Part shown: positions 1 to 64,000 of the stretch, piece by piece
Layout of the letters: every line of letters starts with the position of its first letter
Position numbering within the stretch: position 1 is the stretch's first letter
From: Prorocentrum cordatum
Taxonomy: Eukaryota
Length of the DNA stretch: 64,000 bases
Assembly (NCBI GenBank): GCA_963575745.1
Contig: CAUYUJ010000266.1
Coordinates: forward strand, 1 to 64,000
Reading direction: 5' to 3'
Position numbers and translations under genes: made by a program
Notes under the pieces: model-generated
What the model was told of the DNA's origin: nothing
Databases searched by the model: none
Seen by the model: the letters and a program-made list of their open reading frames with translations, nothing else

Positions 1-220
1 ACACGCACACGCACACGCACACGCACACGCACACGCACACGCACACGCACACGCACACGCACACGCACACGCACACGCCCACGCACACGCACACGCACAC
101 GCACACGCACACGCACACGCACACGCACACGCACACGCACACGCACACGCACGCACACGCACACGCACACGCACACGCACACGCACACGCACACGCACAC
201 GCACACGCACACGCACACGC

Positions 221-283
<63 letters not shown>
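1..283. repeat. (ACACGC)n then (AC)n microsatellite
   Basis: Read directly. Same repeat class (reverse complement) as the tracts flanking the Penelope-like element. Confidence 0.98.
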
Positions 284-284
<1 letters not shown>

Positions 285-844
285 GGGACTTGCGCGAGAA
301 GGCATACCGACTTTACGCGGTGGCTTACGCGGGCCGCCAGAGTGGCACGCCGCGTGGAGCAGATGGCGCTCACACGCGGCCCCTACGCGGGCAGTTTACG
401 CGCCGATGTCCGCGAAGACGACCCCATTTCTCTGCGTCGCTCATCTGTTTTTTGTTATCGGCGGCGAGCTCAGGGGGGAAGTGAGAAGGGGCGGGCCTTC
501 TCAGAAGGCTCGGAAGCCCCCTGGCCTTCTGAGAAGTTTCCGAAGCCTTCCACGAAGAAACAGAAAACCTCTCAAAGGCCGGAGGCCTTCTGAGAACCCT
601 TGGGAAGGTTGCCCATCCTTACTATGCGGGTTGACTGCACCTCGGTCCGACCGTGCGACGTGACGTTCCTCAGCCCGCGGCCCCTCATAGCTCCCGACCC
701 CTCCTCTCGGTGCAATTCACTTCGCCCCAGACTCGCGCTTGAGGGCCCCCCGGGTCTCGACCACCGACCATTACGCCCCCCCCCCCCGGGGGAGGCCGAA
801 GACGGGGAAGAATGCAACGGATGGAACGAACAAATCCTTGTTAC

Positions 845-1040
845 GGCAGGGCCTGGGACAGAAGGGCATCCTGCAAAAACATGGGCCTCCCCCCAGCCCC
901 AAAAAACAAAACCATAAGATCGCTCGAAGGCCACCTTCCCGCAGGGTGCAAATGAGCATGCAACAAACACAACAAAAAACACAGCACGGGTACCTTCCCT
1001 GCACAGACCTCGATCTTATACCCAGGCTCGACCGTATCCG
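845..1040 (+). repeat. Dispersed ~170-200 bp repeat family; other copies at 36672-36840, 43620-43790, and 55200-55342 continuing at 56141-56200
   Basis: Shared blocks such as aacatccttcaagaacatg, gggtaccctcccc and accgacctcgat, aligned by eye. Confidence 0.7.
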
Positions 1041-1051
1041 GAGGCCTGGGC

Positions 1052-1215
1052 TTAGATCGGGCGTCCCCCTATAGGCGGATTTGGGAGGAGAAATGAAAAA
1101 AAACATGTTCAAACAGATCTTAAAGCATAGCCAGCAAGTGTCAGCAAAGTCGTCCCCCGACTATCTGTGGACCATTTTTGCGCATCCCTCCTGCAGAGGG
1201 ACGCGCCCGCCTGCA
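1052..1215. mobile_element. MITE family A copy (termini like TTAGGTCGGGC..., 8-bp TSD)
   Basis: Imperfect TIRs with exact flanking direct repeat GCCTGGGC (1044-1051 and 1216-1223). Confidence 0.8.
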
Positions 1216-1268
1216 GCCTGGGCCCTCTCGCCCCAGCCTCCGCGCACGGGGAGCGCGCCGCGGCCCCG

Positions 1269-1316
1269 CTGAGGCGGCGGCATGCCCAGGCCCATCAGGG
1301 AGGACGTGGCCCCGCC
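1269..1316 (-). CDS. Host RS/hnRNP-Q-AcD-like gene, putative exon 8 (GGATSSLMGLGMPPPQ); 3' boundary uncertain
   Basis: Acceptor cccag|G and phase-compatible with the preceding exon. No clear donor identified. Confidence 0.45.
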
Positions 1317-1544
1317 CTGGGCGCCGGGCGCGACGGGCACTGCGAGGACCGTGGGTCGGGGCTCCGCCTCTGTCGGCGCCCTCGGACCCCCCTCCAGCCG
1401 CGGGCGCCACCGGGGTCGAGGACTGAGCATCGAGCTGTCCGGGCGGGCCCGGCTCCTTCGTCGGCCCCTGGGGGTCTCCCGCGGGGCACCGTCGTGCCGG
1501 GAGGATGAGGCATGCAGGGTCTCACGCTTGGGGCGCCCTTACCC

Positions 1545-1737
1545 TTATGTCGGGCCTGTCCCCCTACAGGGGGATTTTCGACGCCTAATAAAAAATACCC
1601 CCCCCAAAATCAAAACATAGTCCAAACATAGTCCAGGGACTATTTTTGGAGTATCTTTGGGCCTTTGGGGGATATTTTGGGGGTACTTTATAATTTTTCG
1701 TCGAAAATCCCCCTGCAGGGGGACACGCCCGACATAA
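1545..1737. mobile_element. MITE family A copy
   Basis: 36-bp TIR with 2 mismatches; exact 8-bp TSD CCTTACCC. Confidence 0.9.
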
Positions 1738-2260
1738 CCTTACCCCAGGGCTGTCTTCGGAGACCTCTCGTTGCCTCGGCCCCTCCGGCCGCCGACGGGA
1801 CCTGGGATCGAGCCAGCGCGGCTGCCGAACGGGCCAGCCTCGCAACACCCTGAACCGAGCCCGCCCGGCGGCCGAGAGGGCCCGGACGCCGACTGGGCCC
1901 ACAGGGGACCCCCGTCCCGCCTCGGCCCCCGCGCCAGCGGGGCAGGACGGATGGGGGGGGGGTCCAATCTCTGGACGGCGGGTTCCAAAAGGGGTTTTGG
2001 GGGACTGAGGGGGTTTTCCAGAGAGCCCCCAAAAGGGGCCTCGGAAACCTCGTCCAAACGGGGGGTGCGAAGCCCCGGGGGGGGCCCCAGCCTGGAAAAC
2101 CCCCGCCCCAAAAACGCCCCCTTTTGGAACCCCCTGGTTTGGGGCGGCTCTGGGCCCTGCCTGGGCTCTCCGGAGGCAGGGCGGGGCGCGCGCGTGGCCG
2201 CGTGGCCGCTGGCCGGCGGGACCCCGGGGGGGGCCTCGAGCGGGCGGGCCGGGGCCCGTA

Positions 2261-2612
2261 CACTGGACCAGGATAGTAAGGATGCGCGGTACAGTCGGGG
2301 CGTTGACCTAAGGAACCCTAAATAAGGAACGAGGCCCCTGTTTTCCACAAGTTCAGCTTCGATTTCCGATCGAAAACATAAGGAAAACCTGAGGCAAGCT
2401 GTGAAACACTTAAGGAACGCGGAGCCCCTCCCCAACCAAAAGGGTTCCTTCTTCAGGGCCCCGACTGTAAGGGTGCAAGGGGCCTTGGAACGCCATGTTG
2501 ACGATTTCCGTGCGGAGCGCAGCAGAATGCCGAAGGATGCCGGATGCCGAAGGGGCACGGATGCAAGGGTAGCCCTGGAAAGTAGCCCCATCCTTACTAT
2601 CATGGTTGACTG
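2261..2612. mobile_element. Tc1/mariner(pogo)-type MITE with TA TSD
   Basis: TA|CACTGGACCAGGATAGTAAGGATG ... CATCCTTACTATCATGGTTGACTG|TA. A related right end lies at 614-637 and the internal part is repeated at about 29341-29520. Confidence 0.75.
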
Positions 2613-2959
2613 TACTTGGGCGCCGCTGGAGTAGGCAGTGGTAAGCGATGGCATCGCTCTCCAGCGATTGCACTCTCAGATCTCCAGCGCATTGACGAAG
2701 CCAAGACGGATCATTTTTTCTGCATTCGGCCTCTAGCGGCCCTCGCCAGGCCTCGGAAGCGTCCAAAAACGACTCAGGATGAAAAGCCGGTCCTGGGGAA
2801 TGGGTCGAGACTTCTGGGGACCCCGTATGGAAAAATCACGACATCGGATCTCTAGGCTCCCGCATGTCGATCGGAGAAGAGTCGTCAAGCCCGTGAGGAG
2901 CTTGGGGGGATGGCCAGGCAAAAGCCGGCGAGACGATGGCTGTCTACAGGGGAGAACAC

Positions 2960-3978
<1,019 letters not shown>

Positions 3979-4899
3979 GACAGGAACGACGGGGCCGACT
4001 GGTCTTACACTGTCCATGGCTGCGTGGCTGAAGTCGGATACCGAAGAGCGGATTCTGCTTGTTGATTTCGTTCTCACTTCTGGGATAGGATTCTTAGTGA
4101 TCCCCCCTCTGGTGCACATTGTGTTGGTTCACGTTGTGGTTTTCTTCAATCAGGGTGCTCCTCCTGGGGCTCGAAACCCTGTTCTTACCAGGGGACAGTT
4201 TTTCGCGTCAGACGGCGCCCCTGGCCCAACAAGAACGGCTCCCGCTGGATACTTCCTCACAGTGTATTCAAAATTGCGCTCTCTCGCGGGACTTCCTCAC
4301 ATTATGCTCTCGCTCTGGATTTCCTTCAAAATGACTTGGCAATCACGCCAAATCTCGCGAGTGGTGCGAAACTGACGCTTCAGCAAACCGCCCGTTCGAA
4401 CCGACCGTCTGGTTCTGCGTTTTGCTTTCGTGTTCCGAACCCCCCTCTTGCTCATCTCCCTCGTGTTCCATCCTTCTCCCTCTCCCTTGTCTCTTCTATC
4501 CTCGTTCCTCTCCCGAGTTTTGGGGGGCTACGCCAACTACGCGTGGCAGGGAATGAAGATATAACCCCAAGGGGGGTACGATCAAAACCGAATAGGGCAC
4601 CGAAGATTCGTGATATACTTGTTGAACGACACGCAAACAGATGAGAGCGAACGAAAGAAACCGCGCCTAGACGGCGTATTTGCGAACAAATGACAGCACG
4701 CGTGATCAAGAGAAGGAGAAATGCCGGGCTCAAGCGTGCAAGCGCGCGGACATCGCTAGGCCCCGGGACGCAGTGCGCAAGCATGCTGGTACAGCACGAG
4801 GGTGGACGGCAAAGCACGGGCCAGGGAGGAGGAGAGGGGAGAGACGGGGACGAGGAAGGGAAGAACGCGACTGGTCTGAACAGTGTCGCGCCGCAGCCG

Positions 4900-6100
4900 A
4901 ATGCCACCCAGACGGATTTCGCAAGATAGTTTGCAGCTTGTCGCGGTTGCCCCCTGCTACGGCCAAGGCTTGCGTGTGCGAGCAGGACGTCCATTGTAAT
5001 CGAGTCCACCCTCGCGAGCGGCGAATATTAAATTTCCGCGGTGCCACCTAGTAAAACTGCAACTTTCGAAAACCATGGCTTCAGGACGGCTCTTTGGAGC
5101 GTCCCGGGTAAGTTTACCGTAAAACTGACGCTGCATTTCCAACAGGAATAATGACAGCGGTCCAGTGTCGGCGACTCCACGAACTTTTGCATTGCCCACT
5201 CTGAATACAAACGCCGGCTAAATGTTGTGCATTTCCCGATAACCCCATGCCTTGATTACCTTGATTGGCTTACGCCGAATCTGTCTCTGTCCACTTTATT
5301 TGCGTGGCTCCAAACCAAGCGCGCTGTTTGAAATACGCCAAAGCTTCGCGTGAGGTCCGCGCGAGGGTTCCCGTCGGCGCTTACCAGGCCCCAAGATTTA
5401 CTGCATTACTTTTGGAAGTCATGGGTTCACCACCTGCGCTTGCTTATATTTGGAACAGCATGGCTTTCCCAGGGTTTACTTCCAGCCCGTATATTTCTGC
5501 AACTGCAGCCACCAAATTCACATGAGTCTGGAGCGCGTCAAGGTCCCTGGAAGTCAGCATGGTGTCGTATGCGTACATCGCGTTTTCAATGGCCCGGTAT
5601 GATTGGGTATCCCTGATGGGTTTTTCCACTGCCAAGCGTTTGTTTAAGCTTCCAATCACATCGACTTAACTATGATAAACAAATATGGCGAAAGCGGGCC
5701 CCTTGTGCGATTCCAGCGGGGTGTGCTCTCTGCGATGACGTCGCGTCTGCGTCTTGGACGAAGAATGTGTACTATGCATATGCCTTGGATCATCTCGACT
5801 ATCGCTGGTGAGACGCGGAATTGTTGTAGTGCGCGTGCAAGCCTTTTTGGGCTGATGCGGTCGAAAACGTTGCTCCAATTGAAAAGTAGGAACCATGGTT
5901 TACCATCCTTGTCCCCCAACGTAGCGTCGATCAGCCGGCGCGCCAAGAATAGCGTTTCGCTTGTGCCACGGCGGGGCCAGAAACCACAATGAGACTCCCT
6001 TAATGCTTCTTCGGCCTCTCCATGTTTGAGACATTTTAATGAAATGCGGGCGATTCAAAATACTAATTGCTGTTGGCGCCCCCTCCAATGCCCACTGTGG
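4900..6100 (-). pseudogene. Decayed non-LTR retrotransposon (LINE) reverse transcriptase
   Basis: Motifs WSNVFDRIS, GPLSPYLFIIV, YAYDT (YADD-like) and YGLEVNPGK across broken frames. Confidence 0.8.
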
Positions 6101-7135
6101 TTTTCAATTGAAGCGCCCCTCCCGGGGCTCGCAGCCTGCTTTTTACAACGGGTAGTTCCTCTTCATTGATTGAGACGCCGCTCCCTCGACACTAAGGACC
6201 CACGCTCTCGCTGAGAACTTGATCACGGTTCATGCAGGACTGACGCTTCAACGACCTGCCCTCTCCACGGAGCCGCCTGGGCCCGCCCTCACGACCCGCC
6301 CGTGAGGGCCCGCCCGCCCAACCCGCCCGTCTGGTTCTGCTGCGTGTTTTCCTGCTCCGACCCCCTCTCCTGCTAATCTCTCGTGCCTCATCCTTCTCCC
6401 TCCCACTTGTCCCTTCCCGCCTCGCTTCTCTACCCTGTTTTATAGGGGCTGCGCCAACAGCGCGTGGCAGGCAAGGAGGATACACCCCCAAGGGGGTACG
6501 ATTGAAGACGAAGAGGGCGAGTATTGAGGCTTCGGGATACACATGTTGAGCCACGCGCAAGCAGAATAGAACGAACAATTATAACATGAGTGTTGTTGTT
6601 TTGTTGGTGGTGTTGCTGTCGTTGCTGAAATTGTTGTTGTTGTTGTCGTCCTCATCCGGGACCCACCCGCGACCCAACCGTGACCCAACCGCGACCTGCT
6701 CGCGACCCGTTCGTGACCCGTTCGTGACCCACCCGCGGCCCATCCCCGACCCACCCCCGACCCACCCACATTGATTCGACGAAAATGCGGCAGGAGGGCC
6801 CGAGAAATCGAATCGATAAGTCGGATCGGCGATCTGAATGAAGCAGGTTGGCGGAAATCGGCAGCCGAGTCGAGACAAGTCAAATCGGCGGAACTCGGCA
6901 GGCTAACAAGGCTTCCATTGAGAAACGGAACTCCAAGCAGGAGTACGAAGTCGAATCGAATTGAATAGGAACCGATCGAAATCGAATCGAATCGAGTGGG
7001 AGTCGAGATGAGACCTGATGTGGCGTGAATGCGAAACAATTCTCGCCTTCGGCTGGCTTCTTCAAAGCCTCGCAGACTGCCGGCGACCCCGCCGCTCCCT
7101 CACTTGTATCTGCAACTACGCGGGCTGTACATATA

Positions 7136-7822
<687 letters not shown>

Positions 7823-7921
7823 CATAAGGTCAGCTCTGACTTCTTGGAGCGGCGCTGGCGGCGCCTCTGGCGCCGCCCCCGGCGCGCTCCTCGGGCCAGG
7901 AGAGCGTCCGACAGCGTATGC

Positions 7922-8074
7922 TTAGGTCGGGCACGTCCCCCTACAGACGGATTTTGGACGAAAGATACAGATACCCAAAACATATTCAAAAATTGTCCCC
8001 CAAAAATCGTCCCGAGACTATTTTATTTGACTATTTTTGAGTCTTCCTCCCGTAGAGGGACAAGCCCGATTTGA
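7922..8074. mobile_element. MITE family A copy
   Basis: TIRs; TSD GCGTATGC/GCGTGTGC (7 of 8). Confidence 0.8.
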
Positions 8075-9091
8075 GCGTGTGCTCGTGCTGGTGTTCTTCT
8101 TCGAAGGGAACCAGCAGTGCGATGCCTCTCTCCCACGGGGAGCGGCGCGGTGGCAACGGGCTCCGAGGGTAATGGCGGGCCCGGACTCCGGGGCCTTGCT
8201 TTGGGGACCAGGGCCGGACCTGAGCGTTGTTTTTCGTGTTGCTGCCCGTCTGTCTGCACCTCCCTGCCAAAACGAAAACAAGACACGGCCGAAAGCCAGC
8301 AAAGTAGCGTGCAGGTCCAGCCCTGGTCGGGGACTGGCTCTTCACATCCTGGGCCTCTTTCTGACAGTCCAGGGGTCCGTGGAGGGCCCCCGGGCGGCCG
8401 AAAGCAACCAAAACTCTCAGAACCCGTTTCCGTTTCGGGACCCCACTCCTTCATTAGACGAAGAAATTGGCGGCGCGCAGAAGGTGGTAGGGGGAGGGGG
8501 GAGAGCTTCTTAGAAGGAGGGTTCTTAGAAGGCGCCGGCCTTACATCTACAGAGAAGGCCCGCGCCTTCTAAGAAGCAGGGGTGCTTCTAAGAAGCCTTC
8601 CCCCCTCCCCCTACCCCCCACTGCGCGTGGCCGAAGAAGCTACATGAACATGACCTTTCGGAGGCCCGCGCGGATTCCTTGGATCGGCGCGGTTTCCGGG
8701 CCATCACTTGGACCTCCGGCGGCAGGTCGTGGAGCTTCGGGCATCCCGGGGACGCTCTCGGAGAGGCGCAGCTGCTGGCACGCACCCCGAGGCAGAGCAA
8801 GTCCCCGGGAACCCCCGAGAGCCTCGGGAAACCGGCAGCACCTGCCGACATCGTGTGAGGTCTGACGGTCCCAGCTTCCCTAGAGGCCTCCTAGATGCGG
8901 TCAGAGTAGATGGGGTCGGAGGATCGCGCCGCATCGCCAATACGTCGGCGATGCATCGGCGATGCACTTGCGACGTCGGCTACACATCCGCGACGTCGGC
9001 GTGGAGAAAACTGAGCCCCACATCGAGCCGCATCGCCCATGCGTCGCCGATGCAGCGGCGATGCGGCGCCATCCTCCGACCCCACCTACCC

Positions 9092-9255
9092 TTAGGTCGG
9101 GCGTGTCCCCCTACAGGGGGATTTTGGGCGAAACATTGAAATGCTCAAAAATGACTCCCCCAAAATGCTCAAAAATAGTCAAAACATCGTCCCCCTACGA
9201 TTCCCTCACCACTTTCGAGTCTTACGCCCCTGTACATGGGGCAGGCCCGACTCGA
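9092..9255. mobile_element. MITE family A copy
   Basis: TIRs; TSD ACCTACCC/ACCTGCTC (6 of 8). Confidence 0.7.
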
Positions 9256-9342
9256 ACCTGCTCCGACCCCGTCTCCAGGCGGCCTGGATCCCCTCGTGGC
9301 GGTCCTTTCCCCGCGGGAGCGGTTGGCGGGGGCTCGGGGCGC

Positions 9343-9424
9343 CCTCTCGGCGTCGCGGATGCGGACGATCAGCACCGAGGACGGGTTGCGCGTGCCGAAC
9401 AGCGGCCCGCGGTCCAGCACCGCC
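9343..9424 (-). CDS. Host gene exon 7 ((R)AVLDRGPLFGTRNPSSVLIVRIRDAER)
   Basis: ggcag|G acceptor, GC donor, 82 bp. Joins the 15605-15684 exon to give LPPHLQRAVLDRGPLFGTRNPSSVLIVRIR, resembling hnRNP-Q acidic-domain-like helical repeats. Confidence 0.8.
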
Positions 9425-9761
9425 CTGCCCACGGGGAAGGGGGGGGGGGCTGCGCTCCTCCCTCCCCTCTATCCCTCCTCCCTCCTTCCTCCTCCTCCTC
9501 CTCCTCCCTACCTCCTTCCTGCTTCCTCCTTCCTCCTTCCTCTTCTCCCCTCCCCGTCCTCCTCCTCTTCCCCTCTTCCTCCTCCTTCTCCTGCTCTTCT
9601 CCCTTCTCCTCCGCCTCCTCCTCCTCTTCCTCCTCCTCCTCCTCCTCCTCCTCCTTCCTCCTTCCTCCTTCCTCCTTCCTCCTTCTTCCTCCTTCTACCT
9701 TCATCCTTTCTCCTTGCTCCTGCCTCCATTCTCCTCCTCTTTTCCCCTTCCCCTCCTCCTC

Positions 9762-9861
9762 NNNNNNNNNNNNNNNNNNNNNNNNNNNNNNNNNNNNNNN
9801 NNNNNNNNNNNNNNNNNNNNNNNNNNNNNNNNNNNNNNNNNNNNNNNNNNNNNNNNNNNNN
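9762..9861. other. Assembly gap (100 N) inside a (CCT)n tract
   Basis: N run. Confidence 1.
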
Positions 9862-10784
9862 CCTCCTCCTCCTCCTCCTCCTCCTCCTCCTCCTCCCTCC
9901 TCTTCCTCATCCTCCTCCTCATCATCCGCCTCCTCCTCCTGGCGCGCCATCCTCGAGCGGACACGCAACAAGCCAACATGCCTCATGCAACACAAGCGCG
10001 GGGCTCGAGACAACCTCGAACTCGAGCAAGACGCACCATCCTCGAGCGGGCACGCAACATGATCGACTCACGAGCACGGAAAATAACATAGACATGTGAG
10101 GCATAGCAAAATGTTCAAAACACCTGATGGGGCTACGGGCAATTGCAATGCTGAGTGTATCGTTCTTGATGTACCGTGCGAAGGGCTGTGCTGTGCAGCG
10201 ACTGTGCTCTATAGCGTTGTGGATCGAGTCCTCCTTCGCATCCGAGTCATGACCGAACTGATCTGGATCTTGAGCTCGAGCTGCCTGAGCACATAGTAGC
10301 TGCCCCGGAGCTGATTCGAGCGGAAACGTGGGGGACGTTCAATCAACTCGACCTCAAAATCCGACTCAGCTCCGACAAGGACGACTCGGCACGGGACGGC
10401 GGCTCACGGGCGCGCCACGGGATGCGCCAGGGGCGTCAGAGGGGCTGCGCCAGGGGACGTGTCGGGGGACGCATCAGGGGACGTGCCCTGGACGTGTCAG
10501 GGACCTGCCACGGGACGTCCCAGGGCGCGTGCCATGCCAGATGATGTTATGTTACGGGGCGTTGCAAGGGGCATCCGCGGAACGGGCAGGGGTAACGCCT
10601 GGGGACGAGCCAGGAAGCGCGACGGATGACGAGCCAGGGAGCGTGCCACACCGAGTGGCGCGCTGGGGGACGGGCCAGGGCAGGTCGCGCCAGAACGTCG
10701 CAAGGGGCACGCCCGGGGCCCGGGCCGGTGCGCCAGGGGACGCCCCACGGCCGGGCGGGGTTGGATTGCGATGCGCCCTACTGC

Positions 10785-11710
10785 AACAAGCGTTTCGCTC
10801 GAGACGTCCTCAACAACTCCTCGTGTTAGACATCCGCCTGGACGACCTGGACACGTGAAACCAAGCGTCTCGCTCGAGACGTTCTCAACACCTCCTCGTG
10901 CTGGACATCGGCTTGGACACCCTGGGCGAGTGAATACAAGCGTTCCGCTCGAGGCATGCTGACCAAATCCTCATGCTAGACATCTGCCTGGGCGACCTGG
11001 ACACTTGAAATCAAGCGGTTCGCTCAACACATCCTCAACACATCTTTATGCTAGACATCCGCCTGGGCGACCTGGACACTTGAAATCAAGCGATTCGCTC
11101 GATGCATCATCACTCTATCTTCAAGTTAGATATCCGCCTGGGTGACCTGGGTACGTGAAAACAAGCTTCTCGCTCAACACATCCTGAACACACATTCATG
11201 CTATACATCCACTTGGGCGACCTGGACACTTGAAATCAAGAAGTTCGCTCGGTGCATCATCAAACCATCTTCAAGTTAGACATCCGCCTGGGCGACCCGG
11301 GCATGTGAAAACAAGCGTTTTGCTCAACACATCCTCAACAAATCCTCATGCTAGACATGCACCTGGGCGACCTGGACACATGAAAGCAAGCGTCTCTCTC
11401 GAGAAATCCTCAACACACGTTCATGCTAGACATGCGCCTGGGCGACCTGGACACGTGAAAACAAGCGTTTCGCTCAAGACGTTCTCAACACAGCCTCATG
11501 CTCGACATCCGCCTGGGCGACCTGGACACGTGAAAACAAGCGTCTCTCTCGCGACATCCTCAACACATCCTCATGCTAGACATCTGCCTGAGCAACCTGG
11601 ACGCGTGAAAACAAGCTTCTCGCTCAACACATCCTGAACACACATCCAAATGCTAGACATCTGCCTGGGCAACCTGGAACAGTGAAAACAAGCGTCTCGC
11701 TCGAGATATC
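10785..11710. repeat. 75-bp tandem satellite, about 12 copies
   Basis: cctggacacgtgaaaacaagcg recurs at 75-bp spacing (e.g. 11446 and 11521). Confidence 0.92.
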
Positions 11711-13166
11711 TGCAAGACCTGGGCAAGTGGAAACAAGCATTTCACCTGAGACATCCACTCAATTCTGGTCACCAAGATTTCCGCTCTATCTATCTATAGA
11801 TATACATATATATTATCAAAAGAAATGTTTCGCTCGAGACATCCTCAACATATTCTGCAAAACAAGCGTTTCGCTCGAGACATCCGAACAAACATAAATG
11901 TGTACTTCACCATGTGTTTTATCGAGCGGGTTATTGCCCCTTTCCAGCTTCTCGCTAGAGCGGTGTTCGCCGCCTCGCCGCTGACGAACAGATGTTACCG
12001 ATCGGGATTTCAAAAACCAGCGTTTCGCTCGAGACATCCTGAACGTTCTAATTCACAAGCCCTACGCGACCTCGTTATTTATTGCAAGATACATTCGCGG
12101 GCCCTACGCAAATGGAGGCAAGGGCGTTAACAAACAAAAAGAGAACCATGGGTCCGAGCCCTTTCCAGGGAAGTCAGCTTTTCCATGTTCTTGCAAAATT
12201 CCAAAATCTCCGAACCTGGTTATTTAATTTGGATTCTGCGCAAAACGCTCCGCACCATTTCCTTTGCAAGGGAAAACGGGGGTCTACGGAACCTGTTAGG
12301 CAACGAGGATCCGAGATGGAGGGCACATTTTCCTCGAGCGGGCATGCGCGAAACGCATGGTTGTCCACCGCGAATGGGACTTTACCTCGTCCTCTGTCAC
12401 CGGAAATTCGCCAGCCCACCTCAGCATGGCAGCGGAGGATACAAAACCATCCTGATGGGGAACCCTGGGTCAACGCCCTTTCCGGGAACAGTCCCCGAAG
12501 GGGTCGAGATCTCCGTTGCCTCCTCCTGATCGTCCGTCCCCGAAGCCTCCTCCTGTCTACTTGATGCGAGATTTGCGCGATAGCTCCCCCCTGGAGGCCC
12601 GCAGTGACTCCCGCTATGCGGGCTCGATAGCTGCCAAGGCTACGCTGCAAATGAAGAGCCCTTGGTCCGTGAAGTCTTCAGTCCGCGGCTTTGCCGCCTC
12701 TGAACCGTCCGGCCCGTGCACGGGCATCTGCACGCGCTGCATTTCGGCGCCCACAGTGTAAGCGAGCCCAGATGCCGCCGCTAAGATCCGTGCGTGTGCC
12801 CTCGTTGAGCGGAGGACAGCCAAGAAAATCGAGAATCGCTTTTCCGTTCTTCCGCGATGGCGGCCGCGGCAGGCCCCGCGCTTCCCCTCAAGGCAACGCC
12901 ACGCCTCGCGCCGGCTCCGCCCTGGGAGTGCTCAAAAAGAGCCAAAGACAGCTCGGACAGCAGACACCTGTAGGGACCGTCGCAGCTGAGCGTGCATATC
13001 TGGAGGGCTCTGCTACGGCAGCGCGTTTCCCTTCCCCTCTCCTCCTCCTCCTCCTCCTCCTCCTCCTCCTCGTCGGCGGCATCGTCGTCGGCGGCATCGT
13101 CGTGGCGTTCCTCCTCACGTCGTCCTCGTCGTCTTCCTTCTGTTGCATGGTGTTCACACGCCAGAG

Positions 13167-13297
13167 CTCGCCATCGCTCGGACGTCCATTCCCTGTGTTT
13201 TTTTCGGTTTCGTGCGTGGCTTCTTCGCCAAATGATCAAGGATGCTCCTCGATGGCCCTCGCCGAAGGAAAAATGCACACGTCCGAGCGATGCCAAG
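13167..13297. mobile_element. MITE family B copy; longer copy at 38162-38445
   Basis: TIR ctcgccatcgctcggacgt / acgtccgagcgatgccaag; flanks AGAG/AGAG. Confidence 0.7.
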
Positions 13298-14199
13298 AGA
13301 GAGGGGGGGAGGGGGGCGGGGCAGGCAGGCCAGGCCGCGAGGACCTGTCTGACCACACTCTTCAGTCATCGCTGCGCGCGCTGAGGTGTGCTGCGTGCGT
13401 TTGCGTGGTTGTGTGTGTGCGTGTGTGACTGTGTGTGTATTATATACAGACAGAAGAGGAAAGCCAGATAGAGAGAGAGAGAGACAGAGAACAGGAGAGA
13501 GACAGAGATAGAGAAAAGAGAGAGAGAGAGAGAGGGACAGGCAGGCAGACAGACAGCGAGAGAAATCAGACCAGAGAGAAAGAAAGAGAGAAACGGAGAC
13601 AGAGAGAGGGATCTATCTGTACACAGAGATGGAGAAAGAGAGAGAGAGAGAGATGGCATGGTGGACGGTCGGCCGAAATTCCTGACCTCGGTGGGCACTG
13701 GTGCCAAAGTTGGGCTGGTGCCTGGGTCGCGCCTTCAAGAGGAGAGGGAGACAGAGAGAGAAAGAGAGAGAGAGAGAGAGACATCATAGATAACGATCTA
13801 GATAGAGGAGAGAGCGCGTTTCACGGGCGCTCGCCTTGGGAACATTCGGCGGCGCGTTTCGAACCAGGCGGTGGGCCCCCCCCCATACTCGGCGCCGTCG
13901 ATCCTTTCCAGGGGGACTCCCCTCCCTCCCAGACCCCCCCTCCCGAACCCCCTCCCCTCCCCCCCCCCTCCCAGGGGCGGGGGTTTCAAACCCGCCCCCC
14001 CTCGGAGCCGGCGCGGGCGCTGGCGGCCGCCAGCAACGCCGACGGCGGGGACGTAGCGACGATGACCAGAGGCAGCCCAAAGGGGGCGGGGGGGGTTCAA
14101 ACCCCCACCCCCCTGGCGCCGGCGCCGGCGCCAGCACTGGCGGCGGCCAGCAGCGCCAGTGCTGGCGCCGGCGACGGCGGGGACGCAGCGGACGATTAC

Positions 14200-14735
14200 C
14201 GCCACTACACCCACCACCACCACCACTACCACCACCACCACCACCACCACCACCACAACCACCACCACCACAACTCACCATAACCACCGCCACCACCACA
14301 AAAACTCACCACCACTACCACCACCACCACCACAATCTACCACACCACCACCACCACCGCCACAACCACCACTACCAGCAGCACAACCCACCACCACCAC
14401 AAACCACCACGCCACAACCATCACCACCACCGCCACCACCACCACAACCACAACCATCACCTCCACAAACAACCGCCACCACCACAACCCATCACCACCA
14501 CCACCACAAACCACCACCACACTACCACCAAACCGCCACCACCACAACCCACCACCACCACTACCACTACCACAAACCACCACCACACCACCACCAAACC
14601 ACCATCACCACCACCCACCAACACAACCACCACCACCACCACAACACACACAACCACACCACCATCACCACAACCACCACCAACGCCACCACCACCACCA
14701 CAACCCACCAAGACCACCACCACCACCACCACCGT
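14200..14735. repeat. Degenerate (CAC)n microsatellite
   Basis: Read directly. Confidence 0.95.
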
Positions 14736-14855
14736 CCTCGTCGACGCTCCCCGCCGCCACCGCGCGCCGCCGCAGGCGCCGGCGCCGGCCCAGAAAACGA
14801 AATCGTCGACCCTGCTGCCGCCACCAGCAGCCGCCGACGCAGGCGCCGTCCCGAG

Positions 14856-14889
<34 letters not shown>

Positions 14890-15604
14890 ATAATTAGGGG
14901 AGAGGGGGGCTCGAACCCACCCCTCCGTCACGGGAGGGGGGTGGGGAGGTTCGAACCACCCCCCCCCCTCCATCCAAGGGGGTGGTGGGGGGTGCGGTTC
15001 CAACCCCCCCCACTCCAAGTGACCACAGAACGCGTTCTTGCAAATAGAGGAAGGAAAAAGCCATATATATATACATACATAAAGAAGGAGAATAATAAAG
15101 CAACAACATAAAAAAATAAAAAGAGAAACATACAGAAAAAACCAAAAAACAATGAGAGAGAGAGAGAGCCTTGGGTTTTCCCTGTGGCCGACCTCTCAAC
15201 CCGAATACTTGTTTGCCGGTCGCAAGGCCTGGGGAGGGCCAGTGGATCCCGAGTGCAACAACAAAATCGCCAATACCCTTGGACCCCTTGGAATAATAAT
15301 TCGAAACAAAACAGGGCAAAATAATAAGTGGAGAGCCGGAGATTTGGAGCAGGATGACGAGGGAGGAGAAACCGGAAAAGAAAAACTGTGATGGTAGGAA
15401 GAGGATGAGGAGGCGGAGGGGGCGATGGGGAACGAGGAGGAGATCGAGGAGGGGGAGAAGGCTGAGGAGGGGGAGGGGGAATAGAAAAACGACGAAAAGG
15501 TGGAGGAGGGGGGGGGCGACGAGGGGAAGGGTGACGAAGGACTCTTTCTTCCATACCGACACCAAGAGAATGCGCTCCGCCGCCACGTCCTCCCCCCTGC
15601 GCGC

Positions 15605-15684
15605 CTCTGCAAGTGCGGCGGCAACGCCCGCATTCTCTGCTGCGCCTCGGGGTCGGCGCCGCTGGTATTCAGGAAGTTCTCCAC
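15605..15684 (-). CDS. Host gene exon 6 (VENFLNTSGADPEAQQRMRALPPHLQ)
   Basis: Pyrimidine tract plus ggcag|G acceptor; AG|GC donor; 80 bp, phase 0 to 2. Confidence 0.8.
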
Positions 15685-16016
15685 CTGCCGGGGAAGGAGG
15701 AAGAGGAGGAGGAGGAAACGGAGGAAAAAAAAGAACGAGGAGAAATGGGCATGAATACGGAAAGGATGATGGTGATGATGATGGCGAGCATGACGACGAC
15801 GAGGGTGGTGATGATGATGGCGGTGGTGATGCTGATACTGCACCGTTGCGGCCCGCCTCGCGCCAGGGGGCGTCCCGCGGCGCACCGACACATCGAGCCG
15901 CGCGTGCTGGGCCTCGACCCCGACTGGGACGCACAGGTACAAACCAATGCTATATACGTCATCTTTGGAGGCGCGCGTCCGACCCGAACATATAGTAGAC
16001 CCATACTGTAATACTG

Positions 16017-16049
<33 letters not shown>

Positions 16050-19000
16050 ATATATATAATATATTATATATATATGTATGTATACGTATCCTTCCCCGAA
16101 CGGCGTGGCCAGAAAAAAACCCGCCGCGATGAATACACTAGAAGATTTTTCGGTGCGCGCGTCGCCCCTTGGGGGTGGCGACGCACCGACTGCCGCCGCC
16201 GTCGGTGGGAGCAGCGTGGCGCGCCGCCGCCCCCTGGGCGGCTGCGACAGGCCCGGGCGCCACGGCCCCGGCCAGGCGCACCGCCGCGTGGGCAGCCACG
16301 CGCCACGCCTCCGCGTAGCAGACAGGGTGCAGGGCGGGAGAAAAAACGCGCGCCAGGGAAGCACCCGCCACGCGCGCGCGCGGCGCCCCATCCCATGATT
16401 ATGGGTACCTGCGAAGCGCCCACGCCGCGGCGCTCGCATCTCTGGCGTGCGTCGCCCTGCCGCGCGCGCGCGACCTGCGCGCAAACCCAAGCCGCTTTGT
16501 GCCTGCCCACATCGGTGTGCGTCTGCTACCGCCCCCGCCGTCGTGGGCCTACCACAGATCGAGCCGCGCGCGCTGGGCCTCGACCCCGACTGCCGCCGTC
16601 GGTGGGAGCAGCGCGGTGCGAAGCTGCCCCCTGGGCGGCTGCGACGGACCCGGGCGCAACGGCGCTGGCCAGATGCGCCGCCGCTTGGGCATCCGCGCGC
16701 CGCGCCTGCGCGCAGAACCCACCGCCGAACGGCATGCAGGCGACGCGGACTGGCAAAGTGCGCGCGGCCCGCTGCAGAACGCGCGCGGGCAAAGCAAGCG
16801 CGCTGGCGCGCGCGCGCGGGAGTGAGCTTTCTGACGTGAAGAGCGTGGATTCGAAGATCATGGCAAGAACACGCACCAACAGTGATATCAACTGTAGCAG
16901 AGGCGCTCGACCCGAACGTCCAGTGGGTACGAGGTGGAGTTCACTATCCGCGCAAGCTCACGCGCGGTGCTGAACTGGCGCGCATGATAGACTTACCCTT
17001 TTCAATGTGAGCATGCAACTTCCAACACCTCGCAACAACATTGCAGCACCATCGAGATCAACTGCACAGTAGGCGCCCCCCACGAAAGTCAACAAAGAAA
17101 AATAGTCGCGCCAGTTCACCTGATGCTGCTCCTGCTCCTCCTGCTGTCGCTCGTGTCCCTTCGCCTCGGCGCGCCTGCCTCCGCCTCGTCGCTATCATTA
17201 GTGTTACTCTTACTTGCAATATAAGATAATTGTGAAATGACTGTTCGTAATTCAATGATTCGTAGTATTACCAATAAGAACATATCAACAATACTAATAC
17301 TAGCATTGCTATTCTCACTTCGGTTTAAAGATGACCATATTATAGTTCGTACGAGTAATCACAATATTCCGCGTCTGCTTCGTAATATTCGCATTCCTCT
17401 TCTTCTTCTCATTATTATTTTCATCATTACTGGTATTCCTCTTCTTCTTCCTCCCCGCCCTCCTCTTCCTGCTCCTCGTCCTCCTGCTGCTCCTTCTGTT
17501 CCTGCTCCTGTTCCGGTTCCTGTTCCGGTTCCTGCTCCGGTTCCGGTTCCTGTTCCTGTTCCTGTTCCTCCTCCTTTTCTTCCTCGGGGGGTGGGGCGGC
17601 AACCTCCTCGCGACTGGCCTGCCGCATCCCGGTCACGGGCCCTGCGGGGGCGCGGCCAGGGGCAGGGAGGAAAACAAAGGCGAGGAAGGCGTGGGCGAGG
17701 ACAAGGGTGAAGGAGGAGAGTCGGCAGCAGGACGAGGGGGGGCGAGGGGGGAAGGAGGACGGGGACGACGAGAGCAGGAGGGCGAGGGAAAGCCCTGGGG
17801 GGGCGGGGGGAAGGATGCGGGAGGGGGGGCGCTCACGGGGGGAAGCTCGGGTCGAACGAGAGGGGGGGACTAGCGAATCACCTCACGCAGCTGATTTTCC
17901 CTGCGCCCCCGGCGCCCACGCATCGAGAAAAGGCCCGCGGCGGCAGGGCCGAAACCAGCCGCGTGCAGCAGATTTCGCACTCCCGAAACACGCGGCCTAG
18001 TACTTGGCGACGCGTCGCTGGAGCCGCGAAGGTTGGGTTCACAAGCGGTCGCAAGCCTCCCCCGAGGGCCCGTTCCGGCAGTTCAAAGCTGGGGCCCCGC
18101 CAGACGAGGGGGCCCTACTATCAGAAGGCGGCCCCCGCGTGAACTTGCACTGCTTGAGGACCCCCTTCCTCAGGTCCCCGTCAGGGCCCCATCCTTGAAC
18201 CGCTGACTGCCCCTGGTGCAGGTTCGTTTCCGGATTGGGAGAACTGGGAGGTTACCGACACCACTACTCTGTGGACTCCTCCCGGGGCGCGTTTCGAGCA
18301 ACGGCAGCGGGGCGTCCCTTCGCCCTCCGCCGAGGCCCCCCCCCCCGTAGGGCCCGACAACGCCCCCCCGTAGGGCCGAGCAGGAACGGCGAAACGCCTC
18401 CGCCACGGCCCCCCCCCCCCGCCGATTCCTCGAGGAAGCCCGGGGGCCCCGCCCGCGCCGGCGCGGCCCCCGGCGGCCGCGCCTCTCCGCGCGCGGAGGG
18501 CCCCCGTGCCCGAAGAGAGCCAGACGCCCCAGGCCCTCGATCCCGAGCCCAGGGCGGGACCCAAACGTTTTCGTGTTGCTTTGTTTTGTTTTCGTTTTCG
18601 TTCTCGTTTTGTTTTCGTTTCCCCTCGCTTCTGCCTCGCATCCGCCTTCACCTCGCAGCGAAGTCGACACGAAGGAAAACGGCCCACGAAGTCGCCAAAG
18701 ACACCGTTTGGGTCCAGCCCTGTGGACCCCCGTGGTGGATACAGTCGATCCATGGCCACGGGAACGCAGATGGGGAGCATGGGCCCCTGCGCCGAGGGGC
18801 CAGAGCCCAGTGGAGATTCCCATACCTAACGACCCAGAACGACTTGGCGTCCCTGGGTGGAAACCCTAACAAGGAAGAACATGCGGGCATCGCTCTCAAA
18901 TGCAGGGGTGCTCGTACCCTTCGTGCCAGCTGCAACTGTTGCGGAGCCGGAAGAGGGAAGTGGACATCCCAGCGAACGCACGACTGAGTGAAGCACGCAT

Positions 19001-20129
19001 GGGCCTCGGACCTTGCTTCAAGTGGCGCGGATACACCAAAACATGAATGCCAAACGATCGACTGGCAGTCCATCCCTTCGAAAAACAGTGGCACATTTCC
19101 GAGAAAAACACTCGGACTCCCGCGACGCTCTGGACCCCCCCCCCCGCCCACCCCATCCAAACAAAAGTCCCCCCCCATCCAAAAAGAAAACACGGACCCC
19201 GCGCGCGCTGGCGCGGCGCCGGATTTGGTGGAAACGGGCCCTGGGCCGGCTTCGTCCTGACTCGCTGTTGGACGGTCCTGTGGCCCCTGGGAAGGCTTCG
19301 GGAACGTCAGAACGGTGAAAACACGACAGGGGATCTGTGCACAACCTCCATGCCTGGCCAAGGCCGTATTTTGCCCGGCACGGTGCATGCGCCCTCCTGG
19401 ACGAGGCCAGGATGGTCTACACACCACCCTGGGGCCCAGGATGGCCCTGGCCAGGCGCGGTGGTGGTGCAGAGGCGTTTTCTGCTGCCCCCCCCCGAGAC
19501 CCGAAGAAGGAGGCGCCGTGCACGTCACAGGTGCGTGGGAAGGAAAAGTGGCGCCGACGCGACAGCAGCACAACGCCGTGAAGCAGCTCGAACATCCCAG
19601 CAGCGCCATTTCCATGGGCAGGGGCTGTCTAACAGATCCTTCGCTATCGTGCACGCCCCGCTCGCCTGGAAGTCCGCCGCCCCGAGGCGCACGACCAGGG
19701 AATACAGAGGCAGCAGGGGGCAAAAAGGGGGGACGTCGCCCGGGAACCAGGACGAGCCTGGAGCAGGGGGAAGAAGGGTGGGCGAGCGACAGGGACGACA
19801 GCTGCGAGGAGGGGAAGGGGGCGAAAAACCAGACGGCAGCCCGAAAACGAGCAGGAAGGAAAGCAACCAGAGGAACGACGCAAAACGGTGGATGAGGAGG
19901 AGGAGGCGACGACGCCACCCAGAGGGCGACCTGGCGGGGAGCTGAAGCAACATTCCGGCTTGGACAACTCGTCCTGTGAAACCCGCGATGAAAATCAGAT
20001 GCCAGAGAAACTGGGGGAATGGGAGCGGAGGTGGAGAAGAGGCACGACTCACGCGACTCACACGTGGAAAAGAAACGCCTGGCAGCTACCTGCCACGCGC
20101 CAGGCGGGTTTTGCAACATTCCGCGCAGC

Positions 20130-21720
20130 GCGTCGGTATTTCTGGCTACTCTGACAGCCAGTTCGTGGACGTTTCGTTTCCGCGCGTTTTTTGGCATTCC
20201 CCTCTTGCGGGGGCCGTCTCCCCCTGGCGAATCCCAAACAAATGCAGTTTAAACGCGCAGAGCCGAACGGGGCAGTCGTCCGGCTGAAGTGCTATCCGAC
20301 CCAACATGCACACCTGCTTGCACGCAAGAACGGTGCTGAGTCTGCAAACGTCGCAAATCTTCAACGCGGTCGCGTTGCAGACGCGGCTAGAATATCATAT
20401 GAATGGCCGACGCTGGCCATTTAGCGCAGACGCCGCGCGTAAAAACCGCCGAATTTGCTGCTGTCAGGCGCGTCGAGCCACAACGTAAAGGCAGTCCATT
20501 GATTTAGCTACGACGCAGACTTCAAATTTGGCAGACTTTTCTTGCGCAGGGGCAAACGAGCGTGCTTCCAGATTGTGCACAGTGTGAAAAAAAACGTGTA
20601 CGCCGTGCCAACCCTCCTCCTCAGTTCCGCGGTTAGTAGCCCGAAGAAACCAGAAGGCCTCCGAAATACACCATTCTCACCATTATGTCTTTCTGCGGGA
20701 TCGGTGCGCCGTATTGCCCGCGAATGTCCGCTTCGCAACGCAAGTACAGAGCTTCCAACTTGTCCCAGCTGAGAAAAAAACAGGTCGTATGTATAGCCTT
20801 TCCTTGGATTGCCTGCATCAGCGCGCCGGCAAGCCCGGCGGTCGACCCGACCAGCAGAGTGTCGTCCGCGTCGTGGATGAGCTCGCTGACTGGGAAGCCG
20901 CCTGTCGCCAGGAATCCCCTGGGAAAACTGCCGTTGCGTCGTGCATCAGCGCGGCCATGACGATCGAGAAGGGGAATGGCGAAAATGGCCTTCCCTGAGG
21001 GACCCCGAGCTCTTCCACATGTTGTTCTGACAGCGCCCCGGCGTCGCGGACTTGGAAAGAGCGATCCATGTAGATCGGTCGCGGCAAAGAAGCTGGGCAC
21101 ACCGAAGCGCAAGAGCGCTTGCACCAGGGCGTCCGGCGAGACGCTGTCGAAAGCCTTGGCCCAATCCGAGGCTAGGAAACTAGCTTGCTCGATTGTGCGT
21201 CTCGAGCGTCTTCGCTGAGTCTTCACGCCGTAAACATCGGGAGCGGCCAAGAGGGGGGTGTCCAAGAGGAGGGGGTGCAAGTCATGACCGGCGGCATGTG
21301 CGCGGCCCAGCGGGGGGGGCCAGGGACGCAATGAAATAAGAAGGGGCGCCATGAAATCTGGGGAAATATCATGGCCCGCGCCATGAAATCCCCCCCCCCC
21401 TAGTCATCACCCCCCTCTTTTCCGCTCCCGAAAACAATGCCTCGGAAGTCCCCCATCCTGATCGGAATCCAAACTCGGCCTTCCAAACCCGGGGCTCTGC
21501 GCCCGTGCCTTTCCGTCGGTTGAGCAGCGCAGCTGCGTCAAGCCTGTGGCCAACGGGGAACACCGAGATGAAGCAATAGTTTGCGCACTGCGCCGTGCCC
21601 CCCTTCTTGATGGCTGTCGCGACGGCCTGGTGCCACGCACATTGAAGGAACCGATAAGTACCGATACCGCTACTCCCTGGACCTCTCCCACAGTGCGGAA
21701 AGACCAGAACTTTGAGGCGA
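20130..21720 (-). pseudogene. Decayed LINE reverse transcriptase and C-terminal region
   Basis: NYCFISVF, EFGFRSGWGTSEALF, DWAKAFDSVS, GVPQGRPFSPFPF and DADDTLLVG in frameshifted pieces. Confidence 0.88.
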
Positions 21721-21974
21721 ATCCAGCGGTGGCGACGAGAGCCTCCCAGGAGGCCCGAAAAAGGGAAACGGGCGGAGAGGAGCGGTATGGTTGGGATCCG
21801 CCAGACAGGGGGGGTGACCCTGAAGGGGGCATGAGTTGGATGTGCACCGGACTGCCGCAAACAGATGCCCCCCGCATGCCCCACCTATCGTCAACTATCG
21901 TGAGCTACCAGCGGCTGGGTGGCATCTGTTTTGGGCAGTTCGCAGTTCGGTGCAAAAACCGATCGAACTCCCCC

Positions 21975-22013
<39 letters not shown>

Positions 22014-22394
22014 CACCCACTCCCCAGGACCGGTGTCTCACCCCGAGCCGTGTTTTTTCGCGGTCCCAGGGCCCCGCGAGGGCCCCGACCATCGAGGAAC
22101 AGCCCCGTCTTGACTGTTGTCCATACGTTGGAGCTCTGGGCCCCGAGCTGCGGCTGCCCTGACTCCGGATCCGCCCTACTTTGGGGAAGTTCGTAAGTAG
22201 GGCTTGGAATTTCCGCCTTACTTTTCAAGCCCCGCTGATGCCAATTTCCTCCGCTCTATTTCTTATGTTGTTGTTTACTTCTGTGGATTTTCGCTGTATT
22301 TTATGTTGGGTGCAGAAATTTCCGCCCTACTTTTTCGGCTTCTATCAGTGGATTTCCAACGCAATTATAAGTTGGAAATTAGCCTGACGAAAGA

Positions 22395-23206
22395 CCCAAC
22401 CATACGTAGTTGTGAATACCGCAATTGTGGATATATTCTTCGGTGGCGCCCCCGGGCCACGAAACGAGTGAGGGGTGTGCCGAAATGGGGGGGTGGAACC
22501 GCATGCGAGCGCAGCCACTGGGGCGCTCGGTGGAGCTCCCTATGGGGCCACGAAACGTGTGAGGGGTGTGCCAGAATGGGGGGTGGAACCGCATGCGGGC
22601 GCAGCCACTGGGGCCTTCGGTGGAGCTCCCTATGGGGCCACGAAACGTGTGAGGGGTGTGCCAGAATGGGAGGTGGAACCGCATGCGGGCGCAGCCACTG
22701 GGGCCTTCGGTGGAGCTCCCTATGGGGCCACGAAACGTGTGAGGGGTGTGCCAGAACGGGGGGGTGGAACCGCATGCGGGCGCAGCCACTGGGGCCTTCG
22801 GTGGAGCTCCCCCCCCCACTATGGTGGCCACGAGAGTAGTGAGTGGTGATGTGATGCAGAATGGAGGCGTGGAATCCGGCTATGCGGGGCGCAGCCACTG
22901 GGGCCTTCGGTGGAGCTCCCTTTGGGGCCACGAAACGTGTGAGGGGTGTGCCAGAAGGGGGGGTGGAACCGCATGCGGGCGCAGCCACTGGGGCCTTCGG
23001 TGGAGCTCCCTATGGGGCCACGAAACGTGTGAGGGGTGTGCCAGAATGGGGGGCGGAACCGCATGCGGGCGCAGCCACTGGGGCCTTCGGTGGAGCTCCC
23101 TATGGAGCCACGAAACGTGTGAGGGGTGTGCCAGAATGGGGGGTGGAACCGCATGCGGGCGCAGCAACAGGGGCCTTCGGTTGGAGGCGCCTATGGCTGG
23201 CACGAA
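22395..23206 (+). repeat. 90-bp tandem satellite (about 8 copies), ending at a gap
   Basis: ggtggagctccctatggggccacgaaacgtgtgagggg at 90-bp spacing; homologous to the array at 55.4 kb. Confidence 0.93.
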
Positions 23207-23306
23207 NNNNNNNNNNNNNNNNNNNNNNNNNNNNNNNNNNNNNNNNNNNNNNNNNNNNNNNNNNNNNNNNNNNNNNNNNNNNNNNNNNNNNNNNNNNNNN
23301 NNNNNN
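23207..23306. other. Assembly gap (100 N)
   Basis: N run. Confidence 1.
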
Positions 23307-26300
23307 AGGAGGAGGAGGGGGCCCATCGGCCAACGCCAACCGCCCGGAAGCGACGCATCTGGCGAACAGCCCAATGGCAGGCATTCCGCGCGCTCGCCAG
23401 AAACCCCACCGAGAATGCGCGGACCACTTTGCACCCTTGCATGCACGTCTTGTTCCCCCTGGGATATTCGCCCCGATCGTCGCCTCCGACCTATTGCCGC
23501 CGCCGGCATCGTTTCTGTCGTCGACGATGACGGGGGAGGGAGGAGGAGGAGGAGGAGGAGGAGGAGGAGGAGGAGGAGGAGGAGGAAGAGGAGGAGGACG
23601 AGGAGGAGGAGGAGGAGGAAAAGGTTGTAAAAAGGTATGGGCGCTCCATGGGCAGGTCTGAAAGAAAAGCTAACGAATTCCGAAGCTCTTGCAGGTGGTG
23701 ATAGATCTGAGAGGCAAGGGGGGGGGGAAACCGACGGGGCGAGAACCAAACAAAAACGGGGGGGAGGGAGACGTCGGCAGGCTAACGGAGCGCGGGAGGA
23801 AGAGATAACACGGGGACGAGCAGGCAGGACCGACCGAGCAAAAAACTGAGCGAGCAGGAGTGCATAGGGACATGGCGGGAGAAGGAGAAGCAAAGGGGCC
23901 GAACCGAGGATGGGGTGCACCTGTTTCGTTTCAAATTCTGATTTGCTCATTTTTGTTTAAGAAGCCTTGTATATAAAAACTGACGTTAAAAACAGAAACG
24001 GCCATACGAACGAACGAATATTGCTAGACGCTGCTCGGGGGCTCTTTAGAGCAAATCGTAGGCTTGTGAACATAATGCCCCGGAGCGTTCGTTCAATTGT
24101 TTATTTGTGTCGTGTCCTCCGTCGTTGCTGTGCGCATGATCCCTGCTTTTCGTTAATTGATCGTCCGCTGAACGCACCACAGCTGCCATCACGCAACCGT
24201 GAAGTCAGCTGGTCGGTTTAGTCGCGACTCTCTTCGGGTCCATTTCTTGCAGTCAGAACCTCCACTGCTTGTCTGATCCCACGGCATTCCCCCTCCTGCT
24301 TGCCCCAAAGTTCGGGGTCGCAACCTAGAGCTGTAGAGCGCGCGCCCCCAAGGGGTCGACGCCCTGCCCGAGGGCAGCGGCTGCGAGCAGGAAGAGTGGG
24401 GGGTCGGCAACTGAAAGCACCGAGGGAAGTGAAAGACGATATCGATCTTCTCGACGGCACCACAGACATGATTGATGCGCGAATCTGCCTGCCACCCATT
24501 GTAGTCAACGCCAGTGACCTGCTAGCTGCTAGCCAATGACTATGCACATCTGGAATGTGGCTCGGCGGTGATCTTCTGCTTCCCCATGCGCAGGTACAGC
24601 GGGAGTCACTGAACAACGGCACCTCGACCGCGAGCTGGCTGCTCTCGTTGCTACGGGGGTTCTCCTCGAGGTCGTCGCCCCTCGCGCCGGCTTACGGCGC
24701 CTCCCGCCACGACCCAAGCGGCGACGCACTTTCTGCTTGGCTGGAGACTTCGCGCTTCTTCATAGAGGCCCCCCCCCCACCCACCCCCCTTGAACTGCCA
24801 TCCGCGGGCCCCCCGCGCCTCTGGGTCAGCGAGTCGACCGGCGGCCTCTTCGGGATCCATCCGCGCACGCTCCAAGTCTCTAGGTTCTTCGGGACAAAAG
24901 TGGGGCGGTTCACCCAACCGCGCGCCTCCCGCGCCCTGGGTTCTTCGGGCCCCACTTCATCGCGTCCACGTTGTCCTTAGTGCCTCGTTGTTGCTGTCGC
25001 GCGGATGTTCACTTCGCTGCGAGCTTGCTGTCTCCTATGATCGGCTCGCCCGCCCGGCGCGTGTCGCAGATTGCTCGAGGGGCATGATTTGCCCGATGTG
25101 CCCCCCCGTCGCGTCGTCCCTGGTCGCCCCGAGGTACTCGATGGATTTACCGATTTTCCTCCTCTGCCTCTCCAAGATGACGAGGCCCTTCTGCTTGTCC
25201 ATCCCCTCCGCTGGGCCCGCGCAGGCGCGGGCCCTGTGGCGCCCCGAACCCACCTCGATGCGCCCATCGCGGTTGGCAAGGTTGCGGATCGCAAAATCCG
25301 CGTTCATGAGCCTGCTTGGCTGCCGTCGCGCCGTAGCTCGTGGCTCTCGATGGCGCCGTCGGCCCCGGCGAGTGCGCATTTGGACTCGCGCGCCGCCCCG
25401 CCCCCCCGGTTGGCCGCGCCCGCCCGCGTTCGCGCCGGCGCGAACTGCTTGCGTCGAAGGGCGCGCAAAAAATTCGCGCAAATCCCCAGACTTCTTATAC
25501 TTCCTCATATTTTTGGGGTCTCCGTCTTCCCCCCGCCTCCCATTTTCTTAAATATTCCTGGGGGTCGCAGATTCTTCCCTCCTGATTTCTGTATGTTAGC
25601 CGAAACATCTGCTGAGCCCACATCTCGCGTTGTTTCCGTACTCGCCGTAGCCCCGGATGCGCCGGCGGGCGGCGGCTCGCCCGCCCTTCGGCCGGCGCCG
25701 GCCCGGCGCGAGGAGGATTCGGTCTCGGCGCCCCTCCCGCAGCTGAGGGGCGCTCTCGGCGCAGTCCCCGGAGCCCCCCAGGGGCCAACCTGAGTCGCGA
25801 CAAGATGCGGCATGTCCGATCGCGCCCGACGCGCTCTCCGCAGCGCTGGGCGACGGGAATGCGGAGGGGCCCCGCCTTGCAATGGACGGTGGTAGGTCCG
25901 CTGCCACCCGCTCAATTGTAGGTGGCAGGTCATGGTCTTCGCCGATGGCGCCGACGCGTTTGCTGGAGTCGGCAGGGCACTCGCCCTTGTTGCAGGTCCT
26001 GCCTCGCCCCCCCCTGGCCTAAACGTCAGCAGGTTGCAATGCGTCGCTCTGGTCGAAATCCGAATGCAAGTCGCTATATATTTGCATGCTTGTTTGAACG
26101 CTTCGCCTGGCCAGCCATTCCAGGCGTTTGCGTCGATCGGGGCCGCGGCTTCTTTCGTTCGCGACCTCCCTCTCCTATAATGGGCCCCCCCCCTCCGCCC
26201 GGCCCAGCCCGGTCGTCGGCCCTCCGCCTCGCCCTGCCTCTGCGTCGAGGCCCAGCGCAGCATGGCCCGGCGCGGCATTGCCCTCCGCCGCGCCCTGCCC

Positions 26301-27599
26301 AGGGCATCAAGCGTTCGTCTTTGAAGTTTACCGCGCCAATCGCCGCCCTCGCGCTCGGCGGTGGGTAGATAGCACGCAGCGCGCCCCCCTTCGAACCGCC
26401 GTCGCCGCCCTGGCCTTCGGCGCGCGCGCCTCCACCGCCTAGCATGAAGAGACCGCCTGCGACGCGACGCCCCACGCCGTGCGCAAGCGAGGCCATGTGC
26501 GCCCGCTGCTGCAGCGCGCTCAGGCTCGACGACAGGCCGGCCCCAGGCGCCCCCTCGGCTGCCCGACCCCCCCCGAAGTCAGGAGACAGCCTGGGGAATT
26601 CGGCCTCGACAGTCCTGGAAGGATGCGCGGTTTGCCAAGACATCTGCAGACTTCCCTCCCCGACGGCGCGAAAGTTCCAGTCGCCGCAGAGACGCAGAGG
26701 CTTTGTGAGCGGCGAGAATCCGACGACGCACGCGGGCGGGCAGTTGCTCCAGTTGGGCGACGCCGAGGCCGGGTCGACGCGGGCGCCCGCCATCTGCAGC
26801 GCGACCCGAGGCCACCACTGGCGAACCACATCTACGCGCCCGCGTTCCACGCCGCGGCGCTACACCCATGAAAACTGGCGCAGAATACGAAGGCCGAGGA
26901 ATATCGCGCGTCCATCAGCAGGGGCGCGATACGCAGGTAAGAAAGGGCCGTGCCCTTTCAGGCCCAGAAATCCGCGCAAGCCAGATCCAAGTCAAGTTGG
27001 GGGCCTGGCGACTCCTGCGCACAAGCGATAGACTGCGTTCCAATTATTCTCGGCCGGGGCGCTCGGGGTTGACCGGGGGGTCCCGAACAGAGACCGCGCA
27101 TTCTAATAATCTCTTGAAAACGCGAAAGTCTGCCCATGGGCACCCGCTGGGACCCCGGGCGAGCAAGAAGAGGAAGAGCTGGGGGAAGGCGACGAGGAGG
27201 AACTCTCTCAGTCACTACTATCAGCACGGCTACTGCTTGACGCATCTAGAGACGCGCCCACTGCCCCCCCCCACACACACACACACACCTCCCAAAACGC
27301 ACCCCACAAGCAGACGATGCCTGCCTGTCCCGCTCGATTCTGCCAAGCGCATATGTTGAACTTCCTATTACGTGCTGTCTACGGCGGCGGCGGCCATCTC
27401 ATCTGCCTCCCCTTTGCGATCTTATAGCGGAGCAGCGTGTCGCGCTCTGGATCGGCAGCCCGCGGGCTGCGATCATGAGTCTTCAGCGCGACAAGGTTGT
27501 CGACCTTGTCGTCGGCCACCAGGAACATATTGCCGCGGCGCCCATTGCATCCAAGTTGCCAAGTCTGAGCATCAGGTGCGCTGACATGCCAGTGATCAT

Positions 27600-28450
27600 T
27601 GCACATCTGCCACTACTGCCCCAAGACTCGATGTTTGGCGCGAGCAGCCGTCGGTGCGTCGAAGCGCACGCGCAGCGGAATAGAACCATTCTGGCGCTTG
27701 TCGAACCACTGAAGCTTATCGAACAAGCCTGCTCAACGAACAACTTGGCGGAGTTCTCATATTTGAACGCTTGTAGCAGGTTCTTTGCACGCTGACTTTG
27801 GTAGGCCTGCGGGAAGAGATGCTCGATGTCGACGGCGCAGTGCTGAAGGACTCGCTTAACAGGGGCCTGGGAAAACCACCAACTCAGACGTGTTTTGGTG
27901 CCGCCAGCAAGCGAGCCACCATCATGCGCGCGAAGAGCACCTCCCCCCAGCAGCGGCAGGAGCCGCAGAAGATGGCGGACGACGGTTGCTGATAGCAGCC
28001 AAGTCACTTTCTACCTTCTCGAAGCGGCTCTTCAAGGACTGGGCGAGCTGGTTCTCGCCGATCTGGGCCTACTCGACAGCCTGTTCCTGCGCGGACTGGG
28101 CGTTCTTCCGATCCATGTCATCGATCCGCTTTCCCTGTGCTGCAACATCCACCTTCATCTGGTTCATATCGTTCCTCACTGTCATCTCCTCGCCTGGATC
28201 TCGACTGCGAGTCGCTGGCTTCCCCATCATCGCAGTAGGTCGTGTGATGCTGGCGGCGGTCTCCAAAACGCTCTCTACGCATCTCGGGACTTCGCGAGCT
28301 GCTGTCATCCATATCGTCCTTGAAACCGCGACTCCAAAGGGAGCGTTCGGATCGCTGGCCGCGAGTCCCCGTCGCAGCAGAGACAGGTGGAGAGACTGGA
28401 ATGTGACGAATGCTTGCGAGAAAACTGGCTGGAAGCGGGAGTCCAACCCC
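27600..28450 (-). pseudogene. Possible decayed LINE ORF1-like coiled-coil fragment
   Basis: Heptad-like VRNDMNQMKVDVAAQGKRIDDMDRK and downstream FKYENSAKLFVE, with stops and frameshifts. Confidence 0.4.
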
Positions 28451-30047
28451 GCAATAAAGGCTTAGACGGTTTGCCAGGCTGAACAGCCTTGCCCGCTTCG
28501 GACTAGCGGTACCCGCGCCTTGCCACGGGCAAACGAGCATATTGAGTCCAAATGGCTACGGCTCGGCAACCGAGGAGGAGGAAGAGGAGGAGCAGTAGGA
28601 GGAGAAAGAGGAGTTTGATGCTACGGGGGCAACCTCGCCTAATCTGGCCCTCACTTGTTGTGGTTTCGTAGACGCTGCGCTCCTCCACCGACGTCTGCGC
28701 ACCGTCAAAGAGGAGAAGGAGGAGGAGGAGGAATAATGTCCTCCCTCCCCCCCCTCTCTCCCTCCCTCGTCGCCGCTGGGGACGAGGGGGATGGCAAGAA
28801 GGAGAGAGATGCCTCCTCCCTCCCTCCCGACCCCCCCTCTGCCCAACTCTGTCGTCGTCCCGCGTCGCCGCCAGACGAAAGGGAGGCCGAGGAGGTGGGG
28901 GGCAAGTCCTCCCTAAGCGGGGGAGAGGAGGCCTCCGTGCGGACGGGACAGGGAGGGGAGGCGGGGGAGGAGGCGGATGTGGGCATCGCGCAGCTGCGCA
29001 GGTCCACCTCCTCGTCCTCGTCCTCCTCCTCCTCCTCCTCCTCCTCCTTCTCCTCCTCCTCCTCCTCCTCCTCCTCCTCCTCCTCCTCCTCCTTGGTTGC
29101 TCATCTCCCTCCTCTCGTCGTCCTCCTCTCTGGTTGCTCATCTCCCTCCTCCTCTCTGGTTGCTCATCTCCCTCCTCTACTCCTCTCGTCCTCCTTCCTT
29201 CTTCCTCCTCCTCCTCCTCCTCCCTTCCTCCTCCTCCTCCCTTCCTCCTCCCTCCCCTCTCCTCCTCTCTGGTTGCTCACCTCTTTCCTGGGCGGGGGGA
29301 GGGCAGGAACGAGGTGGCTCTTTGTGACTGTTCCCCTCGGGTACAGTCGGGGCGTTGACCCGGGGGAAACCCAAATAACGAGGGCACTTTTTCCCATGAG
29401 CTAAACTTCGAGTTCTCATGGAAGACCTCAGGAAAACCTAAAGGGCGAACTGCAGAACAACTGAAGAACACTGAGCCCCTCCCCAACGAAACGAGTTCCT
29501 TCTTCAGCGCCCCTATTGGAATGGGGATTGAGGGGTTGGAGGCTGGGGAAGCGCAGTGGGGCCCTTCCGGCCCATGGAGAGAGGGGCCTCTATGGCGCTT
29601 GAAGCCCTGGAGGCGAAGGGGGTCAAGAGGAGCTCTGTTTGCTTGCTTCCTCAGAAGAGCTTCGCCGCGATGGAGGCTGGTCCCCAACACTTCCAAGCGC
29701 GCTGAAACGATGCCTCGAAAACCATGCGTCTCCTAGCTAACGTTCAGTTCTGGCGAATAATAAGAATATGCGACGGCGTAGATATCATCCACCGTGGCCC
29801 CTGGCAAGTTGCTGGCGGCGAGCGAGGGGGGGAAATCAGAAGGAGAAGGCCATCTAAGACGGCGGCGGGACTTCTCAGAAGCCCTCGCGCCTCCTGAGAA
29901 GCTGCCTCTGCCTTCGGGGAAGGCTCCGAAAACTTCCCAGAAGGCCGGAGGACTTCCGAACCTTCTGAGAAGGCCTTCTTCTCCTTCTCGCTTCCCCCCC
30001 TCGCTCGCCGCCGGGGCAGCCTGCGCGGCAGGGGCGGAATCGCGAGC

Positions 30048-30080
<33 letters not shown>

Positions 30081-31085
30081 GAGGAGGAGGAGGAGGAGGA
30101 GGAGGAGGAGGAGGAGGGAGAGAGGAGGAGGAGGAGGAGGAGGAGGAGGAGGCGCAAGTAGAGTGCCAACTGCTGCCCGGCAGGCCGCGTGCACTGGAGC
30201 CTCCTCTCCCGAGGCTTCCCCCGGGCGGCCCGACGCCTCCCCGAGGCTCGCAGAGGGCCCTTCCGAGGCTCCCCTGGGCTGCCCAGGAAGGCCACCACGG
30301 CCGCCACCATGGCCAAACAGTTTCGGTGGCAACTCGTGGGAGCCTCCCATTCCATCCTGTCGGCTCTTGCGATCCGACGCTCGTCGACGCTGAATCGACG
30401 CCAATCGGCGCTAAATCGACGCCAATCGACGCTAGCCGACGCTAGATCGGCGCCATCTCATCGACTCCAGACGCTAATCGACGCTAAAGACGGAATTCAG
30501 AGGCTATATCAGGCTCCCATGATTTGCTGGCGACAGAGGCCCTCGAGACGCCGAAAGCATTCATGTCCCTGAGATGTCTCAATGCCTTTTGCTTTCCGCG
30601 CCCTTCGGTGGGAGATCGGTCCACTTGCGATCTCTTCGAGGGCCCAGAGGACGCCTATGGAGAACCCTGAGGGGTTCCCTGGGCGGCCCAGGAAGGCCCC
30701 AAGGAGAGCCCTCTGGCCCAAAGGGCCTCTGGTGGGACCCAAGACGGCCCAAGAGAGGCTCAAGGACGGCCTAAGAATGCTCCAAGACGGCCCCATGACG
30801 GCCCCGCGAGAGACAAACCCCAGACAGCCAGGAGGGCCCCAAGACAGCCCTGGGGCGCCCAGACGGCCCCCAAACAGCCCCCAAGACTGCCCGCACGAGC
30901 GCCCAGGACGGCCCCAAGACGGCCCAGACGGGGCCCTCGAGAGCTCGCCGGGCGGCGGCCACAAGGCTCGCCAAGCGGTGGAGACGAGCTGCGCCCCTCC
31001 CCCCCGCTCCGCCCCGCGCGCGCGGTGGAGACGATGCCGGGGACGGGGGGCTCCGGCGCCGGCCCCCCGGGAGGCCCGCGGGGAC

Positions 31086-31112
31086 CTCCGAGCTCGTCGG
31101 CCTGTGCTGGCC
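31086..31112 (-). CDS. Host gene putative exon 5 (GQHRPTSSE)
   Basis: cacag|G acceptor, AG|GT donor, 27 bp, phase 0 to 0, keeps the frame. Confidence 0.55.
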
Positions 31113-31491
31113 CTGTGCGGTGGCAGGGGGCCACATGCGAACCCTGCCCCTACCCTCCCCCTCAGAAATCGTGGGGGGTAGGGGCAGGGTTCGCATAGGG
31201 GCCCCCTAGGTGAAGGCCAGGCCATCCAAGGCCACGTCGAGGCCATCCGAGGCCACCCCTCTGGGGCGTGGGTTCCGAGGGGGGGGCGTTCGCGGGGCGA
31301 AGAGGCGCACGCCTCTCCCTCACCTGCCGGGTCCGAGGCCGTCGCAGTGCACGCAGGGGGGCGTTCGCGCAGGCTCGCTGCGGGGCAGTGGCGGCTGCAG
31401 TCCTCGATCCCCCCGCCCCGCGTGTTGCCCCCACCCCCCGCTGCCGAGCGCCCACACTCTCCACGGTACTCTGCGCCCCGCTCGTCCAACC

Positions 31492-31651
31492 TCAGGTCGG
31501 GCATGTCCCCCTACAGGCGGATTCTGGAGGAAGATCAGAACATACCCCAAACATGCTCAGACATGGTCAAAAAATAATCGAAAAATCGTCCCCCGGCTAG
31601 TTCTTGACAATTTTTGGATTTCCCTCCTGTAGAGGGACGTGCTCGACTCAA
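31492..31651. mobile_element. MITE family A copy
   Basis: TIRs; TSD GTCCAACC/ATCCAATC (6 of 8). Confidence 0.7.
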
Positions 31652-34539
31652 ATCCAATCCATCTCCCCATGGGGGGCGCCTGGACAGCGACCGCTTCCGG
31701 GAAGGCGACCGGGCCTGCCCAGCGGTGGGGGGTGAGCGCGGGGCCCTGCTTGCAGACGAAGCAGGAGAGAAGGAAGGAGTCCTCTTCCGAGGAGAGGAGG
31801 GGAGAGGAGGACGAGGATCGAGAAGGTCGAGGGGTTGTTGGATGTGTTCGGCCTCACCGGGGCCTCTGCGGGGATGCTCGTCGCCACGGCTGGATTCCTC
31901 TCGGAATTCCAACCAGAATGCAGTCCTGGACGGGTCTGGGCGGCCGCTTCTTGAGGCATGACAAGGAAAAGCATAGATATGGGAAGGAAAAAGAGGGAGT
32001 GGTGGGACAGGAGTTGATGGGTGCAAACGACCAGAATGGCATGTGACACCAACCCTTCTCCTTCTCCCTGTCTCTCGGTCCCACTCCTGTCACCATCCCT
32101 TCTCCCTGTTTCATCCCGCGCTTCTTGCGCGCCTGACGACAACGCAGTGCCACACGGCTACATGAAGCACTCTCTGAAGCCCATTTTCTCCTCCTGTAAC
32201 TCATCCCGCGTGACCTGTGCGGCGACTGTGTCGCTGTCCGCCCAATGCCGTGCCATACGGTGCCGAGCGCTGCCGCGCGGTACACCGTGCGGATGGCCAC
32301 GAGCTAGGAGTCGGCTGCCTGGTACCATGCCGTGCTGTGCCATGGGGTGCCGAATGTGACGGAGGTCGGCTGATCGGTGCCGTACCACGTGGTGCTGCAT
32401 ATTGCTGTGCAGGCAGCCGCGAGCTCGACAGCGACTGCCAGGCGCCGTGCCGTACAATGCGGCTCGTGCCCTGAAAGCATCGATGCGTGCCCGTGGTGAC
32501 CCAACATGGTGGTCTGGTGCAGCGCCATGCCCAGACCCCCGGCGTCGTGATTTTGTTCAACCTTGATCCCTGGAGTATGGTTAAGAGCAACTGCAGGAGT
32601 GATTCCATAGCCGAATCGAAATTACCATGAGATCTTGAGGTGCTCATTTGTTTTGGGCCAAATCGGCTGCAGTTCCTGAAGCACGCTTCGGCTTCCCATC
32701 TTGCATCGTTGAACTGCCAACGCAGGGTAAGGGTCTGGTCATCCTGCCCCTGCCCTTTGATAGGCGTTCGCATTCACATTCATTTTCTGCTTACTGCACT
32801 TTCGTTTCTTGCTGCGTTTCAGAGAATGGCAGGCGTTCCTTTTCAAAAGCGTGCGAAAATGCAGTCCATGAGGCCGCCACGATCGATGGCGTACCCGCAA
32901 CAACCATTCGCTCCCGCCGGGGGTGCCTACATGCAACCAAGGAGGGGCATTCCACAGGTCTCGATCTGGGTTCGTCAAAATGTCGACATGCGCTCGGAGA
33001 GGGACCAGCCCATTGAGCCGGCAAAGAAAATCGAGGTGATCGGGGTCGCCACGGACGTCCCCGGCTTGAAGGCGTATCTCGTAAAAGGGCGGGCTATCCT
33101 TGCTCCGTGGAGGTGTCGTGAGGAGCCGGACGTGGCTTTGGATCGCCGCCTCCAGCTGCAGCCAGCCCATGGTCGACTTGCGCCTGCCGGATGACAAGTG
33201 AGACTTTTTGATGAGAGGCGTGAACCTCATGATCAAGCAGATTGGGGGCTCGCAACAGCCAGACACTGTTGAACACATGTCGTCTCTCAAAAAGGAAATA
33301 CCTACCAAACCAGCCCAACACAACGAGAAAAGCCGAATTTCGGGTTGGGCGGGTACGGGCTTCATGTTTTATTTTTTTTAATTTTCCCAGACCCCCCCCC
33401 CCACTGGAAATGGAGAGCAAATCGGGGCCTTCGGGTTGAGTTGGGGTGCTTTGGTGGGCGGTGAAGAAAGAGTCGGACCACAAAGAGCATCAGGCAGAGA
33501 GGCGGCGCAGCCGTCGGGGTAAGAAGTCCTCGTGGGAACGCCTCGAGGAGGAGACTTCGGACGACGACAGGCGTCCTCAAAAGACCGAGCGGGACCGTCC
33601 AGATGGACCAGCCCGGGCAGCGTCGGCGCCGAAGGCTGAGCTCCCGATCAACGCCCGCATCGTGTACCAGCGGGGGGGCTGTCCTGAGCAGGAGGGCATC
33701 GTGACGGGCATAGAGATGTCCAGTGGCCAGCAGGTGTGCGTTGTCAGGCTTGCCGAAGCGAGCTGGGAAAGCCTTCGGGGCATGCTTCCGCCTCCAGCGC
33801 CAGTGGCTCGTCCTCCGACGGGGCACATGGAAACTCCGAATCACAGAGCTCCTAGCCGAGCGCGCTACGCCAGGAAAGACGGACCGCCTACCTTGGACTA
33901 CCGGGATCAGGAAATGACAGAACAAATTCCCTTAACGACTGGATAAAGCAGGCAGCAAGGGCAAAAGTGCCGGATTCTAGCTGCACTCTATCGACGAGAT
34001 CTTTTGACTCGCATAGCCATGTGCCTGCGCGCACGCAAGATCAGTGCAGACTTCCAGATAATCAGGTTGGGATATGGATGGCTCAGTTGTGAACGCTGTT
34101 GCGCGACCAGCCCACATCATCTTGCACGTCTGGGAATTAGCAACTCATCTTCAATGTCGGAACTGTAGTATCATCCGTCGCCTGTGCTGGTGAGACAGCA
34201 ATGCGAGTCTGGGCTTACAGATGCCACGAGTTTCGTGGACCATCTCACGCGGTCTTGCGATGGCGTCACACACTTCGGCCGGCTGTGGACAAATACGCTG
34301 GGATGCTTATGGAATGGGCTTTTTGGGGCCGTGTATGCTGACGGCACCAACGGGCCAGCGGCGTGCCAAGATCTCTGGCAACGGGTCCGCAGTAGTTATG
34401 GTTCGCGCGCGCGGGGCGGCCCCCGGGGGGCCCTGGACGATGAGCACCCTGGCAAGGTTCCGGCAGACTAGACTCCCAGCAAAGTCTCGGCAGGGTCTGC
34501 CCAAGCATGCCGAACTCCCTGGGGCGGTTTGCCGCACCC

Positions 34540-35465
34540 TCAGAGCGCTCCGAGAGGGCCTCAAGAGGCTCCCAAGCTGGTCCGAGAGGGCTCCGAGTCG
34601 CCGACCGATCGGTCCAAGACGCCCAAGATCGCCTCCACGCGGCCGCAGACGCCTCGAAGACGCCTACAGACGCCTCCAAGAAGCGTCTCCACAGGGCCCC
34701 AAGACACAAAAATCATTGATTTACCTTGGGTAGGATTTGTGCATTCACCTGTTCGGCCTCCCGACGCTCCAGGACAGCCCAAGAGGCCCTCAACATCGCC
34801 CACAGACGGCCCAAAGGGGCTTCAAGAAGTTCTCAAGACGGCCCAAGATGGCCCCATGACGGCCCTACAGGCCTCCAAGACAGCCCAAGATGGTCTCCGG
34901 GACTGCCCCAAGAGGGAGCCCTGACGGGGAACCCGAACGGGCATTTCGCGCCTAGCCTCCAGAACCGATCCAAGACAGCCCAAGAGACCTCCGAAAGGGC
35001 CTCAAAGCAGCCCAAGAGGGCAGCAAGACCGTCCCCAAAGGCACAAGAGCCCTCCAAGACCGCCTCGGAAAGCCTCCCAAGAGGCCCCCAAGAGCTCCCA
35101 AGAAGCTCCCCAGAGCTCTGGACATTTCGAGCCGGACTCTCCCAGGAGATCCCCAAAGGCCCCCAAGAGCTCCCGAAGAGGCGCCCAAGGGGCTTCACGA
35201 AGCCTCCAGGAAACTCCATGAGACTTCCAAGCGGCTCCCAAGAAAGACTCCAAGGTCCAAAGGCTCCAAAGAGGGTCACAACTACTCCCCCCCCAGCAGC
35301 TCCCCGTGCTCTCGGAAGAGACAGCAAGAAGCATCCGTGCGCTCTCCGAGATGCCTCCAATGACCGGCCCCCGAGACGCCCCAAGAAGTCCCAGAAATAC
35401 CGCCAAGATGCCCCCGAGAGCCCTCCCACGAGACCCCCCACATGCCCCAACAAGCCACCGAGAGG
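34540..35465 (+). repeat. CCAAGA-rich dispersed repeat family; also about 30600-30950, 39560-39990, 54595-54830, 57470-58130, 59370-60110, and inverted at 58500-58670
   Basis: Dense gcccaagac/ggccccaagag motifs and shared blocks such as gatcggtccaagacgcccaagat. Confidence 0.8.
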
Positions 35466-36612
35466 CCTCCTCCTCATCCTCATCCTCATCCTCCCCTCTT
35501 CCTCCTCCTCCTCCTCCTCCTCCTGCTCCTCCTCCTTCTCCTACTCCTCCTGCTCCTCATCGCTCACCTCGAGCACGCCAACATATAGCAAGACTGATAC
35601 AATCTGGGCCAGCCGAATAAGCGAAGCGATTCAATACATGTACAACGTGTAGCAATTATGAATATATGACCAAGTGTATTTGCAACAGCGGGAGCGGTCC
35701 TAGAAATATAAACAGAAACAACTGTCAGGAACTGCTTCTGGTGCTGTATCTATCTCAGGGGGCATTGCGGAAACCGCAGGGGCACCACCTTGCCGACGAC
35801 TGAAATCGCCGGGCTTTTCGCCAAGCCGTCGACGAACTCTTGGAGCATAGTCATTCTGGTGCTAAGTCGCGCCCGCGGCGTAAGATATGCCGATCCAGGC
35901 ATGCGGCAAGCTGAACTTGCGCGAGGTCACTGGCAACGGCGCGCACGCGCACTCGCCCTTCGACCAAGAAAACGGGATCCCCAGCACGAGCCTTCGCGCC
36001 GCAATCGCGTCCAGCGTGGCGACGCACTCCGCGGTCGCACCTCGAACTGCAATTGCCGGGTCGTCTGCGCACGCTTGGATCTTCACCCTGTCGTTCCTCG
36101 GTCCAAAGCGCCTGCGCGGACGGTTCGGTTAAACTACCGAAGCGGCTTTAGACCCAAGGACTCGCCAGGCCACCGAAGCCGAGGACGTTCCAAACCACGC
36201 GAGTGACGGTGCCGCCCAGATCAGGAATCTCCGCCGCGTTGAAAGGTTGCGCCCGCCGTTCCTCGATCATGCTGCCGACGGCCATGAAGATGACCCCCCC
36301 CTTCCCAGGGAACGACACGTCGAGGACCCTGGTCCTCTCCCCGAGAACGCCCGGCGGTCCCTGCTTAGCGGCTGAGGCCCAGCTTGAGCGCCGCGGTCTG
36401 GCGGGCTCGCCACCCCTGCCGCTAGATGAAACGTCGACGGGCCCGAGGATCTTGCGTCGCCTCCCCTGGTCTCCGAGGCGCACCTCTGCCTCGAACTGGA
36501 GGAGGCTCTGGAGCCGGCAGCCAAGCGGACCAAAGATGGCGAGGTCGACGACTGGCGGGTGGTCGGCTGCCAGCATGGCGGCTCGGGCTGGAACCTGGAC
36601 TGGCGCGGCGTC

Positions 36613-36661
36613 CTCATGGTCGCGCGGCTCGCCGTAGAGGTCCTCGCGCCGCTCGTCCATC
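36613..36661 (-). CDS. Host gene putative exon 4 ((R)MDERREDLYGEPRDHE)
   Basis: ctag|G acceptor, AG|GA donor (dinoflagellate-type), GC-rich third codon positions, phase 2 to 0. Confidence 0.65.
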
Positions 36662-37335
36662 CTAGCTGCGGCCAGACCTAGGACAGAATAACATCCTTCA
36701 AGAACATGAAACCCTCCGCCGGCCAAACCGAAGAACAATCGAGGGTACCCTCTCCCAGGATACACAAGAACACCCAACAAACACGAAGAGCATCAAGGTA
36801 CCCTCCCCGAACCGACCTCGAGCTTATACCTCGGTCCGCCCGGGTGACTGGGGCTCGCAGCTCGACGAAGGTGCCCCTCTGACCCTGGATCATCGGGGGC
36901 GCGCAAACATGGATTGGCGATCCATGGATTTGGCGCGCGGTCGCCAAATCCATGGATCGGGGGAGGTGCCCTCCCCGAAATGCGGCCGGTGCCGCCTCGC
37001 TCGGCGGCGGAAGCCCGCGATCACCTATGGAAGCGGGACCCGCCGCCGATCCACGCCCCCTTTGATCCGTGCTCGCCATCGCCAGGCAGCGATGCGAGGG
37101 CAGCCCTGGAGGGTCGCTCCTCCCTGCCGCCCGGGCGGACCGTGGCCCGGTCGGCCCCCGGGGCCGCTCGCGAGGGCCCGACGGTGGGGCCCGCCGCTCG
37201 AGGCCCCGCGCGCGCGCACGACGGGGGCGCGCGCGCGCGGGAGGGGGCCGCCCGCTCGGGCCCCCGGGGGCCCGCCGCGCGCCCCGCTGGCCTGCCGCGC
37301 GCCACGCTGCCCTGCGCCCCGCCTCCCCGTGGGGG

Positions 37336-37503
37336 TCGGGTCGGGCCTGTCCTCCCACGGGCGGGCTCTGGAAGAGGAGCAGAACACACATGCTCCGAAA
37401 AGGCCCCCCCCCTACATCGTGAAGGGAGCACGAAGATCATCCCCGCGCACGATTCTTGAGCCGGGCTCGGCCTGCCTCCTGCAGAGGGGCGTGCCCGACT
37501 TCG
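37336..37503. mobile_element. MITE family A copy, degenerate
   Basis: Similar TIRs, weak TSD. Confidence 0.55.
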
Positions 37504-38161
37504 CCCTGGGGCTAATTACACCCCCGGCTGCCGCTCCTCCGGCGGCTGCTGCTGCCGCTGCACCTGCTCCTCCTCGCTCGTCCGCTGCCTCCGCTCGTGG
37601 CGCCGCGGGCGGGATGAGCCCCCCGAGTGGGCATCGTTCAACCGATCCCCATCCCCACGGGCGTGGCCTGGGCACCACTGGCCGATTTACCTCCCTTGAT
37701 GGGGACATGGGCTGTTCCCTTCGAGCTTCGAGGCCCATATCCCCAGCTGGGGTGGTGGGATGGTGGGGATGGTGGGGATGGGGATGGGGATGGGGATGGG
37801 GATCGGTTAAGCGATACTGACCAAGGGAGGATCCATCGGATGGAACGCCTGAGACTCTGGTGTGCCATGCCCCCCTTCAAAAGGCATCGCGCGCCAGGGA
37901 TTACTCGTGTCTAAGCGGCCACAGCAAGCTGACGAAAGCGGCCCTGTCTGCCGCCCCCCCATCCACCCTTCGTGCTGGGCTTTTGGTAAGTACATCCTCA
38001 ACATCAGTGAAACATTCGGAGGCCCGCTCGGATTTCACCACCCCTCCGCAGCGCGCAAAGCGCGCCAGGAACGGTGCCGGAAACGCCGCCAGGGAAGCCC
38101 AGCGCCGACCCAAGAAACCCGCCTGAACCTCCGAGAGCTCATGCTTGCGCATATGCTTCTT

Positions 38162-38445
38162 CTCGCCATCGTTCGGACGTCCATTCCCTGTGCATGCTTC
38201 GGTTTCGTGCGCGTATGCTTCGCAAGGTGACCAAAAATGCTCCTCGACGGTCCTCGCTGAGGACAAACGAGCGACGATCAACAACGGGTCTTACGCGAGA
38301 TGGCGTAGCGACTCTACGCGGTGGCTTACACGGCCCGCCAGCGCGGCACGCTACTTCGGAGACGAGGGCGCTTACGCGCCAATGCCGGTGCAGACGGCAC
38401 CCTGTTCTTGCGCCGACCAAATGCACACGCCCGAGCGATGCCAAG
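38162..38445. mobile_element. MITE family B, long copy
   Basis: Same TIRs as 13167-13297; flanks TCTT/CCTT; interior matches about 290-350. Confidence 0.7.
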
Positions 38446-40609
38446 CCTTCGAGGGGGAGGGCCGCTGGTGTCTCCTGTGGCCCCCCTCCAAAAAGGAGGA
38501 GGAGGAGGAGGAGGAGGAAAAGGACGAGGAGGAGGAGGAGGAGGAGAGAGGAGGAGGAGGAGGAGGAGGAGGAGAGGGAGGAGGGAGAGGAGGAGGAGAG
38601 GAGGAGGAGGAGGAGGAGAGGAGGGAGGAGGAGGACGCGGAGGATGAGCAGAGGAGGAGACGAGAACGAGGACGGAGGAGGAGGAGAGAGAGGAGGAGGA
38701 GGAGGAGGAGGGAGGAGGAGGAAGAGGGAGGAGGAGGGAGGAGGAAGAGGAGGGAGGAGGAGGAAAAGGACGAGGAGGAGGAGGAGGAGGAGGACGACGA
38801 CGAGGAATGCATACGAGAACAGCGAAGGGGCACGCGACGCTGCGAGCCTTCGGCTTTTTGTCCGCGCCCTTCTCGGATCGGGACCTCCCCTCGGCCGCCC
38901 CCCCCCCCGGGGCATGCCCCGCCACGCCCCCTCGGGGCGCCGCGCGGCCTCTCCCGCGGCCGCGGCGGGCGTGCTCGTGCACGCCGGCGGCTCGCAGGCG
39001 AGGGGATACGACCTGCTGCCCACACTGGGACACAGGGAAACATGCTAGTACACCAATCGAAATCTGTAGTAGTACGGACGGGCGGTAAGGGCGCAAAGGC
39101 TTTGGACGCCAAAGTTGGCACTTTTGGGGCGGCGGACTGCCCGCAGAAGGGGTTGGCCGGTGAACACCGCGAAAGACGGGCCGCAGAGGTAAGGACGCAA
39201 GGGCACCCTAAGGACATCCGTGCGTCCTTACTATGAGTTTTGATTTTTTGTGCTGATTTTGGATGCGCACGTCCAACGCGAACAGGTACTACACAAGTTT
39301 TAACATGCATCGTTTCCCGAACGCCTACGGCCTGGAAGAGCCTGCCACGGGACTGGTCTGCCACCGTGCCCTTGGGCACGAATTGGAGTGCCTCGAGGAC
39401 CCTTGCTCGATCCCCTGATCCTCAGTCCTCACTCCTGGCAGGTCTTTGAAGGCCGAAATCCCCAATATTGACAACTCTCGGGGTTTGTCGCGTGCCTCCC
39501 AGGGCTTGGCTTCTCGTTTGGCTTGTCCCAAGGGGTCCCCGGAATGACCCAGGAGGGCACCGCTTCGCAAAACGATCGGTCCAAGACGCCCAAGATGACC
39601 TCTGGTCAACCGAAAACGCGCTCAAGACGCGCCAAGAGGCCTCCAATACCACACTCAAGAAAACCTCAAGAAGCAACCTTGCGGGTTTCTTAGCGCGTGA
39701 CATTTCCCCCCCATAACCCCCCCAGGGGACCTTCAAGACGGCCAGAATGGCCCCAAGAGGGCCCAAGATACCCCCAAGATGGCCCGCAAAACTGTCCCAA
39801 GATGCCTAAAAAACGGCCAAGATGGTCCAAGAGAGCCCTGGCCCAAGAAGCGCCCAAGAGGCCCCTAAGACGTCCTCCGGGAGGGCCCGAAAAGGCCTTC
39901 CTCACTGATTTCCCAATGTTTCTGAAAGATGCGGGCTTGTGCTTCAAATCTGCATTCCGACGCCTCAGACGGACCAAGGGCCCCCCAAACATTGAAAGAA
40001 GAATTACCTTGGCGACGCACCCAACCCGTGCGCAATGCTGGGCAAGAATACTTTGGAAAACTTTATGAGGGGGTGGTAACGTGGCGGGGCCTTCGATGGA
40101 GCTTAAATGCAGCACACCTCTCGCACGCCTCGCGCCCCATGATGGACCCCAGCAGCAATGCCGACAGCTGGCAGGGGCAGCAAGCTGACAGCCGACAGCT
40201 GACCTGCGGAAGCGGCAGCAATGGAACGCGCGGCGCAAGGGGAATATTGGTGTGGAATTGGAGGGAAAGCATAGGCATGTTACATCTGGATCGCGTTCTG
40301 GCAGCAGCGAAAAGATATAGCAGCAGGATCAATACGGCTGGAGGGAAGGGGGTGACGACGAGAGGAGGGCAGTGGAAGAAGGGGGACCATATTTCGAGGC
40401 ACGCCAGCAAACAGGCACAGTCAATGCAAGAAATCAGCAAGGCCGAGCTGCTTTGCCAGCAGCTGGGCCATTTTTACGGCACTTTTCAGCGCGGGGGTTG
40501 AAAAGCACGCAAGCGCGCCGCGAGGTCCGCGGGCGGCCCGCAAGAAAGGAACTGCAGCCCCCGATCCCGGATCATCTGGAAATCGTCGACCTTCGTGGCT
40601 CTGGAGAGC

Positions 40610-42258
40610 ATCACGTGCTGGACCCCCCAGCAGCCCTCGAAAGTGGCCATGTTCACAGATCGCAGCCCCCCAGGGATGGCGAGGTCTAATCTGAATCTGC
40701 CCAGCAGCCCTCGAAAGTGGCGATCGTTTCACAGATCGCAGCCCCCCAAGGATGGCGAGGTCGAATTTGAATCTGCGTAGCACGTCACTATGCTGGACCC
40801 CCCAGCGGCCCTCGAACGTGGCGACAATTGCACAGATGTCAGCTCCCCAAGGATGGCGAAGTCTAATTTGAACCTGCGTAGCACGTCACTATGCTGGGCC
40901 CCTGAGCAACCCTCGAAGATGGCGACAATTTTACAGATCGCAGCCCCCCGGGTATGGCGAGGTCGAATTTGAATCCGCGTAGGACGTCACTGTGCTGGAC
41001 ACCCCAGCACGCTTCGAAAGTGGCGAAAGTTTCACTGATCGCACCCCCCCAGGGATGGTGAGGTCGAATTTGAATCTGCGTAGGACGTCACTGTGCTGGA
41101 CCCCCCAGCAGCGCTCGGAAGTGGCGACAGTTTCACAGATCGCAGCCCCCCAGGGATGGCGAGGTCGAATTTGAATCTGCGTAGGACGTCACTGTGCTGG
41201 ACCCCCCAGCAGCGCTCGGAAGTGGCGACAGTTTCACAGATCGCAGCCCCTCAGGGATGGCGAGGTCGAATTTGAATATGCGTAGGACGTCACTGTGCTG
41301 GACCCCCCAGCAGCGCTCGGAAGTGGCGACTGTTTCACAGATCGCAGCCCCCCAGGGATGGCGAGGTCTAATTTGAATCCGTATAGCACGTCGCTATGCT
41401 GAACCCCCCGACAGCCCTCAAAAGTGGCGACTATTTGACAGATCGCAGCCCCCCAGGGATGGCGAGGACTATTTTGAACCCGCGTAGGACGTCACTGTGC
41501 TGGACCCCCCAGCAGGTCTCGAAAGTGGCAACAGTTTCAACGATCGCAACCCCACAAGGATGGCGAGGTCTATTTTGAATCCGCGTAGGACGTCACTGTG
41601 CTAGACCCCCCAGCAAGCCCTCGAAAGTGGCAACGGTTTCACAGATCGCAGCCCCCCAGGGATGGCGAAATCTATGTTAAATCCGCGTAAGACGTCACTG
41701 TGCTGGACCCCCCAGCAGGCCTCGAAAGTGGCGACAGTTTCACAGATCGCAGCCCCCCAAGGATGGCGAGGTCGAATTTGGATCTGCGTAGCACGGCACT
41801 GTGCTGGACCCCCAGCAGCCCTCGAAAGTGGCGACAGTTTCACAGATGGCAGCCCCCCAGGGATGGCGAGGTCTATTTTGAATCCGCGTAGGACGTCAAT
41901 GTGCTGGACCCCCCAGCAGCCCTCGAACGTAGCGACAGTTTCACTGATCGCACCCCTCCAGGGATGGCGAGGTCGAATTTGAATCTGCGTAGGACGCCAC
42001 TGTGCTGGACCCCCCAGCAGGTCTCGAAAGTGGCGACAGTTTCAACGATCGCAAACCCCCAGGGATGGCGAGGTCCAATTTGAATCCGCGTAGGACGTCA
42101 CTGTGCTGGACCCCCCAGCAAGCCTCGAAAGTGGCGACGGTTTCACAGATCGCAGACCCCCAGGGATGGCGAGGTCGAATTTGAATCTGCGTAGGACGTT
42201 ACTGTACTGGACCCCCCAGCAGCCCTCGAAAGTGGCGACGGTTTTACAAATCGCAGCC
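40610..42258. repeat. 101-bp tandem satellite, about 16 copies
   Basis: gtgctggaccccccagcag...cagggatggcgaggtcgaatttgaatc at 101-bp period (40992, 41093, 41194). Confidence 0.95.
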
Positions 42259-43994
42259 TCCCCGCCCCCCCCCGAGGCAAGACAGGAGGCAGGAGGGAGG
42301 CGGGAAGGAGAGAAGGAAAGACGGAGACCACAGTGCATTATTCAAAACGAATGCCCAACCAAGGAGGGTTGCGAAAAAACAGCGTAAACCTGAACTTTTG
42401 GCGCTCCGCGCGAGCGTGGCAAGGCCCCCTCCCTGGCGCGCGGAGCGTGCCAGGGGCGGCGCCGGAGGTGCCGCGGGGGGGCCCAGCGCGCGAAGCCCAA
42501 GGTGCTCCAAGATAGGTCTCCTCATCATTCTCCTCCTCCTCCTCCTTCATTATCCTCCCTCTCCTCGACCTCCTCCTCCTTTTCCTCCTCCTTTTCCTTC
42601 TCCTCCTCCTCCTCCTCCTCCTCCTCCTATTGTTCCCCGAAGGGCCTCCACAGTGGCTGGGGGAACGCATGATCCAATAGCGTGGCCAAGCTTTGCCCAA
42701 ACGTCTGGCCACATAGGCGTGTCCTGAAAAGCAGGGGGCGGCGATGATTCGCCGCAGGCGACTTCGACACGATAGGACTTCTGAGAAGGCGCGTGGCCCT
42801 AGAGGGCCGACGCGCGCATAACAGAAGTATGTTTGGACGTTGCCGACAAACGTGACGTCCACTCTCCACTGCTCCAGAAGGGAATTATCCCCACCACGGT
42901 CCCTGGTCGCCCGCACAGACAAGGAAACGGCCTTTATCCGCTCTGGTGACAGAGGAGGGAAGAGATGGAGCCAGGGGAGGGGGGGTGGAGAGAGAGGGGA
43001 GAGAGACCCGCGACCCCCGACATCGTGTGTTCTCACCCAAAGTCAAGTGTGAGCCCCCCGAAGTCTCGACCCCTTCCCCGCGACCAGCTTTTCATCCAAA
43101 GTCAATTTGTGACGGCCCGAAGGCAAGGCAAGGGCCCCCAAAGTTGAGTGAATACCCCGAAACATTCGCCGCGTTTTTTTCGCGACGCGAGGGGGTCTCG
43201 GAAAGACAAGAGACGACATGAAGGGGATTGAGGGGAGGGATCTGTTCCGCATGATCTTTTTCCCTTCCCCTATCTTTCACACCCTGACATGGTGGGGGGC
43301 CCCGTCATATGTGTGCACTTCTCGGATGCCACAACCCCTTCTCACATGCCCCACCGCTTTTCCCGCTCGTCTCCCATGTCCCAGCTTCTCGAGTTGGCAA
43401 GCAAGAGGTGGTTCAGTCCAGTTCCACAGGCGAGGGGGCGCAATCTCAGTCGAGTAGCGCGGCCAACAACCGACCAAATCTGGGGCCCAGGCCTTGGGGA
43501 ATAGAACCTGACCGAAACTTAGTCGTGGCAGTGCTCGACTCGAATAGGCTCCCCCTCCCCGTTCTCGGGGACGCGGTAACATGGGTCAGCGCTACTGCGG
43601 GTCAGCCAACACCATACAGTCGGACCTAAGGCAAAATAACATTCTTCAAGAACATGCAACCCTCCGCCGGCCACAACACACCGAACATCCAAGGGTACCC
43701 TCCCCGGGAAGCACGAGAACATCCAACAAACACGAAGAACATCCCCGAGCCGACCTCGATCCTTTACCTCGATCCGACTGTATCGCAAACCCTGCCCGGC
43801 CGCACAGCAGCAGCCGAAGCTGAGCCAGCGGAGGGGTCGGCCCCGCACGGCTCCCGAACCCGGGCCAGCCAGAGAGCACCCGAGGGGCTCCCGTCAGGGC
43901 TGACCCCCTGCGCCCCGCCCGGGCTCCTCCGCCAGAGTCGGCCTCCCGACTTGTCCAGGGAGTCCAGGGGTGCGGCTTGACCAGCACTTCGGGG

Positions 43995-44150
43995 GTTGCC
44001 AAAGGTGCCCCTGGCCCAAGGTGCCCCCAGCTTCTCGATCAATCTTGAAGCCCCTGGGGCCCTCTGGGCCTCGTGAGGGGTGCTCTGGAGGCCGTGGGGG
44101 CCTTCCTGGAAATCCTGGGGGCACCTTGGCCCAGGGGCACTTCTGGCAAC
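43995..44150. mobile_element. Small foldback/MITE with ~36-bp TIR; partial copy near 56765-56830
   Basis: gttgccaaaggtgcccctggcccaaggtgcccccag versus its near reverse complement ending at 44150. Confidence 0.65.
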
Positions 44151-45674
44151 ACCCGAGCACTGCCTCGGGGATCCAGCCAGGTCGACGAGAAAAGCCCCCG
44201 GGAGGCCGGAGCAAGACGCCCCACGAGCCTCGACCCTCGAATGCTCGGCAGGGATTCGCGCTGGCCCCCGCCACGTGCGCCGGGGCCCCGGCCGCTCCTC
44301 CTGCAGCCCTCGCTGGCCAGGGCGGGCTCTCCCTTTCCCTCTGGGCCGTGCGGGGTCTCTCCGCTCCTCCTCCTCCTCCTCCTCCTCCTCCTCCTCCTCC
44401 TCCTCCTCCTCCTCTTTTTCTTATTATTATGATGTTTCTCCTGTTCTTGACATTGTTATTATTCCTCTTCCTCTTCCTCTTCCTGCTCCTCCTCCTCCTC
44501 CTCCTCCGCCTCCTCCTCCTACTTGTCCTCCTCCTTTTCCTCCTCCTCCTCCCTCCTCCTCCTCCTGCCTCCTCATTCCTCCTCCTCCTCCTCCGCCTCC
44601 TCCTCCGCCTCCTCCTCCTTCTCCTCCTCCTCCTCCTCCTCTTCCTCTGTCTCTTATCGTTCTGGCCCCCCTCCCCTTCCTTCCCCCCTCTTTTCCCCTG
44701 CCATCTTCCTCGCCTCCCCGTCTTCTCCCCTCCTCGCCCCTCCCACACCTCGTCGGGTGCGCCAAAAGGGGGGGGCTGGCGCATCGTGGGCCGAGGCATG
44801 TGTGCGGGAGAGAGGGGTGGAGGGGAGCAGGGGACGTGTCGAGGGAAGGCGAGGGGGCCGTGAGACCTGGGAGAGCTCATGGCTCTGGCCATGCTATATT
44901 CACGCACCCCTGGTGCTCACCCCCCCTCCTGGACGCCTCCCAGCCCCTGGCACGCAGGCGGGGTCCAGGCTGACGGGGGCGGAGGGTCGCCAACGCATCG
45001 CCTGTGCATCGCCGGCGCACTGGCGTTGCGCATGCCACGACAATGGACACCCTAACAGTCCTATCACCGAATTAAACATGTGATTGAAATAAATTGAAAA
45101 AATGTGCTGAAAATGTTTAAAACATGTGTTCTACATGTTTACAGCAGTGTTGACACATTTTCTAGACATCTGGAAACTATTTGGCAACATGCTTCCTCTC
45201 CACTGATCGTCCTCCACAACACCGGCGACGTCGGCACATGCCTCGGCGCCCCTCGGCGTGGAGAGCGTCGGACCACACGCCGAGCCGCACCGCCGATGCC
45301 TCGGCCATGCACGGCGCGCGATCCGCCGATCCCGGTGCATCACTCGGACCCCGTCGGGGAGGCCCGAGTGGAAGCCCCCGAGGTCCTTCTGGGAAGCGCC
45401 CAGGCAGCCCCTCCGGCCGCGTGCGCCCCGACCGGCCCTCCTCCCCAGGGCCGCCCACGGCGACGGCAGGACCGAAGACCGACCGGAGCCCACCGCGAAG
45501 CCGACGAGCCGGCCGAACCGACAGGCCGCAGGCAGGCCATGGCAGGGCGCAGCGGCGCGCGGCGACGCCGCAGCGACGCAGCGGCCGGCCGAGCCGAGCG
45601 CCAACCGACCGCGACGCGGCCGAACCGACCGCACCGCGCAGACCCCTGCTCCCCCCGCCGCCCGGCGGCGGCAC

Positions 45675-45719
45675 CTGCTTCGCTTCTTGCGGGAGCGGGA
45701 CCTGGACCGCCCGCGCTTC
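45675..45719 (-). CDS. Host gene exon 3 ((R)KRGRSRSRSRKKRS), RS-rich
   Basis: ccag|G acceptor, AG|GT donor, 45 bp, phase 2 to 2. Confidence 0.7.
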
Positions 45720-45977
45720 CTGGCCCGGCGGGGCGCGGTGCGCGGGGGGGCGAGCGCGGGCCTGCCTCTTGCTGGTCGGGGTGTGCGCCGCGGGCTCGTG
45801 CCGCGACGAACCCGGCGTTGGCTTTTCTGACACCGCGCGGATCGCTCGACCTCGAACGATCGCGGCTTCCCGACGGCGCAGATCGATCCGTGTTGGCCGA
45901 TGCTGGGACCCCGGCGGCGTTCCACCTCGAGCGCCCGCGGCAGGGTCGCCGCCGTGGCGGCACGACGCGGGCGTGCC

Positions 45978-45978
<1 letters not shown>

Positions 45979-46012
<34 letters not shown>

Positions 46013-46432
46013 TGCGTGTGCGTGTGCGTGTGCGTGCGCGTGCGCGTGCGTGTGCGTGTGCGCGTGCGCGTGCGCGTGCGCGTGCGCGTGCGCGTGCGCG
46101 TGCGCGTGCGCGTGCGCGTGCGCGTGCGCGTGCGCGTGCGCGTGCGCGTGCGCGTGCGCGTGCGCGTGCGCGTGCGCGTGCGCGTGCGCGTGCGCGTGCG
46201 CGTGCGTGTGCGTGTGCGTGTGCGTGTGCGTGTGCGTGTGCGTGTGCGTGTGCGTGTGCGTGTGCGTGTGCGTGTGCGTGTGCGTGTGCGTGTGCGTGTG
46301 CGTGTGCGTGTGCGTGTGCGTGTGATGCGCGCGCGCGTGCGCGTGCGCGTGCGCGTGCGCGTGCGCGTGCGCGTGCGCGTGCGCGTGCGCGTGCGCGTGC
46401 GCGTGCGCGTGCGTGTGCGTGTGCGTGTGCGT

Positions 46433-46478
<46 letters not shown>

Positions 46479-46479
46479 G
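45979..46479. repeat. Compound (GT)n/(GCGCGT)n/(GCGTGT)n microsatellite, left flank of the retroelement
   Basis: Read directly. Confidence 0.97.
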
Positions 46480-47019
46480 CTCTTTTGCAGTTTGAATGGT
46501 CAGAAGATAGCAATGCTATGTCTGCAATTGGGTAGCTCAGTAATTGAATTCGGGCAGTTACATGAGCGTTTCATTCTCATGCCACGCTTCACCACACATC
46601 TCACATCCTACCATAGCTGTTTCTTTTCAGGCGATTACGGCACGGGTTTAGGCTAGCGCTGAAGACGCTCTAATGAGAGCGGCGCACACATGTGGGCTCG
46701 TGTCGATTCCATGCTACTAAAGTTGCTTATCGTTGGATGCTATTTGGTAAAATATTCATCGAGTGCTCTGCGAGCGAAGGGACCCCGATAATACCGTCTT
46801 GCACTACTCCTCTGACTTTGTCTTGGTGTTGCAGGGTGGCCACGAGTCTTGGGGTGTCGCTTGAGGATCTTGAGTTCGGCAATGTGTTCTCTTTCGAGGC
46901 CTCCGAAGACCCACATGAGTACCCCAATGATGACCTCAAGGACCCCTGGAGCTCCAAGGGCACGCACGACCTACAGGGTGACCTACTTTATCGATAAGCT
47001 TCTACTTCACTTCCAAGTG
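46480..47019 (+). repeat. Pseudo-LTR, left copy
   Basis: Colinear with 52753-53292 (constant offset 6273); about 16 substitutions counted by eye (~97% identity). Confidence 0.95.
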
Positions 47020-47311
47020 CGTACGCGGCGGGATCGGAGTGGCGACGAGCCGTCCCCATGTACCGCAGCCGCGGCAGGAGGTACGTAATGTTTGCCAGTT
47101 CTGTCTTCATATTACGAGTCTGGTTTGCCAGTCCAGTCTCCATATTACGAGTCTGGTTTGCCAGTGCAGCATTCATATCACAATCTCTTCTAAGCTCGAG
47201 TTTCCCTATGTATGATTCTGGCTTGTTCAGCCAAGGTGATGTCCCCCGAGCGTGCACACCACCACCCGTGAAGGCGGCCAAATACCGTGTCTCAAGGTTG
47301 TGGCGGTGCAA
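46988..47311 (-). CDS. Possible antisense ORF of the element with 11-aa coiled-coil repeats (LANQTRNMETG)
   Basis: A 33-bp tandem duplication at 47091-47178 preserves the frame. May extend upstream through the C-run near 47400. Confidence 0.35.
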   Translation of the reverse strand: MHRHNLETRYLAAFTGGGVHARGTSPWLNKPESYIGKLELRRDCDMNAALANQTRNMETGLANQTRNMKTELANITYLLPRLRYMGTARRHSDPAAYALGSEVEAYR

Positions 47312-48097
47312 GTGGTTGGGTTTGTGTACTACCTTCTCTTCCGAGACCGTGCTGCAATGGTGGCTAAACCGATCTCGGCGGCGCGATTGGAGACGCCCCC
47401 CCCCCCCCCCGACTCTGCACTCCCCACGATCGAGAGCACGCAGGCCCTCGTCATCGGCACCCAGGCCACCGCTTTCGACATCTCAATGTACGATTTATGC
47501 TCTGGATTCTGGTGTGCTGGTTTGCCTCTGGTGTACACGGAAGCCCTCTCCAGGACCAAGGCAACCGATGTATCCACAAATTTCGGGGCCAGCGCGGACC
47601 CTTTCAATATGATGGCCTCACGGGATCTCAAGTACGTGCTCGCGCTTACTCTGATATGTATGGTCTCTGTAGTTGGGCCTCGAACATCCCGACAGATCCT
47701 ATGTTTTCTGATCTACATGTGCCAAAGGAGATAACACTATTATTTGCAGGGGGTCTCTGGCAAGTGCTCGTGGCACAACCTTCGACTGCCTTCATTGATG
47801 GACTTCATGATATGAAACGTGCCTTGCTACCCCTGATGGACAAGCCAGGGACCCCACATGATGTATCAGCTCTGGCTCTTGCCGTAACGACAGTGATGTC
47901 TGTGATTCGGATTCGTGGCCTCTTTATTGCAGGAAGACGCCAACGGTGGCGGGCCCGTCAACTTTGTCGAAGCCTCCATCCTATGTGTACAGAGGCCCTT
48001 GCCCGCCCAGACTCCGCACGATTACCACACGCACTCGAACTAGCTCTGTTCCTACGTACTCAGTACATGGCCCTGCGAGGCCTGACCCCCCCCGAAG

Positions 48098-48697
48098 ATG
48101 CCCAATAGCAGCTACCTCTACCAGGTAGGCTCCGAGGTCCTCTACATTGGCAAGGGTAGTATCACGAGGGCCCATGGGCAGGCCTCAGGGGGTGTAGGAC
48201 GTTTTCGGGAACATGTCCGAGCTCTCTTCCAAGTCCAAAAAGGTCAACCTGTAAAAGAAGCTAGTCGTTATCATGGGCTACTTCCAGAATGTAGGCGCTG
48301 GCTCTTGTTTTTCTTCGTGCTGATTGCTTCCTCGTCCGAGATTTCGAGCCCCGAGAGTGCCTGCATTATGTTTGCCCAGCCGTCAGCTAACAACCAACCC
48401 AACGTTCGGTTGGGCCGCAGGTGTGCACGTGTGCGAGCTGGCCCACGCCGTCGGCGAGGACGACGGGACCGACGGCTTGCCTTGCCCCATAGCCCTGTGC
48501 CGCACTCCGAGAGCGCCCACTGGATGGAGGAGCGCATCAATTCCCTTCTCACTAGAGTCCTTGGGCACCAGAAGTATTCAAAACCACGTTATTATTGGCA
48601 AGACCGTTTGAGACTTACGTTTGATGAGCTCTATATTACCTTGATCCAGCACCGCTACTCAAAACATGGCATCCTGGGACCTTTGGGTATATATTAG
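48098..48697 (+). CDS. GIY-YIG endonuclease domain (N-terminal part of a disrupted EN-RT polyprotein, probably starting near 47656)
   Basis: SYLY...YIGKG, RFREH, a conserved E and PSANN. Joins the upstream frame via a shift in C8 (48086-48093). Confidence 0.8.
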   Translation: MPNSSYLYQVGSEVLYIGKGSITRAHGQASGGVGRFREHVRALFQVQKGQPVKEASRYHGLLPECRRWLLFFFVLIASSSEISSPESACIMFAQPSANNQPNVRLGRRCARVRAGPRRRRGRRDRRLALPHSPVPHSESAHWMEERINSLLTRVLGHQKYSKPRYYWQDRLRLTFDELYITLIQHRYSKHGILGPLGIY

Positions 48698-48731
48698 CCA
48701 AAGATGACAAAACTACTCCTTCGATGGGCTT

Positions 48732-50900
48732 GTGGGCACCACTTGGACATCTCTTGGGACCTCGCTTGCCGCTCCCGTCCTGGGAAAAAATGACTACGCC
48801 TATGTGTTTTGGTCCCTGGCTTCGCTTTGCCCTCGCTGGCAAGATAAAGTCCGGGTTCAAACATCCTTGCGAATCTTCCTACAGTCCCAAGGGTTGCCAG
48901 TCCCACGTATGACGACGTTCGAGGTACATTCTGAACAAGAGAAGATCGCCGCATCCCGATGGATCCAGCAGGTGTTTGCACGGCTAGCTCAGCACCGACC
49001 TGGCTGGGCAGGCCTCTTTCGCGGGCAGACGCGGATCGTGGTCAAAAGCATCCCGAACCTCCGCAAGACCTGCCACAATCTTCCTCGGGTGTGTCAACGA
49101 TTACAATTCACAGCCCTTCAAAGTTCCACTGCCATGGACCTTGATCGGGCCGCCAAGGGCCTTGACATGCAGAAGATGTCTTTGAATGCGAAGACCCCGA
49201 TGTCTAACCGAATTTTGACCACACAAGTATTGGGGACGTCTTGCCGTACTTGGGCACAGCGTATGGGACTCTGGGGACGTACGGATGCGGTTTCCCTTCC
49301 AGCTCTCCCTCGGCCTCAGCCCCAACGAGCCCCTGAGCCTCCACGACTAGCCCCCAGATACCAGCATTTACAGGCTACCTCCCAGAAGTTCTTCAAGACC
49401 CTCCAAGAGCACTCCGACGCGGTCTTCGCGCTTGAGGATAAGGACCCCAACAGCCTCTGGAAGGTGGACCCCAAGTGCATGATGGCAAGATGGCTCAGCA
49501 TCCTGGCCCACGCCCCGCATCGGTGGCAGGTTAGCCTTGCATCCTTGCCGGCGGTCACGGACTGGTACCGCCTCCTCTACGATAGCACGATCCCAAAAAG
49601 CCTACGACAAAGGAGAGAGGGCAAGTTCACCCAAAAGAATGTTCCATACTCTTACCCCACTGTAAAGGCAAAATGTTGGCTGGACGTTGACCGCCCTCCC
49701 GAGGCGGGGCGCCACCAATGCGCGAAGCCGAAGCACTCGTGCTTCAGGAACATCTGCTCGTTTGCCAAGTTTCCCTCTCGCCGCCTGTACAGGTATTTGA
49801 GCCGCGCCACGGTCTTTGCAGTGGAGACCGTGAACCCAGGTTGGGCGTGCCGCGGCTTGGAGGACGGCGTCCCGAATTTGGTGGCGCAGTTTGCGAAGCT
49901 AGAGAAAAACGCCTCGCTGAACCCTAAGTGCCTCTGGTGTGGGACCCCAATGGAAGCTCCAGGTACCTTTGTGGCTGACGCGGGGCAGGCTTACGAGGAA
50001 ACCCCCGTGACCACGATTTGGGGCTGTCTGGACCGATTGTTTGAGAGGTTACGGAAAGCGACCCCCAAGGAGGCCTTCACGATTCTCCATAGCAAGCGAA
50101 GTCACGTCTTCTTGGGGGGGGGGGCTCTATCAATGCCAAGCTTTGGGATCGCACTATTCTTCTGTTTGGAAGCCTCAAGCGAGCTCTCACGGGATTTATG
50201 GGAACGCGATAGTTAAAAGCTCTGGGACTCATCTTACACCAATGCCAAGGAATCCCCATTGGAGGCCCATTGAGTGGCGCGATCCTACACGCCGTGTTTT
50301 CTGAAGCGGAGTGGCTGTGTGATCGAGCCCACCCGCGGAATCGTCAGAGGATTGCTCGTGGCCGCTTAGTTGATGATTTGTTCCTCGCATCCTCCCGAGT
50401 TTGTCGTGCCTGTCTTTGTCAGCATGTTGAACGTGTTTACGGCCAGGTAGTGAAGTTTAACATCGAAGATGAAGTTCGGGTCGGGGAAGACACGGTGGTT
50501 CTCAAGTTTCTAGAGGCCGAGCTCCATGTAAACTTCTCCGAGATCAAGGTTTGGGTCATTCACAAGAATGAACGCTTTGCGTTTCAAAGGGGGACCCTCG
50601 AAGATTGTCAAGAAATCGGTCTGTCCGTTCGCAGGGGCCCTCACCGAGACCCAATTACGACTGCAGAGAGCCGAGCTTAAAGGACGCCTGCATCGATGGG
50701 GCCAGCACCACCTCGACCTGAAAACTGGATTGTCTTACTAAGTTCTGGCATGCTCCACTTCCTAAGACTGGGATACCCCGAGAATATCTTGAGAAGAATT
50801 TGGCGATATGTGTCTCCGCTGACTTATCTAAATGATATCATTGAACTATGCTTGCGTTTGGTTTACTCTACCAGTTCCCATCTACTTCCCCGTCCGTCTC
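48732..50900 (+). CDS. Penelope-type reverse transcriptase (frameshifted, in-frame TAG at 50210)
   Basis: EDKDPN (DKG-like), YPTVKAK...FRNICS, ADAGQAYE (motif A), QGIPIGGPLSG (50246-50278), RLVDD (50363-50377), LKFLE, and thumb LGYPENIL. Confidence 0.88.
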
Positions 50901-51019
50901 GCCTTGCTGCTGTTCATGACCAAGGCATTGCCGTACTTGAGAAGTCTCCGCACCTGCCCGAAGGTCACCTACCTGCGCGCCCCTCCCACGCCGCCCAGCG
51001 GACGCTAGCTACCGACACC

Positions 51020-52596
51020 ATGAGCTGGCGTGGTGGCAACCAGAGGCCTTATGGCAAGGGCGGCGGAGGAGGAAAGGGCCCTCGTGCCCCGCGGTTTCAG
51101 GGGCAATACGGTGGTGGTCAGCACTGGCAGGGCCCACCTCCTCCGCGTGCAGGGACCTTTACCTCCATGGCCCAGGAGATGAACTCGTTCATTGAGAACA
51201 TCGGAGCCCTTGGTGAGATGTCGCGTTTGGGGCTATCCTCAGCAACCAGCAGCAGGGCTCCGCCTCAGGTCCTACCACGACGGCACCTGGCACAAATACA
51301 ACACCCGCAACGACACCTACGACACCGACCCCAGCTACGGAACTGGCCAATGCGCTGACCCAAGTCCTTGAAGGTGATGGGTCCCAACGTGCGCGCCAAG
51401 ATACGCGAGTGCAACATACTGTCAACCGCTTGCAGGAGTTGGTTTCGAACCGCCCGACGGGCAGTAATATCTTTGAGGAGCAGCTCGAGCAGTCGGAGGT
51501 CTTCCGCAAGCTGCGAGCTTCGTTGGCTACCATGTCGGATACCGTGGCCACCCACGGTCGCCAGATCTCCACGCTCCAGACCTCCATCGAGGACCAGGGC
51601 GAGGATGTACGATCTACTCGTGCGCTGTTGGAACGCATGGCGCAGGGCATGGGCTTGGCCGTTCCGCCTGCTGCACCGCGCACTCCGAGACGTCCACCTA
51701 CCTCTGGCGCTGTGGGCACCCCGTCGCCATCGGGCTTGCCAAGCCCCGCGCCGCTGGCTGCTGCGGCTGGCGCGATGGGCGGTGACCACGATTCCCCAGG
51801 TGGCTCTCCTGCGCGTGATGGCGCCCTCGGAGTGCCTTGCTTCGATCAGCAAGTGGGCGCAGCTACCCATGTGAAAGCTCCTGGGTTCCTCGGCGCTGGC
51901 ACTGGCAGGCCTGATATGACTACGTTGGGTACCACGATTGCAAATGCACCCGACGCCAACATTACCTTCTCCGAATGGTGGAAAGAGGTCAGTCGTGCAA
52001 AAGGTTTGTCGCAGTGGGGGGTGAAAGTCAAGAACATTGGCTGTTCCGCTCAGGATGCGGACAACTGCAGCCACGTGATGAAGATTGGTGAGGCGCTGTT
52101 CGCCAGGCTTACGGATAGCGGTGAGTGGAGTTCGACGGACATGCAGACGATTCTCTTGCAGCGAGACCTCGATTCTGATCCTTACATTGCTGAGTACTAT
52201 CGTGGCAGGCTCCCTGCCCGCTCTAATGCTTGTGGGCCCTCACCCCTTTCCTTCTTCTCGCTCGACACTTTGTCGCGCATCGTGTTTCTGTGCATCTCTT
52301 GTGTTTGTATTCGGCTAGCCGTCGAGGGCTCCCTTCTCATCAGTGATGTCCGTGCCCTCACTGTTGGCAGCCTCGAACATGCCTTGGGTGAGGTGCCCCG
52401 TGTCTTCCCACTTGTGGTGGGAAGGTTTGGCCTCGATTTCGTCGCGAGTCGCTGGCTGTACCCGCCCCCTCTTGCCTCTGCAAGATTCCACAATATTGAT
52501 GTGGCAACGCCCACGGGGCTTACCCACGTTGCGCAGAACTTAGGTCAGGCTGCGCTTGTCTCGGGCGCAGCCGTGTTTGTGGATTGGTTCCTTTAA
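51020..52596 (+). CDS. Accessory ORF of the element: RG/G-rich N-terminus, T/P linker, coiled coil, small C-terminal domain (one frameshift near 51230)
   Basis: MSWRGGNQRPYGKGGGGGKG... shifts at G4 (51229-51232) into a long open frame with heptads LATMSDTVATHGRQISTLQTSIEDQGEDVRSTRALLE. Confidence 0.65.
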
Positions 52597-52752
52597 GCCT
52601 ACATGATCCCATGATCCCTAGCTAGGAACCCCAGCCATGACCTTAGGGAGCAGGTGATGTTGCCGACCTCAGGCGACGGATATCTCCTTTTTGTCTTTGC
52701 CTTTTTGATGCCCTCCCTGTCTTTGGGACGGTTGTGTGTGTGTGTGCGTGTG

Positions 52753-53292
52753 CTCTTTTGCAGTTTGAATGGTCAGAAGATAGCAATGCTATGTCTGCAA
52801 TTGGGTAGCTCAGTAGTTGAATTCGGGCAGTTACATGGGCGTTTCATTCTCATGCCACGCTTCACCACACATCTCACATCCTACCATAGCTGTTTCTTTT
52901 CAGGCGATTACGGCACGGGTTTAGGCTAGCGCTGAAGACGCTCTAATGAGAGCGGCGCACACATGTGGGCTCGTGTCGATTCCATGCTACTAAAGTTGCT
53001 TCTCGTTGGATGCTCTGTGGTAAGATATTCATCGAGTGCTCTGCGAGCGAAGGGACCCCGAGAATACCGTCTTGTACTACTCCTCTGGCGTTGTCTTGGT
53101 GTTGCAAGGTGGCCAAGAGTCTTGGGGTGTCGCTTGAGGATCTTGAGTTCGGCAATGCGTTCTCTTTGGAGGCCTCCGAAGACCCACATGAGTACCCCAA
53201 TGATGACCTCAAGGACCTCTGGAGCTCCAAGGGCACGCACGACCTACAGGGTGACCTGCTTTATCGATAAGCTTCTACTTCACTTCCAAGTG
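52753..53292 (+). repeat. Pseudo-LTR, right copy
   Basis: Direct repeat of 46480-47019, preceded by a 20-nt internal (TG)7CGTGTG tract. Confidence 0.95.
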
Positions 53293-54106
53293 TGTGTGTG
53301 TGTGTGTGTGTGCGCGTGTGCGTGTGCGTGTGCGTGTGTGTGCGTGTGCGTGTGCGTGTGCGTGTGCGTGTGCGTGTGCGTGTGCGTGTGCGCGTGCGCG
53401 TGCGCGTGCGTGTGCGCGCACACGCACGCGTGCGCGTGCGCGTGCGCGCGCGCGTGCGCGCGTGCGCGCGTGCGAACGTGCGCGCGTGCGCGCGTGCGCG
53501 CGTTGCGCGTGTGCGCGTGTGCGCGTGTGCGCGTGTGCGCGTGTGCGCGTGTGCGCGTGTGCGCGTGTGCGCGTGTGCGCGTGTGCGCGTGTGCGCGCGT
53601 GCGCGCGTGCGCGCGTGCGCGCGTGCGTGTGTGCGTGTGTGCGTGTGTGCGTGTGTGCGTGTGTGCGTGTGTGCGTGTGTGCGTGTGTGCGTGTGTGCGT
53701 GTGTGCGTGTGTGCGTGTGTGCGTGTGTGCGTGTGTGCGTGTGTGCGTGTGTGCGTGTGTGCGTGTGTGCGTGTGTGCGTGTGTGCGTGTGTGCGTGTGT
53801 GCGTGTGTGCGTGTGTGCGTGTGTGCGTGTGTGCGTGTGTGCGTGTGTGCGTGTGTGCGTGTGTGCGTGTGTGCGTGTGTGCGTGTGTGCGTGTGTGCGT
53901 GTGTGCGTGTGTGCGTGTGTGCGTGTGTGCGTGTGTGCGTGTGTGCGTGTGTGCGTGTGTGCGTGTGTGCATGTGCGTGTGTGCGTGAGTGCGTGTGTGC
54001 GTGTGTGCGTGTGTGCGTGTGTGCGTGTGTGCGTGTGTGCGTGTGTGCGTGTGCGTGTGCGTGTGCGTGTGCGTGTGCGTGTGTGTGTGTGTGTGTGCGT
54101 GTGTGT
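53293..54106. repeat. Compound (GT)/(GCGTGT)/(GTGTGCGT)n microsatellite, right flank
   Basis: Read directly. Confidence 0.97.
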
Positions 54107-55342
54107 TCCCTGTGGATGTATGCTGGCGCATCCCGCCAGCGTACCAGGCTCTTGACCGACAGCTGCTCGAAGAAAGCGTGTGTGTATGTGTGTGCGTGGG
54201 GGGAATTCTGAGAGGCTCTTCTCACGCGAGTGTGGGATTGGAGGGGGCCAGCGATTGGCAGATGGGGCGCTGGCCAACGAAGACCCTCATTTGTGAATGT
54301 GACGAAACATACCTCCAGTTTGCAGCGGTGCTTCTGCATACATGAGTGCCCGCTTTTGTATCTCTCGGTCATCGCCAGCGGCTCCCTCCAGTGCGTCATG
54401 GACACCTCCGACAATTGGTTCAACGCATCGCACAACACAGTCTAACAATCCCACCCGCCCTTTGGGCGTAGGTGGGCACACGAGCGTTCTCTCTCCTCTT
54501 CTAAAGCCCCCTTCCCTTCGGGGAGGGGTGCCCTCCCCCTCTCCTCCCAGAGGTTTTTCCGGGGGGGGCGCGATGTGTCCGAGGGTCCTTCTTCGCCCAT
54601 GATGGCTCCAAGAGGGCCTTCGATGCTCCAAGATGGTCTCCAAAGCGTCTCAAGATAGCCGAAGATGGTTCAAGATAGTTTCCGCCATACCTCCAAGAGG
54701 CCCGACGAGGGCCACAAGACGGTTCCAAGTGCTCTGGGGGCCCCTCTCAGGACCTCCCCCATAAACCCAGATCCTTCACCAGCCAAAGGAACATCCATGA
54801 CGTGTGCCTTCTCGCCTTTTGGTGGGCTGCGGCGCGCAGGGACCGCACGAAGCTCCACAGAAGCGTACGATGTGGTGGCCGTGCAGAGCTTCCTATGGTC
54901 CTTGCGCGTCGGGCGTTTGTTCCTTGCGCGTCGGCCGTTTGGTCCTTGCGCGTCGGGTGTTTGTGGTCCTTGCGCGTCGGGTGTTTGTGGTCCTTGCGCG
55001 TCTGGGCTGGGTCCTTGCGCGTCGGGCCCCAGGGCCCCGCCAGGGGCGCGCGCGCGGAGCGAGAGTGCTCCACCGCTCCGCTGGGGGTTGGGCCTGCGGA
55101 GCTCGGGCGTGGCCCCGTGGAGCCTCTGTTCGGTCACTGCGCCCGTCGAGCAGGTAGAGTCGAGCTGGAGTCGAGCTAGGTTCGAGCAGGGATCGAAGAC
55201 GGACGGACCCAGGCAGGAGAAACGTCCTTCCAGAACACGAGACCCTCCGCAGGCCGAGGCACCCCAAATCATCAGATCACTTGAGAGTACACCCCCCCAG
55301 GATGCACGAGAACGTCCAACAAGCACGAGCAAAAGCAAAGGG

Positions 55343-55959
55343 CCCAACCGTGTGCAGTTGTGAGTAACGCAGCTGTGAATATCATCTTCGGTGGAGCTCC
55401 CTACGGGGCCACGAAGCGTGGGGAGGGGGGTGCCGAAGTGGGTGGGGAGACGCATGCGGACGGTGGCCACTGGGGCCTTCGTTGGAGCTTCCGATGGGGC
55501 CGCGAACCGTGTGAGGAGTGTGCCGAAATGGGTATGCGGTGGGCGGGGAGGACGCATGCGGACGCGGCCACTGGAGCCTTCGGCGGAGCTCCCTATGGGG
55601 CCACGAACCGTGTGAGGGGTGTGCCGAGATGGGCATGCGGTGGGCGGGGAGGACGCGTGCGGACGCGGCCACTAGGGCCTTCGGTGGAGCTCCCTACAGG
55701 GCCACGAACCGTGTGAGGGGTGTGCCGGTACAGGCATGCTGTGGGCGGGGAGGGCGCATGCGGACGCGGCCACTGGGGCCTTCGGTGGAGCTCCCGATGG
55801 GGCCACGAACCGTGTGAGGGGTGTGCCAGAATGGACATGCGGAGGGCAGAGGCAAGGAGGGGGAGGAGGGAGGAGGGGGAGAAGGAAGGAAGGAAGGAGG
55901 GAACGCGGGGCGCTCCCCTCGAATCGAGGACCCAACACCACAGGATGATTGGGGAAAAA
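55343..55959 (+). mobile_element. Satellite-carrying non-autonomous element (101-bp units, terminal hairpin plus A-run)
   Basis: Same 5' leader and unit as the 22.4-kb array; ends CCCAAC...GATTGGG GAAAAA. Confidence 0.65.
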
Positions 55960-55962
55960 CAG

Positions 55963-56124
55963 CATAAACATAAACTTTTGGCACTACGCGCGGATTTCTT
56001 GGATCTGCGCTGGACCCCCCTCTCTGGCGCGCGGAGCGTGCCAGGGGCGGCGCCAGAGGCGCCGCCAGGAGGGCCCAGCGCCGTTCCAAGAAATCTGCGC
56101 GAGTGCCCAGAGCTTATGTTTATG
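55963..56124. mobile_element. MITE family C; partial copies at about 42380-42500 and 7845-7890 (inverted)
   Basis: TIR cataaacataaacttttggcact / agtgcccagagcttatgtttatg. Confidence 0.65.
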
Positions 56125-56408
56125 ATTATTTTCTCCATCGGCACGAAGAACGCGAGGGCACCCTCCCCGAACCGACCTCGGTCCCGTGCTCCAGCCCGAC
56201 CGCAGACGTGTCCGGTGGGCCCCAGGCGGGGCCACCTCCAGGCTGCAGGGCGCCAACCCCAAGGCAGGGCCCCCAGGACCAACCCCCAGGACCAACCTTC
56301 CCCGAACCGACCTCGGGCCCGCACTCCGGCCCGACCGCAGGATCCGCCCCGCGGGCCCCTGGCAGGGCCCTCCAGGACCAGCCCCCAGGCTGCAAAGGCG
56401 CCGCCCGC

Positions 56409-56455
56409 CTGCTCCGCGACCGAGAGCGCCGCCGGGAGCTCGATCTCTTGCTGGC
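56409..56455 (-). CDS. Host gene exon 2 (ASKRSSSRRRSRSRS), RS-rich
   Basis: ag|G acceptor, AG|GC donor, 47 bp, phase 0 to 2. Confidence 0.65.
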
Positions 56456-58677
56456 CTCGGCGTCGGCGGGCGCCGTGCCCCGCACGCTCCTCCTCCTCCT
56501 CCTCCTCCTCCTCCTCCTCCTCCTCCTCCTCCTCCTCCTCCTCCTCCTCCACCTCCACCTCCACCTCCACCTCCACCACCACCACCACCACCACCTCCTC
56601 CCCCCCTCTCCCCCGAGGCCGGCCGTTCGGTCCCGGCGACGGTTCCGCCACTCGCGGCCTTCACATCGGGCGTTGCTGGAAGTGATCCTGCCCCAAAACG
56701 CGTCCCCAGCTTTTCGCGCCCTGTTGGGGCCGATGGGGCCCTCCAGGCATGGTGCAGGGTGCTCTGGAGGCCATCTGGGCCTCCGCGGAAATCCTAGGGG
56801 CACCTCGGGCCAGGGACACCTTTGGCAACATCCAGCTTCGGCGATCTAGCTCCCATCCTGAAAGCAGCAACAGGCTAAGTTTGAGAACTGCAGGAACCCT
56901 TCATTACTACAAGGTCGGAGGTTCGCCACGTGCCGTCTTACACTGCACTGGAACGAGAAGGAGAGGGAGAGAGAGAGAGAGAACAAACAAAAAACGAGAG
57001 AGAAAGAGAAAGACAGGAATCCGCCGACCCTGTCGGCGTCTGTGAGGGGCTTCTCCGATCGAGTCGTCGCCGCCGCTGCTCGTGAACCGTTGGCGCCGTC
57101 GTCCTCTTTCCCTGCCCTCGCCTCCCCGTGCCCGCCGCCGCCCCAACCGCTCTCCGTGCCCGGGCCCTCCTCCGCGGGCGCGCCGGCCCAAGTGCGAGAA
57201 ACGTCGTGGTAGACTCGAAGGGAAGCCACTTCCCTTCTTTCTAAAATAATCAACCCCCTTCCCATTGATCCCTTTGATCCCTTTGATCAGGGGGAATGGA
57301 AGGGAAGCCCCTTCCCATCCCTCTGATCCAATTCGAAGGAAAGGGGTCAAAAGGAAGGGAAGCCCCTTCCCTTTGATCCATTCCCTGGGGGGGGGGGTCT
57401 CGGGGGGGGGGGGGGGTCCTGGGGGGGTTCCCGGGTCAGATACGACTCCCCCCGCGGGGTGTCCTGGAGCCCAGAGAGCCCAAGACGAGCCAGGAGTGCC
57501 CAACGAGGCCCCCAACACGGTCCAAGAGGGCTTCGAATCGCCGAACGATCTGTCCAAGACGCCTTCACGGCCTCCAGACGGCCCATGAGTCCTGCAAGAC
57601 TTCCCAAGAAGCCTCCAGGAGCATTACCAAGAGGGCCCCAAAAGAAAACTCATTGATTCCCTAAAGATTTATGAAGCATTTCGGCGTTCTCGCCTCTTCC
57701 AACTCCAGACGCTCCCAGACGTCCCAAGAGGCCTCAGATCCTTCCAAGACAGTCGAAGAGGCCTCCAGGAGAGACCCCAACCGGCCCAAGAAAGTCCCCA
57801 GACGGCCCAAGACGCCTCCAAAACAGCCCACGAGGCCCCCCAGACGGCTCCAAGAGCATGCCCAGATGAGAAACCAGAACGGACATTTCGTGCCCTCGGC
57901 CCCGAGAGGCTCCCAAGAGGGAGGGTGCGCCGCTGGATCTCCCCAAGGGAGGGAGGGGGGACCCCCCCCCCCCTTGAAGGGGGGATGGGGGGGGGGGGTT
58001 CTGGACCCCCCCACCCCACCCCTTTAGTGTATTCAGGGAGATCCACTGGCGCACTTTCCCCAAGAGGCCCAAGAGACTCCCAGGACGCCCCCAGTTCCCC
58101 AGGAATCCCAAAGCTCTCTGGAGGCGCCTAAAGGGTCCTCCTGCTCCTCCTCCTCCTCCTCCTCCTCGTCGTCGTTGTCGTCGTCATATTCAGGGTCAGC
58201 GGCACTGGCTGTAAGGCTTTCTCAAAGGGAGGGAGGGAGAGAGAGAGAGAGAGAGAGCGAGAGAAACATGGATTAAAGAGAGAGAGAGAGAGAGAGAACG
58301 AGAGAGAGAGAGAGGGAGAGAGAGAGAAAGAGGAACCAACAAAGAAAAAAAAACAGAGGGAGAGAGAGAGAGAGAGATATGGAGAAAGAAACAGAAAAAG
58401 AACAAGTGTGAGAGAGAGGCACAACAAAAGAAGACACACGAGAGAGAGAGAGAGCTCTCAGAGAAGGAGAAGGAGGGATAAGGAGGTGGACGCTGCTACG
58501 ACACAAAATGCGAATCTGCTAAAATACACGTTTTCCTCCGGGAATGGGACGATGTTTGCCTCTTTTGGGGCTCCCCTGAAGGCCTCTCGACATGTCTTTG
58601 GGGCCTCTTGAGCCGTCTTGGGGGACCTCTCGGGCCGTCTTGAGGCCGTCTTGCGCTGCCCTGGGGCCCTCCTGCGC

Positions 58678-58734
58678 CTCTCCGACCACTTCTCTGATCG
58701 CGTCGAGCTCGCTGGCGAGGCGCGGCAGGGCGCC
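58678..58734 (-). CDS. Host gene, first exon visible in the window (GALPRLASELDAIREVVGE)
   Basis: cccag|G acceptor, AG|GC donor, 57 bp, phase 0 to 0. The gene probably starts further upstream (higher coordinates). Confidence 0.6.
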
Positions 58735-58884
58735 CTGGGAGGCGCGGCAGGGCTGGGGGGCCTTTTTTTTCCAAGGGCGTCCAGGGGGCCCCAAAGTTCT
58801 GGATCCAGGGGGTCCCGTTGTGGGGGGGGATGGTTCTTCACGCCTCCCAGGCTTTGGACACGTTTTAGGAAGAAGCCACTCGAT

Positions 58885-59047
58885 GTGTGTAGATGTATAC
58901 GATATGTAAACATACGTGTAATAACATACATGTGTATATGTATACATATGCATGCATGCATGCATGCATACGTATGTACATAATTACATACAGGTAGGCA
59001 GACAGGCAGACAGGCAGACAGGCAGACAGGCAGACAGGCAGACAGGC

Positions 59048-59078
<31 letters not shown>

Positions 59079-59175
59079 AACACAGACAGACAAACAGACA
59101 GACAGACAGAAAGACAGACAGACAGACAGACAGACAGACTGACAGACAGACAGACAGACAAACATGCACACATAT
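58885..59175. repeat. (CATA/TG)-type then (CAGA)n microsatellite
   Basis: Read directly. Confidence 0.9.
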
Positions 59176-60494
59176 CCGCTTGACCCTCCGGGGGCGCAAT
59201 GCTGCGAAGGTGTGCGCGGTCTGCTGTCATGTGTTATGCGTTGTCATTTGTTATTTGGCCTTTTGTAACTCCAGTCCTGCTTCCTGCCTCCTGAGGACTG
59301 TCTGACACGGCGCCCCGCCGCGCCACCAAACAGCCAACGGGGGGGGAACCTCAAATATAGGCTGCTCCGGACCACCCCAAGGTCTCATGGTGACACCACC
59401 GCGCGGCCAGAACGGCCCGAGAGACCTCCAAGATTGCCCGAAGAGGCTCCGAAGAGAGCCTCAGGAGGCCAAGACGCCCCAACATGGCCCCAACACGATG
59501 GCCCCAAGACGGCCAAGATGCTCCCAAGACGGCCCAAAAGGCCTCCCAAGAGGGCCCCACGAAACAACAATCAACGATTTGCCTTACGTTTTTTGACGGT
59601 TTTAGGCCTTTTCGCTGTTTCGACTTTCCGACGCTCCGAGACGGACCAAGAGGTTCCCAAGATCGCCCCGCGACGGCCGTAGAAGCCCCCATGACGGTCC
59701 AAGAGGCCTCCAAGACGGCCCCAAGACGGTCCAAGAGGCGCCCCAGACGGCCAAAAGGACCCTAAAACGGTCCCAAGAGAGGCCCAAGAGGGAGCCCACG
59801 GACCGAAAACTCAGCCTTTCCGCCCCGAGAGGGCCCCAGGAGGCCCCAAGAAGGTCCCATGAGGCCCCAAAAGGCCCCCAAGAGGCCCCCAAGAGGTCTC
59901 ATGTTTGTTGCTCCCAGAGAGGCCCCGTTGGGTCCCAACGGTGGCCCCCCACACCGCATCGGCCATGCGGCGCTCAGCCCACCAAGGAGACCCCCAAGAA
60001 CCCCCAAATCTTGTTTCCGAGAGGCCCCAAGGAGACCCCCAGGACGCGCCAAGGAGACCCCCAAGATGACCCCAAGAGGCACCAAGGAGACCCCCAAGAG
60101 GCCCCAAGCATACCCCCGCGCAGCCGCCTGCACTAGTCATAGGGGGATCAGCGGCAGAGGGCAAAGCCCTTGAGCTATATATATATATATATATAACCAC
60201 ACACCTACACGCATCCATACAAACATACATACATGCATACATACATAAACACATACACACACAATCATACATACATACACACATGCATGGACATATGCAT
60301 ACATACGTGCATGCGCACACACATACATGTACACATACATACATGCATACATGTAGAACGTCACACGCACATACATACATACATCTACACATGCATGCAT
60401 ATGCAGCTATATACACATACATGCATGCATGCATGCATACATACACATATGCACACATACATACATGCACGCACGCGTGCACACATACACACAT

Positions 60495-60896
60495 TGACGC
60501 TGATTTCGTTGAGAATGTCGGTCATATGCTGGGTGATGTCCTTCTCTGGGATCTCCGACTCCAGTCCACCGAAGATCACCTGTAAGTCCCTGTCGCTATC
60601 CTTGTAGATCATGGTGGAAGCTTTCTTCGTGATGGTGCTCCGTAGCTCGTTCGTGTCCTCATTGTTTTGGGTGATCGTTTTGTTGATGTCGTCAACTTGC
60701 CCTTGTAGCTGCGCTGCTGCTTCCATTGCTGAAATCGCCGTGGTGGATGCTAGATTTGCGGTGTCGCGGATATCGTTGATGTCAGTCGAGTGCAGGCGCA
60801 CCATCTTGTAGAGATCAACGAGGATCTCCCTGTCCGACATCTTGGAGAGGTCGGGGTCGTTGCCCTTCTTGTGCTTGCCCCCCGGCCCTGTAGCCC

Positions 60897-60898
<2 letters not shown>
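60495..60898 (-). pseudogene. LINE ORF1-like fragment (coiled coil plus start of an RRM-like domain)
   Basis: AQLQGQVDDINKTITQNNEDTNELRSTI followed by LQVIFGGLESE; bounded by (TA)n and (CATA)n. Confidence 0.55.
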
Positions 60899-60933
<35 letters not shown>

Positions 60934-62031
60934 CATGGGAGGTTGGGGGGTGAGTGCGAGGTGAAACGGAGACCCCCCCTACCAAGAAATCGATTTCGGT
61001 TCCGGGTTCGTGTCGTGCGTGCCGTGCGTGCGGGCGAGGCGAAGCTGCGTGGGCGCGAGAGGAAATCCTCCTGGCTGGGCCGCGGCCGGACCAAATGTTC
61101 TTTCGGCGGCCGGTGGCCCGCGGTGTCCCGCTGGTGTCCCGAAATCCTCCTGTGGCTGGGCCGCGACCGGACCAAATGTTTCTCCCGCGGTGTCCCGCCA
61201 GTGTCCCGCTGGCTGGGTAGTCGAAGCCAATCTGGCGCCAATCTGGCAGGCCCAATCTGGCAAACGGGGGCAATCTGGCGAGGGAGCCAACGCGAATCCA
61301 GTCTGGCGAATAACCCAAATCATCCAGTTTGGCCGGGCCAGATTGGCCCTGGGGGCTCAATCCAATCTGACAGTCTGGCCTTCGACTACCCAGGCTGGTG
61401 TCTCGAAATCCTCCTGGGACAGCGCTTCACGACAATGTCGAGTGCGCTTCGCCGACATCGCCACATCACATCACGCTCACGTGCACAATCACACTACTCA
61501 CTAGACTCCGCCCCACAGGCATCGTCAGAACAACAATCACCACTGTTCCCCATTGCTGCCCCCCCCCAACTTCCTCATCACCCGCAGGATGGTCGTATAG
61601 GTAGATATACACTGGTAGAGACGTATCGCTTGGCGCATACCCGCCTGGTAAGTAATCCAAGGGTGCGCACACAAAGCGTAGCGAAATTCCTCGCTGCCCC
61701 TGGAGTGAAAAGAGTGAACAACAGGACATGACATTGATATTTTCCGACGGAGACGCATCAGCCTGGCGCGCACTTATCTGGTCGATTGTCCAAGGATGTG
61801 CGCGCAAGGTGGAGAGGCCAGCTCTTGGAAGTGAAGAAATGCATCAAATTCACTTGGCTGGCCGCAGGCGGACCACCTGCAAGCTAGCAGTGCAGCCTGA
61901 CGCGCCTTGGCGCGAGCGGCACACATACTGAGGCGCGAGCGACACACATACTAGCCTGATGATACAGGCTCCGCGTCGTGCTAAACACGGTGCGCCGACT
62001 CGTGCTCATCGATCTCCGCGCCCTGCTCCGA

Positions 62032-63718
62032 CTAGTTGACCTCAACCTCCGCGTTGTGAATGCCGCGCTGGGGTGTTGGGCCCCTGCCGCGGCCAAGACA
62101 CTCGAGCCCCACCAGGCAGCCCAGCGCGACGCCGCAGACCAAGAACAAGATCAACAAGAAGAAGATCAAGACACCAGCGAAGACTGCAATTAATCCCCAT
62201 GGCTCGGTGGTGGCTGTGGTGTTTGACGTGTCCGAACTCGTGCTCGTATCGGTGGTCGTCGTGGCCGTCTTGATGGTGATGGTAGTAGTGCTTGACGTCG
62301 CGGAACGCGTGCCCGTATCGGCGGTCGTCGTGGCCGTCTTGGTGGTCGTCGCGGTGGTCGTCTCAGTTGTTGCCTCGGTGAAGTCGAGCACGTACGCGGA
62401 GCCGGAACTGTCGCCCTGGTCGTCGTCACCATAGGCCCCCACCACCACGCGGGCCCCGTCGGAGCTCACGGCCACCGAGGAACCGAAAAAGTCGTAGGCG
62501 GCCCCATCACTCGCCACAAGCTTCAGCAGCCTCTCGCCGGTGGCCCCGTCGAGCACGTACACGGAGCCGGAACCGGAGCCCTGGTCGTCGTCACCTCTGG
62601 CCCCCACCACCACGCGGGCCCCGTCGGAGCTCACGGCCACCGAGGAACCGAACAAGTCGTCTGCAGTCCCATCACTCGCCACAAGCTTCAGCAGCCTCTC
62701 GCCGGTGGCCCCGTCGAGCACGTACACGGAGCCTGAATTGTAGCCCTGGTCGCCGTCACCACAGGCCCCCACCACCACGCGGGCCCCGTCGGAGCTCACG
62801 GCCACCGAGGAACCGAATTTGTCGAAGGCGGCCCCATCACTCGCCACAAGCTTCAGCAGCGTCACGCCGGTGGCCCCGTCGAGCACGTACACGGAGCCGG
62901 AACTGGAGCCCTGGTCGCCGTCACCATAGGCCCCCACCACCACGCGGGCCCCGTCGGAGCTCACGGCCACCGAGGAACCGAAAAAGTCGAAGTTGGCCCC
63001 ATCACTCGCCACAAGCTTCAGCAGCGTCACGCCGGTGGCCCCGTCGAGCACGTACACGGAGCCGGAATTGGTGCCCTGGTCGTCGTCACCTATGGCCCCC
63101 ACCACCACGCGGGCCCCGTCGGAGCTCACGGCCACCGACTCACCGAACCAGTCGTCTGCAGCCCCATCACTCGCCACAAGCTTCAGCAGCGTCTCGCCGG
63201 TGGCCCCGTCGAGCACGTACACGGAGCCGGACTTGTAGCCCTGGTCGTCGTCATATCTGCTCCCCACCACCACCCCGGGCCCGTTTGGAGCTCACGGCCA
63301 CCGAGTAACCGAACATGTCGATTGCAGCCCCATCACTCGCCACAAACTTCAGCAGCGTCTCGCCAGTGGCCCCGTCGAGCACGTACACGGAGCCATGAAT
63401 ATTTGACGTATAGTCTTCGTAGTAGTAGTAAACGGCCCCCACCACCACGCGGGCCCCGTCGGAGCTCACGGCCACAGACATTCCGAACCGGTCGTTGGCG
63501 ACCCCATCACCCGCCATGAGTTTGAGCAACTGCACGCCGCTGGTAGACAGGCGCCTCCCGAACTCGGCCTGCGGCTCGCGAGGGCGACCGCTCGCCGAGC
63601 CCTCCACCCTCGGGCGGGCCAGCGTCCCGCTCGCCGGCGACCCGGCGCTCGGGGCGCCGCGCGCTGCCAGCAGCAAGAGCAGCGCGCCGACGCTGTGAGA
63701 CGTGCGCAGGCGCATCAT
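62032..63718 (-). pseudogene. Intronless FG-GAP (integrin-alpha-like) 7-blade beta-propeller membrane protein, retroposed copy with one frameshift
   Basis: Signal peptide, seven ~55-aa FGxSVAVSSDGARVVVGA...GSVYV repeats (165-bp period, one of 166 bp giving a frameshift near 63280), Thr-rich stalk, TM helix. Confidence 0.9.
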
Positions 63719-63800
63719 GCCGTCTGCAGATGTGCAGCGCTGAGCGGAACGAGAGACGCCAGAGGGGAGCCCTGGGAGGCCGGCGACGGCCCCTCGAAAC

Positions 63801-63813
63801 CTTGAGCCAAAAT
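63801..63813 (-). other. Dinoflagellate spliced-leader relic
   Basis: ATTTTGGCTCAAG is the exact 3' 13 nt of the DinoSL (DCCGTAGCCATTTTGGCTCAAG), 82 nt upstream of the FG-GAP ATG on the same strand. Confidence 0.88.
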
Positions 63814-64000
63814 TGCGACCAGCCCCGATGGCTTGCCCAAGACATTCCTTGTTCGGATTCACCGTCATCATATGGTTACAGCATCATCATTGCTCTTCTC
63901 TTTTACACTGGAATTCCTTGGTGATGCTTTCCGAAGGATTCCTTGTGTGAGGCTTTAAAATATAATCCCTTCGTGGTGCTTTCCAAAGGATTTTTTTTGC

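Follow-up and report, generated by a model that had tools for sequence, protein, structure and literature searches.

Micro-exons of a putative minus-strand gene of an expanded dinoflagellate repeat family in a 64-kb stretch of Prorocentrum cordatum DNA

The window, that is, the whole stretch of 64,000 nucleotides of Prorocentrum cordatum DNA analysed here, has a G+C content of 51–68% per 2 kb and holds two 100-N assembly gaps; the genome is about 60% G+C (Dougan et al. 2023, PMC10666404). An earlier note had read eight short minus-strand segments as the exons of a single gene encoding an RS-domain protein with a unit like the hnRNP-Q acidic domain (AcD). We keep its numbering, in which exon 1 lies furthest to the right and exon 8 furthest to the left. 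The exons to which homologues could be aligned, the introns between them and the other features of the window are the following.

15605–15684, minus strand: exon 6, 80 nt, first half of repeat 1 (tblastn E 9e-7 to 3e-4, profile 23.6 bits).
9425–15604, minus strand: intron between exons 6 and 7, 6180 nt, GC...AG, including the N-gap at 9762–9861.
9344–9424, minus strand: exon 7, 81 nt, second half of repeat 1 (tblastn E 6e-12 to 1.3e-10, profile 43.9 bits).
1318–9343, minus strand: intron between exons 7 and 8, 8026 nt, GC...AG.
1269–1317, minus strand: exon 8, at least 49 nt, Gly/Pro linker after repeat 1 (joined alignment to P0004).
46460–53032, plus strand: repeat-bounded element in proposed intron 2, with 300-nt direct repeats.
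62032–63291, minus strand: ORF of an FG-GAP repeat membrane protein, the upstream neighbour (Pfam FG-GAP_2, E 1.7e-83).

The translation of the FG-GAP ORF runs through a TM segment and a short tail to a stop. Its best named matches are P. cordatum paralogues at up to 92% identity, and the P. cordatum FG-GAP gene model P0167 was rejected as an annotation of this locus because it is a paralogue at 92% identity. The repeat-bounded element had been described as a retroelement lying antisense in intron 2. It has LTR-like direct repeats (46460–46759 and 52733–53032, 98% identical), but its internal plus-strand ORFs gave no Pfam match and no Pfam reverse transcriptase; the Atlas look-alikes of one element ORF include DUF8422 clusters, one of them with RVT_1 in 17% of members.

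Exons 6 and 7 match dinoflagellate proteins of 149–186 aa. When six homologues were compared by tblastn with the window alone, all 11 HSPs at E ≤ 0.05 fell on these two exons, and the residue numbering of the homologues was continuous across the junction between them. Exon 7 carries the conserved GTRNPSSVLIVRIRDAE core that the gene shares with two-repeat dinoflagellate proteins, and together with its flanks it matched six of 38 scored candidates in a protein database search (E 2.5e-8 to 3.6e-6, 83–89% identity), including one named Polarella glacialis. Exon 8 by itself is non-significant (profile score −4.6, sixth of 21 matches); its ungapped score ranks third of 469,840 windows and is unsurpassed among minus-strand windows downstream of exon 7, and its first full codon encodes a Gly shared by all six closest homologues. 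After joining, residues 1–69 of exons 6–8 align without gaps to residues 34–102 of P0004 (69.6% identity, E 6e-30), spanning both junctions, and the joined product matches all 154 stored family proteins at E ≤ 1e-3. At both junctions an Arg codon is divided into AG and G, in agreement with the family. All three acceptors read cag/G (the slash marking the splice junction), that of exon 6 being preceded by a long pyrimidine tract and that of exon 8 being in the phase required, and the donors of exons 6 and 7 read AG/GC. GC3 across the three exons is 0.96, and 26 of 29 invariant family positions are retained, as counted by eye from the alignment against the translation. These observations support a real spliced minus-strand gene with micro-exons, multi-kb introns and AG/GC donors, which upholds this part of the earlier reading as far as exons 6–8 are concerned; it is an ordinary gene and a new member of the dinoflagellate two-repeat family.

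According to the gene statistics in PMC10666404, micro-exons, long introns and GC or GA donors are normal for P. cordatum, with donors divided into GC (51.4%), GT (24.7%) and GA (23.8%), AGG acceptors at 79.7% (Table 2), a mean intron of 4709 bp and a mean exon of 240 nt. The gene is like others of this species in its predominant GC donors, AGG acceptors and several-kb introns, whereas its exons (80, 81 and at least 49 nt) fall far below, and its introns above, those published means. The donor and acceptor types of the segments fit these P. cordatum figures. The ends of the two homologue-fixed introns were also inspected for introner-type inverted repeats, with the aim of placing the donor of the intron preceding exon 6, and nothing beyond simple-repeat complementarity was found there.

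No protein identical to the product of exons 6–8 was found in a collection of 5.8 billion proteins (22–2000 aa), and the short-protein search returned no transcript fragments. Eighteen runs matched window positions 1–9761, 16 of them RNA and mostly marine metatranscriptomes. Each contained 0.05–0.07 of the sampled words, a share that roughly matches the extent of the (CAT)n and (ATC)n arrays in these positions, so these runs are uninformative on expression. Among metagenome contigs, 599 pattern matches yielded no confirmed relative. The locus may be unannotated, or else unexpressed.

Judged by its sequence matches, with representatives in 1225 clusters at E ≤ 1e-3 and 653 at E ≤ 1e-10, the family labelled here by the pattern GTRNPS[SA]...R[IV]RDAE (dinoflagellate two-repeat; profile from alignment A2) is a small protein family hugely expanded in dinoflagellates. 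A typical member consists of two repeats in 150–190 aa; P0005 has a single repeat, and up to 15 copies occur in one protein. Exons 6 and 7 together contain the three helices, the GTRNPSSVL loop and the fourth helix that define repeat 1, and the AlphaFold model of P0004 shows two four-helix units, with a block pLDDT of 93–97 over the first. Repeat 1 and the linker are 64–70% identical over 69–70 residues to P0004 (a Logan contig), P0002 ('unnamed protein product, partial [Polarella glacialis]') and P0094 (Polykrikos kofoidii). The repeat unit matched no Pfam family at threshold, and a profile search by sequence against solved structures gave a best E of 0.032, to mitoribosomal protein mL164. 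Pfam scans of 50 members placed RRM_1 in seven, and MIF4G, a RanBP zinc finger, CCCH and a kinase domain in one each; members with RRM, MIF4G, CCCH and RanBP zinc fingers make an RNA-related role for the family reasonable. A strong RS window is present in nine of 154 members, and an RS region precedes the repeat unit in P0029 (a 557-aa ORF on a 1726-nt contig) and P0048, where this region is long, and in P0098, P0094 and P0062, so the proposed architecture of an RS region with an AcD-like unit does occur in relatives such as P0029 and P0048. The RS-bearing relatives that were inspected carry a GGFD/GFD-type motif 30–45 residues ahead of the repeat. The closest homologues (P0004, P0006 and P0002) have short non-RS N-termini and need only 30–65 residues ahead of the repeat.

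In contrast to these two-repeat proteins, the window shows neither a second repeat nor an N-terminus. Repeat 2 of the family follows the Gly/Pro linker with the pattern …YNLDARAAG…ARNPSAF…, and its profile found in the window only cross-matches to exons 6 and 7 and a weak match at 25857–25928 (i-E 0.13). Just 1268 nt of the window are left downstream of exon 8, so repeat 2 may fall outside it, and the 3' part of the gene, second repeat included, is probably situated past the left window edge. The eight-segment model likewise lacks the second repeat of the closest homologues, and as no such repeat was found in the window, the model probably stops short of the true 3' end.

Upstream of exon 6, the proposed model adds five segments, which we treat as candidates.

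58678–58734, minus strand: candidate exon 1, unsupported (best E 0.47 against family N-termini), no start codon.
56409–56455, minus strand: candidate exon 2, RS-rich, with a strict RS window and 10 different codons in 14.
45675–45719, minus strand: candidate exon 3, RS-rich, GT donor, with a strict RS window and 8 different codons.
36613–36661, minus strand: candidate exon 4, GA donor, unsupported (best E 0.61), ATG start after tag/G.
31086–31112, minus strand: candidate exon 5, 27 nt, chance-level.

Could all eight segments form one mRNA of at least 57 kb that encodes an RS-domain plus AcD-like protein? What had been read directly from the letters was recovered in full. Translation of the 64-kb window placed all eight segment peptides on the minus strand at the positions noted; flank inspection found AG directly before each segment, G as its first base and, from segment 1 to segment 7, the donors GC, GC, GT, GA, GT, GC and GC; and joining by script gave 435 nt, or 145 codons, free of stops. 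From the coordinates, the seven proposed introns measure, in order, 2222, 10689, 9013, 5500, 15401, 6180 and 8026 nt, all seven satisfy the dinoflagellate rule of a G[T/C/A] donor and an AG/G acceptor, and the two N-runs lie, as claimed, within introns, at 23207–23306 in proposed intron 5 and at 9762–9861 in proposed intron 6. Homologues fix the boundaries of two of the seven introns.

No stretches in the six frames are more RS-like than exons 2 and 3; both are distinct from simple repeats, on the correct strand and upstream of the exons that encode the domain. Strict RS windows number four, against a mean of 0.15 in forty block-wise shuffles. Exon 2 uses both Ser and both Arg codon families and exon 3 both Ser families, a dual Ser-codon use unlike that of two other real RS windows and of three in reversed sequence; joined, the two exons would yield a 31-residue RS stretch. 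Segments 2 and 3 may thus be real coding sequence, and relatives that combine RS regions with the repeat unit speak for the joint model. However, no homologue was found that connects exons 2 and 3 to exons 6–8, which leaves their assignment to the same gene unsubstantiated; the model also lacks the GGFD/GFD-type motif of the RS-bearing relatives, and the homologues closest to exons 6–8 are the ones with non-RS N-termini. As a candidate for an upstream GGFD/FAWER exon, a lone minus-strand GGFDK (47966–47977) was judged a chance occurrence, as it follows a stop inside the repeat-bounded element.

The remaining upstream segments fare worse. None of 159 family proteins resembled exon 1 (best E 0.47) or exons 4–5 (best E 0.61), and exon 4 sits in a 170-codon open frame that has no Pfam match. 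Exon 5 is one of 33 equal upstream donor sites with a peptide end like the family consensus, its position-specific score for the residues preceding the repeat ranks 198 of 8082, and none of the 33 alternative donor contexts inspected resembles a family N-terminus. Picking from thousands of candidates would by itself be expected to yield segments as good as exons 1, 4 and 5. GC3 in exons 1–5 is 0.91, near that of exons 6–8 and in the top 2.3% of random open 75-codon windows; yet open islands of high GC3 abound on either strand (128 minus, 135 plus), so GC3 does not discriminate these exons. Self-comparison of the exon flanks found a dispersed repeat adjoining exon 4 (36675-38 region versus 43623–43776, 78% identity) and otherwise simple repeats only.

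We regard a single eight-exon mRNA as rather unlikely. Of the eight-micro-exon gene in the earlier note, exons 6–8 hold, with ungapped homologue alignment across both of their junctions, and exons 2 and 3 stay as candidates, whereas exons 1, 4 and 5 are at chance level and match no homologue; the statement that nearly the whole window is intron depends on these upstream exons and goes unsupported.

The RS segments could instead be exons of a separate SR-like gene upstream on the same strand, with the AcD-like gene starting nearer exon 6. The excess of RS windows over shuffles and their protein-like codon diversity fit such a gene, as do the few residues that the closest homologues need ahead of the repeat and the position of the FG-GAP ORF on the same strand as exons 6–8; dinoflagellate genes typically run in same-strand arrays. 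We nevertheless find a second gene improbable, since no further exons of it (e.g. an RRM) were detected and Pfam scans of the long ORFs tried in the region came back empty. It is more improbable still that exons 6–8 are a decaying, unexpressed pseudogene fragment, for although no identical public protein, no second repeat in the window and no start codon were found, the three exons are intact and in frame, keep nearly all invariant positions, have splice sites in the right phase and show the high GC3 given above.

The claimed likeness to the hnRNP-Q acidic domain has weak leads on its side but never reaches threshold. PF18360 gave no match at E ≤ 10 to exons 6 and 7 alone and none in the six closest homologues, while two of 50 further members (P0007 and P0008) scored below threshold, at 20 and 21.5 bits against a gathering cut-off of 26. 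In fold comparisons, SYNCRIP chains stood at or near the top of both lists (6es4_A, Z 5.8, rmsd 2.7 Å over 58 residues; 2mxt, Z 5.3, rmsd 3.2 Å over 62 residues), tied within 1 Z of unrelated helical bundles, with designed bundles and filovirus VP35 helical subdomains scoring equally; the structural alignments have 11–17% sequence identity, and Foldseek gave E > 1 for the SYNCRIP-type fold. In an Atlas cluster at 0.84, PF18360 is present in 57% of members. The hnRNP Q/SYNCRIP NURR domain (PF18360; PDB 2mxt, 2nbb, 6es4) is likewise a four-helix unit of about 60 residues, and the dinoflagellate family, like hnRNP Q, often occurs with RRMs, whereas one of its proteins may contain as many as 15 copies of the unit.

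A classical SR protein combines an RRM with an RS domain of about 50 residues or more. Relatives such as P0029 likewise have long Arg/Ser/Lys-rich regions, in contrast to the eight-segment model, in which the candidate RS stretch is short; Pfam detected no RRM in the 145 residues of the model or in the window ORFs scanned. As to the suggestion of an SR-like RNA-processing factor, RNA-binding domains in family members make a role connected with RNA reasonable, but the model has no RRM and its RS exons have no homologue link. That the family is a divergent SYNCRIP NURR homologue amplified in dinoflagellates, with this locus an unannotated RS-bearing member over more than 57 kb, is possible, if on balance unlikely. 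Among the literature matches listed, no dinoflagellate family with an hnRNP Q acidic, PF18360 or NURR domain is described.

The reading we prefer, and consider highly probable on the strength of the homologue alignments, is that the micro-exons at 15605–15684, 9344–9424 and 1269–1317 are part of a real minus-strand gene and encode repeat 1 and its linker, the five upstream segments being candidates only. Splicing would join the three micro-exons across introns of 6.2 and 8.0 kb with AG/GC donors and cag/G acceptors, and exons 6–8 would supply the first four-helix repeat and the Gly/Pro linker of a member of the expanded family. Other members have an RS-rich N-terminal region in addition, or carry the repeats in arrays beside RNA-binding domains such as RRM. 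The protein may serve in mRNA handling as an adaptor that binds RNA or protein, as the NURR domain of hnRNP Q/SYNCRIP does.

A conserved gene split into exons of about 80 nt that lie 6–8 kb apart is easily missed in dinoflagellate genomes, as can be seen from the fact that no public protein in the collection searched contains this one. The family itself has many members and no name in Pfam; its fold is predicted with confidence, and its units recur in combination with RNA-binding domains and with RS regions. Should the SYNCRIP NURR link be true, the members of the family would be candidate RNA-handling factors in a lineage where regulation is thought to be largely post-transcriptional, and, with their fusions to RS regions, RRMs, MIF4G and zinc fingers, they would form a class of RNA-binding repeat proteins specific to that lineage.

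A six-frame search of the window recovered, on the minus strand and at their positions, all eight peptides from which the earlier note had assembled one protein with an RS domain and an hnRNP-Q-AcD-like part. The corresponding segments, split bases included, are as follows.

58678-58734, minus strand, exon 1
56409-56455, minus strand, exon 2
45675-45719, minus strand, exon 3
36613-36661, minus strand, exon 4
31086-31112, minus strand, exon 5
15605-15684, minus strand, exon 6
9344-9424, minus strand, exon 7
1269-1317, minus strand, exon 8

The particulars claimed for these segments also held: AG precedes and G opens every one, the seven introns have the donors GC, GC, GT, GA, GT, GC and GC and implied sizes of 2.2 to 15.4 kb, the joined segments form a single stop-free frame of 435 nt (145 codons), and both assembly gaps (100 N each, 9762-9861 and 23207-23306) lie inside proposed introns. 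Table 2 of PMC10666404 gives 51.4% GC, 24.7% GT and 23.8% GA for P. cordatum donors and 79.7% AGG for acceptors, so the splice types here are ordinary, and the exon and intron sizes are at the extreme end relative to the gene averages in that table (mean exon 240 bp, mean intron 4709 bp). The G+C content is 51-68% per 2 kb, and because the window holds 69 stop-to-stop frames of at least 250 codons, an open frame alone is of little meaning.

Homology supports the exons at the left end. Exon 7 with its in-frame flanks (9322-9441, minus strand) matched six proteins, 149-186 aa long, with identities of 83-89% and E values from 2.5e-8 to 3.6e-6; one is named from Polarella glacialis and another is an MMETSP transcript. 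A reverse search of the window with these six (E<=0.05) gave matches at two places only, exon 7 (E 6e-12 to 1.3e-10) and exon 6 (E 9e-7 to 3e-4), with homologue residue numbering continuous from exon 6 into exon 7; profiles from 31 family members scored 43.9 bits for exon 7 and 23.6 bits for exon 6. Exon 8 by itself is weak (profile score -4.6); in an ungapped scan it ranked third among 469,840 windows and was the best downstream of exon 7 on the minus strand. At both junctions of exons 6-8 an Arg codon is formed by AG and the first G of the following exon, and exon 8 has as its first complete codon that of a Gly invariant among the six closest homologues. Alignment across the junctions, as the earlier note expected, was found for joined exons 6-8, which align gap-free to residues 34-102 of P0004, a homologue from a Logan contig (69.6% identity, E 6e-30), but alignments of the full model begin only at residues 70-75. 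At the sequence level, homology proves exons 6 and 7 to be real coding exons and makes exon 8 a probable one, and we are highly confident in the three together.

Exons 6 and 7 encode the first of the two four-helix repeats typical of the family, and exon 8 a Gly/Pro linker. A second repeat follows the linker in five of the six closest homologues; P0006 ends partway into it, and P0005 is an example of a single-repeat member. A profile of the second repeat gave, in the window, nothing beyond cross-matches to the two repeat-1 exons (6 and 7) and one weak match, at 25857-25928 (minus strand). The frame there is open (LPPTIERVAADLPPSIARRGPSAF) and bears a weak resemblance to the second repeat (i-E 0.13); it has no adjoining AG/G acceptor and may represent either a relic exon or a chance match. 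Only 1268 nt of DNA are left past exon 8, and the gene most likely continues past the left edge. The locus is a new and probably unannotated member of a known gene kind.

The full eight-exon model, with all segments in one gene, has a precedent in its RS-plus-domain architecture: 9 of 154 family proteins contain a window of 30 residues with at least 20 Arg+Ser, and in the relative P0029 (557 aa on a 1726-nt contig, thus effectively intron-free; 66% identity to exons 6-8) a long Arg/Ser/Lys region is followed by a GGGFDRK motif and the two-repeat unit, a similar architecture being found in P0048. The claimed architecture thus occurs in relatives, but those RS-bearing relatives shown carry a GGFD/GFD-type motif 30-45 residues ahead of the repeat, which is missing from the eight-exon model, and the closest three homologues (P0004, P0006 and Polarella P0002) have short, non-RS N-termini. 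We consider the full model unlikely; overall, the earlier observation is partly confirmed and its interpretation partly supported.

The upstream segments differ among themselves. Strict RS windows in the six frames number only four, all on the minus strand, against a mean of 0.15 (maximum 1) in 40 block-wise dinucleotide shuffles, while the reversed window sequence has three, all simple and with AGY serine codons only. The two real RS windows other than exons 2-3 sit in purine-rich or AGC-rich simple sequence; exons 2 and 3 have 10 and 8 different codons per 14, respectively, and use both serine codon families. Their codon diversity and RS content look like protein-level constraint, which does not show to which gene they belong. 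Against 159 family proteins, neither exon 1 (best E 0.47) nor exons 4-5 (best E 0.61) showed similarity. Exon 5 ends in Ser/Thr-x-Glu, which tends to close the segment preceding the repeat in homologues; 32 other upstream donor sites do likewise, and exon 5 ranked 198th of 8082 by position-specific score. GC3 is 0.91 in exons 1-5, 0.96 in exons 6-8 and 0.83 in a neighbouring FG-GAP ORF, and does not discriminate exons 1-5, given comparable high-GC3 islands on both strands (128 minus, 135 plus). A dispersed repeat (36675-36838 versus 43623-43776; 78% identity, 166 nt) lies just upstream of candidate exon 4, beginning 14 nt away.

The remaining features of the window are these.

62032-63291, minus strand, FG-GAP repeat membrane protein, single large exon (E 1.7e-83)
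46460-46759 and 52733-53032, plus strand, direct repeat pair in proposed intron 2, 300 nt, 98% identical, 6273 bp apart
40700-42263, satellite-like tandem array, period 101 nt, 15.5 copies
10785-11710, satellite-like tandem array, period 75 nt, 12.3 copies
22454-23186, satellite-like tandem array, period 90 nt, 7.9 copies
55438-55847, satellite-like tandem array, period 101 nt, 4.1 copies

The FG-GAP ORF encodes six repeats, a Thr-rich stalk and a TM segment, ends with a short tail before its stop, and belongs to a large P. cordatum paralogue family; its best named relatives are P. cordatum proteins at up to 92% identity, and a search at 230-734 aa turned up no identical protein in public collections. 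For the antisense retroelement proposed in intron 2, LTR-like direct repeats do lie there on the plus strand, enclosing some 5 kb of frame-shifted ORFs on that strand, but Pfam gave no match for these ORFs. (GTGTGC)n arrays flank the element, and Atlas look-alikes of one of its ORFs carry DUF8422, with RVT_1 also in 17% of the members of one cluster; this putative element is probably LTR-type. By eye, the units of the arrays at 22454 and 55438 look related. A long open frame at 2737-4065 (plus strand) across (ATC)n and 87-nt repeats, with a weak SR-25-like Pfam match (E 1.4e-4) under the cut-off, was rejected as a gene and regarded as a low-complexity artefact. Each of the 18 sequencing runs listed for 1-9761 contained only 5-7% of the words sampled, roughly what the simple-repeat arrays of that stretch would account for, so the runs are uninformative on expression; no relatives were confirmed in the metagenome contigs scanned.

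A profile of five homologues matched 1225 cluster representatives at E<=1e-3, and 653 when the limit was E<=1e-10; single proteins contained as many as 15 matched stretches, and named members are from Polarella and Polykrikos. Pfam detected no domain in exons 6 and 7 or in the six closest homologues, and among 50 further members it detected RRM_1 in seven, MIF4G, RanBP zinc fingers, CCCH and kinase in one each, and hnRNP_Q_AcD below threshold in two (20 and 21.5 bits, cut-off 26). The AlphaFold model of P0004, built with 31 sequences (mean pLDDT 80.3), consists of two four-helix units, the first unit block at pLDDT 93-97. Foldseek with this model returned nothing at E<=0.001; the SYNCRIP entries 6es4, 2nbb and 2mxt were within the best 14 matches listed. 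VIA-align gave Z 5.8 for 6es4_A (rmsd 2.7 A, 58 residues) and 5.3 for 2mxt, and in a wide structure search designed bundles and filovirus VP35 helical subdomains tied with the SYNCRIP entries (Z 5.0-5.5). The ESM Atlas offered a cluster with PF18360, the hnRNP_Q_AcD domain, in 57% of members (score 0.84). Four weak leads thus point in one direction and make 'AcD-like' a fair description, but none reaches threshold and they stop short of domain membership. Because the SYNCRIP N-terminal domain is described in PMC5827114 as a cryptic sequence-specific RNA-binding domain, the family may have an RNA-related role. It appears undescribed in the literature searched, and the family itself is a more interesting lead than the locus.

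Follow-up and report, generated by a model that had tools for sequence, protein, structure and literature searches.

A probable Penelope-like retroelement with an N-terminal GIY-YIG nuclease and a telomerase-like reverse transcriptase, decayed and flanked by microsatellites, in Prorocentrum cordatum

The window, i.e. the whole 64-kb stretch of Prorocentrum cordatum DNA that was analysed, contains a 5.7-kb body bracketed by two 563-bp direct repeats, with GT-rich microsatellite on both sides. Its features are given below by position, strand and reading frame, with the evidence used in brackets.

45980..46471, no strand: left microsatellite (GTGTGC)n of about 82 units, presumably the target array (TRF)
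46460..47022, + strand: upstream pseudo-LTR, read as what remains of a 5'-truncated tandem copy, its 3'-terminal 563 bp (identity to downstream repeat)
47090..47178, + strand: tandem repeat of 33 bp (2.7 copies) in the full-length unit's 5' leader (TRF)
47617..48108, + strand: conserved N-terminal domain, function unassigned, frame 1 (tblastn to P0009/P0012)
48107..48400, + strand: GIY-YIG endonuclease core, frame 2 (alignment, AF2, Foldseek, VIA)
48401..48790, + strand: Arg-rich block and helical linker, frame 2 (alignment, frame mapping)
48792..50120, + strand: TRBD-like region, DK motif, RT fingers with Cys/His cluster, CxxC, motif A, frame 3 (tblastn, motif conservation)
50120..50590, + strand: IFD-like insert, motif B' QGIPIGG, motif C RLVDD, CxxC, motifs D/E, frame 2 (motifs)
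50583..51292, + strand: thumb of the RT plus Gly-rich tract (P0007/P0008 HSPs in frame 3 by tblastn, motifs)
51244..52596, + strand: C-terminal part, coiled-coil-like and with a conserved domain, frame 1 (P0007 residues 1078-1359 by tblastn)
52733..53295, + strand: downstream pseudo-LTR, where the full-length unit ends in its 3' UTR (repeat comparison)
53290..54105, no strand: right microsatellite (GTGTGTGC)n, about 102 units (TRF)

The two repeats are identical at 546/563 positions and consist solely of 3'-terminal element sequence. A preliminary description of this DNA had reported such a pair, which is indeed present, albeit with a length of 563 bp rather than the 540 bp claimed, and had placed it inside a GT-type microsatellite, in agreement with the TRF output, where the left array abuts the upstream repeat and the right array abuts the downstream repeat. 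The first ~20 bp of the upstream repeat are themselves (TG)n and blend into the flank, and the downstream repeat terminates in ...CCAAGTG, immediately followed by (TG)n. Only a single further array of this type is present elsewhere in the window (at 1-282), and (TG)n-type arrays together make up about 1.6 kb of the 64 kb, with the element (n=1 copy) flanked by such an array on each side. Since the ends are seen for this one copy only, microsatellite targeting likewise stands at n=1, and a target-site duplication is not readable. A search for hammerhead ribozymes on both strands of 45500-54500 gave no match at E≤1.

In the raw sequence the body appears as separate stop-to-stop ORFs, and it had been described as a multi-ORF element with an additional ORF, which corresponds to the region 51244-52596. 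This reading did not hold: in intact relatives the N-terminal domain, endonuclease (EN), RT, Gly-rich tract and C-terminal domain form one ORF, so that everything, the 'extra ORF' included, is encoded in a single polypeptide, with the relatives' homology to the latter region stopping near 52146. Complete EN, RT and C-terminal domain are found in one protein in P0007, P0014, P0016, P0018 and P0020; the N-terminal domain precedes the EN in 32/178 relatives (HMM), and the C-terminal domain is fused behind the RT in 12/178. The window pieces are collinear with the single-ORF relatives in the frame order 1>2>3>2>3>2>1, with tblastn sum E-values down to 4e-173, far beyond chance. In the window copy this reading frame is interrupted by five or six frameshifts and by two TAG stops that lie in frame, and five of the frame changes coincide with homopolymer runs (C8, A6, G11, G5 and A4). 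The N-terminal domain stops at a TAG (48106-48108) beside the C8 run where the frame shifts, the linker region ends in a frame shift at the A6 run near 48785-48790, and another shift follows the motif A region at the G11 run (50113-50123), while the thumb region reads in frame 3 at about 50590-50720 (AELKGRLHRW) and again in frame 2 for LGYPENI and GGGGGKG. The in-frame TAG codons fall in the Arg-rich/linker region (48695-48697) and in the IFD-like insert (50210-50212). No residues are missing at the junctions, which are therefore indels rather than introns or gene ends, and copies in the related DNA run X1 vary by indels at the same break points (48087, 48118, 48787, 50114 and 50720). An intact element with several separate genes for EN, RT and an accessory protein is thus highly improbable.

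The position of the five frame changes at homopolymer runs, where the X1 contigs also differ in length, would fit most frameshifts being long-read assembly errors, with a locus that is far less damaged and perhaps recently active. We consider this unlikely, as both TAG codons (48695-48697 and 50210-50212) reflect substitution and not run-length error, and the 17/563 mismatches between the pseudo-LTRs fit an old copy. The X1 run contains many diverged copies (142 contig pieces align to the element at 90-99% identity), and contigs this much alike could represent other copies and therefore do not decide the state of this locus. We take the locus to be an old and now inactive copy of a retrotransposon with a single ORF.

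The nuclease motifs YLYQVG, LYIGKG, RFREH, PESACI and QPSANN are located in frame 2 at 48113-48394, and provide the residues Y12, Y20-x-G22, R39, H43, E90 and N102 (numbered in the ORF 48086-48697). In an alignment of 41 sequences Y20, G22, R39, H43, E90 and N102 are invariant, and Y12 and I94 nearly so. The AF2 model of this ORF (pLDDT 85.6) had only UvrC or I-TevI GIY-YIG domains at Foldseek ranks 1-11, with weak E-values (0.08-0.46, none ≤0.001), and in a VIA search of 48,161 chains the three best matches were I-TevI (Z 8.7), T4 EndoII (Z 6.5) and UvrC (Z 5.6), with 84 residues of the I-TevI catalytic domain aligned at an rmsd of 2.3. This confirms the nuclease fold, and with the EN at 48.1 kb and the RT at 49.4-50.8 kb, also the previously proposed order of GIY-YIG upstream of RT. 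As had also been suggested, the nuclease lacks the CCHH motif, and the EN alignment (41 sequences) contains no conserved Cys. An EN HMM matched 61/174 relatives, and in those of them that are full-length proteins the EN precedes the RT.

The RT motifs named in the preliminary description (DKD, ADAGQAY, QGIPIGGPLS, LVDD and GYP) could all be located in the window copy, as EDKDP (49434-49448), ADAGQAYEE (49974-50000), QGIPIGGPLS (50246-50275), RLVDD (50363-50377) and LGYPENI (50768-50788). Among 65 RT sequences, D370 and D511-D512 are invariant and DAGQxYE, GxPIGG and RY[VA]DD are conserved, and the DK motif is found in 56-57 of the 57 sequences having residues at that position. The divergent LVDD is not a trait of the lineage but is peculiar to the window copy, as none of the 65 relatives has it and 39/65 have YVDD. 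The extra Cys/His clusters, KC...C..H.C (49659-49763), CLWC (49929-49940) and CRAC (50402-50413), are all present and all conserved in the relatives, and these conserved sets may bind zinc. Upstream of EDKD, the 65-sequence alignment has no column with at least 40% Cys, and hence no CxC motif. Motifs A and B' are 89-132 residues apart (median 93) in 65/65 sequences, consistent with an IFD-like insert, which appears as additional helices and strands in the AF2 model.

The RT fold was taken from a model of the intact relative P0002, which is about 30% identical to the window translation (AF2, pLDDT 82.4, pTM 0.79). Foldseek ranks 1-17 were all telomerase reverse transcriptases (TERTs; E 5.5e-11 to 1.2e-6), TERTs took ranks 1-4 in an unbiased VIA search, and in a second look with VIA they occupied ranks 1-16 with Z 14.1-19.7 and 335-498 residues aligned. 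The TERT alignments begin at model residue ~63-93, within the TERT RNA-binding domain, whereas those of R2 (Z 13.3) and a group II intron RT (Z 13.1) begin only at ~212-248; the LINE-1 RT reached Z 10.7-11.1 and the Ty3 RT Z 10.2, versus 19.0 for TERT. The RT fold is thus nearest to TERT among the PDB structures compared, in lists that contain no structure of a Penelope-like element (PLE). The best structural match extends over TRBD-like region, RT and thumb, and TERT and element also share a long insert at the IFD position and have similar motifs (DAGQAYE/DVTGAYD, GIPIGG/GIPQG and the window copy's RLVDD). Unlike TERT, the element protein is fused to a nuclease, has extra domains of its own, and is repeated, decayed and flanked by pseudo-LTRs; a PDB profile search gave no matches at E≤10, TERTs included. 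Pfam searches of the window ORFs gave only chance-level rows (E 0.06-0.41), none of them an RT or nuclease family. In the relatives RVT_1 matched below threshold (2/35 and 5/41), and no GIY-YIG family was found except for one RE_Eco29kI row at E 0.2.

From architecture, motifs and fold, on which the PLE assignment rests, we conclude that this is very probably a decayed PLE with an N-terminal EN, which would have moved by target-primed reverse transcription. The folds, their order and the repeats bear out the earlier view of a GIY-YIG-then-RT element of Penelope-like design between direct repeats. The direct terminal repeats could be expected of an LTR retrotransposon, the structural matches to R2 and LINE-1 RTs (Z 10.7-13.3) of a LINE, and the TERT-like fold of a host telomerase-like gene, but each of these is very improbable indeed. 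Pfam detected no integrase, protease, gag, APE or RLE family in the window ORFs or in 35 + 41 relatives, TERTs score above all other RTs and over a longer span, and the nuclease is of the GIY-YIG type, with the R2 and LINE-1 matches confined to the RT core. Nuclease fusion, breakage, flanking repeats and many diverged copies would be unexpected of a host gene. With the canonical C-terminal-EN PLEs (Penelope/Poseidon, Neptune, Nematis and Hydra) the element shares GIY-YIG and TERT-related RT, a single ORF and pseudo-LTRs, but it differs from them in the reversed domain order, the absence of CCHH and the lack of a detected hammerhead.

Read from its N terminus, the protein would begin with the conserved N-domain and a GIY-YIG nuclease that lacks zinc fingers. 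An Arg-rich block with a helical linker would lead on to a telomerase-like RT, made up of a TRBD-like region, fingers carrying an IFD-length insert, palm and thumb, and a Gly-rich tract and a coiled-coil-like C-domain would complete the protein. In the mechanism we propose, the nuclease would nick (TG/CA)n DNA, and the freed 3'-OH would prime copying of the element RNA by the RT, a target-primed reaction which has been demonstrated in vitro for a Poseidon element (PMC11167929, available portions). Copying of a tandem or re-used template could then place a 5'-truncated copy ahead of a full one, and so give rise to the 563-bp pseudo-LTRs.

Two groups of N-terminal-EN PLEs offer a comparison, as described in the available portions of Craig et al. 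2021 (PMC8557442). Naiads share with the element the order of nuclease then RT, a basic block between these, pseudo-LTRs and the absence of a canonical hammerhead, and their microsatellite bias may have a counterpart in the setting of the one copy seen here. They retain the CCHH motif, the CX2-5CxxC fingers and CxC, measure 3.4-4.4 kb, have animal hosts and prefer (TA)n. Chlamys elements are closer: both they and the element have an N-terminal GIY-YIG nuclease without CCHH or CX2-5CxxC linker and with conserved R, H, E and N, followed by an Arg/Lys-rich block, a DK motif with a variable third residue and a long A-B' insert (length compared by eye with Fig. S1). Location in (CA)n/(TG)n (one copy in the case of the element), pseudo-LTRs and the lack of a canonical hammerhead are also shared, the last being reported for Naiads and most Chlamys, and the 6.3-kb element body lies within the Chlamys range of 3.3-8.2 kb.

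It is therefore a real possibility, though short of probable, that the element nests within the described Chlamys clade and represents only a new host record, an apparent dinoflagellate, for a known family. The nearest named ESM Atlas clusters, Streptophyta and Chlorophyta proteins (0.97), point the same way, as a lead only, and the next clusters, again a lead only, are carriers of HTH_animal, RVT_1 or DUF8422 in Cnidaria, Rotifera and Arthropoda. PLE/Chlamys families have also been reported in the brown alga Ectocarpus, likewise N-terminal-EN PLEs in TSAR as far as their description goes, in a stramenopile rather than an alveolate host (PMC12477816, available portions). Against this, the family lacks the CxC (zf-CDGSH-like) motif which connects EN and RT in Naiads and in almost every Chlamys element (supplementary Fig. 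S4 of PMC8557442), and DAGQ, GIPIG, EDKD and DKDP occur 0 times in the supplement of that paper (ORFs to 400 residues, Fig. S1 motif A-B' included). Judged by eye, motif A (DAGQAYE) is nearer to TERT DVTGAYD than to Chlamys DF..LYTN. The family also has three conserved Cys sets in the RT (C..C..H.C between RT1 and RT2, CxxC before A, and CxxC after C) and a conserved ~110-aa N-domain, and the window's subclade has a Gly-rich tract and a ~250-aa C-terminal domain; the extra terminal domains and the Cys sets are not among the Chlamys features described in the available portions of PMC8557442.

Tentatively, the family may form a deep branch of its own among nuclease-bearing telomerase-like retroelements and not be a Chlamys offshoot, a reading we hold as possible but doubtful, with as its marks the missing CxC, TERT-like motifs A/B'/C, the TRBD-like domain, the RT Cys/His sets and its own N- and C-domains. 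Green algae and invertebrates are already known to carry this combination of nuclease and telomerase-like RT, and PLEs were unreported in TSAR before the Ectocarpus 2025 paper, according to the available portions of that paper (PMC12477816). We came across no publication that describes PLEs from dinoflagellates, in keeping with the earlier suggestion of an undescribed lineage, and a review of dinoflagellate genomics contains 'PLE' or 'Penelope' 0 times; a large marine-protist branch of this design seems not to have been described. The family is large, as a profile search (E≤1e-3) gave 2046 clusters at 50% identity. If it is such a branch, dinoflagellates and other marine protists would carry it in abundance, repeat annotation that relies on Pfam would overlook it, and it could lie nearer to the TERT root than any described PLE.

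The association of a GIY-YIG nuclease (EN) with a downstream reverse transcriptase (RT) on the plus strand at about 46460-53295 is real, and this Penelope-like (PLE) element design is already known. The 5.7 kb body of the element lies between two direct repeats, with microsatellites on the outer sides:

45980-46471, left microsatellite, (GTGTGC)n, preceding the left repeat
46460-47022, left direct repeat, 563 bp
52733-53295, right direct repeat, 563 bp, 546/563 bases identical to the left repeat
53290-54105, right microsatellite, (GTGTGTGC)n, after the right repeat

Both repeats are made up only of sequence 3' of the coding region, and both have the terminus ...CCAAGTG, which is followed immediately by (TG)n at the right repeat and by the start of the body at the left repeat. 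This is the layout of a 5'-truncated copy placed head-to-tail before a full copy, i.e. a pseudo-LTR and not a true LTR. The whole window has only one further array of the flank-type microsatellite (1-282), and therefore it is unlikely, for this single case, that both element ends landed in DNA of this type by chance. Searches of the window with blastn and tblastn gave no additional copies of the element. Hammerhead ribozymes were looked for with a negative result at E<=1, and the Rfam rows that did appear resembled microRNAs and fell on the microsatellite. The 5' region of the element has a run of about 13 C residues (47397-47411), which is 4 bases shorter in one related contig of the public DNA run X1; (C)n is also listed as a target motif of the Chlamys PLEs in the available text of Craig et al. 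2021 (PMC8557442).

The plus-strand stop-to-stop ORFs are in frames 1, 2, 3, 2, 2 and 1, and had been taken in the preliminary description as a multi-ORF element. A search of 5.8 billion proteins identified relatives without a name or Pfam domain, several of which are long single ORFs, and when compared with the window by tblastn these gave collinear, abutting segments with the following plus-strand frame changes:

near 48081-48110, frame change
near 48781-48792, frame change
50120, frame change
near 50590, frame change
near 50720, frame change
between 51244 and 51340, frame change

As the segments abut without missing residues, introns were ruled out at these positions and the frame changes are indels, five of which are at homopolymer runs (C8, A6, G11, G5 and A4). 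Two TAG codons (48695-48697 and 50210-50212) also lie in frame within the homologous reading. Recoding of TAG was weighed, since TAG is the codon of both these stops and also of the one at the first frame break, and was set aside, as two or three codons in a frameshifted copy are no evidence for recoding. Contigs of X1 aligned to the element in 142 pieces (17 at >=99%, 60 at 95-99% and 65 at 90-95% identity), with indels relative to the window at the break points (48087, 48118, 48787, 50114 and 50720). Other copies thus hold the frame where the window copy loses it, and the diverged pieces together with these indels show that a related genome has repeated, diverged copies of the family. Some of the frameshifts in the window could be assembly errors at homopolymers, but such errors do not explain the in-frame TAG codons, and the 3% divergence of the pseudo-LTRs fits an old copy. 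The pieces are collinear with single-ORF relatives, and the separate ORFs are an artefact of decay of the window copy. Nuclease, RT and accessory region are indeed co-conserved, but as one polypeptide rather than as separate ORFs: in alignment, the 'extra ORF' (51217-52596) corresponds to the C-terminus of the related protein P0007, and an HMM of this region (C-domain) found it fused behind the RT in 12/178 stored relatives. A conserved domain of about 110 aa is present upstream of the nuclease in 32/178, and five related proteins (P0007, P0014, P0016, P0018 and P0020) contain complete nuclease, RT and C-domain together. The C-terminal domain gave no usable match in the ESM Atlas, and its self-association scored 0.06 in complex prediction.

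With an iterated HMM, the EN domain was found in 61/174 stored proteins, and lies on the N-terminal side of the RT in those of full length. The 41-sequence alignment led by the window ORF has invariant Y20, G22, R39, H43, E90 and N102 and nearly invariant Y12 and I94, and no conserved Cys, hence there is no CCHH motif, as originally proposed. The Pfam GIY-YIG model did not detect the domain in the window ORFs or in the 41 relatives at E<=1. Modelled with AlphaFold, the window's own EN ORF (pLDDT 85.6) had only UvrC or I-TevI GIY-YIG domains at Foldseek ranks 1-11 (E 0.08-0.46), with no match at E<=0.001. An independent structure search of 48,161 chains gave just four matches with a Z-score of at least 5, being I-TevI (Z 8.7, rmsd 2.3 Å, 84 residues aligned), T4 EndoII (Z 6.5), UvrC (Z 5.6) and the restriction enzyme PD-T4-3 (Z 5.2), all of which cover the model from residues 1-8 to 103-105.

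In the RT alignment (65 sequences) the catalytic residues D370 and D511-D512 are invariant, and motifs A (DAGQxYE), B' (GxPIGGxxS) and C (RY[VA]DD) are conserved, with 89-132 residues (median 93) separating motifs A and B'. Among the 57 sequences with residues at that place, 56-57 have the DK motif (EDKD). The LVDD version of motif C, previously considered a lineage trait, is a decay artefact: RLVDD is private to the window copy, with YVDD in 39/65 sequences and LVDD in 0/65. The extra Cys/His clusters noted in the RT did hold up, and form three family-wide sets consisting of C273, C285, H290 and C292 (58-60/61 sequences), C354 and C357 (65/65), and C521 and C524 (64-65/65). Sequence-based searches for known domains were uninformative, as PDB searches with three window ORFs gave nothing usable, a PDB search with the family profile gave 0 matches at E<=10, and Pfam gave nothing above threshold for the window ORFs or for sets of 35 and 41 relatives (E<=1), with RVT_1 seen only below threshold in 2/35 and 5/41 relatives.

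PLEs are the retroelements closest to telomerase. We modelled the intact relative P0002 (pLDDT 82.4, pTM 0.79, confidence >90 over most of residues 20-680), and the first 17 Foldseek ranks were all telomerase RTs (TERTs; human, Candida, Tetrahymena, yeast and Tribolium) with E-values of 5.5e-11 to 1.2e-6, followed by DRT2, LINE-1 ORF2p and a group II intron RT at about 1e-5. With a second structure search, VIA, TERTs took ranks 1-16 (Z 14.1-19.7), and again ranks 1-4 in an unbiased search. The VIA alignments with TERTs begin at about residue 63-93 of the P0002 model and extend into the TERT RNA-binding domain, whereas those with R2 (Z 13.3) and group II RT (Z 13.1) start only at about 212-248.

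Among 1.84 billion cluster representatives, a profile search picked out 2046 proteins at E<=1e-3, of which 368 had E<=1e-30, and seven metagenome loci of 1.2-3.5 kb were too short to show element ends. The RT-core FastTree (62 rows, 475 columns; 4/65 sequences left out with <380 residues in the core, and the window row read through its breaks with X) splits into two main divisions and places the window as sister of the related protein P0009, in a clade with P0007, P0014, P0016 and P0020, the latter four carrying the C-terminal domain.

PLEs with an N-terminal nuclease were described by Craig et al. 2021 (PMC8557442), in the available text of which the Naiads have animal hosts, CCHH and CxC motifs and a preference for (TA)n, while Chlamys elements lack CCHH, have the CxC motif, DK motif and IFD, target (CA)n or (C)n, have pseudo-LTRs, mostly lack hammerhead ribozymes and measure 3.3-8.2 kb. 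With the target judged from the single copy in the window, the present family agrees with Chlamys on all of these traits except CxC, there being no Cys-rich column upstream of the DK motif in the 65-sequence alignment. The strings DAGQ, GIPIG, EDKD and DKDP are absent from the text of the supplement, which covers ORFs to 400 residues and the motif A-B' alignment of its Fig. S1, and in a comparison by eye, motif A of the present family looks nearer to that of TERT than to that of Chlamys. In the same supplement, Chara elements (Chlamys-2_cBra and Chlamys-5_cBra) have a separate upstream ORF for a coiled-coil protein with a zinc knuckle that is rich in Gly, Asn and Trp. Its composition looks similar to that of the Gly-rich tract plus coiled-coil-like C-terminal region in the present family, but the latter is fused behind the RT and lacks a zinc knuckle. 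The nearest ESM Atlas clusters were from Streptophyta and Chlorophyta (0.97), then PLE-like animal clusters, a lead that is consistent with kinship to Chlamys. Craig et al. 2021 do not mention dinoflagellates or alveolates in their main text, and the available text on Ectocarpus from 2025 reports three PLE/Chlamys families and PLEs as previously unreported in TSAR (PMC12477816). Full-text literature searches found no description of PLEs in dinoflagellates, and a 2024 dinoflagellate genomics review has 0 occurrences of 'PLE' or 'Penelope'. The present family looks like an undescribed variant of the N-terminal-EN PLEs in a new host group.

The description of the genome as dinoflagellate-type is supported, albeit short of proof, by two minus-strand relics resembling the dinoflagellate spliced leader: one at 28541-28561 (3 mismatches in 21 bases, matched by 0/100 shuffles) directly before an ATG, and one at 63801-63816 (1 mismatch in 16 bases, chance expectation 0.01) upstream of an FG-GAP repeat ORF. 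Such relics before genes are typical of retroposed gene copies in dinoflagellates. Other features of the window are:

3173-3636, 7136-7815, 14211-14733, 38494-38806 and elsewhere, numerous long trinucleotide arrays (ATC, CAT, CCA, AGG, CTC)
9762-9861 and 23207-23306, scaffold gaps of exactly 100 N each
10785-11710, 75-bp array, 12 copies
22454-23186 and 55386-55847, arrays of 90-101-bp units with common core CTTCGGTGGAGCTCCC..GGGGCCACGAA
40700-42263, 101-bp tandem repeat, 15.5 copies, 87% matches
62035-63291, minus strand, FG-GAP ORF, 419 aa, six FG-GAP_2 repeats (Pfam E 1.7e-83)

In its DNA the FG-GAP ORF corresponds to a 165/330-bp tandem repeat (62383-63516), the gap at 9762-9861 is inside a CCT/CTC-type simple repeat, and the arrays of 90-101-bp units are a dispersed satellite family found on both sides of the element. 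No Pfam family was found in 21/22 of the long, less biased ORFs tested outside the element.

In vitro, a canonical PLE was shown to cleave with its nuclease and to carry out target-primed reverse transcription (PMC11167929, available text). By analogy, the GIY-YIG domain would nick (TG/CA)n DNA and the TERT-like RT would extend the nick on element RNA, with tandem or repeated copying possibly giving the truncated-plus-full arrangement. The conserved Cys/His sets are putative zinc ligands which may take the place of the absent CCHH and CxC fingers in choosing the target, and the Gly-rich tract and coiled-coil-like C-domain may have a role in RNA binding or assembly.

With a large family in genomes of dinoflagellate type, the PLE host range would come to include alveolates; according to the available text of PMC12477816, it was first extended to the TSAR supergroup in 2025, through a brown alga. 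As Pfam is blind to both enzymes, repeat annotation of dinoflagellates likely files these 6-kb elements as unknown. In the predicted structure the family RT overlays TERT all the way from RNA-binding domain to thumb, which makes it a useful case for the question of how telomerase is related to mobile RTs, and the presumed (TG)n target and conserved Cys sets provide concrete hypotheses for how a GIY-YIG nuclease without a zinc finger may be aimed.

Follow-up and report, generated by a model that had tools for sequence, protein, structure and literature searches.

The segment 51020-52161 of the Prorocentrum cordatum DNA analysed here (positions 1 to 64,000 of contig CAUYUJ010000266.1, hereafter the window) is probably the C-terminal module, about 381 residues long, of one long Naiad/Chlamys-like protein, and we infer that this tail is a built-in Gag/ORF1-like part. 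As read from the sequence, the protein is composed of an N-terminal region, a GIY-YIG nuclease, a reverse transcriptase (RT), the RT thumb, a linker and the tail, in this order (Table 1).

No class of eukaryotic retrotransposons is less well understood than Penelope-like elements and, to our knowledge, most of those that bear a nuclease are thought to be single-protein elements, without a Gag or ORF1 partner. The family described here would extend the known host range of the clade with an N-terminal nuclease, and its tail may be a means by which these elements chaperone their RNA or package it. Chlamys and Naiad are Penelope-like elements with an N-terminal GIY-YIG nuclease, as described in the parts of Craig et al. 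2021 (PMC8557442) used here. No paper on such an element or tail in dinoflagellates was found in the literature, judged from listings except for PMC8557442.

Table 1. Features of the element and its flanks in the window.
Feature	Position	Strand	Basis or remark
(GTGTGC)n microsatellite, left flank of insertion	45980..46471	.	TRF, 81.8 copies
Upstream pseudo-LTR	46460..47022	+	copy of the unit's last 563 bp; 97% identical to 52733-53295
One full element unit, 6273 bp	47023..53295	+	repeat spacing 6273; collinear with P0016 residues 84-1553 over 47653-52146
N-terminal GIY-YIG nuclease region	48089..48697	+	tblastn to P0016 and P0014; motif positions
GIY-YIG motif YLYQVGSEVLYIG	48113-48151	+	upstream of RT; motif level only
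RFREH motif in nuclease region	48200-48214	+	
R-rich block, nuclease region	48413-48475	+	
Reverse transcriptase, in pieces	48786..50680	+	tblastn and motifs
EDKDP (DK motif)	49434-49448	+	
RT motif A DAGQAYE	49977-49997	+	
RT motif B GIPIGG	50249-50266	+	
RT motif C LVDD	50366-50377	+	
RT thumb (AELKGRLHRW, ENWIVLL...LRLGYP...)	50670..50884	+	frame break near 50720
Variable S/P/A-rich linker, thumb to tail	50885..51019	+	alignment of 12 junctions
Invariant Met and basic Gly/aromatic-rich head, 46 aa	51020..51157	+	junction alignments; composition
Conserved Met-rich segment, FTSMAQEMNSFIENIGALGEMSRLG then AILSNQQQ	51158..51255	+	interrupted by the frame break in G-run 51229-51232
T/P-rich linker, predicted disordered	51256..51330	+	pLDDT under 50, model residues 2-32 (two single-residue gaps)
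Predicted helical region: three shorter helices, then a 51-residue helix	51331..51648	+	AF2 H35-48, H59-73, H81-88, H90-140
Heptad coiled-coil core	51502-51639	+	heptad test
P/A/G-rich linker, predicted disordered	51649..51834	+	mean pLDDT 46-55 per 10-residue block; without secondary structure; unalignable among relatives
Predicted C-terminal globular domain, six helices and short strands	51835..52161	+	AF2 pLDDT 93.1, pTM 0.85; relatives end here
145-codon read-through	52162..52596	+	counterpart in no relative; 3' untranslated in intact elements
Downstream pseudo-LTR, 3' end of unit	52733..53295	+	direct repeat
(GTGTGTGC)n microsatellite, right flank of insertion	53290..54105	.	TRF, 101.9 copies

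Fourteen sequences carry the junction, in the sense of running at least 50 residues beyond the thumb, and in 13 of these 14 the RT frame stays open into the tail. The 13 are the window and P0002, P0013, P0014, P0016, P0017, P0022, P0031, P0035, P0060, P0061, P0063 and P0065; the sole miss, P0064, stops where the tail would start. Five proteins (P0014, P0016, P0060, P0061 and P0065) contain RT and tail in a single chain, and in four of these, all except P0060, an N-terminal GIY-YIG motif is found by regular expression. Because RT and tail share a frame free of stops, with a nuclease N-terminal to both, the tail is to be seen as a C-terminal extension of the Chlamys/Naiad style and not as a permuted ORF1. 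In the window the stop-free frame 50681-51358 spans both the RT thumb and the ATG at 51020. The preliminary description had noted that the two share a frame, and its side remark that an RT fusion was possible is now backed by the junctions. Its principal proposal, a separate ORF1-like gene in a permuted position that serves the next RT in tandem copies, is not supported: besides the in-frame junctions, the upstream repeat of this locus contains just the final 563 bp of the 3' region and lacks the tail.

If the tail were instead a gene of its own, ORF1-like, with translation starting solely at its ATG and the RT frame shared incidentally, this would account for the Met that opens the head, which is kept in all 13 junction-bearing sequences having a head despite the unalignable linker ahead of it; it would also account for P0012, P0021 and P0025, which start exactly at this Met, and for the A at position -3 of ATG 51020. 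If only the separate product mattered, however, nothing would hold the junction stop-free and in frame, as it is held at RT identities down to about 28%, and the three proteins beginning at the Met may be gene calls on broken or short contigs (lengths 840-5519). This explanation is therefore considered distinctly improbable.

The head had been described as rich in RG and GKG. Its richness in glycine was confirmed and its richness in RG was not, since the window head has 15 Gly and one RG in 46 residues. Across the family the heads are 32.5% Gly, with 11% K+R versus 3% D+E, and their common trait is the combination of Gly, Lys and Trp/Tyr. Trp constitutes 6.1% of the 724 residues of 16 heads, and 36 of the 44 Trp adjoin G, S or N. 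In GW182 and some plant-virus suppressors, GW/WG repeats serve to bind Argonaute, and the Gly/Trp head might be an Argonaute hook of this kind, blunting small-RNA silencing of the element; we hold this to be very improbable, given that two of the 16 heads (P0013 and P0063) have no Trp, the window head has two, and low-complexity regions of Gly, aromatic and basic residues are commonly RNA-binding or condensing.

Of the parts previously proposed to follow the head, the T/P linker is present and predicted to be disordered, and the heptad region is real. In 19 aligned sequences a core position returns at intervals of 3 or 4 residues along a stretch of about 46, and the power at period 3.5 is 1.39, compared with 0.13 +/- 0.13 after shuffling, a value reached by 0 of 2000 shuffles. 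The long helix of the tail is modelled by AF2 with pLDDT 81-91, and a coiled coil of about 6.5 heptads is predicted. Divided into five parts, the tail consists of the head, the Met-rich segment with two helices, this coiled coil, a Pro-rich linker predicted to be disordered, and the end domain.

The W-containing helical domain was likewise recognised correctly: FSEWWKEVSRAKGLSQW (51967-52017), the most conserved motif of the end domain, lies within a domain modelled with high confidence (Table 1), and hardly any variation is seen at W250, W251, Q262 and W263. The domain comprises about 100 residues, is mildly acidic (mean net charge -2.6, median pI 5.6, n = 34) and is therefore no obvious nucleic-acid binder. 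A Foldseek search of the end-domain model against the PDB gave no clear match (best E 2), and a wide structure search with VIA reached at best Z 3.8, with 0 of 48161 chains at Z >= 5; VIA applied to Foldseek's list reached Z 3.7 at best, and the BFVD search with the same model E 3.4. The model is thus that of a confidently predicted domain without a clear counterpart among solved structures, which does not prove a new fold.

The acidity of the end domain and the location of the element within a microsatellite would also suit a docking or targeting module, not an RNA chaperone. On this reading the coiled coil, with the acidic six-helix domain, would anchor the RT to other copies or to a protein of the host, which might for instance help it to enter the nucleus or to find the (GT)n target. 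Moreover, death-fold (DD/DED/CARD) adaptors, which are six-helix protein-protein modules, occupy 13 of the best 50 rows in the wide structure search. These matches are weak (Z 2.8-3.8 over 53-64 aligned residues) and within chance for helical domains, and a docking function would leave unexplained both the basic Gly/aromatic head and the CCHC knuckle of P0065; we regard it as unlikely.

Pfam returned nothing consistent on 43 tail sequences, and Pfam and structure searches with the window's tail revealed neither an RRM nor another known ORF1/Gag domain. The Atlas lead to the DNA-binding domain GCR1_C (PF12550) is 0.81, under the 0.9 line. At E <= 10 the 43 tail sequences hit 46 Pfam families, and PF12550 does not figure in the 25 with the most matches.

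A word-indexed protein search gave no match to the tail at near length, and single-protein scans of metagenome DNA with the window tail and with P0021 gave no confirmed locus. An exhaustive protein search with the tail retrieved 51 proteins at E <= 1e-3, 19 of them at E <= 1e-10; one of the 51, P0039, is a HEAT-repeat protein and a false match, so that the true homologues are 50. The tail is therefore not unique to this insertion, and a host gene captured here alone is excluded. The end domain is present in 46 of 60 retrieved proteins. Similarity in the tail and in the RT track together (Spearman 0.64 over 15 non-independent pairs), and from the alignments the tail appears conserved domain by domain and not drifting, neither absent from the relatives nor neutral in them. 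Long spurious ORFs are plentiful in the GC-rich DNA of this region, and the ORF could on that ground be taken for a product of chance or for neutral junk; set against 50 true homologues with domain-wise conservation, these explanations are, by the sequence comparison, refuted, as is that of a captured gene.

The length of about 525 aa given in the preliminary description was not confirmed. The conserved protein ends at TILLQ (52161) and not at 52596; in 42 relatives the match to the domain profile extends to its last position, and 41 of them stop at most two residues away. In the tail of P0065, a distant relative, a zf-CCHC zinc knuckle is found (21.1 bits, cut-off 20.8, E 3.2e-4). This tail also has the head of the family, a coiled coil and the end domain (domain E 6.9e-8 among 11 sequences); the knuckle is confined to this one protein.

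Pfam recognised neither the RT nor the GIY-YIG nuclease in the window pieces, and the assignment to Penelope-like elements is therefore based on motifs, architecture and a language-model lead. The family profile weakly matched a solved RT over motifs B-C (E 0.032, PDB). Among the long relatives, the GIY-YIG motif was found by regular expression in 7 of 11 and EDKDP or QDKDP in all 11. The spacer between motifs A and B, whose length would reflect an insertion in the fingers domain, measures 88-92 residues in 10/10 relatives. The richest 25-mer between nuclease and RT holds 8-12 K/R residues (7/7 relatives), and a conserved HxC-x4-HxC plus CxxC pattern sits between the DK motif and motif A. By Atlas features, residues 640-1190 of P0016 come out at 0.97 against clusters from plants and green algae and at 0.94-0.96 against nematode/rotifer clusters carrying HTH_animal, RVT_1 or DUF8422, both taken as leads only.

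By tblastn the window is collinear, from 47653 to 52146, with the 1558-aa protein P0016. The placement inside terminal repeats was described correctly, the repeats being 563-bp direct repeats (46460-47022 and 52733-53295) with 97% identity, and (GT)n-type arrays flank the element at both ends. No member of a hammerhead ribozyme family was detected at E <= 1 across 45800-54300.

Several of these features are shared with Chlamys and Naiad as far as PMC8557442 was used here: a single ORF in which a GIY-YIG motif precedes the RT, a stretch rich in R/K that separates the two, a DK motif (here EDKDP), pseudo-LTRs from partial tandem copies, insertion into (CA)n/(GT)n arrays and the lack of a canonical hammerhead ribozyme. 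As to differences, the element described here has a dinoflagellate host, and dinoflagellates and alveolates have 0 occurrences in that paper. A second, possible difference concerns the CxC between nuclease and DK motif, whose location is taken from the paper's text alone: no C.C was seen between the GIY-YIG and DK motifs in 6/7 relatives, and the two in the seventh, P0068, are unconserved. The unit of 6.3 kb is a further difference, as is the conserved tail of about 380 aa after the thumb, no such tail being described for Chlamys/Naiad in the parts of PMC8557442 used. Two elements from Chara braunii are closest to the point in those parts (PMC8557442): the long ORF of Chlamys-1_cBra is extended at its C-terminus by a Josephin-like part bearing a Cys/His motif, and Chlamys-2_cBra has a gag-like zf-CCHC peptide in a separate upstream ORF. 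The first is, like ours, extended C-terminally, the extension here being composed of head, coiled coil and six-helix domain; with respect to the second, as it is summarised there, the zinc knuckle of P0065 lies inside the C-terminal tail and not in an upstream ORF.

LINE-1 ORF1p is encoded upstream of the RT and combines a coiled coil with a nucleic-acid-binding part. In Penelope-like elements without endonuclease (Athena/Coprina), ORF1 lies upstream of the RT, separate or joined to it by a frameshift, according to the parts of PMC8557442 used. The tail resembles these ORF1 proteins, to the extent that they are described there, in having a coiled coil and a presumed nucleic-acid-binding part in the same element as an RT; it differs in being a module downstream of the RT and in frame with it, and in that the searches with the window's tail gave no RRM or known ORF1 end domain.

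Of the ORF1-like role proposed earlier, the functional analogy may stand, and the separate permuted gene is not supported. The Gag/ORF1 analogy is plausible because the tail has a basic Gly/aromatic head predicted to be disordered and a conserved coiled coil, because P0065 has a CCHC knuckle, and because the Met is invariant. As a Gag/ORF1-like part, the tail would bind the element's RNA through its head, its coiled coil would join several copies and a protein partner would dock at its end domain. Being part of the RT, the tail would work in cis and, since the Met is invariant, would probably also be made alone, from a shorter RNA.

In the alignments the invariant Met hints at a second, internally started product and could yield a separate one. 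More tentatively, and with the balance of our expectation against it, the element might be a 'pol-then-gag' retroelement, in which the tail is made both alone, from the shorter RNA, and as the end of the nuclease-RT protein, so that a Gag/ORF1-like protein, with a fold lacking a solved counterpart, would be nested in the 3' end of the pol ORF. In a dinoflagellate such an RNA would most naturally receive its cap from a spliced leader, trans-spliced at the pyrimidine-rich linker that immediately precedes the tail.

The single frameshift repair made in the preliminary description proved right. A second open frame runs from 51217 to 52596 and is linked to the first by a single frame change in G-run 51229-51232, where the first frame reads ..GEMSRLG and the second GAILSNQQQ.. 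in its turn. P0004, which is 82% identical, reads GEMSRLGAILSNQQQ unbroken across this site, and in a DNA contig of run X1 position 51228 is followed by an additional G; as far as these sequences tell, the break in the tail is one missing G in the run. The sequence T TTG GGG seems to conform to the slippery-heptamer rule, which would allow a programmed -1 slip, and the GT..AG segment 51213-51268 is readable as a 56-nt intron. Both candidates were rejected: neither in the relatives nor in another DNA copy is the frame interrupted at this site, and removal of the intron would delete the conserved GEMSRLGAILSNQQQ. At least five further breaks and in-frame stops in the window copy make special decoding unneeded, and on this sequence evidence slip and intron are refuted.

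The RT frame of the window breaks near 48787, 50114-50135 and 50573-50610, with an in-frame stop at 50210. With at least six frame breaks, in-frame stops and the read-through beyond the usual stop, the window copy is dead, which has no bearing on the host. An X1 contig with a 5-base gap at 50114 also bears a 7-base insertion at 49955, and is no clean evidence that the frame is intact there. In other DNA copies, indels of one base and of the sign needed occur at 48087, 48787 and 50720, the last being an extra A behind that position.

Judging from its sequence, the tail (51020-52161) forms a Gag-like extension at the C-terminus of the one protein encoded by a Penelope-like element, a Chlamys-like one by its motifs and architecture. 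P0016, a retrieved relative of 1558 aa, is collinear over residues 84-1553 with 47653-52146 (+ strand), in five pieces between two direct repeats of 563 bp (97% identical, spacing 6273 bp). This repeat-bounded block lies within a (GT)n-type microsatellite, and no second copy of the element was found in the window.

Features of the element and its immediate surroundings
Feature	Position	Strand
microsatellite (GTGTGC)n	45980-46471	
563-bp direct repeat, first copy	46460-47022	
GIY-YIG-type motif YLYQVGSEVLYIG	48113-48151	+
R-rich block	48413-48475	+
EDKDP	49434-49448	+
RT motif A DAGQAYE	49977-49997	+
RT motif B GIPIGG	50249-50266	+
RT motif C LVDD	50366-50377	+
RT thumb	from 50670	+
563-bp direct repeat, second copy	52733-53295	
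microsatellite (GTGTGTGC)n	53290-54105	

Craig et al. 2021 (PMC8557442) describe Naiad/Chlamys elements as carrying a GIY-YIG nuclease at the N-terminus, a block rich in K/R, a DK motif and pseudo-LTRs, as targeting (CA)n and as lacking a hammerhead ribozyme. The window element resembles them in its N-terminal GIY-YIG motif, K/R-rich block, DK motif, pseudo-LTRs and insertion in a (GT)n-type array, and no hammerhead ribozyme was found in it. It departs from that account in two ways: dinoflagellates are not mentioned in the paper, and in six of seven relatives the Naiad/Chlamys CxC motif was not found in the stretch from the nuclease to the DK motif. When the RT region was looked up with a language model, plant, green-algal, nematode and rotifer clusters scored 0.94-0.97, some of them carrying RVT_1 and HTH_animal; this serves as a lead only. 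Pfam returned no match for the nuclease, RT or thumb pieces of the window, and the family profile matched a solved RT weakly, over motifs B-C only (E 0.032). A conserved HxC-x4-HxC pattern (49713-49742), followed about 65 residues on by CxxC (49929-49940), lies after the DK motif and ahead of RT motif A in the window and most long relatives, and may be a metal-binding insert of the RT fingers. Upstream of the nuclease, 47653-48063 is 27.6% identical to P0016 residues 84-226, and 14 of the 17 differences listed between 47639-47793 and another DNA copy fall at third codon positions (counted by hand); together these suggest a coding, constrained N-terminal extension.

RT and tail occur in single proteins in P0014 (1363 aa), P0016, P0060 (1503 aa, its sequence ending at the end of its contig), P0061 (1828 aa) and P0065 (1775 aa), all of which except P0060 have the N-terminal GIY-YIG motif by regular expression. 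The junction of thumb and tail is also spanned by the partial proteins P0002, P0013, P0017, P0022, P0031, P0035 and P0063. Fourteen sequences, window included, extend 50 residues or more beyond the thumb; of these, 13 run in frame and stop-free into the tail, and the exception, P0064, terminates at the tail's expected start. Similarity of the tail follows that of the RT (Spearman 0.64 over 15 non-independent pairs), the tail evolving faster (22-34% identity at RT identities of 35-52%). Because the fusion is in frame and the two parts track each other, the tail has long belonged to the element's one protein and has been inherited vertically. The preliminary description had observed the region largely correctly; its main interpretation, a separate ORF1-like gene in a permuted position, fails on the in-frame junctions and the shared similarity, and the latter also shows that the tail is not a captured gene. 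Its side remark that the tail may be fused to the RT is borne out by the same 13 sequences.

A word-indexed protein search with the tail gave no match; an exhaustive one gave 51 proteins at E <= 1e-3 (19 at <= 1e-10, 4 at <= 1e-30), including one false match, the repeat protein P0039. P0005, a public Prorocentrum cordatum (dinoflagellate) protein, is 49% identical to the tail. Within the frame, which is 459 residues long, homologue matches end around residue 310-315, at TILLQ (52147-52161). Of the 60 proteins retrieved, 46 match the end-domain profile. The match extends to the end of the profile in 42, and 41 of those terminate at most 2 residues from it (exception P0049). The ORF had been drawn to 52596, but its last 145 codons (52162-52596) are read-through common to no relative.

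The tail was modelled with AlphaFold (311 aa, 50-row alignment; mean pLDDT 75.9). The expected T/P linker is present and disordered; helices span 35-48, 59-73 and 81-88, a single 51-residue helix spans 90-140 (pLDDT 81-91), and a disordered Pro-rich linker leads to a compact end domain. The heptad region that had been noted lies in the long helix: power at period 3.5 is 1.39 vs 0.13 +/- 0.13, reached by 0 of 2000 shuffles. Across 19 aligned sequences its core is hydrophobic at 92, 95, 99, 102, 106, 113, 116, 120, 127, 130, 134 and 137 and polar at 109 and 123. The W-containing helical domain was likewise recovered: modelled alone (117 aa, 43-row alignment; pLDDT 93.1, pTM 0.85), it has six helices and two short strands, with W250, W251, Q262 and W263 nearly invariant, and is mildly acidic (mean net charge -2.6, median pI 5.6; 34 sequences). 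This model found no clear match by Foldseek in the PDB (best E 2), by VIA on Foldseek's list (best Z 3.7) or in BFVD (best E 3.4), and a wide VIA search of 48161 chains gave none at Z >= 5 (best 3.8); death-fold adaptors held 13 of its top 50 rows, but at scores that helical domains can reach by chance. A language-model look-up gave a weak lead (0.81) to clusters with GCR1_C, a family not among the Pfam matches listed for tail sequences.

The head had been called RG-rich; this is not a conserved trait, because each of 16 heads (724 residues) has just 0-2 RG. Their composition is Gly 32.5%, Asn 9%, Ser 8%, Gln 7%, Pro 7%, Lys 6.4%, Trp 6.1%, Arg 4.7% and Tyr 4.3%. In Gag and many ORF1 proteins, nucleic acid is bound by zinc knuckles of the CCHC type. 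The RT of P0065 shares about 28-30% identity with the others. In its tail this protein keeps the Met and Gly/Lys/Trp head, has a coiled coil, retains the end domain (E 6.9e-8 in a set of 11 sequences), and adds a CCHC knuckle just above the Pfam cut-off (21.1 vs 20.8 bits). Given this knuckle, a coiled coil and a head that is basic and disordered, the tail is best read as a built-in Gag/ORF1-like module: RNA would be bound by the head, copies would be held together by the coiled coil, and the acidic end domain would serve as docking site for a protein partner. Literature searching found no description of such a tail.

The window copy is dead. Frame changes occur near 48063-48089, 48787, 50114-50135, 50573-50610, 50720 and 51229, and in-frame stops at 48695 and 50210. 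Further copies, 85-99% identical, on contigs of the public DNA run X1 have single-base indels of a sign fit to rejoin the frames at 48087, 48787, 50720 and 51228. The frames would likewise be joined by a 5-base gap at 50114, but a 7-base insertion at 49955 on that contig keeps this from being clean evidence; for the break near 50600, the listed X1 differences include no counterpart. As had been noted, ATG 51020 shares the thumb's stop-free frame (50681-51358); a second frame is open over 51217-52596. They meet in the G-run 51229-51232, the first ending ..GEMSRLG and the second starting GAILSNQQQ. The single frameshift repair that had been proposed amounts to one base missing from the window copy, since P0004 (82% identical) reads unbroken GEMSRLGAILSNQQQ across the break and an additional G follows 51228 in one X1 contig. 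A 56-nt GT..AG intron at this place was rejected because it would remove conserved residues, and a programmed slip is needless given the copy's other breaks.

A separately started tail product is hinted at by one observation only: a Met opens the Gly-rich head in 13 of 13 junction sequences, after a linker that is not alignable. P0012, P0021 and P0025 start at this same Met, perhaps because the genes were called on broken contigs. P0012 (tail only, 331 aa) and P0062 (RT protein, 1100 aa, ending before the thumb) are each recorded from a contig of 5519 bases, and may be one broken element on a single contig.

Elsewhere in the window, 28541-28561 (- strand) resembles the dinoflagellate spliced-leader consensus, with 3 mismatches over 21 nt (0 of 100 shuffles match); an ATG follows directly, and the stretch has the look of a leader relic left by a retroposed mRNA. 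Together with P0005, it makes a dinoflagellate the likely host. Within the element unit, close to its 5' end, is a 33-bp tandem repeat (2.7 copies, 47090-47178). Flanking the element region are long tracts of low complexity and a tandem repeat of 101 bp (43900-44900, 55400-56700), the latter in three copies from 55465 to 55847, with 87-89% identity to the first.
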